Part shown: positions 1 to 60,000 of the stretch, piece after piece
Layout of the letters: each line of letters begins with the position of its first letter
Numbering within the stretch: position 1 is the stretch's first letter
NCBI GenBank assembly: GCA_964187785.1
Contig: OZ076409.1
Span: 30,878,001 to 30,938,000 of the forward strand
Direction of reading: 5' to 3'
DNA: 60,000 bases
DNA from: Amphiscolops sp. MND2022
Taxonomy: Eukaryota
Program-made: the position numbers and the translations under genes
The notes under the pieces: model-generated
What the model was told of the DNA's origin: nothing
The model's database searches: none
Seen by the model: only the letters and a program-made list of their open reading frames with translations

Positions 1-1145
1 AGACTCGTTCGAGCTATAATAGAAACCTATGACAGCACAGGAACCCTCGTGTATCTAAAGTTATTCAAAAAAGAAAGGACGACTACATATTCTTGCGCAG
101 AAGTAAACCTGACAAAAGAAATGCTTGGAAAGTTGTTTTCGAGACTGATTTCGAATTTACAACCAAACCACCAGGTAACTCTGGAAATGGGCCAAACCCA
201 GCTACGAAGGTGACGAAGTCTTGAGGTATCTTTATCAATTCGGGAGAGGAGTACAACGACGAAAATAAACAGAACATTGACCCCTAAAATATGGTGGAGG
301 CCATGTTTTTGATGTCTCCTGATTATTTCAAACACTTCAGTAAAAATTTGCGATTTATCATGTTCAAGGAAAAGGCCAAAACGAGTTGATTTTCCTCTAA
401 AACAGATTTTTTGTTCGGTTTACACCCACACGCAAATGAAGGTTTATGTAACATCCAAGCAGACAATCAATATCACGTTCTTGCTCAAAGTTCTGGAGAT
501 AATCAACCCGATGGTCAACCTAAAAGGTATTAGTTACCGTACATACATACTAACTACTATTTTACGATTATCAAACAGTGAAGAGAAGGAAGTGTATATT
601 GAAATATTTGAGCGTTTGGATCAAAGAGTTCAATAAAAAGGAGGTTTAGCCAATTCAAGCTGGAAACCTGAAAAATTTTGCTTCCAGTGTGTTTGTCAGT
701 GCAAGAATTTGACAAGGCCGTACAAGTCAGTTCAGGAGTCAAACAACAATGCAGCGGTTGGAAAGTGTTACGCTCGAACCGTCTCGTGGACATCTTCTCC
801 TCATTGCAGATTTGTGTCAATTTGGTGATGGTACTCTCAGTTTAGCCCATGTTCTAACTTTTCTTCGAATGAAAACAACTGAAAATTAAAAGTAACTCAC
901 ATTGAATGTTTCTTTTTACAAAGCGCAGCAAGTCAGTTTCAATAACGAGAAAATGCTAGCAGTATGAACACAATAGAAAGCAAACAAGTTTGATTTTTGA
1001 TTTAGTAAGGTCATGCTAGAATCATCCGTCAAAACTTGTCGAATTGTCGATGTTGACAGCAAAAGTCTTTCAGCGTTTTTGGGCGTGCAACTTTGTTTTC
1101 ACTTGTCACATTACTACACACGACCTAGTGTCTACCGGACTTGTT

Positions 1146-2515
1146 TTAATGCTCCGAATTAACCACAATAAATCTTTTGGTCGGCAGTAGAATTGAAAAT
1201 TTATCTGCTGTTGAAAAACCGCTAAACCTAACTTTGAGACAATTAGAGTTTTGTAGACACTCAGAGCGGAAAGGCTTACCCTTTTCTTGTTGTTGGATTC
1301 TGAATACCGTTTTTGGATACTTTTCGATTCGAATCAATATAAAACGTTGAAGCTCTTTCTGTTATAAATAGTTGAAGATGAAAATGTCAGTGTTCCTCAC
1401 AAGCGACCCTGGAAACGTTAGTTCAAAAGAAACGGCAGCATTGGTGAGCATCGGGGTATAAAAATCATGCTAAGCTTGTTGAGTACTGGTCAGATCGAAA
1501 ACAATCGGAAAACGATTACTGAATCAATGAAAGTAATTCCATGTGCACCAGAGGCAAACGCATCAACTGTTGATAAGAATACACTTTTCTCATCATTTGT
1601 CGCCAATGATGTTCCTGCTACAGGTTATCTATTCGGATGCATGCTATCTCGTTCAACCTTTGTTTCTGATAATTGAAAATAATTGTAGGTTTTGAGCCGA
1701 GGAAAGCTTAGAAATTAATGCAAAACTTCGAATGAGTTTTTGATAAATACATCCTCTTTGCTCCATCTTCGGCTACCTGTTGGAATCAGAAACGATTTTG
1801 ATAAAACCTCACTATGCTGACACAATGCAGATGTTTTTTGACATAGTTTTTTTCCTATGGCAGTAACAACTGTGCAATTAGTTGATGTAGTTTTGTAGTT
1901 TTTGAAGCATCATCGTAAATCAAAACAAATTAGGGCTTGGATCTCACGAAGAGAATGCGCAAAGTAACTCCACTGAGCAATTGTTTGTCACATGGAAACA
2001 CATCTGATGCAATTCTACCGGAAAAAGTCAATTCATGGGATTGCCTGGGTTCCTGTTCCCTAGTTGTGAAATTATCAGTTGCTTTGTCGGTGGGATTATT
2101 TTCGTATGTATATTCCTGATATCTAAACCATGCTTCTTCAGATTCTTTGCCATGGGACAATTCTCTCTCAATGAAGGTATTTTTGGGCATGAAGACCGTT
2201 AGCGTTGGAGATTTTTATCCCTTTGCTGATACTGTGCATAGAGGAGAAAACGAGTGATGAGTGGTATTTGCAGAATGTGGGAGTGTTGCATTGGCATCAG
2301 CTGCAGCGCACCGCAAGTATGTTCATTTTGCACAAATATACATTTCTCTTCCGGGAAAATGTTTTCTATATCTAGACAACTCCAAAGTCTAATGTTGGTC
2401 CATTAGGTGCGTGAGTAGGTCGAATTGTTTGTTCAATAGTAATCGAAACCGGTGATCGCTCAAAAATGTAAGGTGAGCTGTGTGCTGCTTCCACTGGTAA
2501 AACGTTAGGTAACAT
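1146..2515 (-). pseudogene. Polinton major capsid protein (double jelly-roll, PY-like), fragmented
   Basis: N-terminus MLPNVLPVEAAHSSPYIFERSP...GPTLDF from ATG 2515; internal TFIERELSHGKE and FSGRIASDVFPCDKQLLSGVTLRILFVRSKP (ORF 1930-2190); C-terminal LKVRF...IVVNSEH (ORF 1146-1337). Confidence 0.65.
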
Positions 2516-2869
2516 CGTTCACGTCTGAACTGAAATCAGACCGACTTCTCTAGTTGCGTTTTCTTTTTGTATTTGCTTTTCGTTTTACTGACCATTTTTT
2601 TGTACACGTTTTTTTCTTCCGCCAATCTGCTTCTTAGATTGACTTAGGAAGAGCTTTTTGCTGCTTTTTGCGGTAATTTTCTGGTCCAATACTTTTGGAA
2701 CACTTGTTAAGTATTTCTCTTCCAAATGACTTTGCTACTGGTAGCAGAAACGATTATAGCAAGTGTAAATCTACATGGCGATTCCTCCTGCTATGCTTCA
2801 ATCCCATCTAATGCCGTGTTGTCTGTTATAACTTGAAATTGAGGTAAATACACTTGTTTTGCATAATAC

Positions 2870-3712
2870 TCATCTTTGGGAATTGTTTGAACTTTAGCGC
2901 TAATACTACCTGTCCTTTTCCAACAAATGTAACAAGGTTACCTGTTTCTGTTCTTAGTTGAATACAAATATTGTTTGAATGTTTTGAACTAACAGTTTTA
3001 TGTATTGCAGATCGAAAAATGATCTTGTCTGCTTGCAGTGCAGAGTCGAGACCTTTCGGTTTTCTATGCGGGTTCCACTACCTACTCGTCGTAGTAAAGG
3101 TGCTTTCACATCTCTAGTTTTCTGATAATCAATCGTGTCTGTGTAAACGAAAATCAACGTTTTTCCGGAAAGTAAGTCAGAAGACGTCTGCTACAAGAGT
3201 TCTAACTGTTAATAACCATTTATTCCCGATGTGAAAGCTAAATCAGATTTTTGAAACGCATTAGATATGGAATGTTTCCTCTCGGAAACGTCCAACCAAC
3301 ATTTGCATCTAATTTGTCTTCAACTTTGCCACTTTGGGTTTGATTGTTACCATTCTCAATGAGCCCGGGAAGAAACTCACGTGTTCCAAATAGTAACGTC
3401 TGAATACTGTCATACTGTCTCGGTGTATTTTTTGATGGCAAGGTACCCCTATTTTTTCATTTTCATTCTCATCTTCGTCTACGGAGCTCTCATCGACGAC
3501 ATTTGTGTTTGGTTTTCTTGTTCTTATAAAGAATTTGTATCAACATTATATATCTGATATCTGAGATGTGGTAATAAATTCCGAAAGGGACACTCTCCAA
3601 TCACTTTCCAACGAAATAATTGAGGTAGCTGGTTTTTGAATGATGTCAGTGGGTTGTTCGGAACACTACCCATTGAAGCAGTGAAAACAAAATTGGTTTC
3701 AAAATTGTCCAA
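2870..3712 (-). pseudogene. Polinton minor capsid/penton-like protein, fragmented
   Basis: ASMGSVPNNPLTSFKNQLP at the N-terminus (ORF 3524-3712) and IFVYTDTIDYQ..DVKAPLLR near the C-terminus (ORF 2954-3157), both typical of this Maverick family. Confidence 0.65.
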
Positions 3713-3769
3713 TTTTTCCTAACCAAAACTTTCTTGTTGTGAAAAGTTTCCCAGTAGTTTTCTACTTGA

Positions 3770-4650
3770 GAGTCATCTAAGTTGTTTGTAGGACTGTTGA
3801 GGGTAGCATTTTTATCGATTTGAAAAACTTCCTTCGGGAATTTTGCTTGCAGCCTTTTCTGAATGGTAAATCTTTCTTTGCCACTCTCACAAAATCACCC
3901 TCTTTTAATTTTGGTTTTTGTGACGTATTGACATTCGTCAAGGAAACTAGATGGGCTATATGTATGCTTCTCAACTCCTTTTTCTCGGAGCCAGTCACTC
4001 TGTTGACAAGTTAATTAATAATGTCAACGAAATCATAAAGTTGATGTAATGATAAGTCCACTTTTTTCCATATGCTTTTAAATGATATTTTCGAGCGAAC
4101 GAATATTGCGCTCAGCAAAAGCAAAGTTTGTTTCCCTGTGAGTATTGTAGATTTCCTTTCCTTTTGACCCACAAAATTGATTGAACTCCCCCAATGATTT
4201 CTGTCATTGTCGGACCAATATTTTAGGGTGTCTTTGAAGTTCATTCTTTCAAACGCTCGGCTAAAGTCGATCGCTGTTTTGCCCTTTCTCCAGTTGAACT
4301 CGTGAAAAACGTGAGAGGACAACTTCTGCAACAAGTTAATATTTCACGCCATTTTTGTATTAGCCTGTTTTTTTTCCAAATAGGCAGTATCTTTTGACCA
4401 AATTTCATTCCTTCTGTACACTTGAACTTTGAGTCGATAAAAGATTTTCTAGGCGTCCGGTATTTCGTATGTGCATCCCTTTGTGCTAAAACAATTTGCA
4501 CTGTCTTTTCTCAGTAATCTGTTTGCTTTTTTGAAACTCTGTACACTACCATATGCGGCTACACTACCATCTCTCGGGAGTTGTCCATTCGATCCAGACG
4601 CTTTGCTTTCAGCATCTTCTTTAGATTCTGTGATCCGGCATCTCATTTAA
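3770..4650 (-). pseudogene. Polinton c-integrase, frameshifted
   Basis: GSVAAYGSVQSF, AHTKYRTPRKSF, and C-terminal KLKEGDFVRVAKKDLPFRKGCKQN (Maverick-integrase-like FxKGYxxN region) across ORFs 4449-4646, 4241-4501, 4011-4334 and 3777-3998. Confidence 0.75.
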
Positions 4651-6560
4651 CTTCAGGGGGTTCCTTCTCTTTCTTCTCGTCACTGCACCAGGGTTCAAAA
4701 TGTTCTTGGCTAGTTTATATTATACCAAGTTAATGTTCAATTTCAATCCTTTTAGGATGACTGAACATGAATTATCAGTCAAGTTTTTTGTTGCTGTTTG
4801 TTGTAGGGAAATGTTGAGAAAATAATTTTTGTGGGGTTTTTGTTTACGGATATTTCACCAGTGCCGTAAAAAATTAACTATTTCAGAATCTTCAAGTTTG
4901 TTCAAAACCTCTAGTCTTTTTGTTTTCGTGCTGCTTCAAGCATACCCATTGATTTTAGAACTGTTTCATTGGTAATTTTTTCGCTCATCTTTGTCGTTAC
5001 AGTGTTTGGAAAGGTTTTAAACCAGTGAGTTGCTCTTTTGCTCAGCTCCTGCATCTTTCAAATCTTTTAACGTTGAACTTTTTTCAGTATAGAAACTTCC
5101 GGATTTCTATAGGAACTCCTGGGTGTTCATCACCAAAAATATCATTGTGGTAGATAGCGGAAACAAAGACGAGAAACCAAATTCAATAGATTCAGACAAC
5201 TCTTAGGCATCAGAATGTTTCTTTAGATTTAATTGGAATACCGGATTTCACAGAGCTGTTTGAGTTGTGACTTGTAAATGTATGCTCACCCAAATTGACT
5301 GCTACTGTACCGTTTATAAATTTGATTGCTCATTCACAGCAGAGTTTTAGAAATCCTAAGTCACAGTGTTTCCAAAATTTTCGCTGCTGAAGTGAAGTGA
5401 ATTTTTCCCAGGAGAGTATATGCAACTTTTTCGCGCTCCTTGTCAATCTCTGTACTATTGCCTGTGACGAAGGCAGATAAAAAACAGTTGGTCCTGGGCC
5501 TACAATATTAAAACAAAATTTCAAAGAAGCAAATCTTTAGGATACAGATCAAAAAGTAATTGACCAAAGGGCTCTGCAACAGCGTTTGTATAACATTCTT
5601 TCAAGACATCACTTCTATTCAAATGTCCTCTGAAATATTGAATTTGTTGACTGCCTCGAGGTGAAGTTAAAACGATATTGTGTGTGTTATCTAAGTCAAT
5701 TGTTCGTGACCACTTGCTCTGATGAAAAAGAGGTAGGTCTTTTCGTTTAGACAGGTTATGAGAAAACTCACAACAGTCCCACAAGACCAAAAAATATCTG
5801 AATGCTCTCCCAAAGGCTTGGAAAACGTTTTTCCTGAACCGATCATTTCGTAAAACGAAAGTTTAATGGGAACCAAGTTCCATCTTTTTTGGTATCAAAA
5901 ACAATTTTTAATGTCTTCGGTAAAAGGAATACTGCCAAAAGTTCTAGGGAACGCTCTTTTTCAGAACGCTGTTTCTGTTGAGAATTCAAGAGGGCAACTT
6001 AGATTTTTTGTATGTGCATCCCTTTGTGCTAAAACAATTTGCACTGTCTTTTCTCAGTAATATGTTTGCTTTTTTGAAACTCTGTACACTACCATATGCG
6101 GCTACACTACCATCTCTCGGGAGTTGTCCATTCGATCCAGACGCTTTGCTTTCAGCATGTTCTTTAGATTCTGTGATCTGGCATCTCATTTAACTTCAGG
6201 GGGTTCCTTCTCTTTCTTCTCGTCACTGCACCAGGGTTCAAAATGTTCTTGGCTAGTTTATTGGATACCAAGTTAATGTTCAATTTCAATCCTTTTAGGA
6301 TGACTGAACATGAATTATCAGTCAAGTTTTTTGTTGCTGTTTGTTGTAGGGAAATGTTGAGAAAATAATTTTGGTGGGGTTTTTGTTTACGGATATTTCA
6401 CCAGTGCCGTAAAAATCAACTATTTCAGAATCTTCAAGTTTGTTCAAAACCTCTAGTCTTTTTGTTTTTGTGCTGCTTTAAGCAAATCCATTGATTTCAA
6501 AACTGTTTCATTGGTAATTCTTTCTCTCATCTTTGTCGATACAGTGTTTGGAAAGGTTTT
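4467..6560. repeat. ~550-bp direct duplication (4467-5018 and 6010-6560)
   Basis: Near-identical sequence from gtatgtgcatccc to gtgtttggaaaggtttt at both sites; twin ORFs 4449-4646 and 5986-6189. Confidence 0.92.
5440..5900 (-). pseudogene. Polinton packaging ATPase C-terminal fragment
   Basis: LFHQSKWSRTIDLDNTHNIVLTSPRGSQQIQYF...ECYTNAVAEPFGQLLFDLYP matches the conserved C-terminal half of Polinton ATPases. Confidence 0.75.
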
Positions 6561-8462
6561 GTCAAGTTTTTTACTGTGAAGTGGAAACCAGTCAAAGTAC
6601 CTAATTGTAGAGAGTATAAACTAGTCATTTACCGCATTTTGATCACTACGCGTACCGCCAAATCACACAGTGTAACGAGCAAAACACGTAACGCGTATTT
6701 GAAATAAGAACGCGTTTTTATTGGCTGTTAATCGAACTAGCAAGATCTTGCTAGTTCGTTGCGGCATACGAATCGTAATGGATATGGCGCCGACTTGGGC
6801 CGTTCCCGGCTCGTTCGATTTTGGAGACACCCACTCAACAATCTTTGAAAATGCGTGCAATGCGATGTAATATTGCCTGAAAATCCTATTCAAGAGTTTT
6901 CTTTACCATACGGTCAGCTGGTGCCTTTAGTAGTTTGCAGATCTTAAGTGGTTCAAATACGTACCACGATGGTAGTTAGTCTTAAATGTCTCGAAAGGGT
7001 CCCCCTTCAATATTTTTGACAGTTCGCAACAGAATACATGTTGAAAAATCCGAAAGGGTCTCTTTTTAACGCCCCAGGGCCCGCGTTAGCGGTACTTCGG
7101 CGCGCCAATTCAGTCCAACGTTTGGGGTTTTTGATAACTGTAAAACAGATTACTTGACACTTTGCCTCTGCAATTTTTGAACCTCAGATATGACGCCAAC
7201 TTATGCCGTTTCCGGCTTGTTGATCTGCTCATGACAAGCTTTCTCACACGATGGTACCACGATGGTAATTAGGGTTAAGTGTCTCGGAAGGGTCCCCCTT
7301 CATTATTTTTGACAGTTCGCAACAGAATGGATGTTGAAAAATCCGAAAGTGTCTCTCTTTATAGCGCGCCAGGGGCCCGCGTTAGCTGTGCCCCGGCGCG
7401 CCAATTCAGTCCAACGTTTGGGGTTTTCGATAACTGTAAAATAGATTTCTTGACACCTTGCCTCTGCAATTTTTGAGCCTCGGATATAGCGCTAACTTTT
7501 GCCGTTTCCGGCTTGTTGATCTGCTCATGGAAAGCTTTCTCACACCGGAGTCCGGATTTTGGTGAGAACTCACTATCGCACCTTTTTTACGCACTTGTGC
7601 CTCATTTTCATTTTACGCACCAACTTCATTTTATGCGCACATTTCAGGTAATTGTGCTAGCCCTAAGTTTTTTTCAAATGTTTTCAATTGTTGTACCTTG
7701 AATGTTTTTGAGCCTTAGATATGGCGCTGACTTGGGCCGTTCCCGGTTTGTTCGATTTTGGAGACATCCACTCAACAAGCTGTGAAAATGTGTTCAATGC
7801 GATGTAATTTTGCCTGAGAATATTATTCAAGAGTTTTCTTTTCCATACGGTCAGCTGGTGCCTTCAGACGTTTGCAGATCTTAAGTGGTGCAAATTAGTA
7901 CCACGATGGTAATTAGGGTTAAGTGTCTCGGAAGGGTCCCCCTTCATTATTTTTGACAGTTCGCAACAGAATGGATGTTGAAAAATCCGAAAGTGTCTTT
8001 CTTTATAGCGCGCCAGGGGCCCGCGTTAGCTGTGCCCCGGCGCGCCAATTCAGTCCAACGTTTGGGGTTTTTGATAACTGTAAAACAGATTACTTGACAC
8101 TTTGCCTCTGCAATTTTTGAACCTCAGATATGACGCCAACTTATGCCGTTTCCGGCTTGTTGATCTGCTCATGGCAAGCTTTCTCACACCGGAGTCCGGA
8201 TTATGGCGAGAACTCACTTTCTGACCTTTTTTACGCACTTTTACCTCATTGTCAATTTCACGCACCAAATTCATTTTATGCGCACATTCCAGAAAATTTA
8301 TGGTGGGAAAATAGATGAAAGCCACTGTTCAGCATCAAAGAGGAAAATAGATGTAAGCTTTTGTTTGCTTTTCCTAAAGAGGACGCAATTATTTACCGTC
8401 ATTAATAGAGGACCTTCATTATTGAATTTCTTTCGCTGGTTTTGTTTGCATTGTAGATAAAA

Positions 8463-8942
8463 ATGCCTAAACAGAAATATTCTGGATCTATTTTTATTAA
8501 AAGCTTGACTAGTGGCGAGAGTGTATGGAAGTATAGACCTGCTAAAAATGACGTATTTTGTAAATTATGTTGTATTGCTTTCAATTACGATGATTCTAAT
8601 GTAAAATGGCAATGCGACAGACACTCCACTCGGGAAAACCACGTGAAACAAGTTCGTTTGAACGCGAAAAGACAGCAGACTCTTTCATTTGCAGCTAATT
8701 TGTTCAGTAAAAACCTTTTTTTACTGATCTTGCAGAGGCGTTTGTTTGTGCTAATATTCCGTTCGAAAAGTCACAAAACCCAGTTTTTAAAGCTTTTTTT
8801 AGAAAATACTGCCAAATCAGCACCCGATGAGTGTACCGTACGAAAACCTTACCTGCCATCACTTTTTAAGTATATTTTGGATATAGTGAAGGACAACATT
8901 GGCGATGCCGAATATTTTGTAATGGAGGATGAAGCTATTGAT
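8463..8942 (+). pseudogene. Truncated hAT transposase N-terminus (zinc finger), array copy 1
   Basis: FCKLC...CDRHSTRENH; homology with the 16782 copy ends at gaagctattgat (~8942). Confidence 0.75.
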
Positions 8943-10455
8943 GGTTTTTCCTCTACCATTGCCGGCGTTTTCAAAAGTTTACCAAAAAAGTTTCACAGTG
9001 CCAAAGAACGCAGAAGAAGGGACTTTTTGGGTTTTCTCATTGTCCAGTTGGGCGCAGAAAATCAAAACACCTTTGGCGACATCAAAAAGTTTCGGAAAAA
9101 ATGTCTCCCAATGCCGAAAAAAACAGTAAAGCCCATCCTTCTGAGCTGTATAGTAACGAAATCGTTGTTAACTATGGTACCCCATGGTGGCACCCTTTGG
9201 AAGCACCCGAGAGTGCTGTTTAAGTGCAGATCTTAAGTGGTGCAAATACGTACCACGATGGTAGTTAGTGTTAAATGTCTCGAAAGGGTCCCCCTTCAAT
9301 ATTTTTGACAGTTCGCAACAGAATACATGTTGAAAAATCCGAAAGGGTCTCTTTTTAACGCCCCAGGGCCCGCGTTAGCGGTACTTCGGCGCGCCAATTC
9401 AGTCCAATGTTTGGGGTTTTTGATAACTGTAAAACAGATTACTTGACACTTTGCCTCTGCTATTTTTGAACCTCAGATATGACGCCAACTTATGCCGTTT
9501 CCGGCTTGTTGATCTGCTCATGGCAAGCTTTCTCACACCAGAGTCCGGATTTTGGTGAGAACTCACTATCGCACCTTTTTTACGCACTTGTGCCTCATTT
9601 TCATTTTACGCACCAAATTCATTTTATGCGCACATTTCAGGTAATTGTGCTAGCCCTAAGTTTTTTTCAAAAGTTTTCAATTGTTGTACCTTGAATGTTT
9701 TTGAGCCTTAGATATGGCGCTGACTTGGGCCGTTCCCGGTTTGTTCGATTTTGAAGACATCCACTCAACAAGCTGTGAAAATGTGTTCAATGCGATGTAA
9801 TTTTGCCTGAGAATATTATTCAAGAGTTCTCTTTTCCATACGGTCAGCTGGTGCCTTCAGACGTTTGCAGATCTTAAGTGGTGCAAATTAGTACCACGAT
9901 GGTAATTAGGGTTAAGTGTCTCGAAAGGGTCCCCCTTCATTATTTTTGACAGTTCGCAACAGAATGGATGTTGAAAAATCCGAAAGTGTCTCTCTTTATA
10001 GCGCGCCAGGGGCCCGCGTTAGCTGTGCCCCGGCGCGCCAATTCAGTCCAACGTTTGGGGTTTTCGATAACTGTAAAATAGATTTCTTGACACCTTGCCT
10101 CTGCAATTTTTGAGCCTCGGATATAGCGCTAACTTTTGCCGTTTCCGGCTTGTTGATCTGCTCATGGAAAGCTTTCTCACACCGGAGTCCGGATTATGGC
10201 GAGAACTCACTTTCTGACCTTTTTTACGCACTTTTACCTCATTGTCAATTTCACGCACCAAATTCATTTTATGCGCACATTTCAGAAAATTTATGGTGGG
10301 AAAATAGATGAAAGCCATTGTTCAGCATCAAAGAGGAAAATAGATGTAAGCTTTTGTTTGCTTTTCCTAAAGAGGACGCAATTATTTACCGTCATTAATA
10401 GAGGACCTTCATTATTGAATTTCTTTCGCTGGTTTTGTTTGCATTGTAGATAATA

Positions 10456-10933
10456 ATGCCTAAACAGAAATATTCTGGATCTATTTTTATTAAAAGCTTG
10501 ACTAGTGGCGAGAGTGTATGGAAGTATAGACCTGCTAAAAATGACGTATTTTGTAAATTATGTTGTATTGCTTTTAATTACGATGATTCTAATGTAAAAT
10601 GGCAATGCGACAGACACTCCACTCGGGAAAAGCACGTGAAACAAGTTCGTTTGAACGCGAAAAGACAGCAGACTTTTTCATTTGCAGCTAATTTGGTCAG
10701 TAAAAACCTGTTTTTACTGATCTTGCAGAGGCGTTTGTTTGTGCTAATATTCCGTTCGAAAAGTCACAAAACCCAGTTTTTAAAGCTTTTTTAGAAAATA
10801 CTGCCAAATCATCACCCGATGAGTGTACCGTACGAAAATCTTACCTGCCATCACTTTTTAAGTATAGTTTGGATATAGTGAAGGACAACATTGGCGATGC
10901 CGAATATTTTGTAATGGAGGATGAAGCTATTGA
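10456..10933 (+). pseudogene. Truncated hAT transposase N-terminus, array copy 2
   Basis: ORF 10456-10794 is near-identical to the copies at 8463 and 16782. Confidence 0.75.
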
Positions 10934-12097
10934 TGGTTTTTCCTCTACCATTGCCGGCGTTTTCAAAAGTTTACCAAAAAAGTTTCACAGTGCCAAAGAA
11001 CGCAGAAGAGGGGACTTTTTGGGTTTTCTCCTTGTCCAGTTGGGCGCAGAAAATCAAAACACCTTTCGCGACATCAAAAAGTTTCGGAAAAAATGTCTCC
11101 CAATGCCGAAAAAAACAGTAAAGCCCATCCCTCTGAGCTGTATAGTAACGAAATTGTTGTTAACTATGGTACCCCATGGTGGCACCCTTTAGAAGCACCC
11201 GAGAGTGCTGTTTAAGTGCAGATCTTAAGTGGTGCAAATACGTACCACGATGGTAGTTAGTGTTATATGTCTCGAAAGGGTCCCCCTTCAATACTTTTGA
11301 CAGTTCGCAACAGAATACATGTTGAAAAATCCGAAAGGGTCTCTTTTTAACGCCCCAGGGCCCGCGTTAGCGGTACTTCGGCGCGCCAATTCAGTCCAAC
11401 GTTTGGGGTTTTTGATAACTGTAAAACAGATTACTTGACACTTTGCCTCTGCAATTTTTGAACCTCAGATATGACGCCAACTTATGCCGTTTCCGGCTTG
11501 TTGATCTGCTCATGGCAAGCTTTCTCACACGATGGTACCACGATGGTAATTAGGGTTAAGTGTCTCGGAAGATCCCCTTCATTATTTTTGACAGTTCGCA
11601 ACAGAATGGATGTTGAAAAATCCGAAAGTGTCTCTCTTTATAGCGCGCCAGGGGCCCGCGTTAGCTGTGCCCCGGCGCGCCAATTCAGTTCAACGTTTGG
11701 GGTTTTCGATAACTGTAAAATAGATTTCTTGACACCTTGCCTCTGCAATTTTTGAGCCTCGGATATAGCGCTAACTTTTGCCGTTTCCGGCTTGTTGATC
11801 TGCTCATGGAAAGCTTTCTCACACCGGAGTCCGGATTATGGCGAGAACTCACTTTCTGACCTTTTTTACGCACTTTTACCTCATTGTCAATTTCACGCAC
11901 CAAATTCATTTTATGCGCACATTTCAGAAAATTTATGGTGGGAAAATAGATGAAAGCCATTGTTCAGCATCAAAGAGGAAAATAGATGTAAGCTTTTGTT
12001 TGCTTTTCCTAAAGAGGACGCAATTATTTACCGTCATTAATAGAGGACCTTCATTATTGAATTTCTTTCGCTGGTTTTGTTTGCATTGTAGATAATA

Positions 12098-12575
12098 ATG
12101 CCTAAACAGAAATATCCTGGATCTATTTTTATTAAAAGCTTGACTAGTGGCGAGAGTGTATGGAAGTATAGACCTGCTAAAAATGACGTATTTTGTAAAT
12201 TATGTTGTATTGCTTTTAATTACGATGATTCTAATGTAAAATGGCAATGCGACAGACACTCCACTCGGGAAAAGCACGTGAAACAAGTTCGTTTGAACGC
12301 GAAAAGACAGCAGACTCTTTCATTTGCAGCTAATTTGGTCAGTAAAAACCTGTTTTTACTGATCTTGCAGAGGCGTTTGTTTGTGCTAATATTCCGTTCG
12401 AAAAGTCACAAAACCCAGTTTTTAAAGCTTTTTTAGAAAATACTGCCAAATCAGCACCCGATGAGTGTACCGTACGAAAATCTTACCTGCCATCACTTTT
12501 TGAGTTTAGTTTGGATATAGTGAAGGACAACATTGGCGATGCCGAATATTTTGTAATGGAGGATGAAGCTATTGA
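12098..12575 (+). pseudogene. Truncated hAT transposase N-terminus, array copy 3
   Basis: ORF 12098-12436 is near-identical to the other copies. Confidence 0.75.
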
Positions 12576-13445
12576 TGGTTTTTCCTCTACCATTGCCGGC
12601 GGTTTCAATAGTTTACCAAAAAAGTTTCACAGTGCCAAAGAACGCAGAAGAGGGGACTTTTTGGGTTTTCTCATTGTCCAGTTGGGCGCAGAAAATCAAA
12701 ACACCTTTCGCGACATCAAAAAGTTTCGGAAAAAATGTCTCCCAATGCCGAAAAAAACAGTAAAGCCCATCCCTCTGAGCTGTATAGTAACGAAATCGTT
12801 GTTAACTATGGTACCCCATGGTGGCACCCTTTGGAAGCACCCGAGAGTGCTGTTTAAGTGCAGATCTTAAGTGGTGCAAATACGTACCACGATGGTAGTT
12901 AGTGTTAAATGTCTCGAAAGGGTCCCCCTTCAATACTTTTGACAGTTCGCAACAGAATACATGTTGAAAAATCCGAAAGGGTCTCTTTTTAACGCCCCAG
13001 GGCCCGCGTTAGCGGTACTTCGGCGCGCCAATTCAGTCCAACGTTTGGGGTTTTCGATAACTGTAAAATAGATTTCTTGACACCTTGCCTCTGCAATTTT
13101 TGAGCCTTGGATATAGCGCTAACTTTTGCCGTTTCCGGCTTGTTGATCTGCTCATGGAAAGCTTTCTCACACCGGAGTCCGGATTATGGCGAGAACTCAC
13201 TTTCTGACCTTTTTTACGCACTTTTACCTCATTGTCAATTTCACGCACCAAATTCATTTTATGCGCACATTTCAGAAAATTTATGGTGGGAAAATAGATG
13301 AAAACCATTGTTCAGCATCAAAGAGGAAAATAGATGTAAGCTTTTGTTTGCTTTTCCTAAAGAGGACGCAATTATGTACCGTCATTAATAGAGGACCTTC
13401 ATTATTGAATTTCTTTCGCTGGTTTTGTTTGCATTGTAGATAATA

Positions 13446-13923
13446 ATGCCTAAACAGAAATATTCTGGATCTATTTTTATTAAAAGCTTGACTAGTGGCG
13501 AGAGTGTATGGAAGTATAGACCTGCTAAAAATGACGTATTTTGTAAATTATGTTGTATTGCTTTTAATTACGATGATTCTAATGTAAAATGGCAATGCGA
13601 CAGACACTCCACTCGGGAAAAGCACGTGAAACAAGTTCGTTCGAACGCGAAAAGACAGCAGACTCTTTCATTTGCAGCTAATTTGGTCAGTGAAAACCTT
13701 TTTTTACTGATCTTGCAGAGGCGTTTGTTTGTGCTAATATTCCGTTCGAAAAGTCACAAAACCCAGTTTTTAAAGCTTTTTTAGAAAATACTGCCAAATC
13801 AGCACCCGATGAGTGTACCGTACGAAATTCTTACCTGCCATCACTTTTTAAGTATAGTTTGGATATAGTGAAGGACAACATTGGCGATGCCGAATATTTT
13901 GTAATGGAGGATGAAGCTATTGA
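13446..13923 (+). pseudogene. Truncated hAT transposase N-terminus, array copy 4
   Basis: ORF 13446-13784 is near-identical to the other copies. Confidence 0.75.
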
Positions 13924-14946
13924 TGGTTTTTCCTCTACCATTGCCGGCGGTTTCAATAGTTTACCAAAAAAGTTTCACAGTGCCAAAGAACGCAGAAGAG
14001 GGGACTTTTTGGGTTTTCTCATTGTCCAGTTGGGCGCAGAAAATCAAAACACCTTTCGCGACATCAAAAAGTTTCGGAAAAAATGTCTCCCAATGCCGAA
14101 AAAAACAGTAAAGCCCATCCTTCTGAGCTGTATAGTAACGAAATCGTTGTTAACTATGGTACCTCATGGTGGCACCCTTTGGAAGCACCCGCGAGTGCTG
14201 TTTGGTCAGGTAGGAAGGACTATATATTCTGAAATTCTAATAAATTTTGAAATATATATAAATTCAAATGAGCCCCGATTTCCGGGCTGGCTTTTATCAA
14301 AACGCATGTAGCATTTCGTTCATTTTACATTGTAGTAAACTTTGGAAATAGAACGTTTTCTTTGCTGGTGCTGTTCCATCTAGTTCGCCACTGACTTAAT
14401 ACGAATGAATTGAATTCTGATGGCGAATAATTCAGCCTTTTGTCACTAGGGTAAAAACGGGAAAATCTTTTCACGCTAGCTTCTAGGAAACTTGCTTCAC
14501 TGGAGGGTCGGCAGAGTACGGATTGATGACTGTAGTGTACCAGATCGTCATTTTCCTTTAACTTCATTGCAAAATTGATGGGGGGTTGAAGCGAACGAGT
14601 GTTAATCATTCGTTCGCCGAGAGCTTCGCCTGCATTCAAATGCTAAGGCGAAACTTCGTCCACGCTTAGTGGTTACATTACTGTTATGAGAAGAATTAAC
14701 TCGGATTGGAGGTTGAACTCGGAATGGAGGATCCATCCAAAAATCCGGTGCTTAAACTTTAAACACTGGCTACGGACTTTGCGCCAAAACTTCGCACGCA
14801 TTGTGCCTGTGACTGCATTCCAGCATGTTTCAAAACATGCTTGAGTCTCTTTCACCCAATCGTGTCCCCAGTGGGATAAAGAGGCCACACAAGAAAACAG
14901 GAAAAACGGAAATTTTACTCTCATATTTTTGATGTTTTGGTCCCGT

Positions 14947-15430
14947 TTTTTAGTCGGTGTTTTCGAAGAAAATCCCGACTCTTACAGTGGCTACTTTTTT
15001 TCATCAGTTCAACGCGATCGGTTTACTTTTTTTGTTCATTTGTTCAACTTCTTGGCCGACTAATTTTCTGATGTCTGAGAAGCAGGAAGGCGTGGGTTCG
15101 ATTCTCGCACTAAATCACATTTTTTTGCTTCAAAAGTATAGTCGAGACCAAAGGGTCCCCCATTTGCGGTTTTTTCGGCACTATGCGACATTTTTGCGAA
15201 AAGTTTTTTAATTTTATCAAAGCGTACCCCTTTGAGATTTTTGAAGATTTCGGTTTGTAAAAAACGTTTTTTGAGCCTAAAGGGTCTGTTTTTGGGGTTT
15301 TCGGCAAAATGCGACTTTTTTTACCAAATACTTTTTTTGAAACGAAAAATTTTCTAAATTTTTTCAATTGTTGTTCCCTGAATATTTTTGAGCCTTAGAT
15401 ATGGCGCCGACTTGGGCCGTTCCCGGCTTG
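14947..15430 (+). mobile_element. Helentron-like non-autonomous element (HINE/DINE-1-type)
   Basis: Starts T-run+AGTCGG...CCGACT (5' foldback) and ends GCGCCGACT + GCCG-TTCC-CGGC hairpin. A paralogous empty site (ggtcccgttttctc) lies at 56943-56956. Confidence 0.75.
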
Positions 15431-16781
15431 CTCGATTTTGGAGACACCCAGTCAACAATCTTTGAAAATGCGTGCAATGCGATGTAATATTGCCTGAAAA
15501 TCCTATTAAAGAGTTTTCTTTACCATACCGTCAGCTGGTGCCTTTTGAAGTTTGCAGATCTTAAGTGGTGCAAATACGTACCACGATGGTAGTTAGTGTT
15601 AAATGTCTCGAAAGGGTCCCCCTTCAATATTTTTGACAGTTCGCAACAGAATACATGTTGAAAAATCCGAAAGGGTCTTTTTTTACCGCCCCAGGGCCCG
15701 CGTTAGCCGTACCCCGGCGCGCCAATTCAGTCCAAGGCTTGGGATTTTCGATAACTAAAATAGATTTCTTGACACCTTGCCTCTGCAGCTTTTGAGCCTC
15801 AGATATGGCGCCAACTTATGCCGTTTCCGGCTTGTTGATCTGCTCATGGAAAGCTTTCTCACACCGGAGTCCGGATTATGGCGAGAACTCACTATCTCAC
15901 CTTTTTTTTACGCACTTTTACCTCATTGTCAATTTCACGCACCAAATTCATTTTATGCGCACATTTCAGGTAATTGTGCTAACCCTAAATTTTTTTTCCA
16001 AATGTTTTCAAATGTTGTACCTTGAATAGTTTTGAGCCTTAGATATGGCGCCGACTTGGGTTGTTCCCGGCTTGTTCGATTCTGGAGACATCCACTCAAC
16101 AATCTGTGAAAATGTGTGCAATGCGATGTAATTTTGCCTGAAAATCTTATTCAAGAGTTTTCTTTCCCATACGGTCAGCTGGTGCCTTTAGAAGTTTGCA
16201 GATCTTAAGTGGGGCAAATAAGTACCACGATGGTTATTAGTGTTAAATGTCTCGAAAGGGTCCCCCTTCAATATTTTTGACAGTTGGCAACAGAATACAT
16301 GTTGAAAAATCCGAAAGGGTCTCTTTTTAACGCCCCAGGGCCCGCGTTAGCCGTACCCCGGCGCGCCAATTCAGTCCAAGGCTTGGGGTTTTCGATAACT
16401 AAAATAGATTTCTTGACACCTTGCCTCTGCAGCTTTTGAGCCTCAGATATGGCGCCAACTTATGCCGTTTCCGGCTTGTTGATCTGCTCATGGAAAGCTT
16501 TCTCACACCGGAGTCCGGATTATGGCGAGAACTCACTTTCTCACCTTTTTTACGCACTTTTACCTCATTGTCAATTTCACGCACCAAATTCATTTTATGC
16601 GCACATTTCAGGTAATTTATGGTGGGAAAATAGATGAAAGCCATTGTTCAGCATCAAAGAGGAAAATAGATGTAAGCTTTTGTTTGCTTTTCCTAAAGAG
16701 GACGCAATTATTGGCCGTCATTATTAGAGGACCTTCATTATTGAATTTTTTTCGCTAGTTTTGTTTACTTTGTTGATAATA

Positions 16782-17866
16782 ATGCCTAAACAGAAATATT
16801 CTGGAATTATTTTTATTAAAAGCTTGACTGATGGCGAGAGTGAATGGAAGTATAGACCTGCTAAAAATGACGTATTTTGTGAATTATGTCGTATTGGTTT
16901 TAATTACGATGATTCTAATGTAAAAAGGCAATGCGACAGACACTCTACTCCGGAAAAGCACGTGAAACAAGTTCGTTTGAACGCGAAAAGACAGCAGACT
17001 CTTTCATTTGCAGCCAATTTGGTCAGTAAAAACCCTTTTTCACTGATCTTACAGAGGCGTTTGATTGTGCTAATATTCCGTTCGAAAAGTTGCAAAACTC
17101 AGTTTTTAAAGCATTTTTAGAAAATAATATTGCCCGATCAGCACCCGATGAGTGTACCGTACGAAAATCTTACCTGCCATCACTTCTTTAGAATAATTAG
17201 GATATAGTAAAAGACAACATTGGCGATGCCGATTATTTTGTAATGGTGGATGAAGCTATTGATCCCTGTGACCGCTTCTTGGTGGCATTACTAATTGGAC
17301 GAATGGATTCAGTCGAGAAGCCATACCTTATAGAATTGCAAGACGTGCCCAAAAGCGACGACTAACCATCTGCCAATTAGTAAATAAAACCCTTCATTCT
17401 TTCTTTTCATCAAATATGAATTACGACAGATTCAGACATTTTGTAACTGATGGTGCAAGTTATATGGAAAAAGCAGCTTCTGATCTGAAAAGTTTTTATA
17501 CTAATATAATGCACGTAACGTGTCTTGCTCATGATGTACAAATGGTTGCGGAGCTCGTGATTACAAAAAACGCCGTTGCCAGTAAATTCGTATCAGCTGC
17601 TGAAAAGCTGTTTAAGGGCTGTTTAAGCAGCTTACGGCATTGCCCTTACCACCTAGACACGTACAGACCCTCTGGAATACATGGCTTTTTGCGGCATTCT
17701 ACTATTATGAGCACTACGATTCCTTCCACCAGTTTTTATTTGCCCTGGAGAAGAAATGCAAAACCCTGAGATGGTCAATAATTTGATTGACCAAATGAGT
17801 AATATGGAACTACAGACTCAATTGGCTTTTATAGCCGGCAATTTTAAGCCTATTTCGGATGCTATA
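16782..17866 (+). pseudogene. hAT transposase 5' part (zinc finger and catalytic region), frameshifted
   Basis: FCELC...CDRHSTPEKH finger; YFVMVDEAID; FVTDGASYMEKA; HVTCLAH (CxxH motif). Confidence 0.8.
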
Positions 17867-18229
17867 TGTCATGATACAATCATGATACCTTTACAAAAAT
17901 TCGATGACAGAATGTACTTAGCCAATAAATGCTGTGGACCAATCAGAGGCTGACAACACCGAGATGGATGGCGATACAACGAAGTGGTCGAACATAAGAA
18001 CAGAAGATAACTTTCTCAATCTTAAGAACACTCGCTTTAACTGTTGTAAATAGTATTTCTCAGTTGTGACTTCTCTTCAATTTTTCTTCAACAATAAAAC
18101 TAATTTCTTCAATAACACTTTATTCACTCTGAGTAAAGGAAAATAACCCAGGCTAAATCTCAAGTATAAAACGATACAAAATGTTCTTTTCAAAATTCAT
18201 AGTCCTTCGCTCGGACCAACCTCATGACA
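17867..18229 (+). repeat. 5' LTR of env-carrying Gypsy element
   Basis: Direct repeat of 40344-40706, roughly 27 mismatches by eye (~92-93% identity); TG...CA ends with an 8-bp inverted repeat. Confidence 0.93.
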
Positions 18230-18242
18230 TGATGACAGGAGT
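18230..18242 (+). promoter_or_regulatory. Degenerate primer-binding site (tRNA-Leu-like)
   Basis: TGATGACAGGAGT directly after the LTR; 2 mismatches to TGGTGTCAGGAGT, the complement of a tRNA-Leu 3' end. Confidence 0.55.
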
Positions 18243-18340
18243 CTCTTTTCCTGTTCACTCAGTTCTCCTGAATGACTGAAACACGACGACCTCTGATTAA
18301 AACATAGCTATGTTCTATTCTTAAATTTGAATATTTCTAC

Positions 18341-21300
18341 AAAACTCAGCCAAAAAGCTGCAGAAAAACTCCACTTTAATTTGCTTCTTGACAATACAAT
18401 TTCTCTTCACATAAATTCCAAATGGCCGCCATTTAACCCTTCGTTAATCTACATCTTCAAAGGCACAGAAAAGGAAAACCTTAATGAATTCCCGCGACAA
18501 CTTGAAAGTTGCATTCAAGTTGCCGGTGTACCCGATGCTGATCGACATAGATATTTTCACCTTCATCTAAAAGGAGGTGCACTTACTTTTTTCGACCAAG
18601 AAGAAGCAGCAACTCGAGATGATTACAATCAAGCTGTAGCAGCCCTACGTGACAGATACCAAAAGGATCAGAGAATCCAGCTACAAAAGCTACTTTTCAA
18701 TTCGCGCAAAATGGAAGTCTCCCAGGAAAGCGCTCAGGATTTTCTCACAGAGTTACAACGATTGGTTTTGGAAGCCTACCCCCAACGTTTTAGCAAGAGC
18801 AGCTGCAGGAGGACGACCTGCAGTAGCAGCAGAAAACCGTGCTCAAGAAAGAACACGACGAGTGAGAGAAGCATTCATTAATAGAATTCCTATCAAACTC
18901 AAACGTTTTTAATGACTCAACCAGATGAAACCCCAATTGAGTAGTTATGCGCCAAAGCTTCGAGCCGAATGATTGTGGATCGTCTTTACCCGGAAGGTGA
19001 CGACACCGCCTTCAATGAACTCCGAAATTTCTCAACCAAAGATCTCCTCCCTGGAATTCATGAGTTGTCAAAAGCACAAGATGTTCTCAACTAAGAAACT
19101 GGAAAACTGTCCACAGAATTGCAAGAATTGACCAAAACCTTGCAACCAACCATCAATCAGCTAACTACGGCTCAACCTACAAACAATAATAACCACAAGA
19201 GCAAAAACAACAACTACTACAAAAACAGGCAACAAAACTGGAACAAAAACAACGGTCCTCGTGGAAACAACCCTCAGAACTGGAAAAACAATCAGCAGAA
19301 TTGGAAAAAACAATAATATCAATCAGCAAAATTGGCGACCACCAAATCCTAATTGGCAAAACCAGAAACCCAACTGGAATCAACAACGAAACAACAACAC
19401 CGCGCAATCTAGCCAGAAATACTGTAATTACTGCAACAAGTTCGGACACATACTTTCACAATGGTTTCGTCCACAACAACATCAACTTCCAGCTCCACCC
19501 TATACACAATACTCTGCCGAACTTCACAGCCCCGCAACCTATGATGCAGCCTCAGCCGATGGTACCCATCACTCAAATGCCGCCATATTAGTCACCCCAC
19601 TATGATGCAAATCAACAAGCATCCAATCCAAAAAACTAAGTGGGCCACACATTGCCCATATTTCTCCTTCTCTATCTACTAATATGACTAACTCTTCACC
19701 CTTTATAAACATCCTTTCCTCAAAGCCTCGCACTTCATTCTTTTCTGTACCACTTAATTTCTCTTTTCCAGTCAAAGCTTTAATCGATCCAGATGCTTTT
19801 CAAGTGCCATGCCCATAACCATATTCCAAAAACTACAACGTCTTTGTCCAAAAGCATAACGGACAAAAATCCAGCAACTAGCTCCGTAAAAGTGGCAAAT
19901 GGTGACTCTGTAACCACCTTTGGTACTTTTCGAGCTTCTTTTAAAATTGCAGGTGAATCTTTCACTGAAACTTTTATTTTAATGCAAACCATGAACCAAA
20001 CAATTTTGGGACTACCATTTTTTGAGAAAAATGATGTTTCTATTCACCCTAGAACAAGAACGCTTAAACTACCCAATTTGACTTTACAACTGACCGAACG
20101 GATACATAAAGATGGAAAAGTAAGTTCTCTCACTCCGAAGAAAAATTTTTTCTGACACTCTGTTCAAAATTACTCGGTACAACCGAATACATCCGAAATA
20201 ATCGCTTGTTCTCTCTCAGCTGAATCCTTCTCTGAAGGAACAGTAGCTATCGTAGAACCGAATCCGCGTTTCGAAAAACACACAGGACTTTGCGTTACCA
20301 GCGCAATTGTCAAACTGAACGACCAAAAACAAGTTTCCCTTGGGATACTTAATATCTTGCCATACAAAGTAACAGTTACAAAAAATGTTCCTGTTGCGAA
20401 AGTAACCATCTTTACAGCCAAACAAGCTCAATACTTGCACCCTATCAACCCTGATCTTCTCCTTGACCATTCAACTAAAAGTATCATCGGTCTCATTGAA
20501 GACTCTGAAACCAAAGTATACCCATCAACTGATGAGTTTTGGTTTCCTACTACGCAAAATTGCAAAGACCCAGAAAACCTCACAGGAATTCACAGAAGAA
20601 TTTATGATGAGATCGTTGCTCTAAAAGCACGAGAAAAACTACAACCAGACAAAAATCCAGAAGACCGAAAGAATTTTCTATCACAATTTACGTCGGAAAA
20701 TTCTGTTTTTAACGCTGAACAGATTAATATTGTTGAAACGTTACTTTTAAAATATCACCAAATTTTCGCAAGACATCGCTTAGACATTGGAGCAAATGAA
20801 GAATTTAAAAAGAAACTTACCCCTGAAAATGATAAGCCGATGTATACCCAAGGTCCACCGACCCCGCTCCACTATCGCGATGAAGTCCTAGTGGAATTGG
20901 CACTTTTACAATGTTGGGGAGTGATTGCAACCTTGACGTACTCTAAGTACTCAAGCCCAATTTTTGCCGTTCGTAAAAAACTCAGCCAAAAATCGGCAGA
21001 AAACCTCCACTTTGATTTGCTTCTTGACAATAAAATTTCTCTTCACATAAATTCCAAATGGCCGCCATTTAAACTTTCATTATGCTACAGCCTTTCAAAG
21101 GCACAGAAAAGGAAAACCTCAATGAATTCCTGCGACAACTTGAAAGTTGCATTCAAGTTGTTGTTGTACCCGATGCTGATCGACATAGGTACCTTCACCT
21201 TCATCTAAAAGGAGGTGCACTTACTTTTTTCGACCAACAAGAAGCAGCAGTCCGAGATGATTACAATCAAGCAGTAGCAGCCCTACGTGACAGATACCAC

Positions 21301-24300
21301 AAGGATCAGAGAATCCAGCTACAAAAGCTACTTTTCAATTCGCGCAAAATGGAAGTCTCCCAGGAAAGCGCTCAGGATTTTCTCACAGAGTAACAACGAT
21401 TGGCTTTGGAAGCCTACCCCAACGTTGTAGCAAGAGCAGCTGCAGGAGGACGACCTGCAGTAGCAGCAGAAAATCGTGCTCAAGAACACGACGAGTGAGA
21501 GAAGCATTCAATAATGGAATTTCTTTCAAACTCAAACGTTTTTAATGAATCAACCAGATGAAACCCCAATTGAGTAGTTATGCGCCAAAGCTTCGAGCCG
21601 AATGATTGTGGATCGTCTTTACCCGGAAGATGACGACACCGCCTTCAATGAACTCCGGAATTTCTCAACCAAAGATCTCCTCCCTGGAATTCATGAGTTG
21701 TCAAAAGCACAAGATGTTCTAAACTAAGAAACTGGAAAACTGTCCACAGAATTGCAAGATTTGACCAAAACCTTGCAACCAACCATCAATCAGCTAACTA
21801 CGGCTCAACCTACAAACAATAATAACCACAAGAGCAAAAACAACAACTACAACATAAACAGGCAACAAAACTGGAACAAAAACAACGGTCCTCGTGGAAA
21901 CAACCCTCAGAACTGGAAAAACAATCAGCAGAATTGGAAAAACAATAATATCAATCAGCAAAATTGGCGACCACCAAATCCTAATTGGCAAAACCAGAAA
22001 CCCAACTGGAATCAACAACGAAACAACAACACCGCGCAATCTAGCCAGAAATACTGTAATCACTGCAACAAGTTCGGACACATACTTTCACAATGGTTTC
22101 GTCCTTTCGTCCACAACAACATCAAGTTCCAGCTCTACCCTATACACAATACTCTGCGCCGAACTTCACAGCCCCGCAACCTATGATGCAGCCTCAGCCG
22201 ATGGTACCCATCACTCAAATGCCGCCATATTAGTCACCCCACTATGATGCAAATCAACAAGCATCCAATCCAAAAAACTAAGTGGGCCACACATTGCCCA
22301 TATTTCTCCTTCTCTATCTACTAATATGACTAACTCTTCACCCTTTATAAACATCCTTTCCTCAAAGCCTCGCACTTCACTTTTCTGTACCACTTAATTT
22401 CTCTTTTCCAGTTAAAGCTTTAATCGATACAGGTGTTTTTTCAAGCGCCATGCCCATAACCATATTCCAAAAACTACAACGTCTTTGTCCAAAAGCATAA
22501 CGAACAATAATCCAGCAACTAGCTCCGTAAAAGTGGCAAATGGTGACTCTGTAACCACCTTTGGTACTTTTCGAGCTTCTTTTAAAATTGCAGGTGAATC
22601 TTTCACTGAAACTTTTCTTTTATGCAAACGATGAACCAAACAATTTTGGGACTACCATTTTTTGAGAAAAATGATGTTTCTATTCACCCTAGAACAAGAA
22701 AGCTTAAACTACCCAATTTGACTTTACAACTGACCGAACGGATACATAAAGATGGAAAAGTAAGTTCTCTCACTCTGAAGAAAAATCTTTTCTGACACTC
22801 TGTTCAAAATTACTCGGTACAACCGAATAGATCCGAAATAATCACTTGTTCTCTCTCAGCTGAATCCTTCTCTGAAGGAACAGTAGCTATCGTACAACCG
22901 AATCCGCGTTTCGAAAGACACACAGGACTTTGCGTTACCAGCGCAATTGTCAATCTGAACGACCAAAAACAAGTTTCCCTTGGGATACTTAATATCTTGC
23001 CATACAAAGTAACAGTTATAAAAAATGTTCCTGTTGCGAAAGTAACCATCTTGACAGCCAAACAAGCTCAATACTTGCACCCTATCGACCCTGATCTTCT
23101 CCTTGACCATTTAACTAAAAGTATTAACGGTCTCATTGAAGACTCTGAACTCAAAGTATACCCATCAACTGATGAGTTTTGGTTTCCTACTACGCAAAAT
23201 TGCAAAGACCCAGAAAACCTCACAGGAATTCACAGAAGAATTTATGATGAGATCGTTGCTCTAAAACCACGAGGAAAACTACAACCAGACAAAAATCCAG
23301 AAGACCGAAAGAAATTTCTATCACAATTTACGTCGGAAAATTCTGTTTTTAACGCTGAACAGATTAATATTGTTGAAACGTTACTTTTAAAATATCACAC
23401 AATTTTCGCAAGACATCGCTTAGACATTGGAGCAAATGAAGAATTTAAAGTGAAACTTACCCCTGAAAATGATAAGCCGATGTATACCCAAGGTCCACCG
23501 ACCCCGATCCACTATCGCGATGAAGTCCTAGTGGAATTGGCACTTTTATAATATTGGGGAGTGATAACAACCTTGACCTACTCTAAGTACTCAAGCCCAA
23601 TTTTTGCCGTTCGTAAAAAACTCAGCTAAAAATCTGCAGAAAACCTCCACTTTAATTTGCTTCTTGACAATAAAACTTCTCTTCACATAATTTCCAAATG
23701 GCCGCCATTTAATCTTTCGTTAATCTACAGCCTTTCAAAGGCCCAGAAAAGGAAAACCTTAATGAATTCCTAAGACAACTTGAAAGTTGCATTCAAGTTG
23801 CTGTTGTACCCGATGCTGATTGACATAGATACCTTCACCTTCATCTAAAAGGAGGTGCACTTACTTTTTTCGACCAACAAGAAGCAGCAGTCCGAGATGA
23901 TTACAATCAAGCAGTAGCAGCCCTACGTGACAGCTACCAAAAGGATCAGAGAATCCAGCTACAAAAGCTACTTTTCAATTCGCGCAAAATGGAAGTCTCC
24001 CAGGAAAGCGCTCAGGATTTTCTCACAGAGTTACAACGATTGGCTTTGGAAGCCTACCCCAACGTTGTAGCAAGAGCAGCTGCATGAGGACGACCTGCAG
24101 TAGCAGCAGAAAATCGTGCTAAAGAACACGACGAGTGAGAGAAGCATTCATTAATGGAATTCCTTTCAAACTCAAACGTTTTTAATTACTCAACCAGATG
24201 AAACCCCAATTGAGTAGTTATGCGCCAATCTTCGAGCCGAATGATTGTGGATCGTCTTTACCCGGAAGATGACGACACCGCCTTCAATGAACTCCGGAAT

Positions 24301-27300
24301 TTCTCAAACAAAAATCTCCTCCCTGGAATTCATGAGTTGTCAAAAGCACAAGATGTTCTCAACTAAGAAACTGGAAAACTGTCCACAGAATTGAAGGAAT
24401 TGACCAAAACCTTGCAATTAACCATCAATCAGCTAACTACGGCTCAACCTACAAACAATAATAACAACAACAGCAAAAACAACAACTACAACAGAAACAG
24501 GCAACAAAATTGGAACAAAAACAACGGTCCTCGTGGAAACAACCCTCAGAACTGGAAAAACAATCAGCAGAATTGGAAAAACAATAACATCAATCAGCAA
24601 AATTGGCGACCACCAAATCCTAATTGGCAAAACCAGAAACCCAACTGGAATCAACAACGAAACAACAACACCGCGCAATCTAGCCAGAAATACTGTAATT
24701 ACTGCAACAAGTTCGGACACATACTTTCACAATGGTTTCGTCCACAACAACATCAACTTCCAGCTCTACCCTATACACAATACTCTGCGCCGAACTTCAC
24801 AGCCCCGCAACCTATGATGCAGCCTCAGCCGATGGTACCCATCACTCAAATGCCGCCATATTGGTCACCCCACTATGATGCAAATCAACAAGCATCCAAT
24901 CCAAAAAACTAAGTGGGCCACACATTGCCCATATTTCTCCTTCTCTATCTACTAATATGACTAACTCTTCACCCTTTATAAACATCCTTTCCTCAAAGCC
25001 TCGCACTTCACTCTTTTCTGTACCACCTAATTTTTTTTCCAGTCAAAGCTTTAATCGTTACAGGTGCTTTTTCAAGCGCCATGCCCATAACCATATTCCA
25101 AAAACAACCTTTTTGTCCAAACGCATAACGGACAATAATCCAGCAACTAGCTCCGTAAATGTGGCAAATGGGGACTCTGTAACCACCTTTGGTACTTTTC
25201 GAGCTTCTTTTAAAATTGCAGGTGAATCTTTCACTGAAACTTTTATTTTAATGCAAACCATGAACCAAACAATTTTGGGACTATCATTTTTTGAGAAAAA
25301 TGATGTTGCTATTCACCCTAGAACAAGAGCGCTTAAACTACCCAATTTGACTTTACAACTGACCGAACGGATACATAAAGATGGAAAAGTAAGTTCTCTC
25401 ACTCTGAAGAAAAATCTTTTCTGACACTCTGTTCAAAATTACTCGGTACAACCGAATACATCCGAAATAATCACTTGTTCTCTCTCAGCTGAATCCTTCT
25501 CTGAAGGAACAGTAGCTATCGTAGAACCGAATCCGCGTTTCGAAAAACACACAGGACTTTGCGTTACCAGCGCAATTGTCAAACTGAACGACCAGAAACA
25601 AGTTTCCCTTGGGATACTTAATATCTTGCCTTACAAAGTAACAGTTACAAAAAATGTTCCTGTTGCGAAAGTAACCATCTTGACAGCCAAACAAGCTCAA
25701 TACTTGCACCCTATCAACCCTGATCTTCTCCTTGACCATTTAACTAAAAGTATTAACGGTCTCATTGAAGACTCTGAAACCAAAGTATACCCATCAACTG
25801 ATGAGTTTTGGTTTCCTACCCTGGAAAATTGCAAAGACCCAGAAAACCTCACAGGAATTCACAGATGAATTTATGATGAGATCGTTGCTCTAAAAGCACG
25901 AGAGAAACTACAACCAGACAAAAATCCAGAAGACCGAAAGAAATTTCTATCACAATTTACGTGGGAAAATTCTGTTTTTAACGCTGAACAGATTAATATT
26001 GTTGAAACGTTACTTTTAAAATATCACCAAATTTTCGCAAGACATCGCTCAGACATTGGAGCAAATGAAGAATTTAAAGTGAAACTTACCCCTGAAAATG
26101 ATAAGCCGATGTATACCCAAGGTCCACCGACCCCGATCCACTATCGCGATGAAGTCCTAGTGGAATTGGCACTTTTACAATATTGGGGAGTGATAACAAC
26201 CTTGACGTACTCTAAGTACTCAAGCCCAATTTTTGTCGTTCGTAAAAAACTCAGCCAAAAATCGGCAGAAAACCTCCACTTTAGTTTGCTTCTTGACAAT
26301 ACAATTTCTCTTCACATAAATTCCAAATGGCCGCCATTTAACTCTTCGTTAATCTACATCTTCAAAGGCACAGAAAAGGAAAACCTTAATGAATTCCCGC
26401 GACAACTTGAAAGTTGCTTTCAAGTTGCTGTTGTACCCGCTGCTGATCGACATAGATACCTTCACCTTCATCTAAAAGGAGGTGCACTTACTTTTTTCGA
26501 CCAACAAGAAGCAGCAGTTCGAGATGATTACAATCAAGCAGTAGCAGCCCTACGTGACAGATACCAAATTGATCAGAGAATCCAGCTACAAAAGCTACTT
26601 TTCAATTCGCGAAAAATGGAAGTCTCCCAGGAAAGCGCTCAGGATTTTCTCACAGAGTTACAACGATTGGCTTTGGAAGCCTACCCCAACGTTGTAGCAA
26701 GAGCAGCTGCAGGAGGACGACCTGCAGTAGTAGCAGAACATCGTGCTCAAGAACACGATGAGTGAGAGAAGCATTCATTAATGGAATGCCTATCAAACTC
26801 AAACGTTTTTAATGACTCAACCAGATGAAACCCCAATTGAGTAGTTATGCACCAAAGCTTCGAGCCGAATGATTGTGGATCGTCTTTACCCGGAAGATGA
26901 CGACACCGCCTTCAATGAACTCCGGAATTTCTCAACCAAAGATCTCCTCACTGGAATTCATGAGTTGTCAAAAGCACAAGATGTTCTTAAGCAAGAAACT
27001 GGAAAACTGTCCACAGAATTGCACGAATTGACCAATACCTTGCAACCAACCATCAGTCAGCTAACTACAGCTCAACCTACAAACAAAAATAACAACAACA
27101 GCAAAAACAACAACTACAACAAAAACAGGCAACAAAACTGGAACAAAAACAATGGTCCTCGTAGAAACAATCCTCAGAACTGGAAAAACAATCAGCATAA
27201 TTGGAAAAACTATAATAACAATCAGCAAAATTGGCGACCACCAAATCCTAATTGGCAAAACCAGACACCTAACTGGAATCAACAACGAAAAAACAACACC

Positions 27301-28700
27301 GCGCAATCGAGCCAGAAATACTGTAATTACTGCAACAAGTTCGGACACATACTTTCACAATGCTGGTTTCGTCCACAACAACATCAACATCCAGCTCTAC
27401 CCTATACACAATACTCTGCGCCGAACTTCACAGCCGCGCAACTTATGATGCAGCCTCAGTCGATGGTACCCATCCCACAAATGCCGCAATACTGGTCATC
27501 CCACTATGATGCATATCAACAAGCCTCCAATCCAAAAAACTAAGTAAGCCACACATTGCCCATATTTCTTCTTCTTTATCTACTAATATGACTAACTCTT
27601 CACCCTTTTTAAACATCCTTTACAGCAAATGGTGACTCTGTAACCACCTTTGGTACTTTTCGAGCTTTTAAAATTGCAGGTGAATCTTTCACCGAAACTT
27701 TTATTTTAATGCACACCATGAACCAAACAATTTTGGGACTACCATTTTTTGAGAAAAATGATATTTCTATTCACCCTAGAACAAGAACGCTTAAACTACC
27801 CAATTTGACTTTACAACTGACCGAACGGATACATAAAGATGGAAAAATAAGTTCTCTTACTCCAAAGAAAAATCTTTTCTTACACTCTGTTCAAAATTAC
27901 TCGGTACAACCGAATACATCCGAAATAATCACTTGTTCTCTCAGCTGAATCCTTCTCTGAAGGAACAGTAGCTATCGTAGAACCGAATCCGCGTTTCGAA
28001 AAACAAACAGGACTTTGCGTTACCAGCGCAATTGTCAAACTGAACGACCAAAAACAAGTTTCCCTTGGGATACTTGATATCTTGCTATACAAAGTAACAG
28101 TTTTAAAAAATGTTCTTGTTGCGAAAGTAACCATCTTGACAGCCAAACAAGCTCAATACTTGCATCCTATCAACCCTGATCTTCTCCTTGACCATTTAAC
28201 TAAAAGTATTAACGGTCTCATTGAAGACTCTGAAACCAAAGTATACCCATCAACTGATGAGTTTTGGTTTCCTACTACGCAAAATTGCAAAGACCCAGGA
28301 AACCTCACAGGAATTCACAGAAGAATTTATGATGAGATCGTTGCTCTTAAAGCACGAGAAAAACTACAACCAGACAAAAATCCAGAAGACCGAAAGAAAT
28401 TTCTATCACAATTTACGTGGGAAAATTCTGTTTTTAACGCTGAACAGATTAATATTGTTGAAACGTTACTTTTATAATATCACCAAACTTTCGCAAAACA
28501 TCGCTTAGACATTGGAGCAAATGAAGAATTTAAAGTGAAACTTACCCCTGAAAATGATAAGCCGATGTCTACCCAAGGTCCACCGACCCCGATCCACTAT
28601 CGCGATGAAGTCCTAGTGAAATTGGCACTTTTACAATATTGGGGAGTGATAACAACCTTGACGTACTCGAAGTACTCAAGCTCAATTTTTGCCCTTCGTA
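18341..28700 (+). repeat. Four tandem copies (~2.63-kb period) of leader-gag-protease-RT N-terminus
   Basis: The aaaactcagc junction recurs (ctcagc at 18345, 20981, 23621, 26250). Copies 1-3 break at SPIF(A/V)VRK and restart; only copy 4 continues into RT. Confidence 0.95.
26327..27543 (+). pseudogene. gag: gag (copy 4 of 4; others at ~18422, ~21058, ~23698)
   Basis: FKGTEKENLNEF..QLE...LHLKGGALTFF capsid-like region; N/Q/W-rich linker; CCHC knuckle CNYCNKFGHILSQC; ends ASNPKN*; internal stop/frameshifts. Confidence 0.85.
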
Positions 28701-31671
28701 AACATTCGGGTAAATTGCGAATTTTAGTAGACCTCAGACGAATCAATCATTTAATCAGGCATGATTACGATAATCACAATTTTCCCATAGCAACATTAGC
28801 AGATGTAAATTCGCATCTTGCAGGTAAGAAGTATTTTGCTAAATTGGATTGCAGTCAAGCGTGTCATGTCCTGCAAATGGCTGACCCACTGTCAGTGCAA
28901 CTGCTGGCATTCAATTTTCTTTCAAGGAAATTCGCATATTTGCGCTTAGCTCAAGGACTAAGCCGCTCAGTTAGCGCCTTTAGTTCCTTTATGCGAAAAT
29001 ATCTATACCCTTGTATAGTTGCCGACCAGTGTTTTCAATACTTTGATGATCTAGGCACTGCAGCCAAAACCTTTGAAGAGTTCATTGCCAACCGAGAAGC
29101 CATCTTTGAATGCGTTCAAAAGACAGGTCTAAGACTCACGCCCAGTAAATGTGAATTTGGTCTAAAGGAAATGACATTTTTGACAAATACGATCACAAGC
29201 GAAGGAATGTCTCCCAATAAAACGAAAGTAACAGATTTTTTAGCCACTCTGAAACCTCCTAAAACCATAAAGCAGATTCGACGATTTATTGGGTTTTCCA
29301 GTATTTTCCTTCATTCATTCCCAAACTTGGTGAAAAACTGCTACCCTTCTATCAATTGTTACGAAAAGAATCAGACATTGTTTTAACAGAAGAACACCAT
29401 AAAAGTATCATTACTTTACGAAAAAATCTTGAACAAGCATGTCAAATGTCGCTTCGACTACCTAAACCAGACGCACAATATGTAATCTTAACTGATGCTA
29501 GTTTCTTTGCGGCTGAATATGTCCTCTTAATTGAAGACATTTCCATTGATCAAACAGGCAAAACTCACAAGACATATGTGCCAGTCTCTTTTGGTTCTAA
29601 GTATTTCACTCCAACCTATTTAATTTTGTCTATTTATGCTAAGGAATTTTAGTTGTGCACTTTGCATTTGACACATTTGCACACATTTTATAGGGAAGTT
29701 CTAAACCAGTGTTAGTTCTTACCGATAATAAATGTTTAACTAGATTTTTCCAAGCTTAAACAATTCCGTGAAGCCTTTGGACATGTGTGGATCGCGTTTT
29801 GAGTTTTAATTTTTTCCTTGGTCACATACCAGGAAAAGCAAATGCAGCGGCAGATTATCTGTCTAGAATTCATATCCAACCACACACTAAACTCGAACTT
29901 CGCTTTAATTCTAAAATACCTGTAGCTGATGTCCACCTCCATATGGGCATGCGGGTCCCTGACAATTCTGTAAATTCATTTAAATTTTACTGTGAAACGT
30001 TCAGTCTTCCGAAAAGTCTTCGTGAATCTTTTCCCCAAATTAACGCCCTCCATTCGCCAAACCCTTAGGATGATTTGGACTTCTCTGATAATCTGACACC
30101 CTTAAACTTGCGTGCGGAACAACAGAAAGATATCACTATTAGACTAGTATTATCATGGTTAGAAACAGGCCCGCCTTCTGATTTTCCTTAAATGAGCACG
30201 GAACTGCGAAAGTATCTCAAACACTTTGACCGATTAGAAAACCACCATGGTATTTTATACCGTAAATTTTTTGATGATACTGGCAGAATTTTTTTTGCCA
30301 ATACGTTGTTCCTAAATATTTGCGAAATGAAGTTTTCTATCGAGTACACAATAGCAAGTTTGCAGGCCACCCTGGCATTGCTAAAACAGCAGAACTCTAT
30401 CGTAAACACTTCTATTTCCCTGGTTTTGTTGAATTTTCAGCTAACTACGTGAAAATTGTAGCTCTTGTCTTCAAATCAAACCTGGTAAACACCAAACGTT
30501 GAAAACACCACTTTTGTCCCTTGCGACTGAAAAATATTATCCGGGTGATATGCTTCAATTAGATCTCGTAGGAAAACTACCAGAATCTGTTGGGTACACA
30601 CATACTTACAGCCAAAGACACTTTTAGTAAATATCTTTTTGCGACTCCTCTGCGCAATGCTAGCGCACCGAATGTTGCAAAACAGTTTTTTCACATTTTT
30701 ATGAGATCCGCCTATATACCAAGAGTTGTTCTCTCGGATATGGGAGCCGCGTTCACCTCTCGTGACCGAATTAAGTCGCTTACTGGAAATCAAACTGGAA
30801 TATGCCACTGTCAAACACCCAAACTGTTGGGTCCGTTGAGTGCTCTCATGCGTCTCTAGAACAATATCTTGGCATCTAGGAAAACAAAATTAAACGCGAT
30901 TGGCACCTATACGTAGACTTAGCCGTGTTTGTACATAATACAGCGTATCATGCATCCATTGGATGTACTCCAACCTTTTTGTTCCATGGCCGACAACACC
31001 ATTCACAACTTGATTTACGATTTGATAACAAACGTTTGCAAACACTTGAAACACGATACGAATTTACGAGTACTCTTCAAGATAAAATGAACGAAGTGTT
31101 TTCCCTAGCACGTGATGCTACTATCACTGCTTACAACAAATATCGACATTTTTATGACCGAAAAGCGTCAGCCGCCCCGTTGAAAAAACATGCCTTTTGT
31201 CTACTTCTAAATCCAAAACTTTCGAACACAAATGATCATATGGGAAAATCACTCACAAAATGGCTACCTCTGTATCCAGTTGAATCTGTACTAACGAACT
31301 CGAATTACCTTTTTCGAAAGGTAGGCACCATTTACACACAATGTGTACATCGAATTCGACTTCGTCCCATCACACCACAATATACAGTCGATGACCTTGC
31401 TCACATTAACCAGTCTAATTTTGTTCCTGATCCGTCTACTCGATACGTCTCAGAATCTGTTCCTTTTGACCAGGCTCTTCCAGACCGTTTGACTGATCGA
31501 ACTTTTACTACGGCCGACGAAGTTGATGATATGCCTGCCGTCGTATTTCACTATGTTCTAGGTCGCGTGCCACCGGCGCCACCACCGCCCCCCGGCACCA
31601 TCGACACCCCAGGCTCTCCTGGTACCCCCTCCCAGTCTACCGCAGCTTTTACATGTCTTACCTCAACCTGA
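27540..31671 (+). pseudogene. pol: pol (protease-RT-RNase H-integrase), multiple frameshifts/stops
   Basis: LRILVDLRRIN, FAKLDCSQA, QYFDD (RT); ILTDAS and HIPGKANAAADYLSR (RNase H); HNSKFAGHPG, AKDTFSKY, VLSDMG, HNTAYHASIGCTPTFLFHGR (IN). The protease LIDTG motif is seen in upstream copy 2 (~22421) but is deleted in copy 4. Confidence 0.92.
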
Positions 31672-32090
31672 AGTCCTCCCTGACCGCGACTTCCTACAAG
31701 CAGAAAATCATGCTGATCTCCCTCCCGTTCTCTATCAAGCTAGGCTTGATCCTTCGACTGTACATTTCCAAGATCAACACCATCAATCGTTTTTCGTTTC
31801 TTCCTCCTCAGGAACACCATTTTCCTCAGTGAATATGCCCAATTCTTCGTTTTCCCCACCCCAGAAACAACATTTACTTCTGACGATCTTTTTACTGTCG
31901 CACAGCCGACTTCTGGTATAGTAACGACTATTACCTCTTCTACTCGTCACCCACCTTCAATGCATTCTACCCCTATTTCGAGTCATACCTCACCTTCCTA
32001 CTTTCCCAGTCCTCCTGGTTTAACCCATGAACCTATGCCGACCCTAAACTTGAAATCATCAGGTTTCAAATCTTACCATTCTGAACGAAC

Positions 32091-32125
32091 TCCTCCTCCT
32101 CCTCCTCCTCCTCCTCCTCCTCCTC
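32091..32125. repeat. (CCT)n microsatellite
   Basis: About 11 perfect CCT/TCC units in the Pro/Ser-rich region after integrase. Confidence 0.9.
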
Positions 32126-33558
32126 GTTTTCGGGATTTTCAGATAAGCTCGTAAACCGAGGACGAGCCATTGCCTCACCACCTTCCAATCCTCATCGCTG
32201 ACACGCTACGCCTCTATTTGACCTTTATAATACCCCTACTTATTCAAGTTATCCTAATACCAAACCATATTATTTTCGCCAATCGCCATCACGCATTTCG
32301 CGTCCTACTACCCCCATACCTTCAACCCCGCCCTCTTTGGCATTAAACTCCCCTACTTCCTCTTCTCTTTTTGTTGGAATTCCGTTATACCATCCATCAA
32401 CCACTCCTGTGTGACAAACCACCGACCTAGCTGCCTCTATTCGAAACCATACTGTCCCCACTACTGTTTTTCGTAAAACTCATACCACGAATACTCCATC
32501 CACTGTTACGATTACCACCATCGCTTCTTCTAATCGTCGTGACACTCGTTTACGACCCAAACCGAGCCGCACATCCTTTTTTGGTTCCAAACCATGGAAA
32601 TATACCACTTTCTACCTTATTTTTTTATATCATTTTTTCTATGATTTTGGAAAAAGTTTTTTTTTCTCAACCCAACCTTTCTCAAGGTACCCTTTCCACT
32701 TCCCACTATCTTCTGGCTTCTCTCTAGCTCCTAATTAACCCACCTAAAGCTCTGAATTACCCCCCTTTTCTACGATGTTTTTCGATGAAACTTCTGATTT
32801 TTTTTGAAAAATCGCTGTTTTTCGAGTTTTTGGCCATAAATTGTATCATAGTCCTTCTCTATGGACCCATATGATACCCCATTCTCACTGTGGGATCCCT
32901 TGCGCCACCTAGGTGTAATCTGCAGGTCCTTGGGTTCCATCCTACCCATTATTCATAGCCGTTTTCCCCAAAAATATGACCTTTTTTTGACCCCTGAAAA
33001 ATCTGACCTTCGAAGACCCCTAAAATTCTCATTTTTTGGATTTTTGATCCCGAAATAGCGGTGATCCCCCTTTCTTACCCCAAACTTCCGATTAGGGCCA
33101 AAAAATAGGAAAAATCTAAAAAAAAATTTAAAAAAAGTTTTTCTGGGGCGTTTTTTGGCCCTCTTCTCTCACATTGCATTTTTTGCCAATTTTATGTGTT
33201 TTTCTCTTTCTTTTTCACCCAGAATGGCCACCGAACCCCCCTACTAGTTCCCTACGGTTTTACTACGCATCAAATATTTCTATACCTATGGTTTTTATGG
33301 GAGTTTGATGCAAAAAACACGAAAAAATACTTGGTTTTTTTAAATTTTTCTCATATTTCTCGAAATAAAAGTGCATTTTCTTACTTTTAGGTTTGCATGG
33401 AGCTACTTCCACAGGCTTCCTGCTCTTCCTTCTCTCCCCAGGGATCCACAACAGGCCCTCGTACTCTCACTGATGTCTGTAATCTGATGCAAACATGCAT
33501 ATTTTTATAAAATCACCTAGAATCCCTAACTGACTCTCTGTGTAATATTCAATATTAC

Positions 33559-34845
33559 TCACTCTGGCTCAGGCAAATCGGGTAATGGTTCGCAATGGAA
33601 GCGAGTCCGAAACTTCTCGCCTCCTTGGATGGCTTGGCACAAGAAGCTGCCCCCTCGCCCATTGCTTTCTGGTCCGTACTTGTAACGGATCCAGCCCGCC
33701 ATGTTCCAATATTGCCAGTATACAACGAGTTCTGTTTGTAGTACCCAGGCAGTTTTTAAGATCTGAAACCATTCTATTGGTCTCTCATAGCCCATTACTT
33801 TTACACTGGAAGTACACACCTGATAAGGCAAACATCTGACCCTTACCGCCGCTTCTGAAATGCTGGCCGTCACTTTTGCGCACTCTTGTACCAAGAAATC
33901 GTTGGGTGCGGTCCCAAGACACGTGCGGCAGTACTCTTTAATTTCGGCAGTCTGCTTTGCCTGAGTAGCTGCCACTCGTAGACCCTTGCACTTTCTACCA
34001 GGTGCACTGTTCTTCCGTTCTAGATATAAAGAATTTTTTTGCTTATCCTGCATTCTTCATGTTAGACTTTTATTTTACATTAACTACCTGATTTCCTTCC
34101 GACCATCAAATAGTATACGCTGGAGAAGAAACACTCGCCTCCTACTTCTGCCAGCTCGCCCAATGGCTCTTTCCGTTTCGGACAATCTAATACCACTGCC
34201 GTGTTACTGGACTTTCTCCCTCTGATGGGTTCCCGGACACACGTATACCCGAACTTCTCACAAAGTTCAACCCTCCGTTTCAGCGGCACAGGCACTTACC
34301 ATTGTGTCCGCTTTCTTTCGTCACTTTCGAAAAAGCATGTTTGGCAATTTTGCAAGAACCTGTTAATACTTCTATATGTACCCTCTTTGCCTCATATAGT
34401 ATAACATTTCTTAGATCACACAAAAAAAAACAAAAAGTCGATGTTTTATTGTTATCATATTTTACTTGTAATTCAAATGAAATGCCACTTACTCTTCAGC
34501 TAGCGCCTTCAAGCCTCCTAAACCTGCTGGATATGCCCATCCGGCTCCAGACAGGGCATCGATGTGAAGGTGTAACCCCCGGTTGTGCTTTTTTCCGACA
34601 TCGCTCTCTCCTTCTTTCCACTTCTTCACATGAAATTTGTATAGGAGATTGTCCACTTGTTCTTTCGTTGGAACTGGCAAGAACTCGTTTCTTCTTCCCT
34701 TATACATAAGCACACCATTTTCTACTTTCAGACTGCGACACACCTTCTTAAAGTTCTCCCTCTTCTCTGCCGTCTTTAATACTGACGTATCGAGCACTCC
34801 ATCTTTCAAATACTTCACAATCGCTTCGTGCAAGAATCGCTCCAT
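33559..34845 (-). CDS. Putative spliced antisense gene: integrase-type HHCC zinc finger plus OTU-like cysteine protease (probably pseudogenised)
   Basis: Predicted exons 34845-34493, 34359-34088 and 34019-33559 join in frame via GT-AG introns of 133 and 68 nt. Motifs LLYKFH..KKHNRG..EFLQNCQTC; GGECFFSSVYYLMVG..LR; EWFQILKTAWVLQTELVVY; RFHCEP. One in-frame TAA at 34298-34296. Confidence 0.55.
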
Positions 34846-35365
34846 GATGACACTCTGAAAAAACCGACCGACAGATGGAATTCAGCCTATACTCTTATCA
34901 CTGCTATTGACTCCTCACTCTCAGTTTCTGACGAATGTAAAAGACAGTCCAGCCAAACTTTTTGCTTTATCTCACTGTTTTACTGTAACTAATTTTTTTC
35001 TTTCTTCTCGTCTCTTTTCATTTTTTCTTCTTCCCTTTTCTCTGTTTTTTTTTGCTTCGGTCGTACTGTTTACATTTCATACTAACTTTAGAGTTTTTTT
35101 ACAATCTAATTTTTTCTTCGAGACTTCACTGTTTTCTCTTTTGTTTTTTTTCTTCTCTTTCTTCTATTTCTCCACAACTGTTTGACTGTTCTTTTTTTCT
35201 TTTGCTTTTTCACTTTCATCTTTCTTTTTTTTCTCGCCTTTTTAGTTTTTCTTCTTCTTTAGTCGTCTTTCCTTCTGTTTTTGTTCATACGCCCTTCTAG
35301 CTTTTAGTCCGACTGACTTCTTTTTCTCCCTTTTTGGTATCTCCTTTTTCTTTTCTTTTTCTTCC

Positions 35366-35865
35366 TTTTTAGTCGGCGCATTTTAGAAGAAAATGAGCCC
35401 GACTATTACAGTGGCAAGTTTTTTTTCTTTTTTTTTCGTCAGACCACAGAATGTATGCGTAGTGGACACTTTTTACAGAACTACTAAAAGTACTGCACCG
35501 GCAAGCGGAATCATATCTGAGTTACTGCAAAGGGTCCCCCCTTTCGTGTACTCAATTTTTAACGTAAGATACAAAACCGGACGGAACTACAGGGTCCCCC
35601 CTTTGAATTTTTTTCGGCACTGTGCGACTTTTTTTTCGAAATTTTTTTAATGTCCCCAAAGGGTCCCCCCTTTGAGTTTTTTGTTATTTTGCAACAGAAT
35701 GTGTGTTTATAAATCAAAAAGGGTCCCCCCTTTTACATTTTTCGGCACTACGCGACATTTTCCGAAAGAAAAATTTTTTTCGAAAATTTCAAGTTTTTTC
35801 CAAAAAATGTTTTGCGCTTTTTGAGACTTAGATATAGCGCCGACTTGAGACGTTCCCGTCTTGTT
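35366..35865 (+). mobile_element. Helentron-like non-autonomous element
   Basis: TTTTTAGTCGGCGCATTTTAGAAGAAAATGAGCCCGACT start; GCGCCGACT + GACG-TTCC-CGTC-TTGTT end; internal AAGGGTCCCCCC repeats. Confidence 0.8.
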
Positions 35866-36131
35866 TCTTCTTTTTCAAACTCTGCCTGTTGTTTTCGGCA
35901 GGCTCGACAACACAGGCACAACACTAATGTGATGAGCACTGATAAAATCATGTTCACCCATACCCCAACGTGACTGGCCCCGGTCTCTTCTGTCACTGTC
36001 GCGGGTGGCAGAGAGCACTCAGGTCGGGGACTCTTCGTGAACGAGCAGAGGCGCCCCCCTCGTTCAACGTATGTCCCCTCAGGACAACACCACGACACAA
36101 AATATTCAAATTTTGCCATAGGGCAATTCAT
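35866..36131 (-). CDS. Small Cys-rich single-pass membrane protein, antisense in the LTR element, C-terminus cut by a Helentron-like insertion
   Basis: ATG ORF with Cys-rich N-terminus, hydrophobic VGVWVNMILSVLITLVL, then CLCCRACRKQ and K/E-rich sequence. K/E-rich coding-like sequence resumes beyond the insertion (<35366). Confidence 0.5.
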
Positions 36132-36566
36132 TTTTCATCTTGACTCTGAAGAACTCGAATACACATGAAAGACTTACGTTAGATGCTAGCAGTAGAAAGA
36201 GAATATCGTTGGTAATATTGTAGATAATCAACAAAGCTAACAATAAGACTCAAACAAGACAACTGTTTGTTAAACGAAGAATTCTCAAACTCAAATATGA
36301 CACTTGGTCTCACTGATTGAACATTCGACAAAAATTCTCAAACCTCCGGTTTAAATAGCAAACTACGAATTTGGTCATATTTGAATCGTACGATTTCCAT
36401 TTTTGCTCGATCATTCGACTTTCGAATCTTTCTTGTGATCACACCACCTATTCGAAGAAAAGAATTTCAACTTTGATATTTTCTTTACACAAATTTGCTC
36501 TTTCCATTTGAAAAGCTAAATCATTACAAATCAAATTTCTCCACATATCAATAAATATCAAGATCA

Positions 36567-38597
36567 TTGTCCTATCGTGTTTTTGCCCCCTACGGAATGT
36601 TTGGGATTTGCATATCTCTTTTGTTTCTCTTCTTTCCATATTTGGGAATTACTCAATCGTCGATTGCTGCCTTCGACGATTCCGATGGTCCCTTGAAAAA
36701 AGGCATCATCTTCCATGAGAACAAAAAAATATTGCTTGCTGAAAAGTTTAATAATGTGGAATTTCTTCTTCCCTTCCCCCAGTTCGCCGTATCCATCAAA
36801 TCTGACCTCAAGCACCTTCTCACCATCTTGGACTCCATGTGGGAAATGCCCACCTTTAACTGCTATTTGAACTTCACCAACACATCTATGCAGGGACTTG
36901 ATGTCAACTGGCTTCTTCCTGAGGAACAAAAAGAAGTCACTGCTTCTGAACAAGCTCTCTTGAAACTCCAACATGAAATCGCTGCCTTTTTGCCGCCTCC
37001 ATCTCCCAGTACTTCTAATGCTGATCGCCCCCGCAGAGCCCTGCCTCTAGCAGCAGCCGCTGTTGGAGCTATTAGACTTTTGGGCACCGGTATTGCTATG
37101 GGCTCTGGCGATTGTGGTTTGTCAGGTATCTTCGGCACCTGTCAATCCCGGGAGAATGCTGATGCCATCAACCGCATGTTTCAGATGACAGAATTCCTCG
37201 CCGAGAACCTGCAACATATTCACTCCTCTACGAATGAGAAATTTTTTGTTGTAGGCAAAGAATTACAAGCGATTAGGGACCTTCAACAGCAAATGGCTGA
37301 CATACAGAATGCCAACTGGCAGACAAGAACTTCTCAATTTGATGCCTTCCGTGATGATATTCACAGGATGAGGAATTGTGATCAGCTGTTGTTCACCCAA
37401 CAACAGATCAATTTTAATTTCGACACTGTGGCGTCACTTCTTTCTCTTTTTTATTCAAATGTGAAATCATACCGTGCTGCGCTGTTCGCTTATCGCCTCA
37501 ACCTCTTGAACAGCTTTCCGGCTTTATTGAACAAGTTTGTCCCTATGTCACTTCTCGACCGCCCGTCACTAGAGAAAGTCCTCACAATCGTACAGAATAT
37601 TCAAAATAAGGCACGAGACCGTCTCCCTTTGGCAATTCCCTTTCAGGAGACATTGTCATATTACGAATCTCAGCTTCTACAAGACATTGTCGCTTAACCT
37701 GAAGGATTGCTCATAACCATGTCAATCCCTTTGGCTTCGCGTCAGACGGTCCTCGCGACATACGAAGCGGTACCTTTGCCCATGCCCCAGCATGACGATG
37801 ACATGGCAATGATATGGGATACAAATGCTGATTTTCTCGCCGTCTCTGAAGATGGTCGCGAGACTGCCAGTGTGTCTCGTCAGCAACTGGAACAATGCAT
37901 TGGGTCGTCTCGTTACAACATTTGCCAACAAGGATTCGCGACTGAAGGTTCAGGTTCTTCATGCCTGTCTCTTCTTTTCTTTGGCAACTTTGTCCAGGCT
38001 ATGAAAGTCTGTGACTTGGTTCCTTACCAGTTGCACATATTTGAACGAGCAATTAACCTCAAATTTGACATTTGGCTGATCCTCTCTGCTGATGCTGACT
38101 TTGAACTTCGCGAATCAGCTAGCAATGATACAGCTCACTTGTCCACTCTCACATACCCAGGATGCCGCATTTGTATATACACGTTACCATGTGGTCATCA
38201 ACTTTGTGGACCCAATATTTTCATCCGATCTGATTTACAATCATGTTCTCGTGTGCCCTCAATCAAGATTCATGTGGATCTTCCTGACCCTCTTCAGAAT
38301 GTGCTGAGTGTCCTTCCTTCCATCGAGGAACTTCCTTCCTTCAGCACCAAATCTTTCGCCAACCTCGCATTTTTACGTTCTCTGAAAAAAGAATTAAAAT
38401 ATATCCCTCAAACATCGCTCCAGGATCGAGAAGCGCGTCAGAAACTCGCTAAACCGATTGTCATGCAAATGACTACTTTGAAAAATCCTTTTCGACGCGA
38501 ACTTAGCCACGTGACCTCTTTTACATCTACCATAATAATAGGCATAGCAAGTTTTATAATCTCTATGTTGTTATATTTGTTATTCAAGTACATTTTT
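36567..38597 (+). pseudogene. env: Envelope glycoprotein, class I fusion (F-type), one internal stop, tail displaced by insertion
   Basis: ORFs 36567-37697 and 37707-38615 are in the same frame, separated by a single TAA. Signal-like MFGICISLLFLFFPYLG; furin site RPRR followed by fusion peptide ALPLAAAAVGAIRLLGTGIAMG; heptad region; Cys-rich region; C-terminal TM IIIGIASFIISMLLYLLF. Confidence 0.85.
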
Positions 38598-39083
38598 AGT
38601 CGGCGCTTTTCTTAAGAAAAGAGTCCGACTATTACAGTCACTCGTTTTTTTTAATTTTTTAATTTAAGACAGACTCGAAGCGACGAACGTTAAAATTAAC
38701 GTTCAACTACTAAATAAGTACTAAACTACTGGACCGCTAAAGGCAAACGGGAGTGCATTAATTTACTTTTTAAACGTTACATACAAGCCCGGACGGGACT
38801 AAAGTCCCCCCCCTTTCGATTTTTTTTTCGGCACTGTGAGACTTTTTTTTCGAAATTTTTTAATGTCCCCAAAGGGTCCCCCCTTTGAGTTTTTTGTTAT
38901 TTTGCTACAGAATGCGTGTTTATAAATCAAAAAGGGTCCCTCTTTTACTTTTTTCGGCAGTGTGCGACATTTTCCGAAAGAAATGTTTTTTTTTCGAAAA
39001 TTTCAAGTTTTTTTCCAAACAAAAATGTTTTGCGCTTTTTGAGCCTTAGATATAGCGCCGACTTGAGACGTTCCCGTCTTGTT
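38593..39083 (+). mobile_element. Helentron-like non-autonomous element inserted just after the env TM segment
   Basis: TTTTTAGTCGGCGCTTTTCTTAAGAAAAGAGTCCGACT start; GCGCCGACTTGAGACGTTCCCGTCTTGTT end. Confidence 0.8.
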
Positions 39084-40343
39084 CATCGTTGTAATAATTT
39101 ACATAAATTCATGCCATTCAAACATATTTACAAAGATAAAGATAATATAAAACGTAAAATACAATTGAAACCAGTGCTATCTGTACCTTCACAACACCTG
39201 AACGTAATACAAAATGACCCCAACTTCCGTTGGCTTGGTCGTTGTCTTCTCACAGAACACCCTAATGATGATCAAAAATACACAACCATCCCTCTCTGAG
39301 TTGTCAAGGCGTTCTCTGATAGCGCCAATCAGCCCGTCCTTTTGGATTCTTGAGTGCTGTGTGTTTTGTTTTACGTACCTTTCTATCGTACTCTCACGTT
39401 ACTCTTTTAACCGCTTCACTCTAACAGTCTCTGACTGCTTCACAGTCAGATTCTAACATCAACCTCTTTTCTTCTTTAACACTATATGCTCTGTTATAAT
39501 GATACTGTAACACCTTTGCTTTCTCTCTTTTTCTTTGGTGTCTTCTCCGCAGTTCTGTTCATCATTAATATCTATACAACCACTTCTTTGACATCTTCTG
39601 ATAACTGAGCGATATTTTTCTCACTGATGTTCGGAAGATATTTTGTCCTCTTCTTTCTTCATTGTATATTTTATTGTCTTTTGCTCTTGAGTCATCGCTT
39701 TGTACTTGACTTCTGCCCCCTCCTTCTGCTAACTCTTTTATTCACATCCGCTATCAATGTATTTACCCTTTTTGACGCATTGTACACTTTCCGCTTGTAC
39801 ATTTCTCTTCGTGTTTGTTATACACCGATTATCAAATCATAGTACTAATAGACGTTTCCGTCCCCTGTTATCTCTTCTTTACACTGTTAATCATCGATTA
39901 GGCTCTCTCTAGCCTTATCTGCTGCTCCCGCAGCCCGTCTCCTTGCTCAGCAAATACCATAGCTTGCACTTGGCACGCGTTGCCACGTGCCTACTCGATC
40001 ATAAGTTTTGTTAGCAAACACCGTTACTCTTTCTCTGCTTCACTCCGTCAATATTGACTCAGTGTTTGCTGATTTGCTGGCTTCTTTTAATCAGGCCACA
40101 CCTAAAACTTCTTGCATAACCTTTTCTGCATCGCATGCTTCACATGCTTTTTCTTTTCATTCTTCTTTTCGAGACCCCCCCTTATGTCATATGTATCTTT
40201 CATTTTTTTTCCTTTCGGGCATTTGTGTTGGCTCTTCTTGGTTTCACGGATTTATTGCGCTCTTTTGTTTCATGCCACTTCACCATCTCCGCCCTGAAAT
40301 GGACTACAACCCGGCAGTTCCCCTTTTTCTTAAAAGTAGTGAG

Positions 40344-40706
40344 TGTCATGATATAATCGTGATACAATTACAAAAATTCGATGACAGAATGTATTTAGCC
40401 AATAAAAGTTGTGGACCAATCAGAGGCTGACAACACCGAGATGGATGACGATACAACCAAGTGGTCAAACAGAAGAACAGAAGATAACTTTCTCAATCTT
40501 AAGAACACTCGCTTTAACTGTTGTAAATTATATTTCTCAGTTGTGGCTTATCTTCAATTTCTTTTCAACATTGAAACTAATTTCTTCAATAAAAATTTAT
40601 TCACTCTGAGTAAAGGAAAATAACCCAGGCTAAATCTGAAGTATAAAACGATACAAAATTTTCTTTCTAAAATTCATAGTCCACCGCTCGGACCAACCTC
40701 ATGACA
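40344..40706 (+). repeat. 3' LTR of env-carrying Gypsy element
   Basis: Direct repeat of 17867-18229; preceded by purine-rich AAAAGTAGTGAG; followed by TSD CTATA. Confidence 0.93.
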
Positions 40707-40711
40707 CTATA

Positions 40712-41048
40712 ATATCTCTCCCAGCCTGCCAATCTATGGTACAATATGTGGAAATGATCGAAAATCTGTCGGCTGTTTTACTCGTGAAAAAACGTCATTC
40801 AAAATAATCCGAATTATGCAAAAATGAAAGAATTGAAAATTATTCCGGATGGAAAAGATGTCTCGACACAAAGTGGTATTTCTCCACTGCTGGCACCCTT
40901 ATACAAGTTTGCCCCGATGAGCTCAGCAGATATTGTGAGAGTTTTCTCTTCCATGGCAGATGTTATATCCCCAAAGAGACGAACTTTGAATGTTGAGCAT
41001 TTAGAATTTCATGTTATTTTATACTGGAATACGTTTGAAAAGAAATAA
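40712..41048 (+). pseudogene. hAT transposase 3' part (dimerization-domain-like C-terminus)
   Basis: LYKFAPMSSADIVRVFSS...SPKRRTLNVEHL resembles the hAT APxTSxDVERxFS...RR...E.L motif and continues the reading cut at 17866. Confidence 0.75.
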
Positions 41049-41689
41049 ATTTTGTTGAAAATATTTAGTTTTTACTAACTTTTTTGAGCACTTTAAGCTG
41101 CTTTTTTACGCACTTTAGTGCGCTCTTTTTGAGTGTTTTTGGCGCACCAAAATCCGGGCTCTGTGTCACACCAAACTCATTGCTTTCTCATCTTCATAAT
41201 TATCAACCAAAGTGCCAATACAATCACAAAACTGAAAACAAGGTAGCGATATTCAACTTTTGGCCTTTTTTGCTGCATTATGGGTAATTGGAAATCACAT
41301 TAAAAAGTGGGTACTGCTGTAACAAAAGAGTTACGGATTAACTAAGGCTTGTCGGAAAACAATTTGTGTGGATGTAATTTGTCGTTAACTCCGCTGAAAG
41401 TTCTGAGGTATGCAATGTATCGTTAAAACAATACAAAAGGTCGAATGTGGCTCTATTGCCGGTTCTTCTGCATTTGGCCTATAAAATGGTTCCAAGTTGG
41501 CCATACTCTGAATCATATATGATTCCAGATTGATCATGGTAAGATGATAGAAAAAAATTGTATGACTTGTATGGTACCATGTGTTATCAGAGTATGATCA
41601 ACATGGTCGGGAAACCTGGGAATCCTAGATTGAATTAAATAAACAATGCTAGCATAAAGGAAGTATTGGAATTGAAATTGCGTTAATAG

Positions 41690-41902
41690 GATGATGAGAT
41701 GCTGAAGAAACGCAAGAGGCCCTTGGGAGATGCTCAACATTATTGTCCCGTTGAGTTGAAGGAGCACTCGGTGTTGTTCCCCGGAAATTCAGAAATTGCG
41801 GCCAAGTACAGAGAGAAGACGTACTACTTCTCCACTCCAGATGCAAGAGACAAATTCATGAGGTCACCAGATAGCTATGTCGCCGTCGAGAAACCCCTCA
41901 AC
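41690..41902 (+). CDS. AK9: Adenylate kinase 9-like, exon (YHS-like domain)
   Basis: AG|DDEMLKKRKRPLGDAQHYCPVELKE...AAKYREKTYYFSTPDARDKF...KPLN|GT; 213 nt, phase 0/0. Confidence 0.85.
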
Positions 41903-41974
41903 GTGCGTTTACCCTCTTATTTTTCTTATTTCCTGAGTATTTTCACATTGAAGATGAATTAGCTTCTCATTTAG

Positions 41975-42125
41975 GTTCCTGCAATGCGTTTGTTCATGCT
42001 CGGAGCAAAAGGAGCTGGAAAAACTACTCATGCCAGAGAATTAGCCAGCAAATTGGGAATCTTCCACATTTCTTTCTTGGATAGACTGCAAGAAATGATT
42101 ATTGCCAAAACCAAAAAGAAAGTCT
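41975..42125 (+). CDS. AK9: Adenylate kinase 9-like, exon (P-loop)
   Basis: TTAG|VPAMRLFMLGAKGAGKTTHARELASKLGIFHISFLDRLQEMIIAKTKKKV|GTAAG; Walker A GxxGxGKT. Confidence 0.88.
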
Positions 42126-42363
42126 GTAAGTGTTGTTTAGTTTACAAGAGCATCACCAAATGAAATTATGTGTGTTATATTCCCTTCAGTATTCTTGGAC
42201 TATTCAGTTTTTGAATATGATTTATTGCCTGGGAATTTCTATAAAGTACAGGTAACAAATTGCATACAACAAAGAATATCCATTGCCTGAAGTTGGCCAA
42301 GATTCGATTCAGATGTTCGTCATTAATTTGTTTCTGCATTCTGTGAATGCTTCAATGTTACAG

Positions 42364-42506
42364 TACGGACAGGAGAAGAAGATGAAGGCGCGGAAGAAGC
42401 GGACGAAGAAGTGGACGAGGGACTGGACACGGAGACAGTAGGTGGCAAAGGTGGGGAGATCACCGAGGCCACTGATGAGACCACAGGCACAGACGAGGAA
42501 AAGGAA
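42364..42506 (+). CDS. AK9: Adenylate kinase 9-like, acidic linker exon
   Basis: TTACAG|...RTGEEDEGAEEADEEVDEG...DEEKE|GTGAGT; phase 1/0 fits both neighbours. Confidence 0.75.
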
Positions 42507-42859
42507 GTGAGTATTATTGCCTACCATCGCTCATACATAGTACATACATTCCTTTCGTGGACACAAATTGCCGTATTCTAAGTCAAATTTACAAACATTG
42601 TTGGGGCGAAAAGTGTGGGTTGCTAAATTAATTGTTTTCTGGACTTCAACAATGAGACGTTGTCTAAAAAACGTTTAAAAAGTTAGGAATTGATTTTAAC
42701 ACTAAACACCAAAGATAATGATAAAATGTAAGGGGACATTTTTCCATTTCTTTCTTTCTTTAAAACTATCAGATGCGTTAGTAAAGTAAGTTTATGTACT
42801 TTCGAGTCGGGCGGTGATTGCCAATAAACCATTGAATGAGTACTTTGGTAAAAGAATTA

Positions 42860-45800
42860 GGCATGGGTCCTACGTCTTAGAGTGGGGGTTGGGTTCCTGC
42901 TGCGCACAGAACATTTTAAGAATAATTTCTTTCGAAGATAAATTGCTGAGAGATAAGTTGCCTTAAGAGAAACTGTTGGCAGGTAGTTCCTGATCAAGCG
43001 GATCAAACCATAGTTTGCCTGCAATTTGTTGGGCATACTTCTATATTCTGTAAGTGATTTGTTTGGTGCCAACTCGTCCAATTGGTCGAAGAAATGGCAA
43101 AAATTGGACCTGAGGAATCGGGAATTCTTGGAATTGATCTTGCAAATTCGCCAACGAAGAATCCACACAGGAGTTTTAAGAATGCATATAATTTCAAGTA
43201 TCTACACAAGACGGTTGAAGAATCCACGCAGTTTTGAGAATCGAGAGAAACAAGTGAAATCTTGCTTTTAGCAATTCGTCACATGTTACGTAGGTATTAG
43301 TGCAAGAATCCAGGAAAGTATTTCACTCCATTTTCTTAAATCGTGAAAACACGTGTTGTACAGTTGAAGAATCCACACAAGACTACAACAGATTTGTTGC
43401 GGTCACTGTTTTTCCTCGATTGGCGTCGTGTTGGGCGGCACCTTGATGTGTGCTCTCTTTGACGAGCCAAAATGGTCGGGTGTGAGGGCACCTGTATTGC
43501 TGATGTCATTGTAGACCTTAGTTATTGGTCGGTTATTCAGGAACGCTTCAATCTTCCCGGGCGGTGGCGAAGGTGTCATCGCCTAGCGTCTGAGATTCAA
43601 TGACCGAATTAAGGGCGTCTTTGCAGGAACGTATATGGCGCCCACATGTTCCACGTTCCACCGAATTGAGGAACGTGTGGAATAAAATTCCATTTGATTT
43701 CGTTGTTTGCTAGGAAATCTTGAAGATGTGAACGCTTGAAGATGAGTTGTAAACCATTGGCCGCGACTGATGAGTTCTGATGTTTACAGGGTGGGCAGAA
43801 ATTGAAGGCTTTGGTAGAATCCTCCTTTTATAAGTTCTTGGAACATCCTGCCATCTGATGGAAGGGCACTGGGAGTTGTCGTGTGAAGTCTTTCTGAAGG
43901 TAGCATCAACTACGTCCCATGCCCAAAGCGACGTATACGCTGACAAACTTGTTGAATTTGAAGGTAACGGGTACTGTGATGAGAACGGAGTTTACGTTCG
44001 TATGAGACAGTAGTGGTGTGGCCTGAGATGCTCCAAAGCTGGTCTGGTGTGGGCGTTGCTGTGATGTGAACTGGGTCTCCCAAACTGATAGCGATATTCG
44101 TCTCATTGGCTGGATGTTATAGTTGTGTAAAACAAAGTTATGCTTGAGGGTGACATTTCTCAAGATTTGCCAAATTCGTTGCTTTGAAGGGCAATCGTGG
44201 ACAAAGTGAGATCCTAGACTATTCAAGCACAAGTTGTGCTCTTGGACGAGTTTCCGTTTGGCTTGCAAGAGAGACTCGATGAACATGCTGCAATAAGATG
44301 GATGGCGTATTTGCTGGTCCAAAAGAAGTCTGCCATAGTCGATTTTGATTTGATGTTGCTGTGTTCGGTCGTCTGTTTTTAGTCGGTGGTTTTGAAGAAA
44401 ATGCACGACCCTTACGGTAGCTCATTTTGTTTTCGTCAATTCAACGCGATCGGTCCGCTTCTTTGTTCGTTTGGTCTACTTCTTACAGAGCCGAGGTTGA
44501 CCCGGATGTTAGTTCGAATATAATTTTTCAAAGTTCACATGTAACGTTTCGAATTCGGATAAAACGTTTTCAAAGTTCGGATATAACGTTTTCAAAGTTC
44601 AGATGCTGTTTTTTTTAAACGCGTACGGTCCACTTTTTTTGTTTATTTGTTCAACATCATCAACACGAAATACGGACGTCCAAACCATACTTGGAACGCC
44701 AGAACCTCGTCCAAAACAAAAACATCGATGTCCAGAACATGGAAAACATAGGATCTCCTCTTTGTTGTTTTTTACTATGATTTTTCTGGCACTTTGCGAT
44801 TTTTGAATTGTTTTGGATTCCAGCAAAGGGTCTCCCTTTCGTTTGTTTCGATATTTTGCAACACAATAGATGTCAAAAAATCCCAAAAGCTCTCCCTTTC
44901 ACATTTTTCGTTACTGCGACACTGTTCAAAATACTCATTTTAATTTTATTGTTGCGGAATTTGTTTAAAATCTCTCAACGGTCCCCCTTCATTTTTTTTC
45001 ATATATTGCAACCAACTGGAGTTTCACAAAACCCAAAGGGTCCCCCTTTCACAATTTTGAGCCTCAGACATAGCGCCGAATTTGGCCGTTCCCGGCTTGT
45101 TTCCTTTGCATGAAAGTTTTCATTGCTGTGTTGCTTTACGGCTGTTTGTTGGAATGTCTGTGATCATTTTGTCGCACACATGGGCCAACTCACGTAACCA
45201 GGTGTTAAAATTGATAAGGCTATGTGATGTGATTCTCTTTGACGTTTTCTGTTTTTCTTTGTGTTGCAGTTTGTCCAATGCGAACTGAACAAAGACTGTC
45301 GATTGAAAGACATTCTGAATTCCTAAAAACGGAACGTTTCCACTAAATTGTTCAAAAAGGTTTGGACTTCCATGAGAGAGGCTTTGTGATGTGTCGAGGG
45401 TGGTCTTTGTGTCTAGTTGGGCAAGGAAGATGCTAATGATGATGTTTGGTCGTCCAAATGGTCGCTTCAGTTCTTCCATGGCAGACTTGTGCTTATCCGG
45501 ATTGCAAGGAAACTCAGAGATTGCTTCATTGGCTTTCCCTGTTGTCAGGGTTTGCAAGTGCGTCACTCTGTCGGGTGCTGAAAGTGGCTGCTTGTCAATC
45601 AACGTGGAATAGAGTCCATGCCATGTGTTCCATGGAGCTCTGATCGGTTAATTGGTCTCCCAGTGAGTCAGAAAGATGTGGCAATGCATCTGTTGAAGGT
45701 TGATTGTCGTGACGTGTAGGTCGTTTACGGCTAGATGGTAGTTGTCTCTGTGAAGGTTCTACTTGATTAGTGAGTTGATTCATTTCTTTCAGCATATGTT

Positions 45801-46120
45801 GGAACTTCCTGACTGTGCCATCGATTTGGTTTCGTGAATTAGTGAAACGTATGATATAAAATCTTCAGTGATGTCTTCTGGCGAGCTATAAAAAAGATGA
45901 GTTGTCATCTGATCAGCTTCCACGAAATGATCATTCAAACTGCGTTGTGCCTGGTTTAGGTCAAAACTTTGGTTTTTTTCTTCGATTGCAGTCTGCTGAA
46001 CAAAGACTGATTCGTTCAAACGCCGACGTTTAGCAAAAACAACGTTTCTTTGACTGTTGGAGGGCTTTCGGCGTTGGCCTGGCACCACTGAATAACCTAA
46101 ACTGAGACAAGAGTGCAGCA
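42860..46120 (-). mobile_element. Degenerate BEL/Pao LTR retrotransposon remnant (boundaries uncertain)
   Basis: DUF1759-like gag (HLQTLTTGKANEAI...AMEELKRPFGRP, 45120-45602); decayed multi-knuckle region (KRKLVQEHNLCLNSLGSHFVHDCPSK...KHNFVLH); pol-like remnants near 43000-43300. Confidence 0.7.
44376..45101 (+). mobile_element. Helentron-like non-autonomous element inside the BEL/Pao remnant
   Basis: TTTTTAGTCGGTGGTTTTGAAGAAAATGCACGAC start; GCGCCGAATTTGGCCGTTCCCGGCTTGTT end. Confidence 0.75.
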
Positions 46121-46853
46121 CAGAAAATAAGGGTGCAAACTAAGCAAATTATGAAAATTGTAAACAACAAAGCAAGAAATTTATAACTGAAATTTTAAAA
46201 CTGAAACAAATAGGAACTCATTTTATACTAGTATAAAGTGTCAAAACTAGCCACACTAGAAAACGGAAGCTCAAAGATCTAATAACCTAGTTTTAGATTA
46301 GTGTGAAATTGAGGAACTATATATGCCAGAAAATCTAGGAACAGTGGGATAAGTAAGCTGCCGTTAGGTTACGGTAATGTTTAGAAACCATATACGTTAG
46401 AATACTTAGGATCCTAAATGGGAAAATTAAGAAAGAGCATTCAAAGTGTTTTCAATTTTGTTGAGCAAGGTAAAATACGGGGCATGTTTGTCTTTTTGTT
46501 CGACAGGGTGTAGATTCAGTTGCCGTCGAAGTTGGGCGCCATGATGAAATATAATAGAACCTAATTCATTTCTTTCTTTAAGTTTATCAGATTCGTCATT
46601 TAAAAGTTTTATGGAATCCACTTTTGTGTCTCTTCTGGAGTTTTTGTTAAAGTCAACTTTCAGCGGTGATTGTCATTGAACCAATGAATCAGTCATTTTT
46701 GCTGAAAGTCCCAGTGAAAAAGTGCAGCGAGTCATAGACTTCTCCATTACAGATACCGATGCCTTGAAAACTACTTACTTCCGTTTAAAAAATGATACCA
46801 TTTGTGGCACGTTTCATCTTTCAGTTTTTATTTGGTCTCCATTGAAAATGTAG

Positions 46854-46975
46854 ATTGCCGATGACTTGACAGAAGAGGAGGAATCCATCAGGGCATATCT
46901 CGCGGATGATGATCCACTGCCGCCTGAAATTTTGGAGACAATCGTAAACCAGTGGTGGCACCGAGAACCCTTCAA
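46854..46975 (+). CDS. AK9: Adenylate kinase 9-like, exon
   Basis: TAG|IADDLTEEEESIRAYLADDDPLPPEILETIVNQWWHREPF(K)|GTGAG; phase 0/2. Confidence 0.85.
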
Positions 46976-47298
46976 GTGAGCACGGAATTTTCATGTTCCA
47001 CTTACTAATACAAAATTGCTTAATTTTTTATATTGATGACATTTGAAGAACATATCTGTGTTGTATGATATTTACACTGCTAAAAGACCTCAGCTCCGGA
47101 ATCAAGGGATTATGCCACATAGTTACTTGAATTGTTTCGAACGGGCTACTTGGTGTCATTAAAAAAGGACTCAAGTTTCAAAATAGTTTTTTAGAACGAT
47201 TTCAAAACCGAATGTTTTGTTTCCTTTTTCTCTAATGTCGTGCGGTTACGAACCTCAAATATGCGATGTTTTCGAAATTGAGTTTGTATTTGCCCAAG

Positions 47299-47518
47299 AT
47301 CCACAGGCTTTATTCTGGAGGGGTTTCCCCGATTGCAAGACGAAGTAGCTTTTCTGCAACAGTCTGGCCTTTATCCGGACTGTTCACTAATTCTTACCAC
47401 GGAAGACTCCGATGTCGTCGACAGACTTTTACCACCCAAAATGAATAAGTGGAAGATAAGAAGAGATAAACGAATGGCCAAGAAGCAGAAACAACTAGAA
47501 AAGAAACAAAAAGAACGG
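47299..47518 (+). CDS. AK9: Adenylate kinase 9-like, exon (GFxLxGFPR motif)
   Basis: AAG|STGFILEGFPRLQDEVAFL...VVDRLLPPKMNKWK...KER|GTTAG; phase 2/0; adenylate kinase signature. Confidence 0.88.
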
Positions 47519-48209
47519 GTTAGATTATTGATCGCTTGTCTTTTATTAACAATCTTGGAATTGCTATGTAACATTCTTCCAAAATTTTTTTACTGAAACA
47601 TGACTGATTGGAAGCATAACGAAGTTCAAAGGTTGGGATTTGGTTTGGAAACCTCTCGATGAACTACTAATTTTGTTTGCTTTACTTCACACCTTTGTTT
47701 GAGAACTAGAGATTTCATGTCCCAACTTGTAGTCGGTTGTCGAAAACATGTCACCTTAGCACAAAAATTTTATATTTTGTGAAGGTTCTATCTGTGTTTT
47801 GTCTTGAGTAGTTGAATAATAGAGTTTAAGGAAGTGAATTGTAAAATTTTGAATCAAATTTAGTAAAACAAGAGAATAGCAGTGATGCATATATCGGAAA
47901 TTGTTTTGAATTTGTTGTCCGCTTGAGCAATTGTTTTTCGAGTTTTGATTGCACCTGATCTGGTGCTGGCTTGCCATTGGCTGGTTGATGCCATTGATCT
48001 CTATCACGTCTATATGGACATGTCGTCGAATTTTTGTATCATGGTGCAGATTATGACACAATATTATGGATGAATTCTTCAAAAAGTGGCGAGCCTCTCA
48101 ACGTTGAAAACTAGAAACCTTTTTCAGACGTTTAGTAAGTCTATACTTGGCAACATTTCCACGACATTTGCTTGAATAGAATAACATCTGAAAGTTTTTT
48201 GTGCTACAG

Positions 48210-48278
48210 GAAGAAGCCATGAAGAGAAGAAGGGATGAACTGATAGCTGAACGTGAGGCGAGGAGAGAAGAACGCAGA
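48210..48278 (+). CDS. AK9: Adenylate kinase 9-like, exon (charged coil)
   Basis: TACAG|EEAMKRRRDELIAEREARREERR|GTGAGT; 69 nt. Confidence 0.8.
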
Positions 48279-48769
48279 GTGAGTTTCTTTTATGGGTACT
48301 TGCACAGATTTGTAGGAAAATATAATGTTGATTTCATTAACTTCTTGCAACTACTGTCATTCAACTTCAACTGCGGAACATGCTAATAACTCTAACAGTT
48401 GCTGCATTTACTATGTCTATAAGTATCATGGATACCCAGCGTATACCATTTTGCATTTGGAAATGTACATTAGGTTCTCGCTCTTCCCATATTTCACTGA
48501 CTAATGCTTAGGAGCGCTTGCAGCATCATTCGAAACAAACTTTCACTTCGTTCTTGCTCCCAATCATTCACAATACATTACTGATTTAAAGTTCTAAAAA
48601 ACAACATCGTGAAGTTCCGTAATTCGAGCTGATCTATCAAATTCAGATATGATCAAAAGTTTAATCGGTTTTTCGATTGAGCGAGCGATCGATCGGAATC
48701 GAATCTGTCCAACTAATAATTGATCAAAAAGGTTCAAATATTCTACGAATAATTGGAGTTCTTTTTAAC

Positions 48770-49444
48770 GGTGTGCGTTCATTTCACCCCAAAATCATTT
48801 CACCCCAAAATCATTTCACCTCATATCACTTCACCCCATATCATTTCACCCCACATTCATCTCACCCCACGTTCATTTCACCCCACATTGATTTCACCCC
48901 ACATTCATTTCACCCCACAATCATTTCACCCCACGTTCACTTCACACCATATTGTAATTATACAAAAGCGTCTGGCCTTAATTAACCAATTACCAATTAA
49001 ACTTTGATGCCTACTGTCTTTGAGTCAGCTTTGATTTGATTTTTTTGCCGTAGAAACACCGAATAAAAAATTTTTCGCTGAAGATTCGCAACATCCACAA
49101 TTGTAAATTTTGATTGACAGAAGAAAAACGTTTTTTTTCAGCGCCTTTTTCAGAAGTATTACAATTCCAATAAATGAAACTATTCAGTTTCGAATTTGTC
49201 GTTCACATACAAAGCATCGTTTGCTTATCTAATTGGTAATTAGATTCAAAACGTTTTTCTATTAGCGCTAAGATTGAAATTGGGTGGCTTTAGTAATTAA
49301 TCTGAGACGCATTTGATAATTTAAATGTGGGGTGAAATGAGCGTGGGGTGAAATGAATTTGGGGTGAAATGAACCTGGGGTGAAATGAACCTGGGGTGAA
49401 ATGAATGTGGGGTGAAATGACATGGGGTGAAATGATACTAAACC
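48770..49444. mobile_element. Mutator-like foldback MITE with arms of ~16-bp tandem subrepeats
   Basis: TCATTTCACCCC repeats at 48779-48950 mirrored by GGGGTGAAATGA repeats at 49329-49434; GG...CC ends; 9-bp TSD CTTTTTAAC/CATTTTAAC. Confidence 0.75.
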
Positions 49445-50522
49445 CATTTTAACAAGTATTTCCAAAATTATTTCTTGCGTACACCCAATAATTTAGTTTG
49501 CATAGCAGTAGTAAAAGAAGAGGGGTTTATGAATGTTTTTAGCTCTCGAGCAAATCTAGAATAGATTCACTATGCACGTTTTGGGCTCCCAAGTCGAAAA
49601 CTTTCAATAAATTTTCCAACACTATGCGAGTTTTTGCGTTACATCCGAACTATATTAAGTTTCACTAAAGCGGGAAAAAATGAGGCGGACGTTCGAAAAC
49701 AAGCGAACCAATTCCTTTCAGCACGAAATCTGTAGGTGTTTTGACACTTCTATGTGAGTTTTTTATTTTAAAAAATCCTGAGCACATTTGAAAAACTTTC
49801 CGCTTTCTGAGCTCTAAGTGGAGCGCCTACTTGAGGCGTTCCCGTCTTGTTTTACTTAGCCCTTGAGGAGCACTTTTTGAAGGGGTTCTACATGACAGTA
49901 TTTCAAAAGAGATAAAAGAGTTGAAATCACATGTAATTTGATAAAGAATTCTTGAGTGTTCCTTTTGCAATGACTTTGGACATGGTCACAAGTCAGTGGT
50001 TTCCGTAGAGTTTTTCTGCTTCAAATAGAAACCATACCGAATAAAGCCCAGATTTGGTCATAAAGTTTGACCTTAGTATATACCTCTGAATATACTGAAA
50101 CCATGATTATGATCGAGTCGAAGTATTCATTGAAAACGCCTTTCCGGGACCATTCATTTTCTTCCTCGAGTGTCATCGGCATTCAAAAACTTTCAAGGCA
50201 TCACATTACAAGTTCGGGAATCCTTAGTTTAACCCTAAATGGACCAGGAAGTTTCCGGATCCATCCCAAAATCTGGTTCTTCAACTTTAAACTTCAACTT
50301 CTTCAATATCTCCTGAACTAATCAAGTCCGACAAGCGATTTATAGCGCGTTCGAAAAAAGACAATCAGGGCTTTCAAATTAATTTTCGAACTGCTTCGCC
50401 GCACTGACTCCGGACTTTGCGCCAAAACTTTGCACGCCTCGTGCTTCTGACTATACTTCAGCGTGTTTGAAAGCATGCTAGAGCCACTTTGGCCCAATCC
50501 TAATATATTATACCAATGGGAT

Positions 50523-50769
50523 TGTTATACGGTACACATACCAGACTGATATTTCGGTGACGTTGTCAATCAAAAACCCAAACCTTTTATAGAACTATCT
50601 AGATTATGTTTGTACATGTTGGTAAACATACCGTCCTAGTCACTTCTTGAGACTACATCATTTAGTACAAAACTTTAGATAGAGAAAAGACTGTTTTGTG
50701 ATACTCTTATTTTCAAGAGAGATTTTAGATAAAACCTTTGTTTTCTTATTCGAACCAAGAAATAGAACA
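50523..50769 (+). repeat. 5' LTR
   Basis: TGTT...AACA; direct repeat of 56629-56875. Confidence 0.95.
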
Positions 50770-50781
50770 TGGCGCAGTCAG
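50770..50781 (+). promoter_or_regulatory. Primer-binding site (tRNA-Ser-like)
   Basis: TGGCGCAGTCAG directly after the 5' LTR. Confidence 0.65.
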
Positions 50782-50818
50782 CTATTTGAATTACCCATAT
50801 ACACTTACAACAAAGAAA

Positions 50819-52816
50819 ATGGCAGAAGAAAACAAAATTGAAGTACCGAATTTCGAAGCCACATCAGACGGAAAAAGAATTTTCACTCCGAGACAATGGC
50901 TCGAAAGATTTCGACAATACACCAAAAGAAAACACAAAATGGATATAACCGAATTAATACGGGGAGCTGAAATAACACAAACCGGTTGGTCCGCAAAAGA
51001 AGCAGAAATCCAAGAAGACTTTATATGGGGAATTGGCCCCGAAGCCTTATATCAAATGACGCGAGCGGAATACAAAACAGAACCCGACAAAATAGCGATA
51101 AAAGACCTTATCCGACTATTCAATGAATACTTCTTACCGAAGCGGAACACTTATCATAACCGCGGGGAATTCTTCTGGACAAGACAAACCAAACCCGAGA
51201 CACCGGAAGACTTCTGGCGGAGACTCATAGAAATAGAAAAAGAATGCGCATTCGAAGGAATAACAGCCGAAGACTTATTAATTTCAAAATTCATGACCGC
51301 AATTACGGATACAAAACTCCGGGATAAATTGATGAAAGAGAAAAAGCTCGAACTGAAGAAAACAATCGAAATGATCAAACAAAACACATACGAAAGGAAA
51401 ATTCGGAAAAATACTATACCGGAAGCACTGATACCACACCGAGAAAAAGAAATTAAAGAAGAGCCAATACAAAGAATGGAAAGGTCAGACACAAGACCGA
51501 AGAATAAATTCACCAGCAAAAAACCATGTAAATTCTGTAACGCACCAAATTGGAACCCCAACCATAAATGTCCGGCATTGGGAAAACTTTGCAATAACTG
51601 CGGAAGGAAAGGACACTTCGCACGTGTATGCAGACAGAGAGAAAATTACAAACGCAAAGTACCAAACATCACCGAAGAAAAGTCAGAGACAATTGGAGAA
51701 GAATCCGACGAATCAGAGACGAGTATACATCGAATCGAGAGATTAAATAGAATCACTGATAGAAACAAATATCTGACAGCAACAGTAAAAGTGAACTTTA
51801 TCGAAAAGGATTTTATAGTGGATACCGGATCACCAATTTCGATAATGCCCGTAGATGAGAACATAATGAAACGAACCGAGATACAGAAAGTGAAACACCG
51901 ATACCAAAATGTGGACAAAAATGAAGTCAAATTCCGGGGAAAAATACCGGCTGATATCGAATACGAAAATAACAAACAAAAACTGGAAATTTTGATTACC
52001 GAAAGAAACGATATCACACCATTACTCGAAATGGATTGGATGAAACAATTTAAACTAACGATCGGAAGTATCCGGATACAAGATAATAGCCAATCGGAGA
52101 AGAAACGAATAATCGAAAAATTTCCGGTTCTATTCAAAAATAACACCAGGATAAAGGATACCGAGATAAATATCCAACTAAAACCGGGTCACTATCCGGT
52201 GAAACAAAAAGCAAGACCCATTCCACTACACCTACAAGAAGATGTCGGGAGAGAATTGGAGAAACTAATAAAAACAGGACACTTGGAGAAAGTGGAGCAT
52301 GTAGATGAAGACTGTTTTGTTTCACCGGTGGTAATTACGGTAAAGAGCGACAAGTCGGTTAAAATTGCATTAGATTCGAGAAAACTGAATGACAGCTGTA
52401 TTAAAATCCGACCACACATGCCGAACATGGAAGAGTTACTAAACCAAATTTCGGTAGAGATCACAAGAGACCGAACGAAAGAACTAATGATGTCGAACAT
52501 TGATCTTGACTACGCATATGGCCAGATGAAATTTTCAAAAGAAACAAGCCGACATTGTGTATTCGCAATAACGGGAGGAAAGTTTAGCGGATATTACCGA
52601 TTCAAAAAGGGATTTTACGGTTTGGCCGACATCCCAACAATATTCCAAGAAAAAATTGACCGAACATTGGAATATTCTACACCAGCATGGCTTGACGATA
52701 TAATTGTAGTAACTAGAGGCGACCGAAAAAAGCACGAAAACAAATTGTTCGATGTATTAAAGAAACTAGAAGATGCAGGATACCGAGCAAGTGAGAAAAA
52801 TCTGAATTCTTTCTAA
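50819..52816 (+). CDS. gag-protease-RT part of the polyprotein (frameshift at the 3' end)
   Basis: Two knuckles CKFC..HKC and CNNCGRKGHFARVC; FIVDTGS protease; IALDSRKLN, IDLDYAYGQ, WLDD RT motifs. Confidence 0.92.
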   Translation: MAEENKIEVPNFEATSDGKRIFTPRQWLERFRQYTKRKHKMDITELIRGAEITQTGWSAKEAEIQEDFIWGIGPEALYQMTRAEYKTEPDKIAIKDLIRLFNEYFLPKRNTYHNRGEFFWTRQTKPETPEDFWRRLIEIEKECAFEGITAEDLLISKFMTAITDTKLRDKLMKEKKLELKKTIEMIKQNTYERKIRKNTIPEALIPHREKEIKEEPIQRMERSDTRPKNKFTSKKPCKFCNAPNWNPNHKCPALGKLCNNCGRKGHFARVCRQRENYKRKVPNITEEKSETIGEESDESETSIHRIERLNRITDRNKYLTATVKVNFIEKDFIVDTGSPISIMPVDENIMKRTEIQKVKHRYQNVDKNEVKFRGKIPADIEYENNKQKLEILITERNDITPLLEMDWMKQFKLTIGSIRIQDNSQSEKKRIIEKFPVLFKNNTRIKDTEINIQLKPGHYPVKQKARPIPLHLQEDVGRELEKLIKTGHLEKVEHVDEDCFVSPVVITVKSDKSVKIALDSRKLNDSCIKIRPHMPNMEELLNQISVEITRDRTKELMMSNIDLDYAYGQMKFSKETSRHCVFAITGGKFSGYYRFKKGFYGLADIPTIFQEKIDRTLEYSTPAWLDDIIVVTRGDRKKHENKLFDVLKKLEDAGYRASEKNLNSF

Positions 52817-52980
52817 ACAGAAAATGGCTCGGACACGAAATTGACGAAACGGGTATCAAACCGAACAAAGAAAAAGTAAACGCAATACTGGATTTGAAAC
52901 ACCCGGAAAATCAAAAACAACTGAAGTCATTTCTCGGCGCGATACAATACCTCGCAAAGTTCCTACCGAGATTATCGGAA

Positions 52981-53436
52981 AACAAGCCGAGAACGGCCAA
53001 AGTCGGCGCCATATCTAAGGCTCAAAATTTAAAAGGGACATGAAAAAATTTCCCGAAAAGAAAATTTTAATGAGATTTTTAAACAGTGTCACAGTGCCGA
53101 AAAATGTAAAAGGGGGACCCTTTGCGATTTTTGACATCCATTGTGTTGCAAAATGTCGAAACAAATGAAGGGGGGACCCTCTGATGCAATCCAAAAAACT
53201 TCAAAAAAGTCGCATAGTGCCGAAAAAAAGTGGGGCTAAGGTGGGATCTTTGGACGTCTGTTTTGTTTTTTCTTCTCGTTTTGGACGCGCTTCTGAGGTT
53301 GGAGTTGTTGGGGTTTGAAGTTGTTGAGGTTTGAAGTTGTTGAACAAATGAACAAAAAAGTGGACCTTACGCGTCTAAAAAAAACTACCCACTGTAATAG
53401 TCGGGCACATTTTCTTCTAAAATGCGCCGACTAAAA
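52981..53436 (-). mobile_element. Helentron-like non-autonomous element inserted in pol
   Basis: Reverse complement of the family termini. Removing it rejoins FLPRLSE to KTEKLRRLL within an A-run, with no TSD. Confidence 0.85.
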
Positions 53437-56286
53437 ACAGAAAAACTCCGAAGACTATTGAAAAAGGATTCGGTATGGAACTGGGGAAAAGAACAAGACG
53501 AAGATTTCAACAAAATAAAAGAAATGTTAACCGAAGAACCCTGCTCAGCTCACTATGCGAAAGACAGAGAAAATATTGTTACAACCGACGCAAGCAGAAC
53601 CGGACTCGGAATAACACTATGGCAGAAACAATCGGATGGAGAAATAAAACCGATAGCATTCGGTAGCAGATACTTAAACGACACCGAGAAGAATTATTCA
53701 ATTGGAGAACTAGAATTACTTGCAGTTGTTTGGGGATTAGAGAAATTCCGATTTTATCTATACGGAAAGAAAGTTTACTTATATACCGACCACCAAGCTC
53801 TTGAACCTTTAATTAAAAGAAATCGGTGTAATAGACAATACAGCGCAAGACTAACTAGATGGTTAGACCGACTCGCACACTTTGATATCGCCGTCCAGCA
53901 TATCGCAGGAAGTAATTTAAATTTTACCGACTTTCTTAGTAGAAATCCGGTAGAGAAAGCAACGAACGAAGACGTATACGATGAGCAATACATAATTAAC
54001 ATCCTTTCAGAACAAGCCGAACTAAACGTGAAATACGGAACATTATTCGCCGACCAATCAAAAAGCGCGCCGGAAAGAACAAAAAGAACCGAAAAGAAAT
54101 AAAACAACCAATCACATCAAAATAGAACATTCGAGAAAAACCGAGACGTGAACGAAAATTACGAACGAACGAAAAGCGCATCGACCAAACGCCGACAAAA
54201 AGTTAAAACGGAAAGTTCAATCCGAAATTCAAACTCAAATTGTATTCAAAGTTCCAAACGTTTAAAAGAATTACCTTTGTTTAAGAACGAAATGGACCGA
54301 GATTACTTCCATTGGGGCGCAACCGCCGAAATCATGGAAATTATAAGAAAACGAAGAAAAAGCCCTGAAACCTTTCGACTGGTGGAAAGAAGATTGGAAA
54401 TCTCCCGACCTGGAACAATGCGCCGAAAGTTCGACATGAACGCGCAGAGACAAATTTGGGTCACATCAAGACCGAACAAGAGAAGTCGCGAAGAAATTGC
54501 GGAGATTGATGGGGAACTACTGAATAGAGCAAACCGATTCGGCGGGGGATACCAACCTCTTGAAGAACAAGCGGGAGAACAACAAGAACCCCAACAACAA
54601 CAACCGGAAACCATTGAGGACACCGAACAAGAAAGCGAAGGAGAGAGTCAAGTGATTCGGGGTGACAACTTCCCCATCGTCGACCTGAAATCGTACAACA
54701 CAGACGGGAAAGAGATACAATTTATACACATCAACCAGTTCATAGAGAAAATCACCGGCGAGAAGAAGGGTACCGAAGACACTATCAAGAGAGCCGAGTT
54801 TAACTTCATGTTAGACTTAAAAACACTCATCGCAAAATCCTCGACGGACGCTGAATTAAACCGAGTACGAGATGCAATGCGAAGAGGCGAGAAAAACACG
54901 CCCCCCGATCAATACCGAAACGTGTTCGAAAAGCTGAACAATAGATGGGGATTGACATTCAACGACGATCGTATAGTAGTACCAACCGAACTACGGAAGA
55001 AACTGCTAGACACATTACATTTCGGGCATGCCGGAGCTACCAAGATGACAGCGGAAGCCAAAATCTTTTGGTGGCCGAACATGCTGAAAGAAATTGAAGA
55101 TAAAACCAAAAACTGTCTGGCCTGTCATCGGGTAAGGACTTGATATACCAATTACCGAAAAATGAATTCGGAAAGTAAAAAACATTAACGGAACCGGGAC
55201 AAGAAATACAAATCGATTTCTCCGGCAAACTAAATAACAAAAAAATTAAACGGAGAACACCAAATAATAATTGCTATAGATAGGTTTAGTAAATGGCCAA
55301 CCGCGAAAATTTGCAAATCGTCGGAAACCAAGGAAGTAAAAAATTTCCTGAAACAGAATTTCAATTTATACGGACTACCCGAAAAAATAAAAACGGATAA
55401 AGGGGGAGCGTTTATATCGAAAGAATATAAAGAATTTTGCAACGGAAAAAACATCGAAATCGAATACAGTACACCGAGAATGCATACCGGTACAGGAGCG
55501 GTAGAACGCGCAATACAAACATCGAAGAATTTAATCATAGCAAACTTGGAAGACAACATATGTCTAACCGAATGCGTAATGAGAGCGCTAAACGTACTGC
55601 GGTTTACAATACACACGGGACTAAAAACGAGACCGTTTGAACTACTTCACGGTCGGAAACCACGAACCGAATTAGCAAACATAATTAAAGACGGAAGATC
55701 CTTTCTCTCTAACTGGCGTGAAATACCTGTTTTAGCAAACAACCGTCCAAAGATACCGATCTACGTAGCCAGAAATGGTGATGGAGAGGTATCCAAACAC
55801 ATTATCGTGGCCCGAACAAAATCGGAAGAGAAGGCACAAACCGAAAAATTACCGAAGAAGAAAAATTCGGTTGGTAAATACCCTTTTCAATTCTTCGAAA
55901 AGAATCACAATAAAAAATCACTAGAAGGTAGATCTCAGAAAAACATACAAATCGCGGTGAACGGCACAGAACATACCATGATTACCGATACCGGAAAAAT
56001 AATTCACCGAAAATTCATTTCGGACCCAATTGTATTTCAGAAAGAAAGAAAGACAGCACCTAAGATCGCAGATACTATCACCCCTAAGAACCGACATTGC
56101 CTTAGGGGAGTAGATGGCAAATACCTCCAATGGAATGAAATCCTCAGGGATGTACTAAACAGAAATCTGAAGATAGTACAAAACCAGCGAACCGAATCCG
56201 ATTCCGAAAGTGAGGAGGGTGAAATAGAAGATGAAGAAAGCGACTTCGAAAATCGCGACACCTCCAAAAAAGACGGTCGATATTAA
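53437..56286 (+). pseudogene. pol: RNase H-integrase part of pol, frameshifted
   Basis: TTDAS, NYSIGELELLAVVWG, YTDHQAL (RNase H); LHFGHAG...CLAC, AIDRFSKW, KTDKG, GAVER (integrase). Confidence 0.92.
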
Positions 56287-56628
56287 CCAATTACAACATC
56301 TCCCGAAGATGAGCTAAACCTACACACGGACGGTGAGATCAATACGGGTGAGAAACAATCAAATAATAAAACGACCGAAAACGAAAAATTAAGACGGTCC
56401 AACCGTGAAAGCAAACAACCGAGTAGATATGGGGGTATTACCTATACAAAAATTGTTTGGGTATAAATCAAAAGAAAAATGAATTGTTATAGGCAGTACA
56501 ACCGATAACTGGACGAGCCGAAAGGAAGCCCCCAAGCCACTGACGAAGCCTGCGGACTTTATCAGAGAGAAGACTCCAACACCCGGAACATCGAAGCAGT
56601 AACCGAAGAAGATCCAGAAGGGAGGAAA

Positions 56629-56875
56629 TGTTATACGGTACACATACCGGACCGATATTTCGGTGACGTTGTCAATCAAAAACCCAAACCTTTTATAGAA
56701 CTATCTAGATTATGTTTGTACATGTTGGTAAACATACCGTCCTAGTCACTTCTTGAGACTACATCATTTAGTACAAAACTTTAGATAGGGAAAAGACTGT
56801 TTTGTGATACTCTTATATTAAAGAGAGATTTTAGATAAAACCTTTGTTTTCTTATTCGAACCAAGAAATAGAACA
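56629..56875 (+). repeat. 3' LTR
   Basis: Direct repeat of 50523-50769, preceded by a polypurine tract. Confidence 0.95.
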
Positions 56876-57396
56876 GGGAAAAAGTGGCCTCAAACTAAAA
56901 CTTGAAAAACGGAAAAACTGGACTCTATTTTTTTGATTTGTTGGTCCCGTTTTCTCACTTTCGGAGACATCAAGACAATCTTCGGTGAAAAGGCGAGCAA
57001 TGCTATGTAAAATCGTCTGAAAATCTTATTCACGAATTTTCGTTACCATACGGTCAACTGGTGCCTTCAGAATATTGCAGAAAGCTGGTACGAAATCGTA
57101 CCGTCGTCCATTTAGGGTTAACTTGTATATAACGTTGGGGATTTCTTTTACCGAAAAACAACAATCCTTGCAAGGATCTTAGCAGTTGGCCCATAACTTG
57201 CAATTATCAAACTTCAGTGGGAGAAAGATCTTAAAGAAATGCTTCAAAATCCTCGCAAGAAAACCTATCTCCTCCAACCAGGGATTCTTCGACTCATTTC
57301 TAAGCGTAATTGCTATTTGTCCCTGCAATAAACTCCCTTTAACCACACCAGCCCAATGAGTTCAGGAGTTTCTGCAGTACAAGTGGCAGTCAAATA

Positions 57397-58991
57397 TGGT
57401 AGACTGGGGTGAATAGAACATGGGGTGAGTTGGTATATGCGAGTGGATTATATTTAAATAAGCAATTACATGTAATCGAGACCTGCGAACAGCTTTTAAA
57501 GCAAATAAATGTAATTCTACTGTATTTAGTGTGGACTCAGTGGGGGCTTCCCACGAAGCAGAATATTCACTAAGCCGAAAAAAACGAAAGTATTCACTAA
57601 GCCGAAAAAACGAAAGTATTCACTGAGCCGAAAATTACGTAGCACTGTATAATTCTTTGCAATCTGATTGGCTGACGCGGGCGGACCAGAACGAAGTCCG
57701 TTCAGAAATTTTTTTTTTTAAATGAAATTTTCAATTTCCCCCAGCTATGTTCACATACTCCTAGTGCCCTAAATGCAGGAGCGAAGCGAAGCGGAGCGAC
57801 GTGCCATTTGTTCATGCCTGAATGTTGCTACCTGGCGAAGGGAGCGAAGCGACCGAGCCATACAACAAATATTCTAACCTATTCAAATAAATCGAGTTCC
57901 ATACATATTGGCTGTAACAGTATACATTTCATTGTATTTTTCGGCTTAGTGAATACTTTCAACTTTTCGGCTTAGTGAATATTCTGCTTCGTGACACGCC
58001 ACCGACTCAGTGTACACGTATTATATACTCTGAAAGCTGAAAGAAAACCGATCGGTTCTTATGGTCCTGAGCTCTTGGAAGAAGCTGTGAAATTGATCGG
58101 CGAATGAAATATGCCGTTCGAGAATACAAAATACCCCGTACAACACTCGAACGCCATCTTCGATCTGCTGGGGTTCCCTTATTAAAGACGGGAGTGCAAA
58201 CAATTATTACGCAAGAGCAATAAAATGTTCTAAGAGAGAATTCTTTGTCGCTTGTCGGGGCTTTCCGATAACTATATTTCAGTTACGTGAAATAGCACTA
58301 CGGTTTGCAAATACGTTAAGTCGCCGAAAAAAACTTCAGAAGCAAATACCCGATTGTTGGAAAAATGAAGGAGCAGCAAGTTATAATTGGTGCGATTGTT
58401 TTCGGAAGCGTCACAGTTGTTTGGCTTTAGGTGTGGCAGGGCAGAAAATATATATCAGCCGCAAGAGCCCAAGCCTTCAATAAAGATAGAATTGATCGTT
58501 TTTTTTTGCTGATTTTGAAGACGTTTTGGTCAAAGTAGACACAACTGACAAGCCTACTCTTATTTATAATTGCGATGAAATTGGATTGTCTACAGTTCCT
58601 GCTAAGGGGCGGATTGTTCTTGCTCAAAAAGGCAAAAACAAGTGTCCCAAATTCATGTCGGCGAACTAGGAGTTCTAACAAGTATTTTGCCTTGTTGCAT
58701 AGCCTGTGGTGATTTTATTCCGCCTTTTATAATTTTCAAAGGTCCCAATACACCCGACATCAAAGATTTCCCAGCCAATGCGGCCCTTCATGTGACATCG
58801 ATAAAGAAACAATTTTTGAATTTTTGAAGCATAACATTTGATCTTGTGTTCTGGTTTTGGATGGCCATGGGTCTCACTTTTCAATTGAGACAATTGAATA
58901 CGCACTCAATAACGAAATTGAACTGGTTTGCCTGCCTCCCCACGCTATAGCTGGATCGCAGACTTGCATTCCAACTCACCCCAGTTTACCC
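57397..58991 (+). mobile_element. pogo/Tigger-like (Tc1/mariner, DDE_1) transposon, degenerate
   Basis: TA|TGGTAGACTGGGGTGA ... TCACCCCAGTTTACCC|TA. Transposase remnants YKIPRTTLERH, YNCDEIG, CIACGDFIPPFIIFKG, DGHGSH, LVCLPPH (~58030-58945). Confidence 0.85.
57542..58003. mobile_element. MITE with long TIRs and 8-bp TSD, nested in the pogo-like element
   Basis: CACGAAGCAGAATATTCACTAAGCCGAAAA and its exact reverse complement ending at 57993; subterminal repeats; perfect TSD GACTCAGT (57534-57541, 58004-58011). Confidence 0.85.
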
Positions 58992-59166
58992 TATGTATCT
59001 ATATTAGCTTATAAGCTCAAACATGAATTCAAAAGACTTGAAAGCCGCGACTTGTTTCTGAATCACTGCGTTGGTGTGACTCAAAAGAGCGAATTTACCA
59101 CGAATTATGTTGAATGTTTCCAGGCACAACTAAACTGTACATATATTTCATGTATTCTTTTCACAG

Positions 59167-59262
59167 AAACAGCGAGGAGATGACGATGACGAAGATGAAG
59201 AAGATGACATCGAAGCTGCTCTGGCCGAAGAGTTTGAGGAGGAGGAAGCTGAAGAAGAAGAA
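59167..59262 (+). CDS. AK9: Adenylate kinase 9-like, acidic exon
   Basis: TTCACAG|KQRGDDDDEDEEDDIEAALAEEFEEEEAEEEE|GTGAG; 96 nt. Confidence 0.8.
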
Positions 59263-59360
59263 GTGAGCAGCTCTCGTTCTAGTTCTTTGTATATGTCAAC
59301 GATTCCATGCTCTTTATCAACTTATTGTTTTTTTTCAACTAGAGAAAGTGTAAAAGTTAA

Positions 59361-59832
59361 TTTTTAGTAGGCTTTTTTTCGTAAGAAAAAGATCTAAAGA
59401 TCATTCACAGGAGCCAAAATGTCCCCCTTTGAATCATTTACCTCCAACTTTGAACTTGAAAAACTGCATGAGACCAAAGGTCCTTTGTTGGGTATTTGAA
59501 TGCACTGTGAGGAATGTTGCATTGATGGAATGTTTTAATCAGATGTTCAACCATTTAATCGTCAACAAAATTTTAGCCAATATTTAACTATTGTGTGTTG
59601 TTTTATCGAGTGTGGAAAATGAGGGCTTGAAATTCGGCAAAACTTTCGCGTTCGGAAATCTTCTTTAATTTTGCATTTTTCCACTGATGTTTTTTTCAGT
59701 GAATAACAGTTGTAAAAATTGGCTGAAAACTGAAATTTCAAAATGTTTTCAAAAACAGCTTTAGCATATTTAAGAGACTTCGCTTTTTTGAGCCTTAGAT
59801 GGGGGGCGACTTGAGACGTTCTCGTCTTGTTT
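59361..59832 (+). mobile_element. Diverged Helentron-like element
   Basis: TTTTTAGTAGGC... start; GGGCGACTTGAGACGTTCTCGTCTTGTT end. Confidence 0.6.
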
Positions 59833-59875
59833 CCCATGAGCCGGATGCAAATAAAATATTGTTGCTGAATTTAAG

Positions 59876-60000
59876 GACGAAGAGCAAGAAGCAGATGCGG
59901 TAGAGCGAATCAAAGGTGAAATTTCTGAGAGGTACGAGGACGAGAGCAACAAACTGCAGGGGGTGGTTGAAGCATTGGATGAGTTCATGATTCCCAAACT
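59876..60000 (+). CDS. AK9: Adenylate kinase 9-like, exon (runs off the window)
   Basis: TAAG|DEEQEADAVERIKGEISERYEDESNKLQGVVEALDEFMIPK, resembling the AK9 EEQE.DA.ER..GE....E.D region as recalled. Confidence 0.82.

Follow-up and report, generated by a model that had tools for sequence, protein, structure and literature searches.

The locus examined here raises the question of why a retroelement of the Ty3/Gypsy type should extend over 22.8 kb, and whether the genes on its opposite strand, between pol and env, are a regular part of such elements. It is located in a window of 60,000 nucleotides of contig OZ076409.1 of Amphiscolops sp. MND2022 (assembly GCA_964187785.1). The element, at positions 17867-40706 of this window, is an old and no longer intact copy of a Ty3/Gypsy element of ~14.2 kb with an env gene, and has the following parts:

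17862..17866, unstranded: left target-site duplication CTATA, 5 bp (right copy at 40707-40711)
17867..18229, plus strand: 5' LTR, 363 nt, 92.6% identical to the 3' LTR
18230..18242, plus strand: primer-binding site, complementary to the 3' end of tRNA-Leu(CAG), with one mismatch relative to sister copies
18338..26242, plus strand: three additional gag-protease-(start of RT) units in tandem, ~2.63 kb each, private to the window copy
26243..27543, plus strand: gag of the fourth unit, broken, with an Asn/Gln-rich tract and a CCHC-like knuckle
27544..32600, plus strand: pol, with protease, weak dUTPase-like region, RT, RNase H, integrase and a Pro/Ser/Thr-rich tail (from Pfam and sister frames)
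35371..35858 (approximately), unstranded: dispersed-repeat insert 1, interrupting the tail of the small membrane ORF
36597..39299, plus strand: env, F-like class I fusion protein, with signal peptide, RPRR site, fusion peptide, heptad and TM
38598..39078 (approximately), unstranded: dispersed-repeat insert 2, in the env tail
39300..40343, plus strand: env-to-3' LTR region of ~1 kb, ~82% conserved in sisters
40344..40706, plus strand: 3' LTR, 363 nt

The first-pass annotation had described matching LTRs and a perfect CTATA duplication around 22.8 kb, and indeed two LTRs of 363 nt, both with TG...CA ends, are bordered by CTATA on both flanks. The identity of the primer site is based on tRNA-Leu CAG, called at one of the four loci scanned. 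Subtraction of three gag-pro copies (~7.9 kb) and two inserts (~1 kb) had been estimated to leave ~14 kb, which agrees with our measurements: the three extra units together comprise 7,905 nt, the inserts ~0.49 kb each, and ~14.0 kb remains. The four units start at 18338, 20974, 23614 and 26243 and are 94-96% identical to one another; no extra units occur in 29 sister loci. Both inserts are copies of an abundant dispersed repeat and are not present in the sister copy used for comparison. The pol gene of the window copy is broken by frameshifts and stops, and the Ty3/Gypsy order protease-RT-RNase H-integrase is present according to Pfam matches on the sister pol frame and pieces in the window. 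The reported 4.9 kb between integrase and env has to be revised: the spacer is real but this figure includes ~1.2 kb of pol tail and 0.5 kb of insert. Sister pol frames of ~1760 codons end at about window position 32600, and the true gap from pol stop to env start in the sisters is ~3.5 kb.

If the block were a one-off insertion, sister copies of 8-9 kb lacking the 32-36.5 kb region would be expected. Instead, 15 of the 24 LTR-bounded copies measured span 14.1-14.2 kb and are collinear, and when internal gene content was compared among copies found through their RT, the block and its layout were retained beside 39 of 40 relatives, at 3-6.5 kb on the expected side (coordinates matched by eye). 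These sisters with the block and the RT-anchored relatives rule out a one-off insertion. At the sole place without the block, env is also internally deleted. Six LTR-bounded copies of 12.4-12.5 kb have lost most or all of env and kept the block, which is carried by families as distant as ~60% RT identity. Seventeen of 20 diverse exon-A matches are in the same retroelement layout, two are in a Polinton and one is unclear, while all ten distant homologs lie antisense between integrase and env. In the RT tree, which set 16 rows with the block against 14 of the 120 listed pol relatives, the former make up a single clade (100/100), and a six-member subgroup is common to this tree and that of the antisense gene. 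The 127 representative homolog matches include several from the same or a near-identical genome (P0201, 99%) and one, P0205, that is at best 45% identical to anything in the genome; P0233, a low-complexity false match, was dropped.

The block contains a main antisense gene with four predicted exons encoding 333 aa, with conserved GT-AG sites, and a small antisense ORF:

35859..36131, minus strand: small antisense ORF, with Cys-rich ectodomain, one transmembrane segment, CC and a basic tail
34493..34845, minus strand: exon A, 353 nt, carrying two His of HHCC in an integrase-type N-terminal domain
34088..34359, minus strand: exon B, 272 nt, zinc-domain CxxC and predicted catalytic Cys (GGEC)
33847..34019, minus strand: exon C, 173 nt
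33559..33762, minus strand: exon D, 201 nt plus stop, predicted catalytic His (HCEP)

A probable splice acceptor is located 9 nt upstream of the ATG of exon A, and exon B of the window copy contains one in-frame stop near 34297. Across copies the exon sizes are 353/272/173/201 or 326-356/269/173/198-201, with GT and AG at the expected phase; the introns vary freely in length (61-137 nt where copies are well resolved), which is frequently not a multiple of 3. All ten members of the distant group have acceptor 1 and donor 2 at the same positions, and at 27 of 54 loci all four exon frames are open and of the expected length. The main antisense gene is, therefore, likely a spliced, four-exon gene. 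A canonical poly(A) signal within 500 nt of its stop was found in just two of eight copies. The dN/dS of the main gene is 0.07-0.20 in all seven unsaturated pairs, against 1.0-5.5 for the other frames, except for the sense frame that shares its wobble positions; that of the small ORF is 0.17-0.44 in 15 pairs. Judged by these ratios, the antisense genes are under purifying selection. Sense-strand coding in the block was considered and rejected: the only sense frame with low dN/dS is a wobble shadow, with 5-16 stops against 0-1. The earlier proposal of a lineage with accessory genes on the opposite strand is thus upheld in that these genes behave as real coding sequence conserved across families.

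The product of the main gene is predicted to join an integrase-type HHCC zinc domain to an OTU-fold cysteine protease. In a fold search with the model, the first 26 matches were all members of the OTU family (Z 8.4-5.4, rmsd 3.3-4.3, over 100-144 aligned residues), although only one match exceeded Z 8 and the model is weak (pLDDT 50, pTM 0.34, OTU part mostly <50, introns left in). These matches include the OTU structures of nairovirus L and tymovirus PRO; the nairovirus and tymovirus OTUs are parts of RNA-virus polyproteins. Residues 2-115 match the integrases of foamy virus (Z 5.2) and Ty3 (Z 4.5). A profile match to the genome's own Pfam-OTU sequences had a probability of 83.7% and a score of 38.2; the highest score among 60 shuffles was 12.3. 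Neither Pfam nor PDB yielded an OTU match when searched with the sequence of the gene, and PF02338 was not matched by the queries scanned (single exons or intron-containing read-throughs only); searches of a phage collection, viral contigs and metagenome contigs also gave no match. The predicted catalytic Cys, about 60 residues from the CxxC, is invariant in 19 of 19 sequences. In the wider alignment this Cys is present in 46 of at least 53 and the His in 32 of at least 38, with Glu at His+2 in 30. The OTU motif normally has an Asp three residues before the catalytic Cys; in the antisense protein this position is mostly Gly.

The small membrane protein was compared with FAST-like and Shisa/WBP1-like proteins by sequence and profile. 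Its match to WBP-1 (E 0.001) is below the cut-off, its Atlas score is at most 0.79, and seven distant versions gave no homology match. For env, previously labelled F-type, the assignment is strengthened: the top three Atlas clusters have PF00523 in 33, 83 and 26% of their members (scores 0.91-0.93, 194-202 shared features), and the top 11 of 18 PDB matches are fusion glycoprotein F0, though weak (E 0.03-0.2). The env model (pLDDT 46) is too poor for use. An alignment of 10 env frames contains signal peptide, cleavage site, fusion peptide and TM in a full env ORF after pol; in the window copy env has an in-frame stop at 37695-37697 and its tail holds insert 2. By sequence comparison, env resembles the paramyxovirus F protein, and the element is an errantivirus in the wide sense, i.e., an env-bearing Ty3/Gypsy element with an F-type env.

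Where could such a gene have come from? Ginger1 DNA transposons (Bao et al., 2010; PMC2836005) carry a Gypsy-type H2C2 zinc finger, a DDE core and an OTU domain, with 1-4 introns, to be compared with HHCC, OTU and introns here, and a Ginger1-like transposon may well be the origin of the gene. It is, however, exceedingly improbable that the block is simply a remnant of such a transposon, inserted once, deprived of its DDE core and passive since then. Ginger1 has terminal inverted repeats of 40-270 bp and is itself a transposase, whereas here the gene is cargo and its zinc domain joins the OTU domain directly, the interval being devoid of a DDE core in every copy. No long inverted repeat flanks the block in the window, where the only inverted match nearby is AT-rich and 23 nt long; an intact nested Ginger is ruled out, since both DDE core and terminal repeats are missing. 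Moreover, splice sites are kept across families with saturated synonymous sites, and passive carriage is contradicted by the strong purifying selection indicated by the low dN/dS.

The same four-exon gene, with the same intron sites, occurs in a Polinton family of the same genome. This Polinton measures ~18 kb, has terminal inverted repeats in five of five cases and is represented by seven copies that are ~97% identical. It has rve and A32-ATPase matches, and further ORFs of fitting size, without a Pfam match, that are by their motifs putative protein-primed PolB, capsid and adenain-like protease genes. The Polinton gene clusters with group 1 against group 2 (100/100); its nesting within group 1 has an AU p of 0.5. 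Most likely, a retroelement of this clade was the source from which the Polinton acquired it. This sharing of an intron-bearing gene is a clear instance of a gene passing, within one genome, between virus-like elements of two unrelated classes. That the main antisense gene is predicted to be spliced and OTU-like, and is common to a Polinton, had escaped the first-pass annotation.

What the two antisense genes do is probably best understood if the zinc-finger/OTU deubiquitinase and the small membrane protein are accessory factors against a ubiquitin-dependent host defence, a reading in which we have reasonable confidence. Full-length sense RNA, primed by tRNA-Leu, would serve as the genome, gag-pol would be expressed probably by a -1 frameshift, and env probably from a subgenomic RNA. 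Introns on the opposite strand would be invisible to the spliceosome on the sense RNA and would therefore likely survive reverse transcription; an intron-bearing gene would thus be keepable in an LTR element in antisense position only. The antisense gene would have a transcript of its own, likely begun close to the start of env, and splicing of this RNA would give the message for the 333-aa protein. The integrase-like N-terminal domain of the protein may recruit it to nucleic acid or integrase/Gag complexes. By analogy with viral OTU proteases, which act in this way, the OTU domain may then strip ubiquitin or a ubiquitin-like tag, by which element proteins would be protected or signalling and silencing damped.

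The integrase fold modelled for the N-terminal domain, the use of a retroviral-type integrase by both the retroelement and the Polinton, and the retention of the block in the six env-depleted copies would also fit a role in the element's own replication, in which the zinc domain docks on the integration complex and ubiquitin or SUMO is removed at the insertion site or from integrase, aiding repair. Bao et al. (PMC2836005) have suggested such a repair-aiding role for Ginger transposases, in which it would fall to the OTU and Ulp1 domains. We consider this role unlikely for the antisense protein, as in all groups examined its gene is accompanied by both env and the small membrane protein, in keeping with an infectious life style. 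Most Ty3/Gypsy elements, furthermore, integrate without an OTU gene. Very improbable, finally, is an OTU-fold protein that is not a deubiquitinase but a protease processing env, Gag or the small membrane protein, or selfish cargo of the toxin/antidote type: the oxyanion motif is changed, the gene is common to retroelement and Polinton, and a toxin is among the protease genes with introns that Mavericks carry as cargo (bioRxiv 10.1101/2022.07.12.499685), but deubiquitinases are the best fold matches and the element already has an aspartic protease.

A defence-directed function would indicate ubiquitin as a pressure on germline-invading elements, testable through one small protein. More tentatively, and with rather less confidence, it may be envisaged that an old enveloped Ty3/Gypsy clade independently evolved the design of complex retroviruses, with a spliced antisense operon of an active deubiquitinase and a small membrane protein against ubiquitin immunity, and that the gene jumped with its introns into a capsid-encoding DNA Polinton of the same host. 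Kept over deep divergence, the predicted spliced antisense enzyme gene shows that vertebrate retroviruses are not alone in having arrived at complex accessory-gene layouts.

The "ancient errantiviruses" (Chary and Hayashi, eLife 2026; PMC13524379) are similar in Ty3/Gypsy pol order, gag-pol-env arrangement and tRNA priming, in an env of F-like type that has a furin-type site and a fusion peptide, and in occurring in many copies, with recent activity, in a setting of non-vertebrate type. They differ from the present element, in which ~3.5 kb with two antisense genes separates pol and env; in the accessible text "antisense" and "accessory" do not occur, nor do acoel terms in that text and seven supplements. 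That screen, as described there, used a POL-ENV gap of at most 1 kb and a total of 10 kb, with manual extensions of 3-5 kb in some groups. Errantiviruses are treated as three-gene elements, and such a distance filter would tend to miss those of 13.5-14.2 kb. The statement that ordinary errantiviruses are about half the size of the present element is slightly overstated, as some annelid errantiviruses reach ~10-12 kb from LTR to LTR (PMC13524379, supplement 1).

Among listings and abstracts (subscription papers and bioRxiv supplements being outside this scope), no paper was found that describes an LTR element carrying an OTU gene, or such a gene common to a Polinton. Bdelloid rotifer LTR elements (Rodriguez et al., 2017; PMC5408684) are comparable in their paramyxovirus-like env, a dUTPase between protease and RT, and extra ORFs common to unrelated retroelements; the types of ORF3 found there (GDSL, DEDDy, TM) are treated as lying downstream of pol, and the sharing is with other retroelements, not with a Polinton, and "intron" is absent from the text as available. 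Nematode Mavericks (bioRxiv 10.1101/2022.07.12.499685) likewise have an intron-containing protease gene near one terminal repeat of a Polinton/Maverick, but this cargo is read as host-derived, whereas the nearest relatives here are retroelement genes. Long post-pol regions with conserved antisense ORFs are known from the Ty3/Gypsy elements Retand, Grande and RIRE2 of plants (PMC11963269) and Boty of fungi (PMC8365987), which differ in lacking env and in their domains (TRP28 and others); "OTU", "protease" and "intron" do not appear in the consulted text of the Retand paper. HTLV-1 HBZ, named in the same paper (PMC11963269), is also an antisense accessory gene of a retro-transcribing agent; it is a regulator, not an enzyme, and in this it differs from the OTU enzyme predicted here.

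The env-bearing Ty3/Gypsy retroelement of the window and its internal genes occupy the following positions.

17867–40706, plus strand: element, bounded by two LTRs
18338, 20974, 23614 and 26243, plus strand: starts of four gag-protease-(start of RT) units, 94–96% identical to one another
34845–34493, minus strand: exon A of the antisense gene (353 nt)
34359–34088, minus strand: exon B (272 nt)
34019–33847, minus strand: exon C (173 nt)
33762–33562, minus strand: exon D (201 nt)
36131, minus strand: ATG of a second antisense ORF, encoding a small Cys-rich single-pass membrane protein with a basic tail

The first-pass annotation had proposed an LTR-bounded element with a CTATA target site duplication, extra gag-protease copies and about 14 kb of remaining sequence, and all of this was borne out. 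The LTRs (363 nt each, with TG...CA ends) are 92.6% identical to each other and CTATA flanks the element on both sides, while subtraction of the extra units and of two ~0.49-kb repeat inserts, which are absent from a sister copy, leaves ~14.0 kb. None of 29 sister loci shows a comparable gag repetition. With frameshifts and stops in pol, a stop in one accessory exon and an in-frame stop in env at 37695, the window copy is old and broken. Its insertion target is a broken hAT-like transposase (17272–17866 and 40707–41048, with weak DUF659 and Dimer_Tnp_hAT matches on either side). The dispersed repeat of the two inserts also makes up a complex tandem array at 6700–16700 (periods of 296, 644 and 1348 nt), and inverted arrays of 16-nt and 26-nt units at 48777–49437 and 57542–58003 are probably the ends of non-autonomous DNA transposons.

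The region between pol and env (the block, 32700–35360) has at least 50 matches in the 1.07-Gb genome, and in the 29 loci examined the order LTR-gag-pol-block-env-LTR is kept wherever the parts are present. LTR-to-LTR spans of 24 copies are mostly 14.1–14.2 kb (15 copies), with single copies of 14.7, 13.4 and 10.5 kb and six of 12.4–12.5 kb that have lost env. The latter (loci L013, L017, L020, L053, L061 and L064) belong to two families and lack most or all of env while retaining the antisense block. Because this sample had been selected through the block, a separate search was made by RT alone; here a by-eye comparison with the match coordinates of the block and exon A placed the block on the expected side in 39 of 40 places, the remaining one being a deletion copy in which env is cut. 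The alternative that the block is a one-off insertion, with sisters of 8–9 kb lacking it, is ruled out by these places and by the prevailing length of the sisters, and we consider the layout described here virtually certain. Since the LTRs are identical in 11 of the 24 copies, the lineage has been recently active. The copies at L069, L028 and L022–L023 likewise have stretches of pol, block or env duplicated internally in tandem, so that such events recur in the family.

Sister pol frames extend to ~1760 codons and encode, in this order, protease, a region with weak similarity to dUTPase (E 0.018), RT, RNase H and integrase; the gag/pol overlap of 19–34 nt suggests that gag-pol is made via a frameshift. 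The sisters' primer site, TGGTGACAGGAG, matches the 3′ end of tRNA-Leu(CAG); ARAGORN called a tRNA-Leu at one of four genomic loci with the complementary arm. This 3′ arm pattern has 809 matches genome-wide, and the arm is present in a long array of ~296-nt tandem repeats (G000:C8:35.59–35.66 Mb of this genome). Env, which the first-pass annotation had called F-type, is likely so: it has a signal peptide, an RPRR-type site, a hydrophobic fusion peptide, heptad helices and a TM segment, the Atlas groups it with Fusion_gly clusters (0.91–0.93), and F0 proteins form the top 11 of 18 weak PDB matches (E 0.03–0.2). Pfam Baculo_F matched one of ten env frames (E 0.008), and the predicted structure model was too poor for use.

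The four conserved minus-strand segments of the block have GT and AG borders at phases 2, 1 and 0 and total 333 codons, with intron lengths varying freely. All four frames are open and of the expected lengths at 27 of 54 loci. In all 7 unsaturated pairs (of 15) dN/dS is 0.07–0.20; the other 8 have saturated synonymous sites (pN 0.18–0.34). Other frames of the block give 1.0–5.5, one sense frame excepted, which shares wobble positions with the antisense gene and carries 5–16 stops versus 0–1, so that sense-strand coding was rejected. On these sequence patterns, the antisense gene is very probably a real spliced gene. The second antisense ORF (dN/dS 0.17–0.44) has counterparts at 9 of 10 loci of the distant group, the less similar of two retroelement groups; comparison with the Atlas gave its product no firm relative, and nothing was found for seven versions from the distant group. 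The distant versions (L143–L159) have a hydrophobic signal-like start ahead of the Cys-rich part, which is missing in the window's group. Genes on the opposite strand, as the first-pass annotation had it, are present: the integrase–env region contains two antisense genes under purifying selection, with a presumed accessory role. The original observation is confirmed, and its interpretation supported and extended.

Exon A has at least 148 genomic matches at identities of 35–100%, from a scoring that covered 150 of the 225 candidates. Among 20 diverse matches, the retroelement layout recurs in 17 (mostly 13.5–13.8 kb), two are in a Polinton and one is ambiguous. The distant group occupies ~110 places. 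All 10 loci examined there share the arrangement of integrase, antisense exons and env, and all 10 conserve both acceptor 1 and donor 2; identities to the nearer group are ~58–66% for RT and 41–44% for env. The same six-member subgroup appears in the gene tree (support 77) and the RT tree (100/97), as expected if the gene travelled with pol.

The Polinton family comprises seven ~97% identical copies of ~18 kb. They are bounded by terminal inverted repeats, encode an integrase and an A32-like ATPase, and contain further ORFs that we read as PolB, capsids and protease; the antisense gene, with the same three intron sites, lies near their right end. This young family (L110–L128 and L074–L077, e.g., G000:C3:67.59–67.61 Mb) has a tRNA-like stretch in its terminal repeats, and a tandem array of ~700 nt separates PolB from the common gene. 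Its protein is 46–56% identical to the nearer and 30–44% to the distant retroelement group, and groups with the former (support 100/100) in a tree of 22 representative rows, some with missing exons, whose root has no independent fix; nesting inside the nearer group versus not gave an AU value of 0.5. As the gene sits in the same slot in both retroelement groups, a single transfer from retroelement to Polinton is the simplest reading.

Pfam and PDB sequence searches found no family for the antisense gene product. However weak the AlphaFold model (pLDDT 50, pTM 0.34; made from a by-reference read-through with introns retained), a fold search of 48,161 PDB representatives returned OTU-family proteases at all ranks from 1 to 26 (Z 8.4 to 5.4, model residues ~192–403), identified by title except for a few that we take to be OTU-family. 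When a profile of the genomic exons and 126 of the 127 database fragments was compared with the Pfam-OTU domains present in this genome, the match had a probability of 83.7% (score 38.2; best of 60 column shuffles 12.3). Model residues 2–115 match the integrases of foamy virus and Ty3. Conservation is strong at the Cys of GGEC, at the His of HCEP and at the HHCC residues. In the OTU motif an Asp usually stands three residues before the Cys; here it is mostly Gly. Together, profile, fold ranks and conserved residues point to an integrase-type zinc domain joined to a protease for which we predict an OTU fold with high confidence, and which is probably an active enzyme. Other multicopy OTU domains of the genome (L134–L137, L132) probably belong to other transposons.

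The layout, its conservation, the splice pattern, selection, catalytic residues and the sharing of the gene are observed; we propose that introns opposite to the genomic RNA strand would escape splicing in the retro-cycle, which would explain the antisense orientation. A separate antisense mRNA would then yield the predicted deubiquitinase and the membrane protein, which would likely shield element proteins or weaken silencing or immunity that depends on ubiquitin. The main rival is that the product acts at integration, as proposed for Ginger. The antisense gene product resembles the Ginger1 transposase (PMC2836005), except that it lacks the DDE core, and a Ginger1-like origin of the gene is plausible. 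We give defence over integration roughly an even chance. Our literature search did not find an env-bearing Ty3/Gypsy element combined with an antisense spliced OTU gene common to a Polinton. The separate parts do have precedents: env-bearing Ty3/Gypsy elements are widespread across animals (PMC13524379), Retand elements of plants have antisense ORFs (PMC11963269), rotifer retroelements have extra ORFs in common (PMC5408684), Ginger and Helitron transposons contain OTU domains (PMC2836005) and Mavericks carry intron-bearing cargo genes (bioRxiv 2022.07.12.499685).

Follow-up and report, generated by a model that had tools for sequence, protein, structure and literature searches.

An intron-containing antisense gene predicted to encode an integrase-type zinc finger and an OTU-like domain in Gypsy-type retroelements of Amphiscolops that bear an env-like gene, with a distant relative in BEL/Pao-type elements

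The DNA considered here, which we will call the window, is a stretch of 60,000 nt from the 1.07-Gb genome of Amphiscolops sp. MND2022 (assembly GCA_964187785.1, contig OZ076409.1, positions 30,878,001-30,938,000), and it contains a Gypsy-type element of 22.8 kb set between paired LTRs and a CTATA target-site duplication (17862..17866 and 40707..40711). The 5' LTR (17867..18229, forward strand, 363 bp, TG..CA) pairs with the 3' LTR (40344..40706, TG..CA) with 27 mismatches in 363 positions; the former is followed by a primer-binding-site-like sequence (18230..18241) that differs at one position from the TGGTGACAGGAG of sister copies, and the latter is preceded by a polypurine tract that is degenerate in this copy (40332..40343). 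The forward strand of the interior consists of a broken region encoding gag, protease, and the start of reverse transcriptase in about four tandem units (18338..28702; 2.63-kb unit, 94-96% identical), the rest of pol (28478..32600), which covers reverse transcriptase, RNase H, integrase, and a Pro/Ser/Thr-rich tail (Pfam RVT_1, RT_RNaseH_2, and rve) and carries stops and frameshifts, and an env-like gene (36555..38615) with a signal-like start, an RPRR site, a hydrophobic peptide, and a C-terminal membrane anchor. The env-like gene of the window has a stop at 37695-37697, and its end is interrupted by an insertion; in two sister elements the env frames are 673-688 aa long. It gave no Pfam match and no significant PDB match, and its identity as env is a label taken from these sequence features. 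The pol domain order in a sister copy is PR-RT-RH-IN, with a Gypsy-type RNase H and an HHCC integrase (Pfam), so that the TG..CA LTRs, the target-site duplication, the primer site, the polypurine tract, and the pol order are those of a Ty3/Gypsy LTR element. Ten sister elements dated from their flanks are ~14 kb long and share the TGGTGACAGGAG primer site, and their LTR identity is 96-100% in all ten, with identical LTRs in four (one of these four pairs being compared over 343 bp of LTR); the greater length of the window element is explained by its tandem gag-protease-RT-start units. The clade has thus been mobile recently, and the window copy is an older, dead relic.

The surroundings of the element are rich in other features. 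A probable host exon at 41690-41962 (forward strand), with weak FAP206 and YHS matches, presumably belongs to a gene resembling adenylate kinase 9, and the Gypsy-type element may sit in an intron of such a gene. A tandem array with a unit of ~2.0-2.3 kb and ORFs of up to 259 aa, two of which were tested and gave no Pfam match, occupies 6781-17263 and is followed by a hAT-like DUF659 fragment (17272-17769). At 50523-56878 lies another Gypsy-type element, unrelated to the first, whose 250-bp direct repeats are 97.6% identical; DUF1759 gag-like fragments, possibly of BEL/Pao origin, are found at 43906-45647 on the reverse strand. A 16-nt repeat makes up two arrays in inverted orientation at 48776-49437, which may be the arms of a small transposon with inverted repeats. 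The element itself is invaded by a HINE-like non-autonomous insertion on the forward strand (35366..35865), foreign to it and missing from 19/19 full-length sisters, and by a second one at the env end (38593..39083); HINE-like repeats, whose inverted repeats are sub-terminal, whose 3' end has a hairpin, and which sit in T runs, are also found at ~15150-15430, 44600-45100, and 52980-53440. The HINE label denotes resemblance to a family described in the part of PMC4067079 seen.

The reverse strand between pol and env carries a gene of four exons (353, 272, 173, and 204 nt) and three introns, with a predicted product of 333 aa. Exon 1 (34493..34845) begins with an ATG at 34845 and encodes a YPYY-like stretch and the His ligands of an integrase-type HHCC finger; intron 1 (34360..34492, 133 nt, phase 2, GTAAGT..AACAG) separates it from exon 2 (34088..34359), which encodes the CxxC of the finger, a linker, and a predicted OTU Cys loop with Cys194 (34133-34131), and contains an in-frame stop at 34298-34296. 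Intron 2 (34020..34087, 68 nt, phase 1, GTAGTT..TCTAG) leads to exon 3 (33847..34019), the helical part of the OTU-like domain, and intron 3 (33763..33846, 84 nt, phase 0), which is open in the window copy, to exon 4 (33559..33762), which provides a helix-strand segment, His322 (33597-33595), Glu324, and the stop codon; exons 3 and 4 and the intron between them were delimited by comparison of copies. The original prediction had correctly placed the ATG, the first two introns, and their in-frame joining, had located the gene between the pol and env of an LTR element, and had read CQTC, GGECFF, and RFHCEP motifs that are indeed present. Its third piece, taken as a single exon, hid the intron at 33846-33763, and the W..I motif that it offered as OTU evidence falls partly within that intron.

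The exon structure rests on a DNA search of the genome with this gene, which returned at least 42 matches, with 40 of 69 candidates scored; the 20 full-length matches are referred to here as family A. All 19 full-length sister copies match the window on its pol flank and on its env flank alike, and the splice sites are retained among the 20, donor 1 being GT in 19 and donor 2 in 18, with AG at the corresponding acceptors in every copy. Intron 3 was recognised from a dip in conservation within what had been the last exon: its mean identity is 0.76 as against 0.90 and 0.93 in the adjoining exons, its donor is GT in 19 copies and GC in one, its acceptor is AG in 19, and its length is 83-86 nt. 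The frame is uninterrupted in 9/20 copies with four exons versus 2/20 with three, the remaining family-A copies under the four-exon model comprising seven that are frameshifted and four with stops; the splice sites, the low identity, and these frame counts rule out the three-exon model. The stop at 34298-34296 falls at codon 139 and is present in just 2/20 copies; the antisense gene of the window is broken and the copy is dead, as had been supposed. An extra donor at 34299, proposed as a way around this stop, is unneeded, since exon 2 measures 272 nt in 16/20 family-A and 8/10 family-B copies.

The same gene recurs in three more distant Gypsy families, and the expectation that it should sit at the same place in sister elements with conserved splice sites is thereby borne out beyond the 19 sisters. 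Family B, with 66% DNA and 71% protein identity, has identical exon lengths in 8/10 loci and all six splice dinucleotides in 9/10, and its copies adjoin pol in 10/10 loci and the env side in eight (tblastn). The exon blocks also match in family C (14 loci) and family D (12 loci, with exon 1 scored in six of them), and the junctions and phases agree with those of family A at the sites compared, namely all but donor 1 in both families and donor 3 in D. Family C loci are accompanied by env and the membrane ORF described below in 14/14 cases, and pol adjoins the gene in the elements checked, one of family C and two of family D. One C-like and one D-like protein query each returned at least about 150 matches (150 of ~300 candidates scored), from which we conclude that the antisense gene forms a large family in this genome.

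The pattern of change indicates selection on the gene for as long as the element replicates, followed by decay once a copy has inserted. Changes shared by at least two copies number 54 non-synonymous and 136 synonymous, giving a dN/dS of 0.11 that agrees with the earlier expectation of a value below 1, whereas private changes number 156 and 60, a ratio of 0.71, along with seven stops (Fisher p 6e-19 for the contrast). Pairwise values, obtained under the three-exon model, are dN 0.069 and dS 0.398, with dN below dS in 185/190 pairs; four of the five other reading frames give ratios of 1.2-2.8, and the codon-aligned opposite frame gives 0.25, a shadow of the signal in the gene. Across copies, introns are 0.67-0.76 identical and exons 0.86-0.93. 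The integrase, env, and the accessory gene show the same order of divergence among families A-D, the identity to family A in B, C, and D being 87, 80, and 53% for the integrase, 75, 56, and 44% for env, and 64-87, 38-64, and 38-42% for the accessory exons. These data bear on the possibility that the gene has no function and rides along in the element, either as a nested Ginger-like transposon or as captured host sequence, as its introns, its Ginger-like architecture, and the wealth of nested insertions in the window might lead one to suppose. No inverted repeat longer than 11 nt was found in the flanks of the gene in the two copies tested, which bears on one of the observations that the original prediction had named as refuting it, and the in-step divergence with integrase and env, the single site kept in four families, and the dN/dS of 0.11 likewise speak against a passenger; we therefore reject this explanation as highly improbable. 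Very probably, the gene is instead a long-standing accessory gene of an env-bearing Gypsy-type clade, with introns at fixed positions and phases in four families.

As regards the encoded protein, profile-profile comparison carries the assignment. The C-terminal part matches an OTU profile with a probability of 93.6 (E 2e-7, 109 columns), the best of 60 shuffled controls reaching 0.6 and the reversed control 0.04; the reference profile is small, being built from 10 domains of the Amphiscolops genome, two of them from the BEL-type gene discussed below, and with genome copies alone (9/30 frameshifted copies excluded) the probability is 69.8. For the N-terminal part, comparison with six integrase zinc-binding regions gives a probability of 86.5 (E 5e-6), against 3.2 for the best of 60 shuffles, and the finger is of the H..H..CxxC kind (PF17921 type), its second His ligand being His87 or His94. 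Direct searches were negative: Pfam gave no relevant match with single exons, intron-containing read-throughs, or database fragments, PF17921 did not match the finger directly, rve did not match the antisense gene, and the 23 matches of a PF02338 genome search included no copy of the Gypsy gene. Only 68 residues separate the CxxC from the OTU Cys, and this distance leaves no DDE core. A PDB sequence search returned nothing for the Gypsy gene, a word-index search for the 152-aa frame of the window within longer proteins found none among 119 candidates, and the ESM Atlas had no usable match for the Gypsy gene or the BEL gene. AlphaFold models of read-throughs that still contained two introns reached pLDDT 59 and 30, one input alignment having misplaced fragments, and Foldseek and VIA with the pLDDT-59 model retrieved generic helix matches only, so that neither model could be used to judge the fold. 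Of the protein originally proposed, the integrase-type finger without a DDE core is thus upheld, and so is the OTU-like domain as far as profile homology goes, the direct Pfam or PDB match on exons and read-throughs having failed to appear. We are highly confident in the prediction that the 333-aa product combines an integrase-type HHCC zinc finger, a short linker, and an OTU-fold domain.

Whether such a domain would be catalytic can be judged from its candidate active-site residues. The catalytic triad of OTU proteases is Cys-His-Asp/Asn, and the residue three before the Cys is usually Asp; the candidate triad of the Gypsy gene carries Glu324 instead of Asp/Asn, and its Cys loop, GGEC, has Gly at the position of that Asp. 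The alignment spans the Cys loop to the strand just before the His, and His322 is accordingly assigned by its position and its invariance. Cys194, His322, and Glu324 occur in 21/21 non-frameshifted copies, and the Cys, His, and Glu in 22/28, 16/17, and 17/17 of the database fragments covering each. The divergent Cys loop and the failure of Pfam to match the Gypsy gene, together with the lack of an Asp before the Cys in most BEL families as well, could mean that the domain has no catalytic role and serves as a scaffold or binds ubiquitin, or else that it is a protease for the element's own polyprotein. We consider this unlikely, given that the Cys, the His, and the acidic residue two after the His are near-invariant in both the Gypsy and the BEL genes and that the element has its own aspartic protease. 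The product is probably an active Cys-His-Glu isopeptidase, as predicted from these residues.

The database fragments come from a profile search of 1.8 billion proteins, in which 54 unnamed, exon-sized fragments matched the Gypsy gene. They were rejected as evidence from other species, one being identical to the window and others 98% and 81% identical to loci of the same genome, and they appear to derive largely from the Amphiscolops genome itself. JGI metagenomes (203 pattern matches) and IMG/VR (47) yielded no confirmed relative.

A second antisense ORF (35242..36131, reverse strand), split by an insertion in the window, encodes a short Cys-containing N-terminal part, one transmembrane helix, and a Lys/Glu-rich tail; it is present in families A, B, and C, where a shared-change dN/dS of 0.15 shows it to be under selection, and none was detected in the flanks of family D. 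Nine nt before the ATG of the finger-OTU gene there is a splice-acceptor-like site (34855..34862, reverse strand), to whose pattern 29/30 family A and B copies conform; none of 13 family C copies does, and 12 of the 13 have CATT(T/C)AG farther upstream. This site is a probable end of a 5' UTR intron, and the occurrence of a similar site before the ATG of the second antisense ORF suggests that the two ORFs may be alternatively spliced from a common leader. A polyadenylation hexamer within 600 nt downstream of the gene was found in 3/21 copies only. Introns that are antisense to the genomic RNA survive reverse transcription, and the presence of introns in copies with identical LTRs is consistent with this. 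We hold it to be very likely that transcription of the gene would run antisense from an internal promoter, with splicing of the transcript, and that the introns persist because the packaged RNA is the other strand.

The gene has a counterpart in a second group of LTR elements. The PF02338 genome search led to OTU ORFs that lie antisense and tail-to-tail to integrases bearing DUF5641, an arrangement of integrase followed by DUF5641 that we take to be the mark of BEL/Pao elements. LTR pairs of ~307 bp, 95-98% identical, were found in 5/5 such carriers and a 5-bp target duplication was readable in 3/5; four of the five are ~7 kb long and have no space for env. Their antisense ORF of ~300 aa starts just within the edge of the 3' LTR, has an intronless coding part, and follows the order YPYY-like stretch, HHCC, linker, OTU. 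With 124 matches in the genome, it falls into several families that are 43-55% identical, with pN of 0.31-0.40 versus pS of 0.81-0.87; in the best 30 of the 124 loci a BEL-type integrase lies opposite and downstream of the ORF and a Gypsy integrase was matched in none. The OTU domain exceeds the Pfam cut-off in one family, and a PDB search with the BEL profile gave weak matches to OTUD1 and OTUD3 (E 0.11 and 0.36). Compared as wholes, the Gypsy and BEL genes are colinear over 249 columns with a probability of 96.9 (E 2e-10), the best of 30 shuffles reaching 17, while the two halves alone give 13.7 and 44, and identity is very low, at ~20%. On the strength of this profile comparison, BEL/Pao-type elements carry what we interpret as a distantly related antisense gene of the same build.

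Where the gene came from can be approached through the transposons that it resembles. Ginger1 transposases join YPYY, H2C2, DDE, and OTU parts and contain introns, and by the description available in PMC2836005 the present gene appears, by eye and through its BEL homologue, to have in common with them a YPYY-like stretch, an H2C2 finger, a C-terminal OTU, and GT-AG introns; it differs in lacking the DDE core and GPY/F motif, in having only 68 aa between the CxxC and the OTU Cys, in its want of inverted repeats, and in its position antisense within LTR elements. The DDE core, the GPY/F motif, and the terminal inverted repeats (40-270 bp) of Ginger1 were looked for and not found. In searches of the genome aimed at other features, no Ginger1 element uniting a DDE core with an OTU came to light. 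The Gypsy gene is therefore not itself a Ginger1 element, having neither DDE core nor inverted repeats, and we lean towards the view that it is a Ginger1-type transposase minus the DDE core. Helentrons also carry OTU (PMC6431247, as far as seen), and the OTUs of Helitron and Helentron Rep-Hel proteins, in the portions of PMC2836005 and PMC6431247 consulted, are likewise transposon-borne with a similar upstream linker, yet are fused to the Rep-helicase, whereas the Gypsy OTU belongs to a stand-alone gene with an integrase finger. Four Rep-Hel ORFs of the Helitron/Helentron kind, 2244-2816 aa long and with the OTU at the N-terminus, occur in the Amphiscolops genome, and two of the four end in a GIY-YIG nuclease domain.

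The two LTR groups could have gained their finger-OTU genes separately from different transposases, and to this we assign a probability somewhat short of even. The ~20% identity, the restriction of introns to the Gypsy gene, and the presence of the pre-OTU linker motif in Helentron OTUs of the same genome favour separate gains, as does an OTU tree that unites the Gypsy and BEL groups in 6% of bootstraps; its stems are saturated, at 5.6-6.6 changes per column, and a single Gypsy-BEL clade is not rejected (p-AU 0.24). Against separate gains stand this result, the end-to-end colinearity, the similarly short distance from CxxC to linker in both genes, and their like orientation and position in both carriers. 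The fuller reading, that one transposase-derived finger-OTU cassette has passed between two LTR superfamilies as an antisense gene and that its predicted active deubiquitinase would be needed against host ubiquitin-based restriction, is tentative, and we put it at about one chance in three when worded as a whole.

Several known systems offer partial parallels. The OTU deubiquitinases of nairoviruses and arteriviruses are polyprotein domains of RNA viruses and share with the present gene a virus-borne OTU protease, but they have no finger and no splicing, and no sequence link to them was found. The antisense extra ORFs of plant and fungal LTR elements have no known function in the parts of PMC7264820 and PMC8220671 seen; those of Grande, RIRE2, Retand, and Boty resemble the Gypsy gene in being antisense, between pol and the 3' LTR, and kept in most copies, and they have their own promoter (PMC7264820). 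They have, by that account, no recognisable enzyme domain, and the word intron is absent from the main text of the review, whereas the Gypsy gene has an animal host, three introns, an OTU-like domain, and a place beside env. The GDSL and DEDDy ORFs of bdelloid Vesta and Juno (PMC5408684) are likewise enzyme-like extra ORFs shared by distant retroelement types of one host, but the enzymes differ, and OTU and intron do not occur in the text as seen. Oikopleura Tor elements (PMC4402516) are env-bearing LTR elements of an invertebrate, the env of some being expressed from an internal promoter, and the description seen includes no antisense protease gene; the part of PMC6338049 seen makes no mention of OTU.

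The working of the gene may be pictured as follows. An antisense transcript would start at an internal promoter, and its leader would be spliced to the acceptor before the ATG; the protein would act inside the cell, its integrase-like finger bringing the protease to chromatin or to the integrase or integration complex of the element itself, there to remove ubiquitin or a ubiquitin-like tag, the stand-alone protein supplying in trans what Ginger1 and Helentron transposases fuse in cis. That the finger serves to dock the protease in this way for tag removal is a proposal drawn from domain content to which we give nearly even odds. Viral OTU proteases strip ubiquitin or SUMO from host defence proteins, and the same gene might alternatively be a counter-defence enzyme that does so to host silencing or innate-immune proteins, its finger binding nucleic acid or chromatin. 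Separate, spliced antisense expression would suit such a regulatory protein, two unrelated LTR groups keep the gene in one host, which fits a host-specific pressure, and antisense extra ORFs have been likened to retroviral accessory genes (PMC7264820, as far as seen); the overall pattern of change, which is one of strong purifying selection and gives no hint of an arms race, and the integrase-like nature of the finger weigh on the other side, and we regard a counter-defence function as possible but rather doubtful. A role limited to infection is unlikely in any event, because env-less BEL/Pao-type elements keep the homologue, and this weakens the case for an immune-evasion function tied to infection.

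Among the papers that turned up in searches of the open literature, none describes an LTR element with an OTU gene, and the gene seems to combine known parts in an arrangement absent from those papers: an antisense ORF of an LTR element with an enzyme-like domain, a candidate triad, three introns in a structure kept by selection, and a homologue in another LTR superfamily. In the database the Gypsy gene is represented by nothing more than exon-sized fragments without a name, and annotation by open frames evidently misses genes of this kind. The fusion of OTU and Ulp1 domains to DNA transposases has led to the proposal that the ubiquitin pathway plays a part in transposition (PMC2836005, in the part seen), and the stand-alone form carried by retroelements opens this proposal to simple biochemical tests. 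The gene suggests that a host ubiquitin step, so far undescribed, acts on retroelements, and its presence in both Gypsy and BEL/Pao carriers hints at a common handling of the host protein-tagging system. If the reading of a single shared cassette is true, the gene would give invertebrate retroelements an accessory protease in the manner of viruses, made from spliced transcripts of the strand complementary to the genome.

Follow-up and report, generated by a model that had tools for sequence, protein, structure and literature searches.

A broken copy of a Ty3/gypsy provirus with a probable F-type envelope gene in an animal genome

Organisation of the provirus

The window, a stretch of 60,000 nucleotides, contains an LTR provirus in which env is placed between pol and the 3′ LTR. 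The features outside env are listed below.

17862–17866, no strand: 5′ target-site duplication CTATA; same 5-mer at 40707–40711
17867–18229, + strand: 5′ LTR, 363 nt, with ends TGTCATGA...TCATGACA; 92.6% identical to the 3′ LTR (27 substitutions, 0 indels)
18230–18241, + strand: candidate primer-binding site adjoining the LTR, starting with TGA and not TGG
18338–28702, + strand: four broken copies, in tandem, of a gag–protease–5′ RT unit of ~2.63 kb (self-BLAST; tblastn of sibling Pol)
27625–32600, + strand: pol, in the order PR–RT–RNase H–integrase (Pfam RVT_1 and RT_RNaseH_2; frameshift-aware alignment to natural siblings)
35366–35865, + strand: HINE/DINE-1-like non-autonomous Helentron in the pol–env spacer, 83–90% identical in parts to the insertion in env, with the same ends
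40332–40343, + strand: purine-rich, PPT-like tract (10 of 12 purines in the sequence), directly before the 3′ LTR
40344–40706, + strand: 3′ LTR, 363 nt, paired with the 5′ LTR
40707–40711, no strand: 3′ target-site duplication CTATA, matching the 5′ copy

The paired LTRs with TG...CA ends, the target duplication and the position of env between pol and the 3′ LTR are among the features by which errantiviruses are recognised; env belongs to a Ty3/gypsy provirus that is an errantivirus in the operational sense. Four variant 12-mers of the degenerate candidate primer-binding site (18230) were absent from the eLife table of primer-binding sites. The tandem gag–protease–5′ RT copies are 3.1–4.6% apart and would therefore, if the LTR clock holds, have been duplicated after the provirus was inserted. 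Pol was originally described as heavily broken, and alignment to natural siblings bore this out with 9 stops and 11 frameshifts between 27625 and 32600. In the full-length relative P0313, Pfam recognised protease, RT, RNase H and integrase in order, and a search of the PDB with a sibling Pol returned Ty3 Gag-Pol as the best match (E 5e-43), followed by foamy virus (6e-24). The spacer between pol and env is 4 kb long and holds another HINE. Pol and env of the same subfamily were found on equal-sized contigs for 6 of 15 and 10 of 15 pol members listed, so their pairing is a family trait. Downstream of the provirus lie spliced adenylate-kinase-9-like (AK9) exons (41690–47596), which mark the host as an animal; of 13 candidates for an AK9 exon one matched, a protein from a fish at 52%.

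The env gene and its insertion

Env occupies two blocks separated by an insertion, with the following features.

36597–38591, + strand: env from signal peptide to transmembrane segment, 665 codons, aligned ungapped to residues 1–665 of natural 738-aa siblings; F-type fold
36597–36662, + strand: signal-peptide-like hydrophobic N-terminus (hydropathy peak at codon 1)
37026–37037, + strand: furin-type site RPRR (motif conservation among relatives)
37038–37100, + strand: fusion-peptide-like, Ala/Gly-rich hydrophobic segment (hydropathy peak at codon 149; near-invariant Gly/Leu columns)
37149–37367, + strand: long heptad helix, HR1-like (helix 199–271 of the model)
37695–37697, + strand: premature stop TAA at codon 367 (frame scan and sibling alignment)
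38529–38585, + strand: transmembrane segment (hydropathy peak at codon 645; helix in the model)
38593–39083, + strand: HINE/DINE-1-like non-autonomous Helentron, 491 nt, just past the transmembrane segment (subTIRs, stem-loop, sister copies)
39084–39299, + strand: env cytoplasmic tail including the stop, 70–72% identical, ungapped, to sibling residues 668–738

A homology search with the env frame returned 65 proteins, none of them named, and 1,027 representatives came up at E ≤ 0.001 in a wider one. Of the 29 members in the nearest cluster 15 were listed, and three of these are uninterrupted proteins of 738 aa that are 98.8–99.2% identical to one another. These natural siblings (P0069, P0077 and P0080) served as the reference for the env alignment, which fell into two blocks. 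The first (36597–38591) aligned over 665 codons with no gaps, 6.9–7.2% differences, one stop and no frameshift, and the second (39084–39296) over 71 codons with no gaps, 28–30% differences and no stop. This alignment places the start of env at ATG 36597 and identifies the downstream piece as its tail. The original prediction had described ~680 codons in one frame from 36567 with a single stop and no frameshift. The open frame (36555–38615, + strand) does have TAA 37695–37697 as its single internal stop and is free of frameshifts; the start is ATG 36597, and the last few codons belong to the insertion. The proposal that removal of the element at 38593–39083 would join env to 39084–39299 agrees with the uninterrupted 738-aa siblings, which carry a matching tail. 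The siblings hold an unbroken env and the window copy is broken; at most, it could be predicted to yield an N-terminal fragment lacking the membrane anchor.

The insertion in env has a T-run and the subTIR AGTCGGCGC on its 5′ side, with an inverted repeat close by, and the subTIR GCGCCGACT with a stem-loop on its 3′ side. Its ends are T-rich and no target duplication was seen. There are four full-length HINE copies within the window. In the available text on HINE/DINE-1 elements (PMC4067079), the same traits are described, namely subTIRs, an inverted repeat near the 5′ subTIR, a 3′ stem-loop and a T-rich target that is not duplicated, although the reported subTIRs are 12–15 nt long and the subTIR match in the window insertion is 9 nt. 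Judged by its subTIRs, 3′ stem-loop, unduplicated T-rich target and interspersed copies, the insertion is of the HINE/DINE-1 kind.

The tail differs from the siblings at 20 of 71 residues, four times the level in the rest of env (28% vs 7%, p 1e-7). Its differences are conservative (mean BLOSUM 0.45 vs −0.51), and 5 of the 20 need at least two base changes. Hyper-editing (A-to-G or G-to-A) was considered as a cause of this divergence and rejected, its pattern not being seen. The simplest reading of the sequence is that the tail was acquired from a sister subfamily, probably by template switching.

Motifs and predicted fold of the envelope protein

Signal peptide, fusion peptide and transmembrane segment were called from hydropathy, motif conservation and model helices. 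The cleavage site and the start of the fusion peptide (RPRR\|ALPLAAAAVG) are located at 37026–37067. All 52 relatives covering the site have R-x-x-R, and 45 of the 52 have the furin-type motif R-x-K/R-R. Motif position, hydropathy and the model helices agree with the original description of a signal-like N-terminus, RPRR\|ALPLAAAAVG, heptads and a transmembrane segment.

The structure of env was modelled as a monomer from a 60-sequence alignment, with X at the stop codon, and gave a mean pLDDT of 75. When the model was compared with the PDB by Foldseek, 129 matches had E ≤ 0.001 and all 40 of the 40 matches listed were paramyxovirus or pneumovirus F proteins (best E 1e-6), with TM-scores of just 0.2–0.3 over the query. 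VIA-align gave Z-scores of 8.0–8.1 to the F proteins of NDV, Langya virus, PIV3 and Nipah virus (285–337 residues aligned, rmsd 4.3–17.9), a Z of ~8 being near chance level. In BFVD, the top matches were an abalone herpesvirus protein (E 1.4e-19), chu-like virus glycoproteins and baculovirus F (E 1.6e-16). In the Atlas, the relative P0003 adjoins the Baculo_F and Fusion_gly clusters with a score of 0.95–0.96 and a low recognition value.

Sequence searches detected this relationship sparsely. Pfam matched no family in the window env protein or its sibling P0069, and the Baculo_F family was matched in 3 of 60 aligned relatives (best E 1.7e-4) and in 2 of 11 distant relatives, among which P0368 alone exceeds the Baculo_F cut-off in Pfam. 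A search of PDB sequences with the single env protein gave no match. A profile search of the PDB weakly suggested the influenza HA2 fusion-peptide region as a relative (best E 0.01), which was judged a compositional resemblance and rejected. Among viral contigs, none of 59 pattern matches to env was confirmed, and of 24 candidates in JGI metagenomes one was confirmed, a broken relative at 42% without context.

The predicted F-type fusogen layout was thus recovered by structure prediction and Foldseek, with matches to paramyxovirus/pneumovirus F and to baculovirus F. On the evidence of the model, the window env is a predicted class I fusogen of the F type. A link of env to herpesviruses would draw on a single rank in the structure comparison, where chuvirus glycoproteins follow closely.

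Breaks in env and pol

Breaks in pol and env were counted as the union of three sibling alignments, and p values are one-sided. Env has one stop and no frameshift in 2,208 nt, and pol has its 9 stops and 11 frameshifts in 4,976 nt. For stops and frameshifts together the contrast is significant (p 0.005; p 0.017 with the insertion counted as a break), and it persists with the three upstream pro-RT copies included (p 0.014, or 0.047 with the insertion). Taken alone, frameshifts give p 0.018 and stops p 0.14. Lesion density is therefore lower in env, at 1–2 breaks per 2.2 kb against 20 per 5.0 kb (p 0.005–0.017), as had been suggested from the first reading.

Indels are unevenly spread along the provirus: there are none between the LTRs, 0–3 per 30–40 substitutions in pro-RT and 4–9 per 50–70 in gag, and 10 of the 11 pol frameshifts cluster within 2.8 kb (p 0.018). 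Normalised by homopolymer runs, the frameshift contrast has p 0.10. Homopolymer density as the whole cause of the indel contrast was rejected because the run-rich pro-RT part has a low indel rate, with few indels. Among siblings (15 fragments listed for each gene), breaks per private change, a rough and length-biased measure, were 7/82 in env and 14/105 in pol (p 0.23), and four of the seven env breaks end off-frame. From the sequence counts, the absence of any frameshift in env appears mildly unusual (p about 0.02–0.10).

Amino-acid decay and alternative explanations

All rate tests were comparisons at the protein level. P0073, a 100% match to the frame of the window itself, was excluded from the sibling counts, and P0286, a near-identical copy of the window locus, from the comparison of private changes in env and pol. 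The LTR clock predicted 50 missense codons and 2.6 stops in env, where 47 and 1 were observed, and 75 missense codons and 4.1 stops in the scored pol span, where 73 and 6 were observed. Private changes affect 4.7–5.5% of env codons and 5.7–5.9% of pol codons (p 0.28–0.53). In env they are spread evenly, with 17 in the 366 codons before the stop and 14 in the 298 after it. The mean BLOSUM of env changes, 0.04 compared with −0.45 for unweighted random changes, speaks to some extent against neutral decay, although changes that preceded the insertion would account for part of it.

We consider it very probable that the gene served a Ty3/gypsy LTR retrotransposon as its F-type envelope and is present in an animal genome as a dead copy that has decayed neutrally since insertion. 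Its decay would comprise the mid-ectodomain stop, the Helentron-type insertion after the transmembrane segment and ~7% amino-acid change. Env may look better kept than pol because it happened to escape any frameshift where indel rates differ strongly between regions, and also because it is the smaller target and was chosen for its intact appearance. Whether chance or longer selection explains the better preservation of env had been left open originally; the raw contrast is real, and chance together with regional indel rates is favoured.

Selection could instead have preserved env for a time after the death of gag and pol, through host co-option, for instance as a restriction factor or fusogen, or through complementation of sister elements, and have been lost lately. 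The deficit of env breaks relative to pol is real, the 31 private env changes fall below the 50 expected from the LTR clock (a wide interval, at 5.0–10.6% LTR divergence), and changes are depleted at moderately conserved env columns. At columns at least 50% conserved, differences from all three intact siblings number 16 of 44 against 24.7 expected (p 0.007), and the private changes 13 of 31 against 17.4 expected (p 0.08); at least some of this depletion is put down to changes that preceded the insertion. Where conservation is highest (columns at least 90% conserved), however, 7 of the 31 private changes are found, where 6.5 would be expected under neutrality and about 1 under selection. These columns have changed at a neutral rate, seven times the selected rate; between two intact subfamilies, only 6 of 178 differences fall on them (p 0.0007). 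Pol has the same rate of private change, env carries two independent breaks, and near-identical intact copies (3 of the 15 listed, 98.8–99.2%) are the pattern of a mobile element and not of a single domesticated gene. Amino-acid changes, in which protein selection should show first, thus lend no support to longer selection on env, and the sibling comparison (p 0.23) points the same way. The stop, the insertion and the neutral pattern at conserved columns also differ from what a host co-opted env, with an intact frame under purifying selection, would have. We judge selection of this kind very unlikely.

An env/pol contrast that predates insertion would arise if the provirus was recombinant or mobilised in trans, with part of pol already defective and the 3′ part derived from other templates. 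This would suit the clustering of the pol frameshifts and the divergent tail, whose conservative and multi-nucleotide differences are those expected of a sister subfamily. P0286 comes from another contig, matches 30925–31668 at 98% identity and has the same off-frame end, but it may just as well represent the second haplotype of the window locus or a copy of it made later. Missense divergence is no higher in pol than in env, and the other pol siblings listed that span the window breakpoints read through them; this origin of the contrast is unlikely. Assembly error, in the form of indels that gather in pol or of a spurious TAA, could in principle produce part of the contrast, and to this we give hardly any credence: one pol frameshift is common to the independent contig of P0286, most frameshift sites lie outside long homopolymers (runs of at least five near 2 of 12, against a background of 15%), and there are no indels between the LTRs. 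Neutral decay of a dead copy is thus the reading we adopt.

For intact members of the family, analogy suggests how env would act. As a type I membrane glycoprotein it would enter the ER and trimerise, and a cut at the furin site would expose the fusion peptide, as in paramyxovirus and baculovirus F. The heptads would then fold back, membranes would fuse and particles could pass from cell to cell, by analogy with F proteins and Drosophila gypsy. The anatomy and fold of env were seen directly in the sequence and model; cleavage, fusion and infectivity are inferred from these better-known proteins. That the element was once infectious, as originally proposed, is likewise suggested by its anatomy and by the precedent of Drosophila gypsy.

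Relation to known elements

Chary and Hayashi (PMC13524379) describe, in the available text, 1,512 env-carrying Ty3/gypsy elements from most animal phyla. Many of them are multicopy, and they combine an env of the F type with a furin site and a fusion peptide; such an env is thus already on record for Ty3/gypsy elements outside insects. According to the discussion there, germline infection by Env-dependent particles has been demonstrated for Drosophila elements only. The window element has in common with these ancient errantiviruses a Ty3/gypsy Pol and the order GAG-POL-ENV between LTRs, as well as an F-type ectodomain with signal peptide, furin site, fusion peptide and transmembrane segment, and it belongs to a family with near-identical intact copies. 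It differs in that the window copy is broken, and its likeness to them is one of features. By its sequence, the window element appears to fit this kind in every testable feature.

The taxon list in the available part of that survey has no Xenacoelomorpha, and acoel names are absent from its available text and seven supplements. Neither 'envelope' nor 'gypsy' appears as a word in PMC9911081, and our literature search, with subscription papers outside its scope, found no report on env-bearing retroelements in acoels. Similar Pol and repeat families suggest that the host may be an acoel, and if so its phylum is missing from the published survey, as far as that source is available. A single decayed copy carries little weight and offers a clean case of an 'intact-looking' env produced by neutral decay. 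The family comprises numerous unnamed subfamilies of F-type env, whose intact members are multicopy, within a single animal lineage. It is a data point on whether Ty3/gypsy elements with env are older than the bilaterian split, and would count for more with a xenacoelomorph as host.

Taken by itself, the herpesvirus match is no novelty, since alloherpesviruses have already been credited with class I-like fusogens (in the part of PMC13030845 available); 'abalone' and 'malacoherpes' are absent from the available eLife text. A joint reading, in which the env family both extends the host range and has a herpesvirus link, is rather unlikely, and its host-range part, taken alone, is somewhat probable.

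Among better-known fusogens, baculovirus F (Ld130; Pfam PF12259) and Drosophila gypsy Env have the same predicted fold as the window env (E 1.6e-16 to 1e-12), although identity is just 11–12%. The F proteins of paramyxoviruses and pneumoviruses (RSV, NDV, PIV5 and henipavirus) share with it the class I fold, the domain order and a cleavage site followed by the fusion peptide; identity is 9–14%, and the window env differs in having a longer ectodomain and a 70-residue tail and in being encoded by a retroelement. According to the available text of PMC9040795, lokiretroviruses are also LTR retroelements with an Env like the fusion proteins of Mononegavirales. They have been reported in vertebrates only and have a dual RNase H, whereas the Pol of the window family is closest to Ty3 among solved structures.

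Internal structure of the provirus

Within one LTR pair, the provirus carries four head-to-tail copies of ~2.63 kb comprising gag, protease and the 5′ part of the RT (window 18338–28702), with a divergence of 3.1–4.6% among them. A short repeated motif resembling actcagccaaaaa is found near 18344 and 20981 and may have been used at the copy junctions. Further into pol, the sequence of P0286, a protein relative of the provirus pol from another contig, is 98% identical to window 30925–31668 and has the same off-frame end, indicating that one pol frameshift is present in a second sequence, which is either an allele or a duplicate of this locus. The long pol–env spacer (32600–36550) contains minus-strand ORF pieces (33559–34881). 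One piece is similar to the zinc-binding domain of integrases (features of 0.93–0.94 in Atlas, a protein-cluster resource, with a low shared count); these pieces are therefore probably another nested insertion.

The env tail (39084–39296) differs by 28% from its siblings, the natural uninterrupted 738-aa env relatives, compared with 7% for the remaining env, and the tail changes are conservative. The tail is probably a recombinant segment derived from a sister subfamily. In a structural search of BFVD with a model of 36555–38612, the first-ranked match was A0A145VUZ2, an uncharacterised abalone herpesvirus protein, with baculovirus F ranking lower.

HINE/DINE-1-like elements and the flanking regions

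HINE/DINE-1-like elements, which are non-autonomous and of Helentron type, break up three separate LTR elements in the window:

35366–35865, HINE/DINE-1-like element
38593–39083, HINE/DINE-1-like element
44376–45101, HINE/DINE-1-like element
52981–53437 (minus strand), HINE/DINE-1-like element

To the right of the provirus, window 41690–47596 carries an adenylate kinase 9-like gene of the host, with exons for FAP206/YHS and ADK that match a fish protein at 52%; tblastn upstream of the provirus did not find convincing exons. One intron of the adenylate kinase 9-like gene holds HINE-split, Bel/Pao-like gag fragments (DUF1759; 43400–45650, minus strand). A second Ty3/gypsy element, distinct from the provirus and also HINE-split, occupies 50729–56286, with a 695-codon gag–pro–RT frame and integrase. 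At 48777–49437, a 16-nt unit (TTCATTTCACCCCA-like) forms inverted arrays that are MITE or foldback-like.

To the left, window 6700–17860 is a tandem array with periods of ~644 and ~1,348 nt, in which hAT-like transposase fragments, including a weak DUF659 match at 17272–17766, are intermixed with HINE/DINE-1-like 3′ ends (6.7–16.5 kb). The provirus is inserted in the last copy of this array. Window 1–5900 contains decayed minus-strand pieces with short ORFs of capsid-like and ATPase-like wording, which by their sequence give the impression of Polinton/Maverick-type genes.
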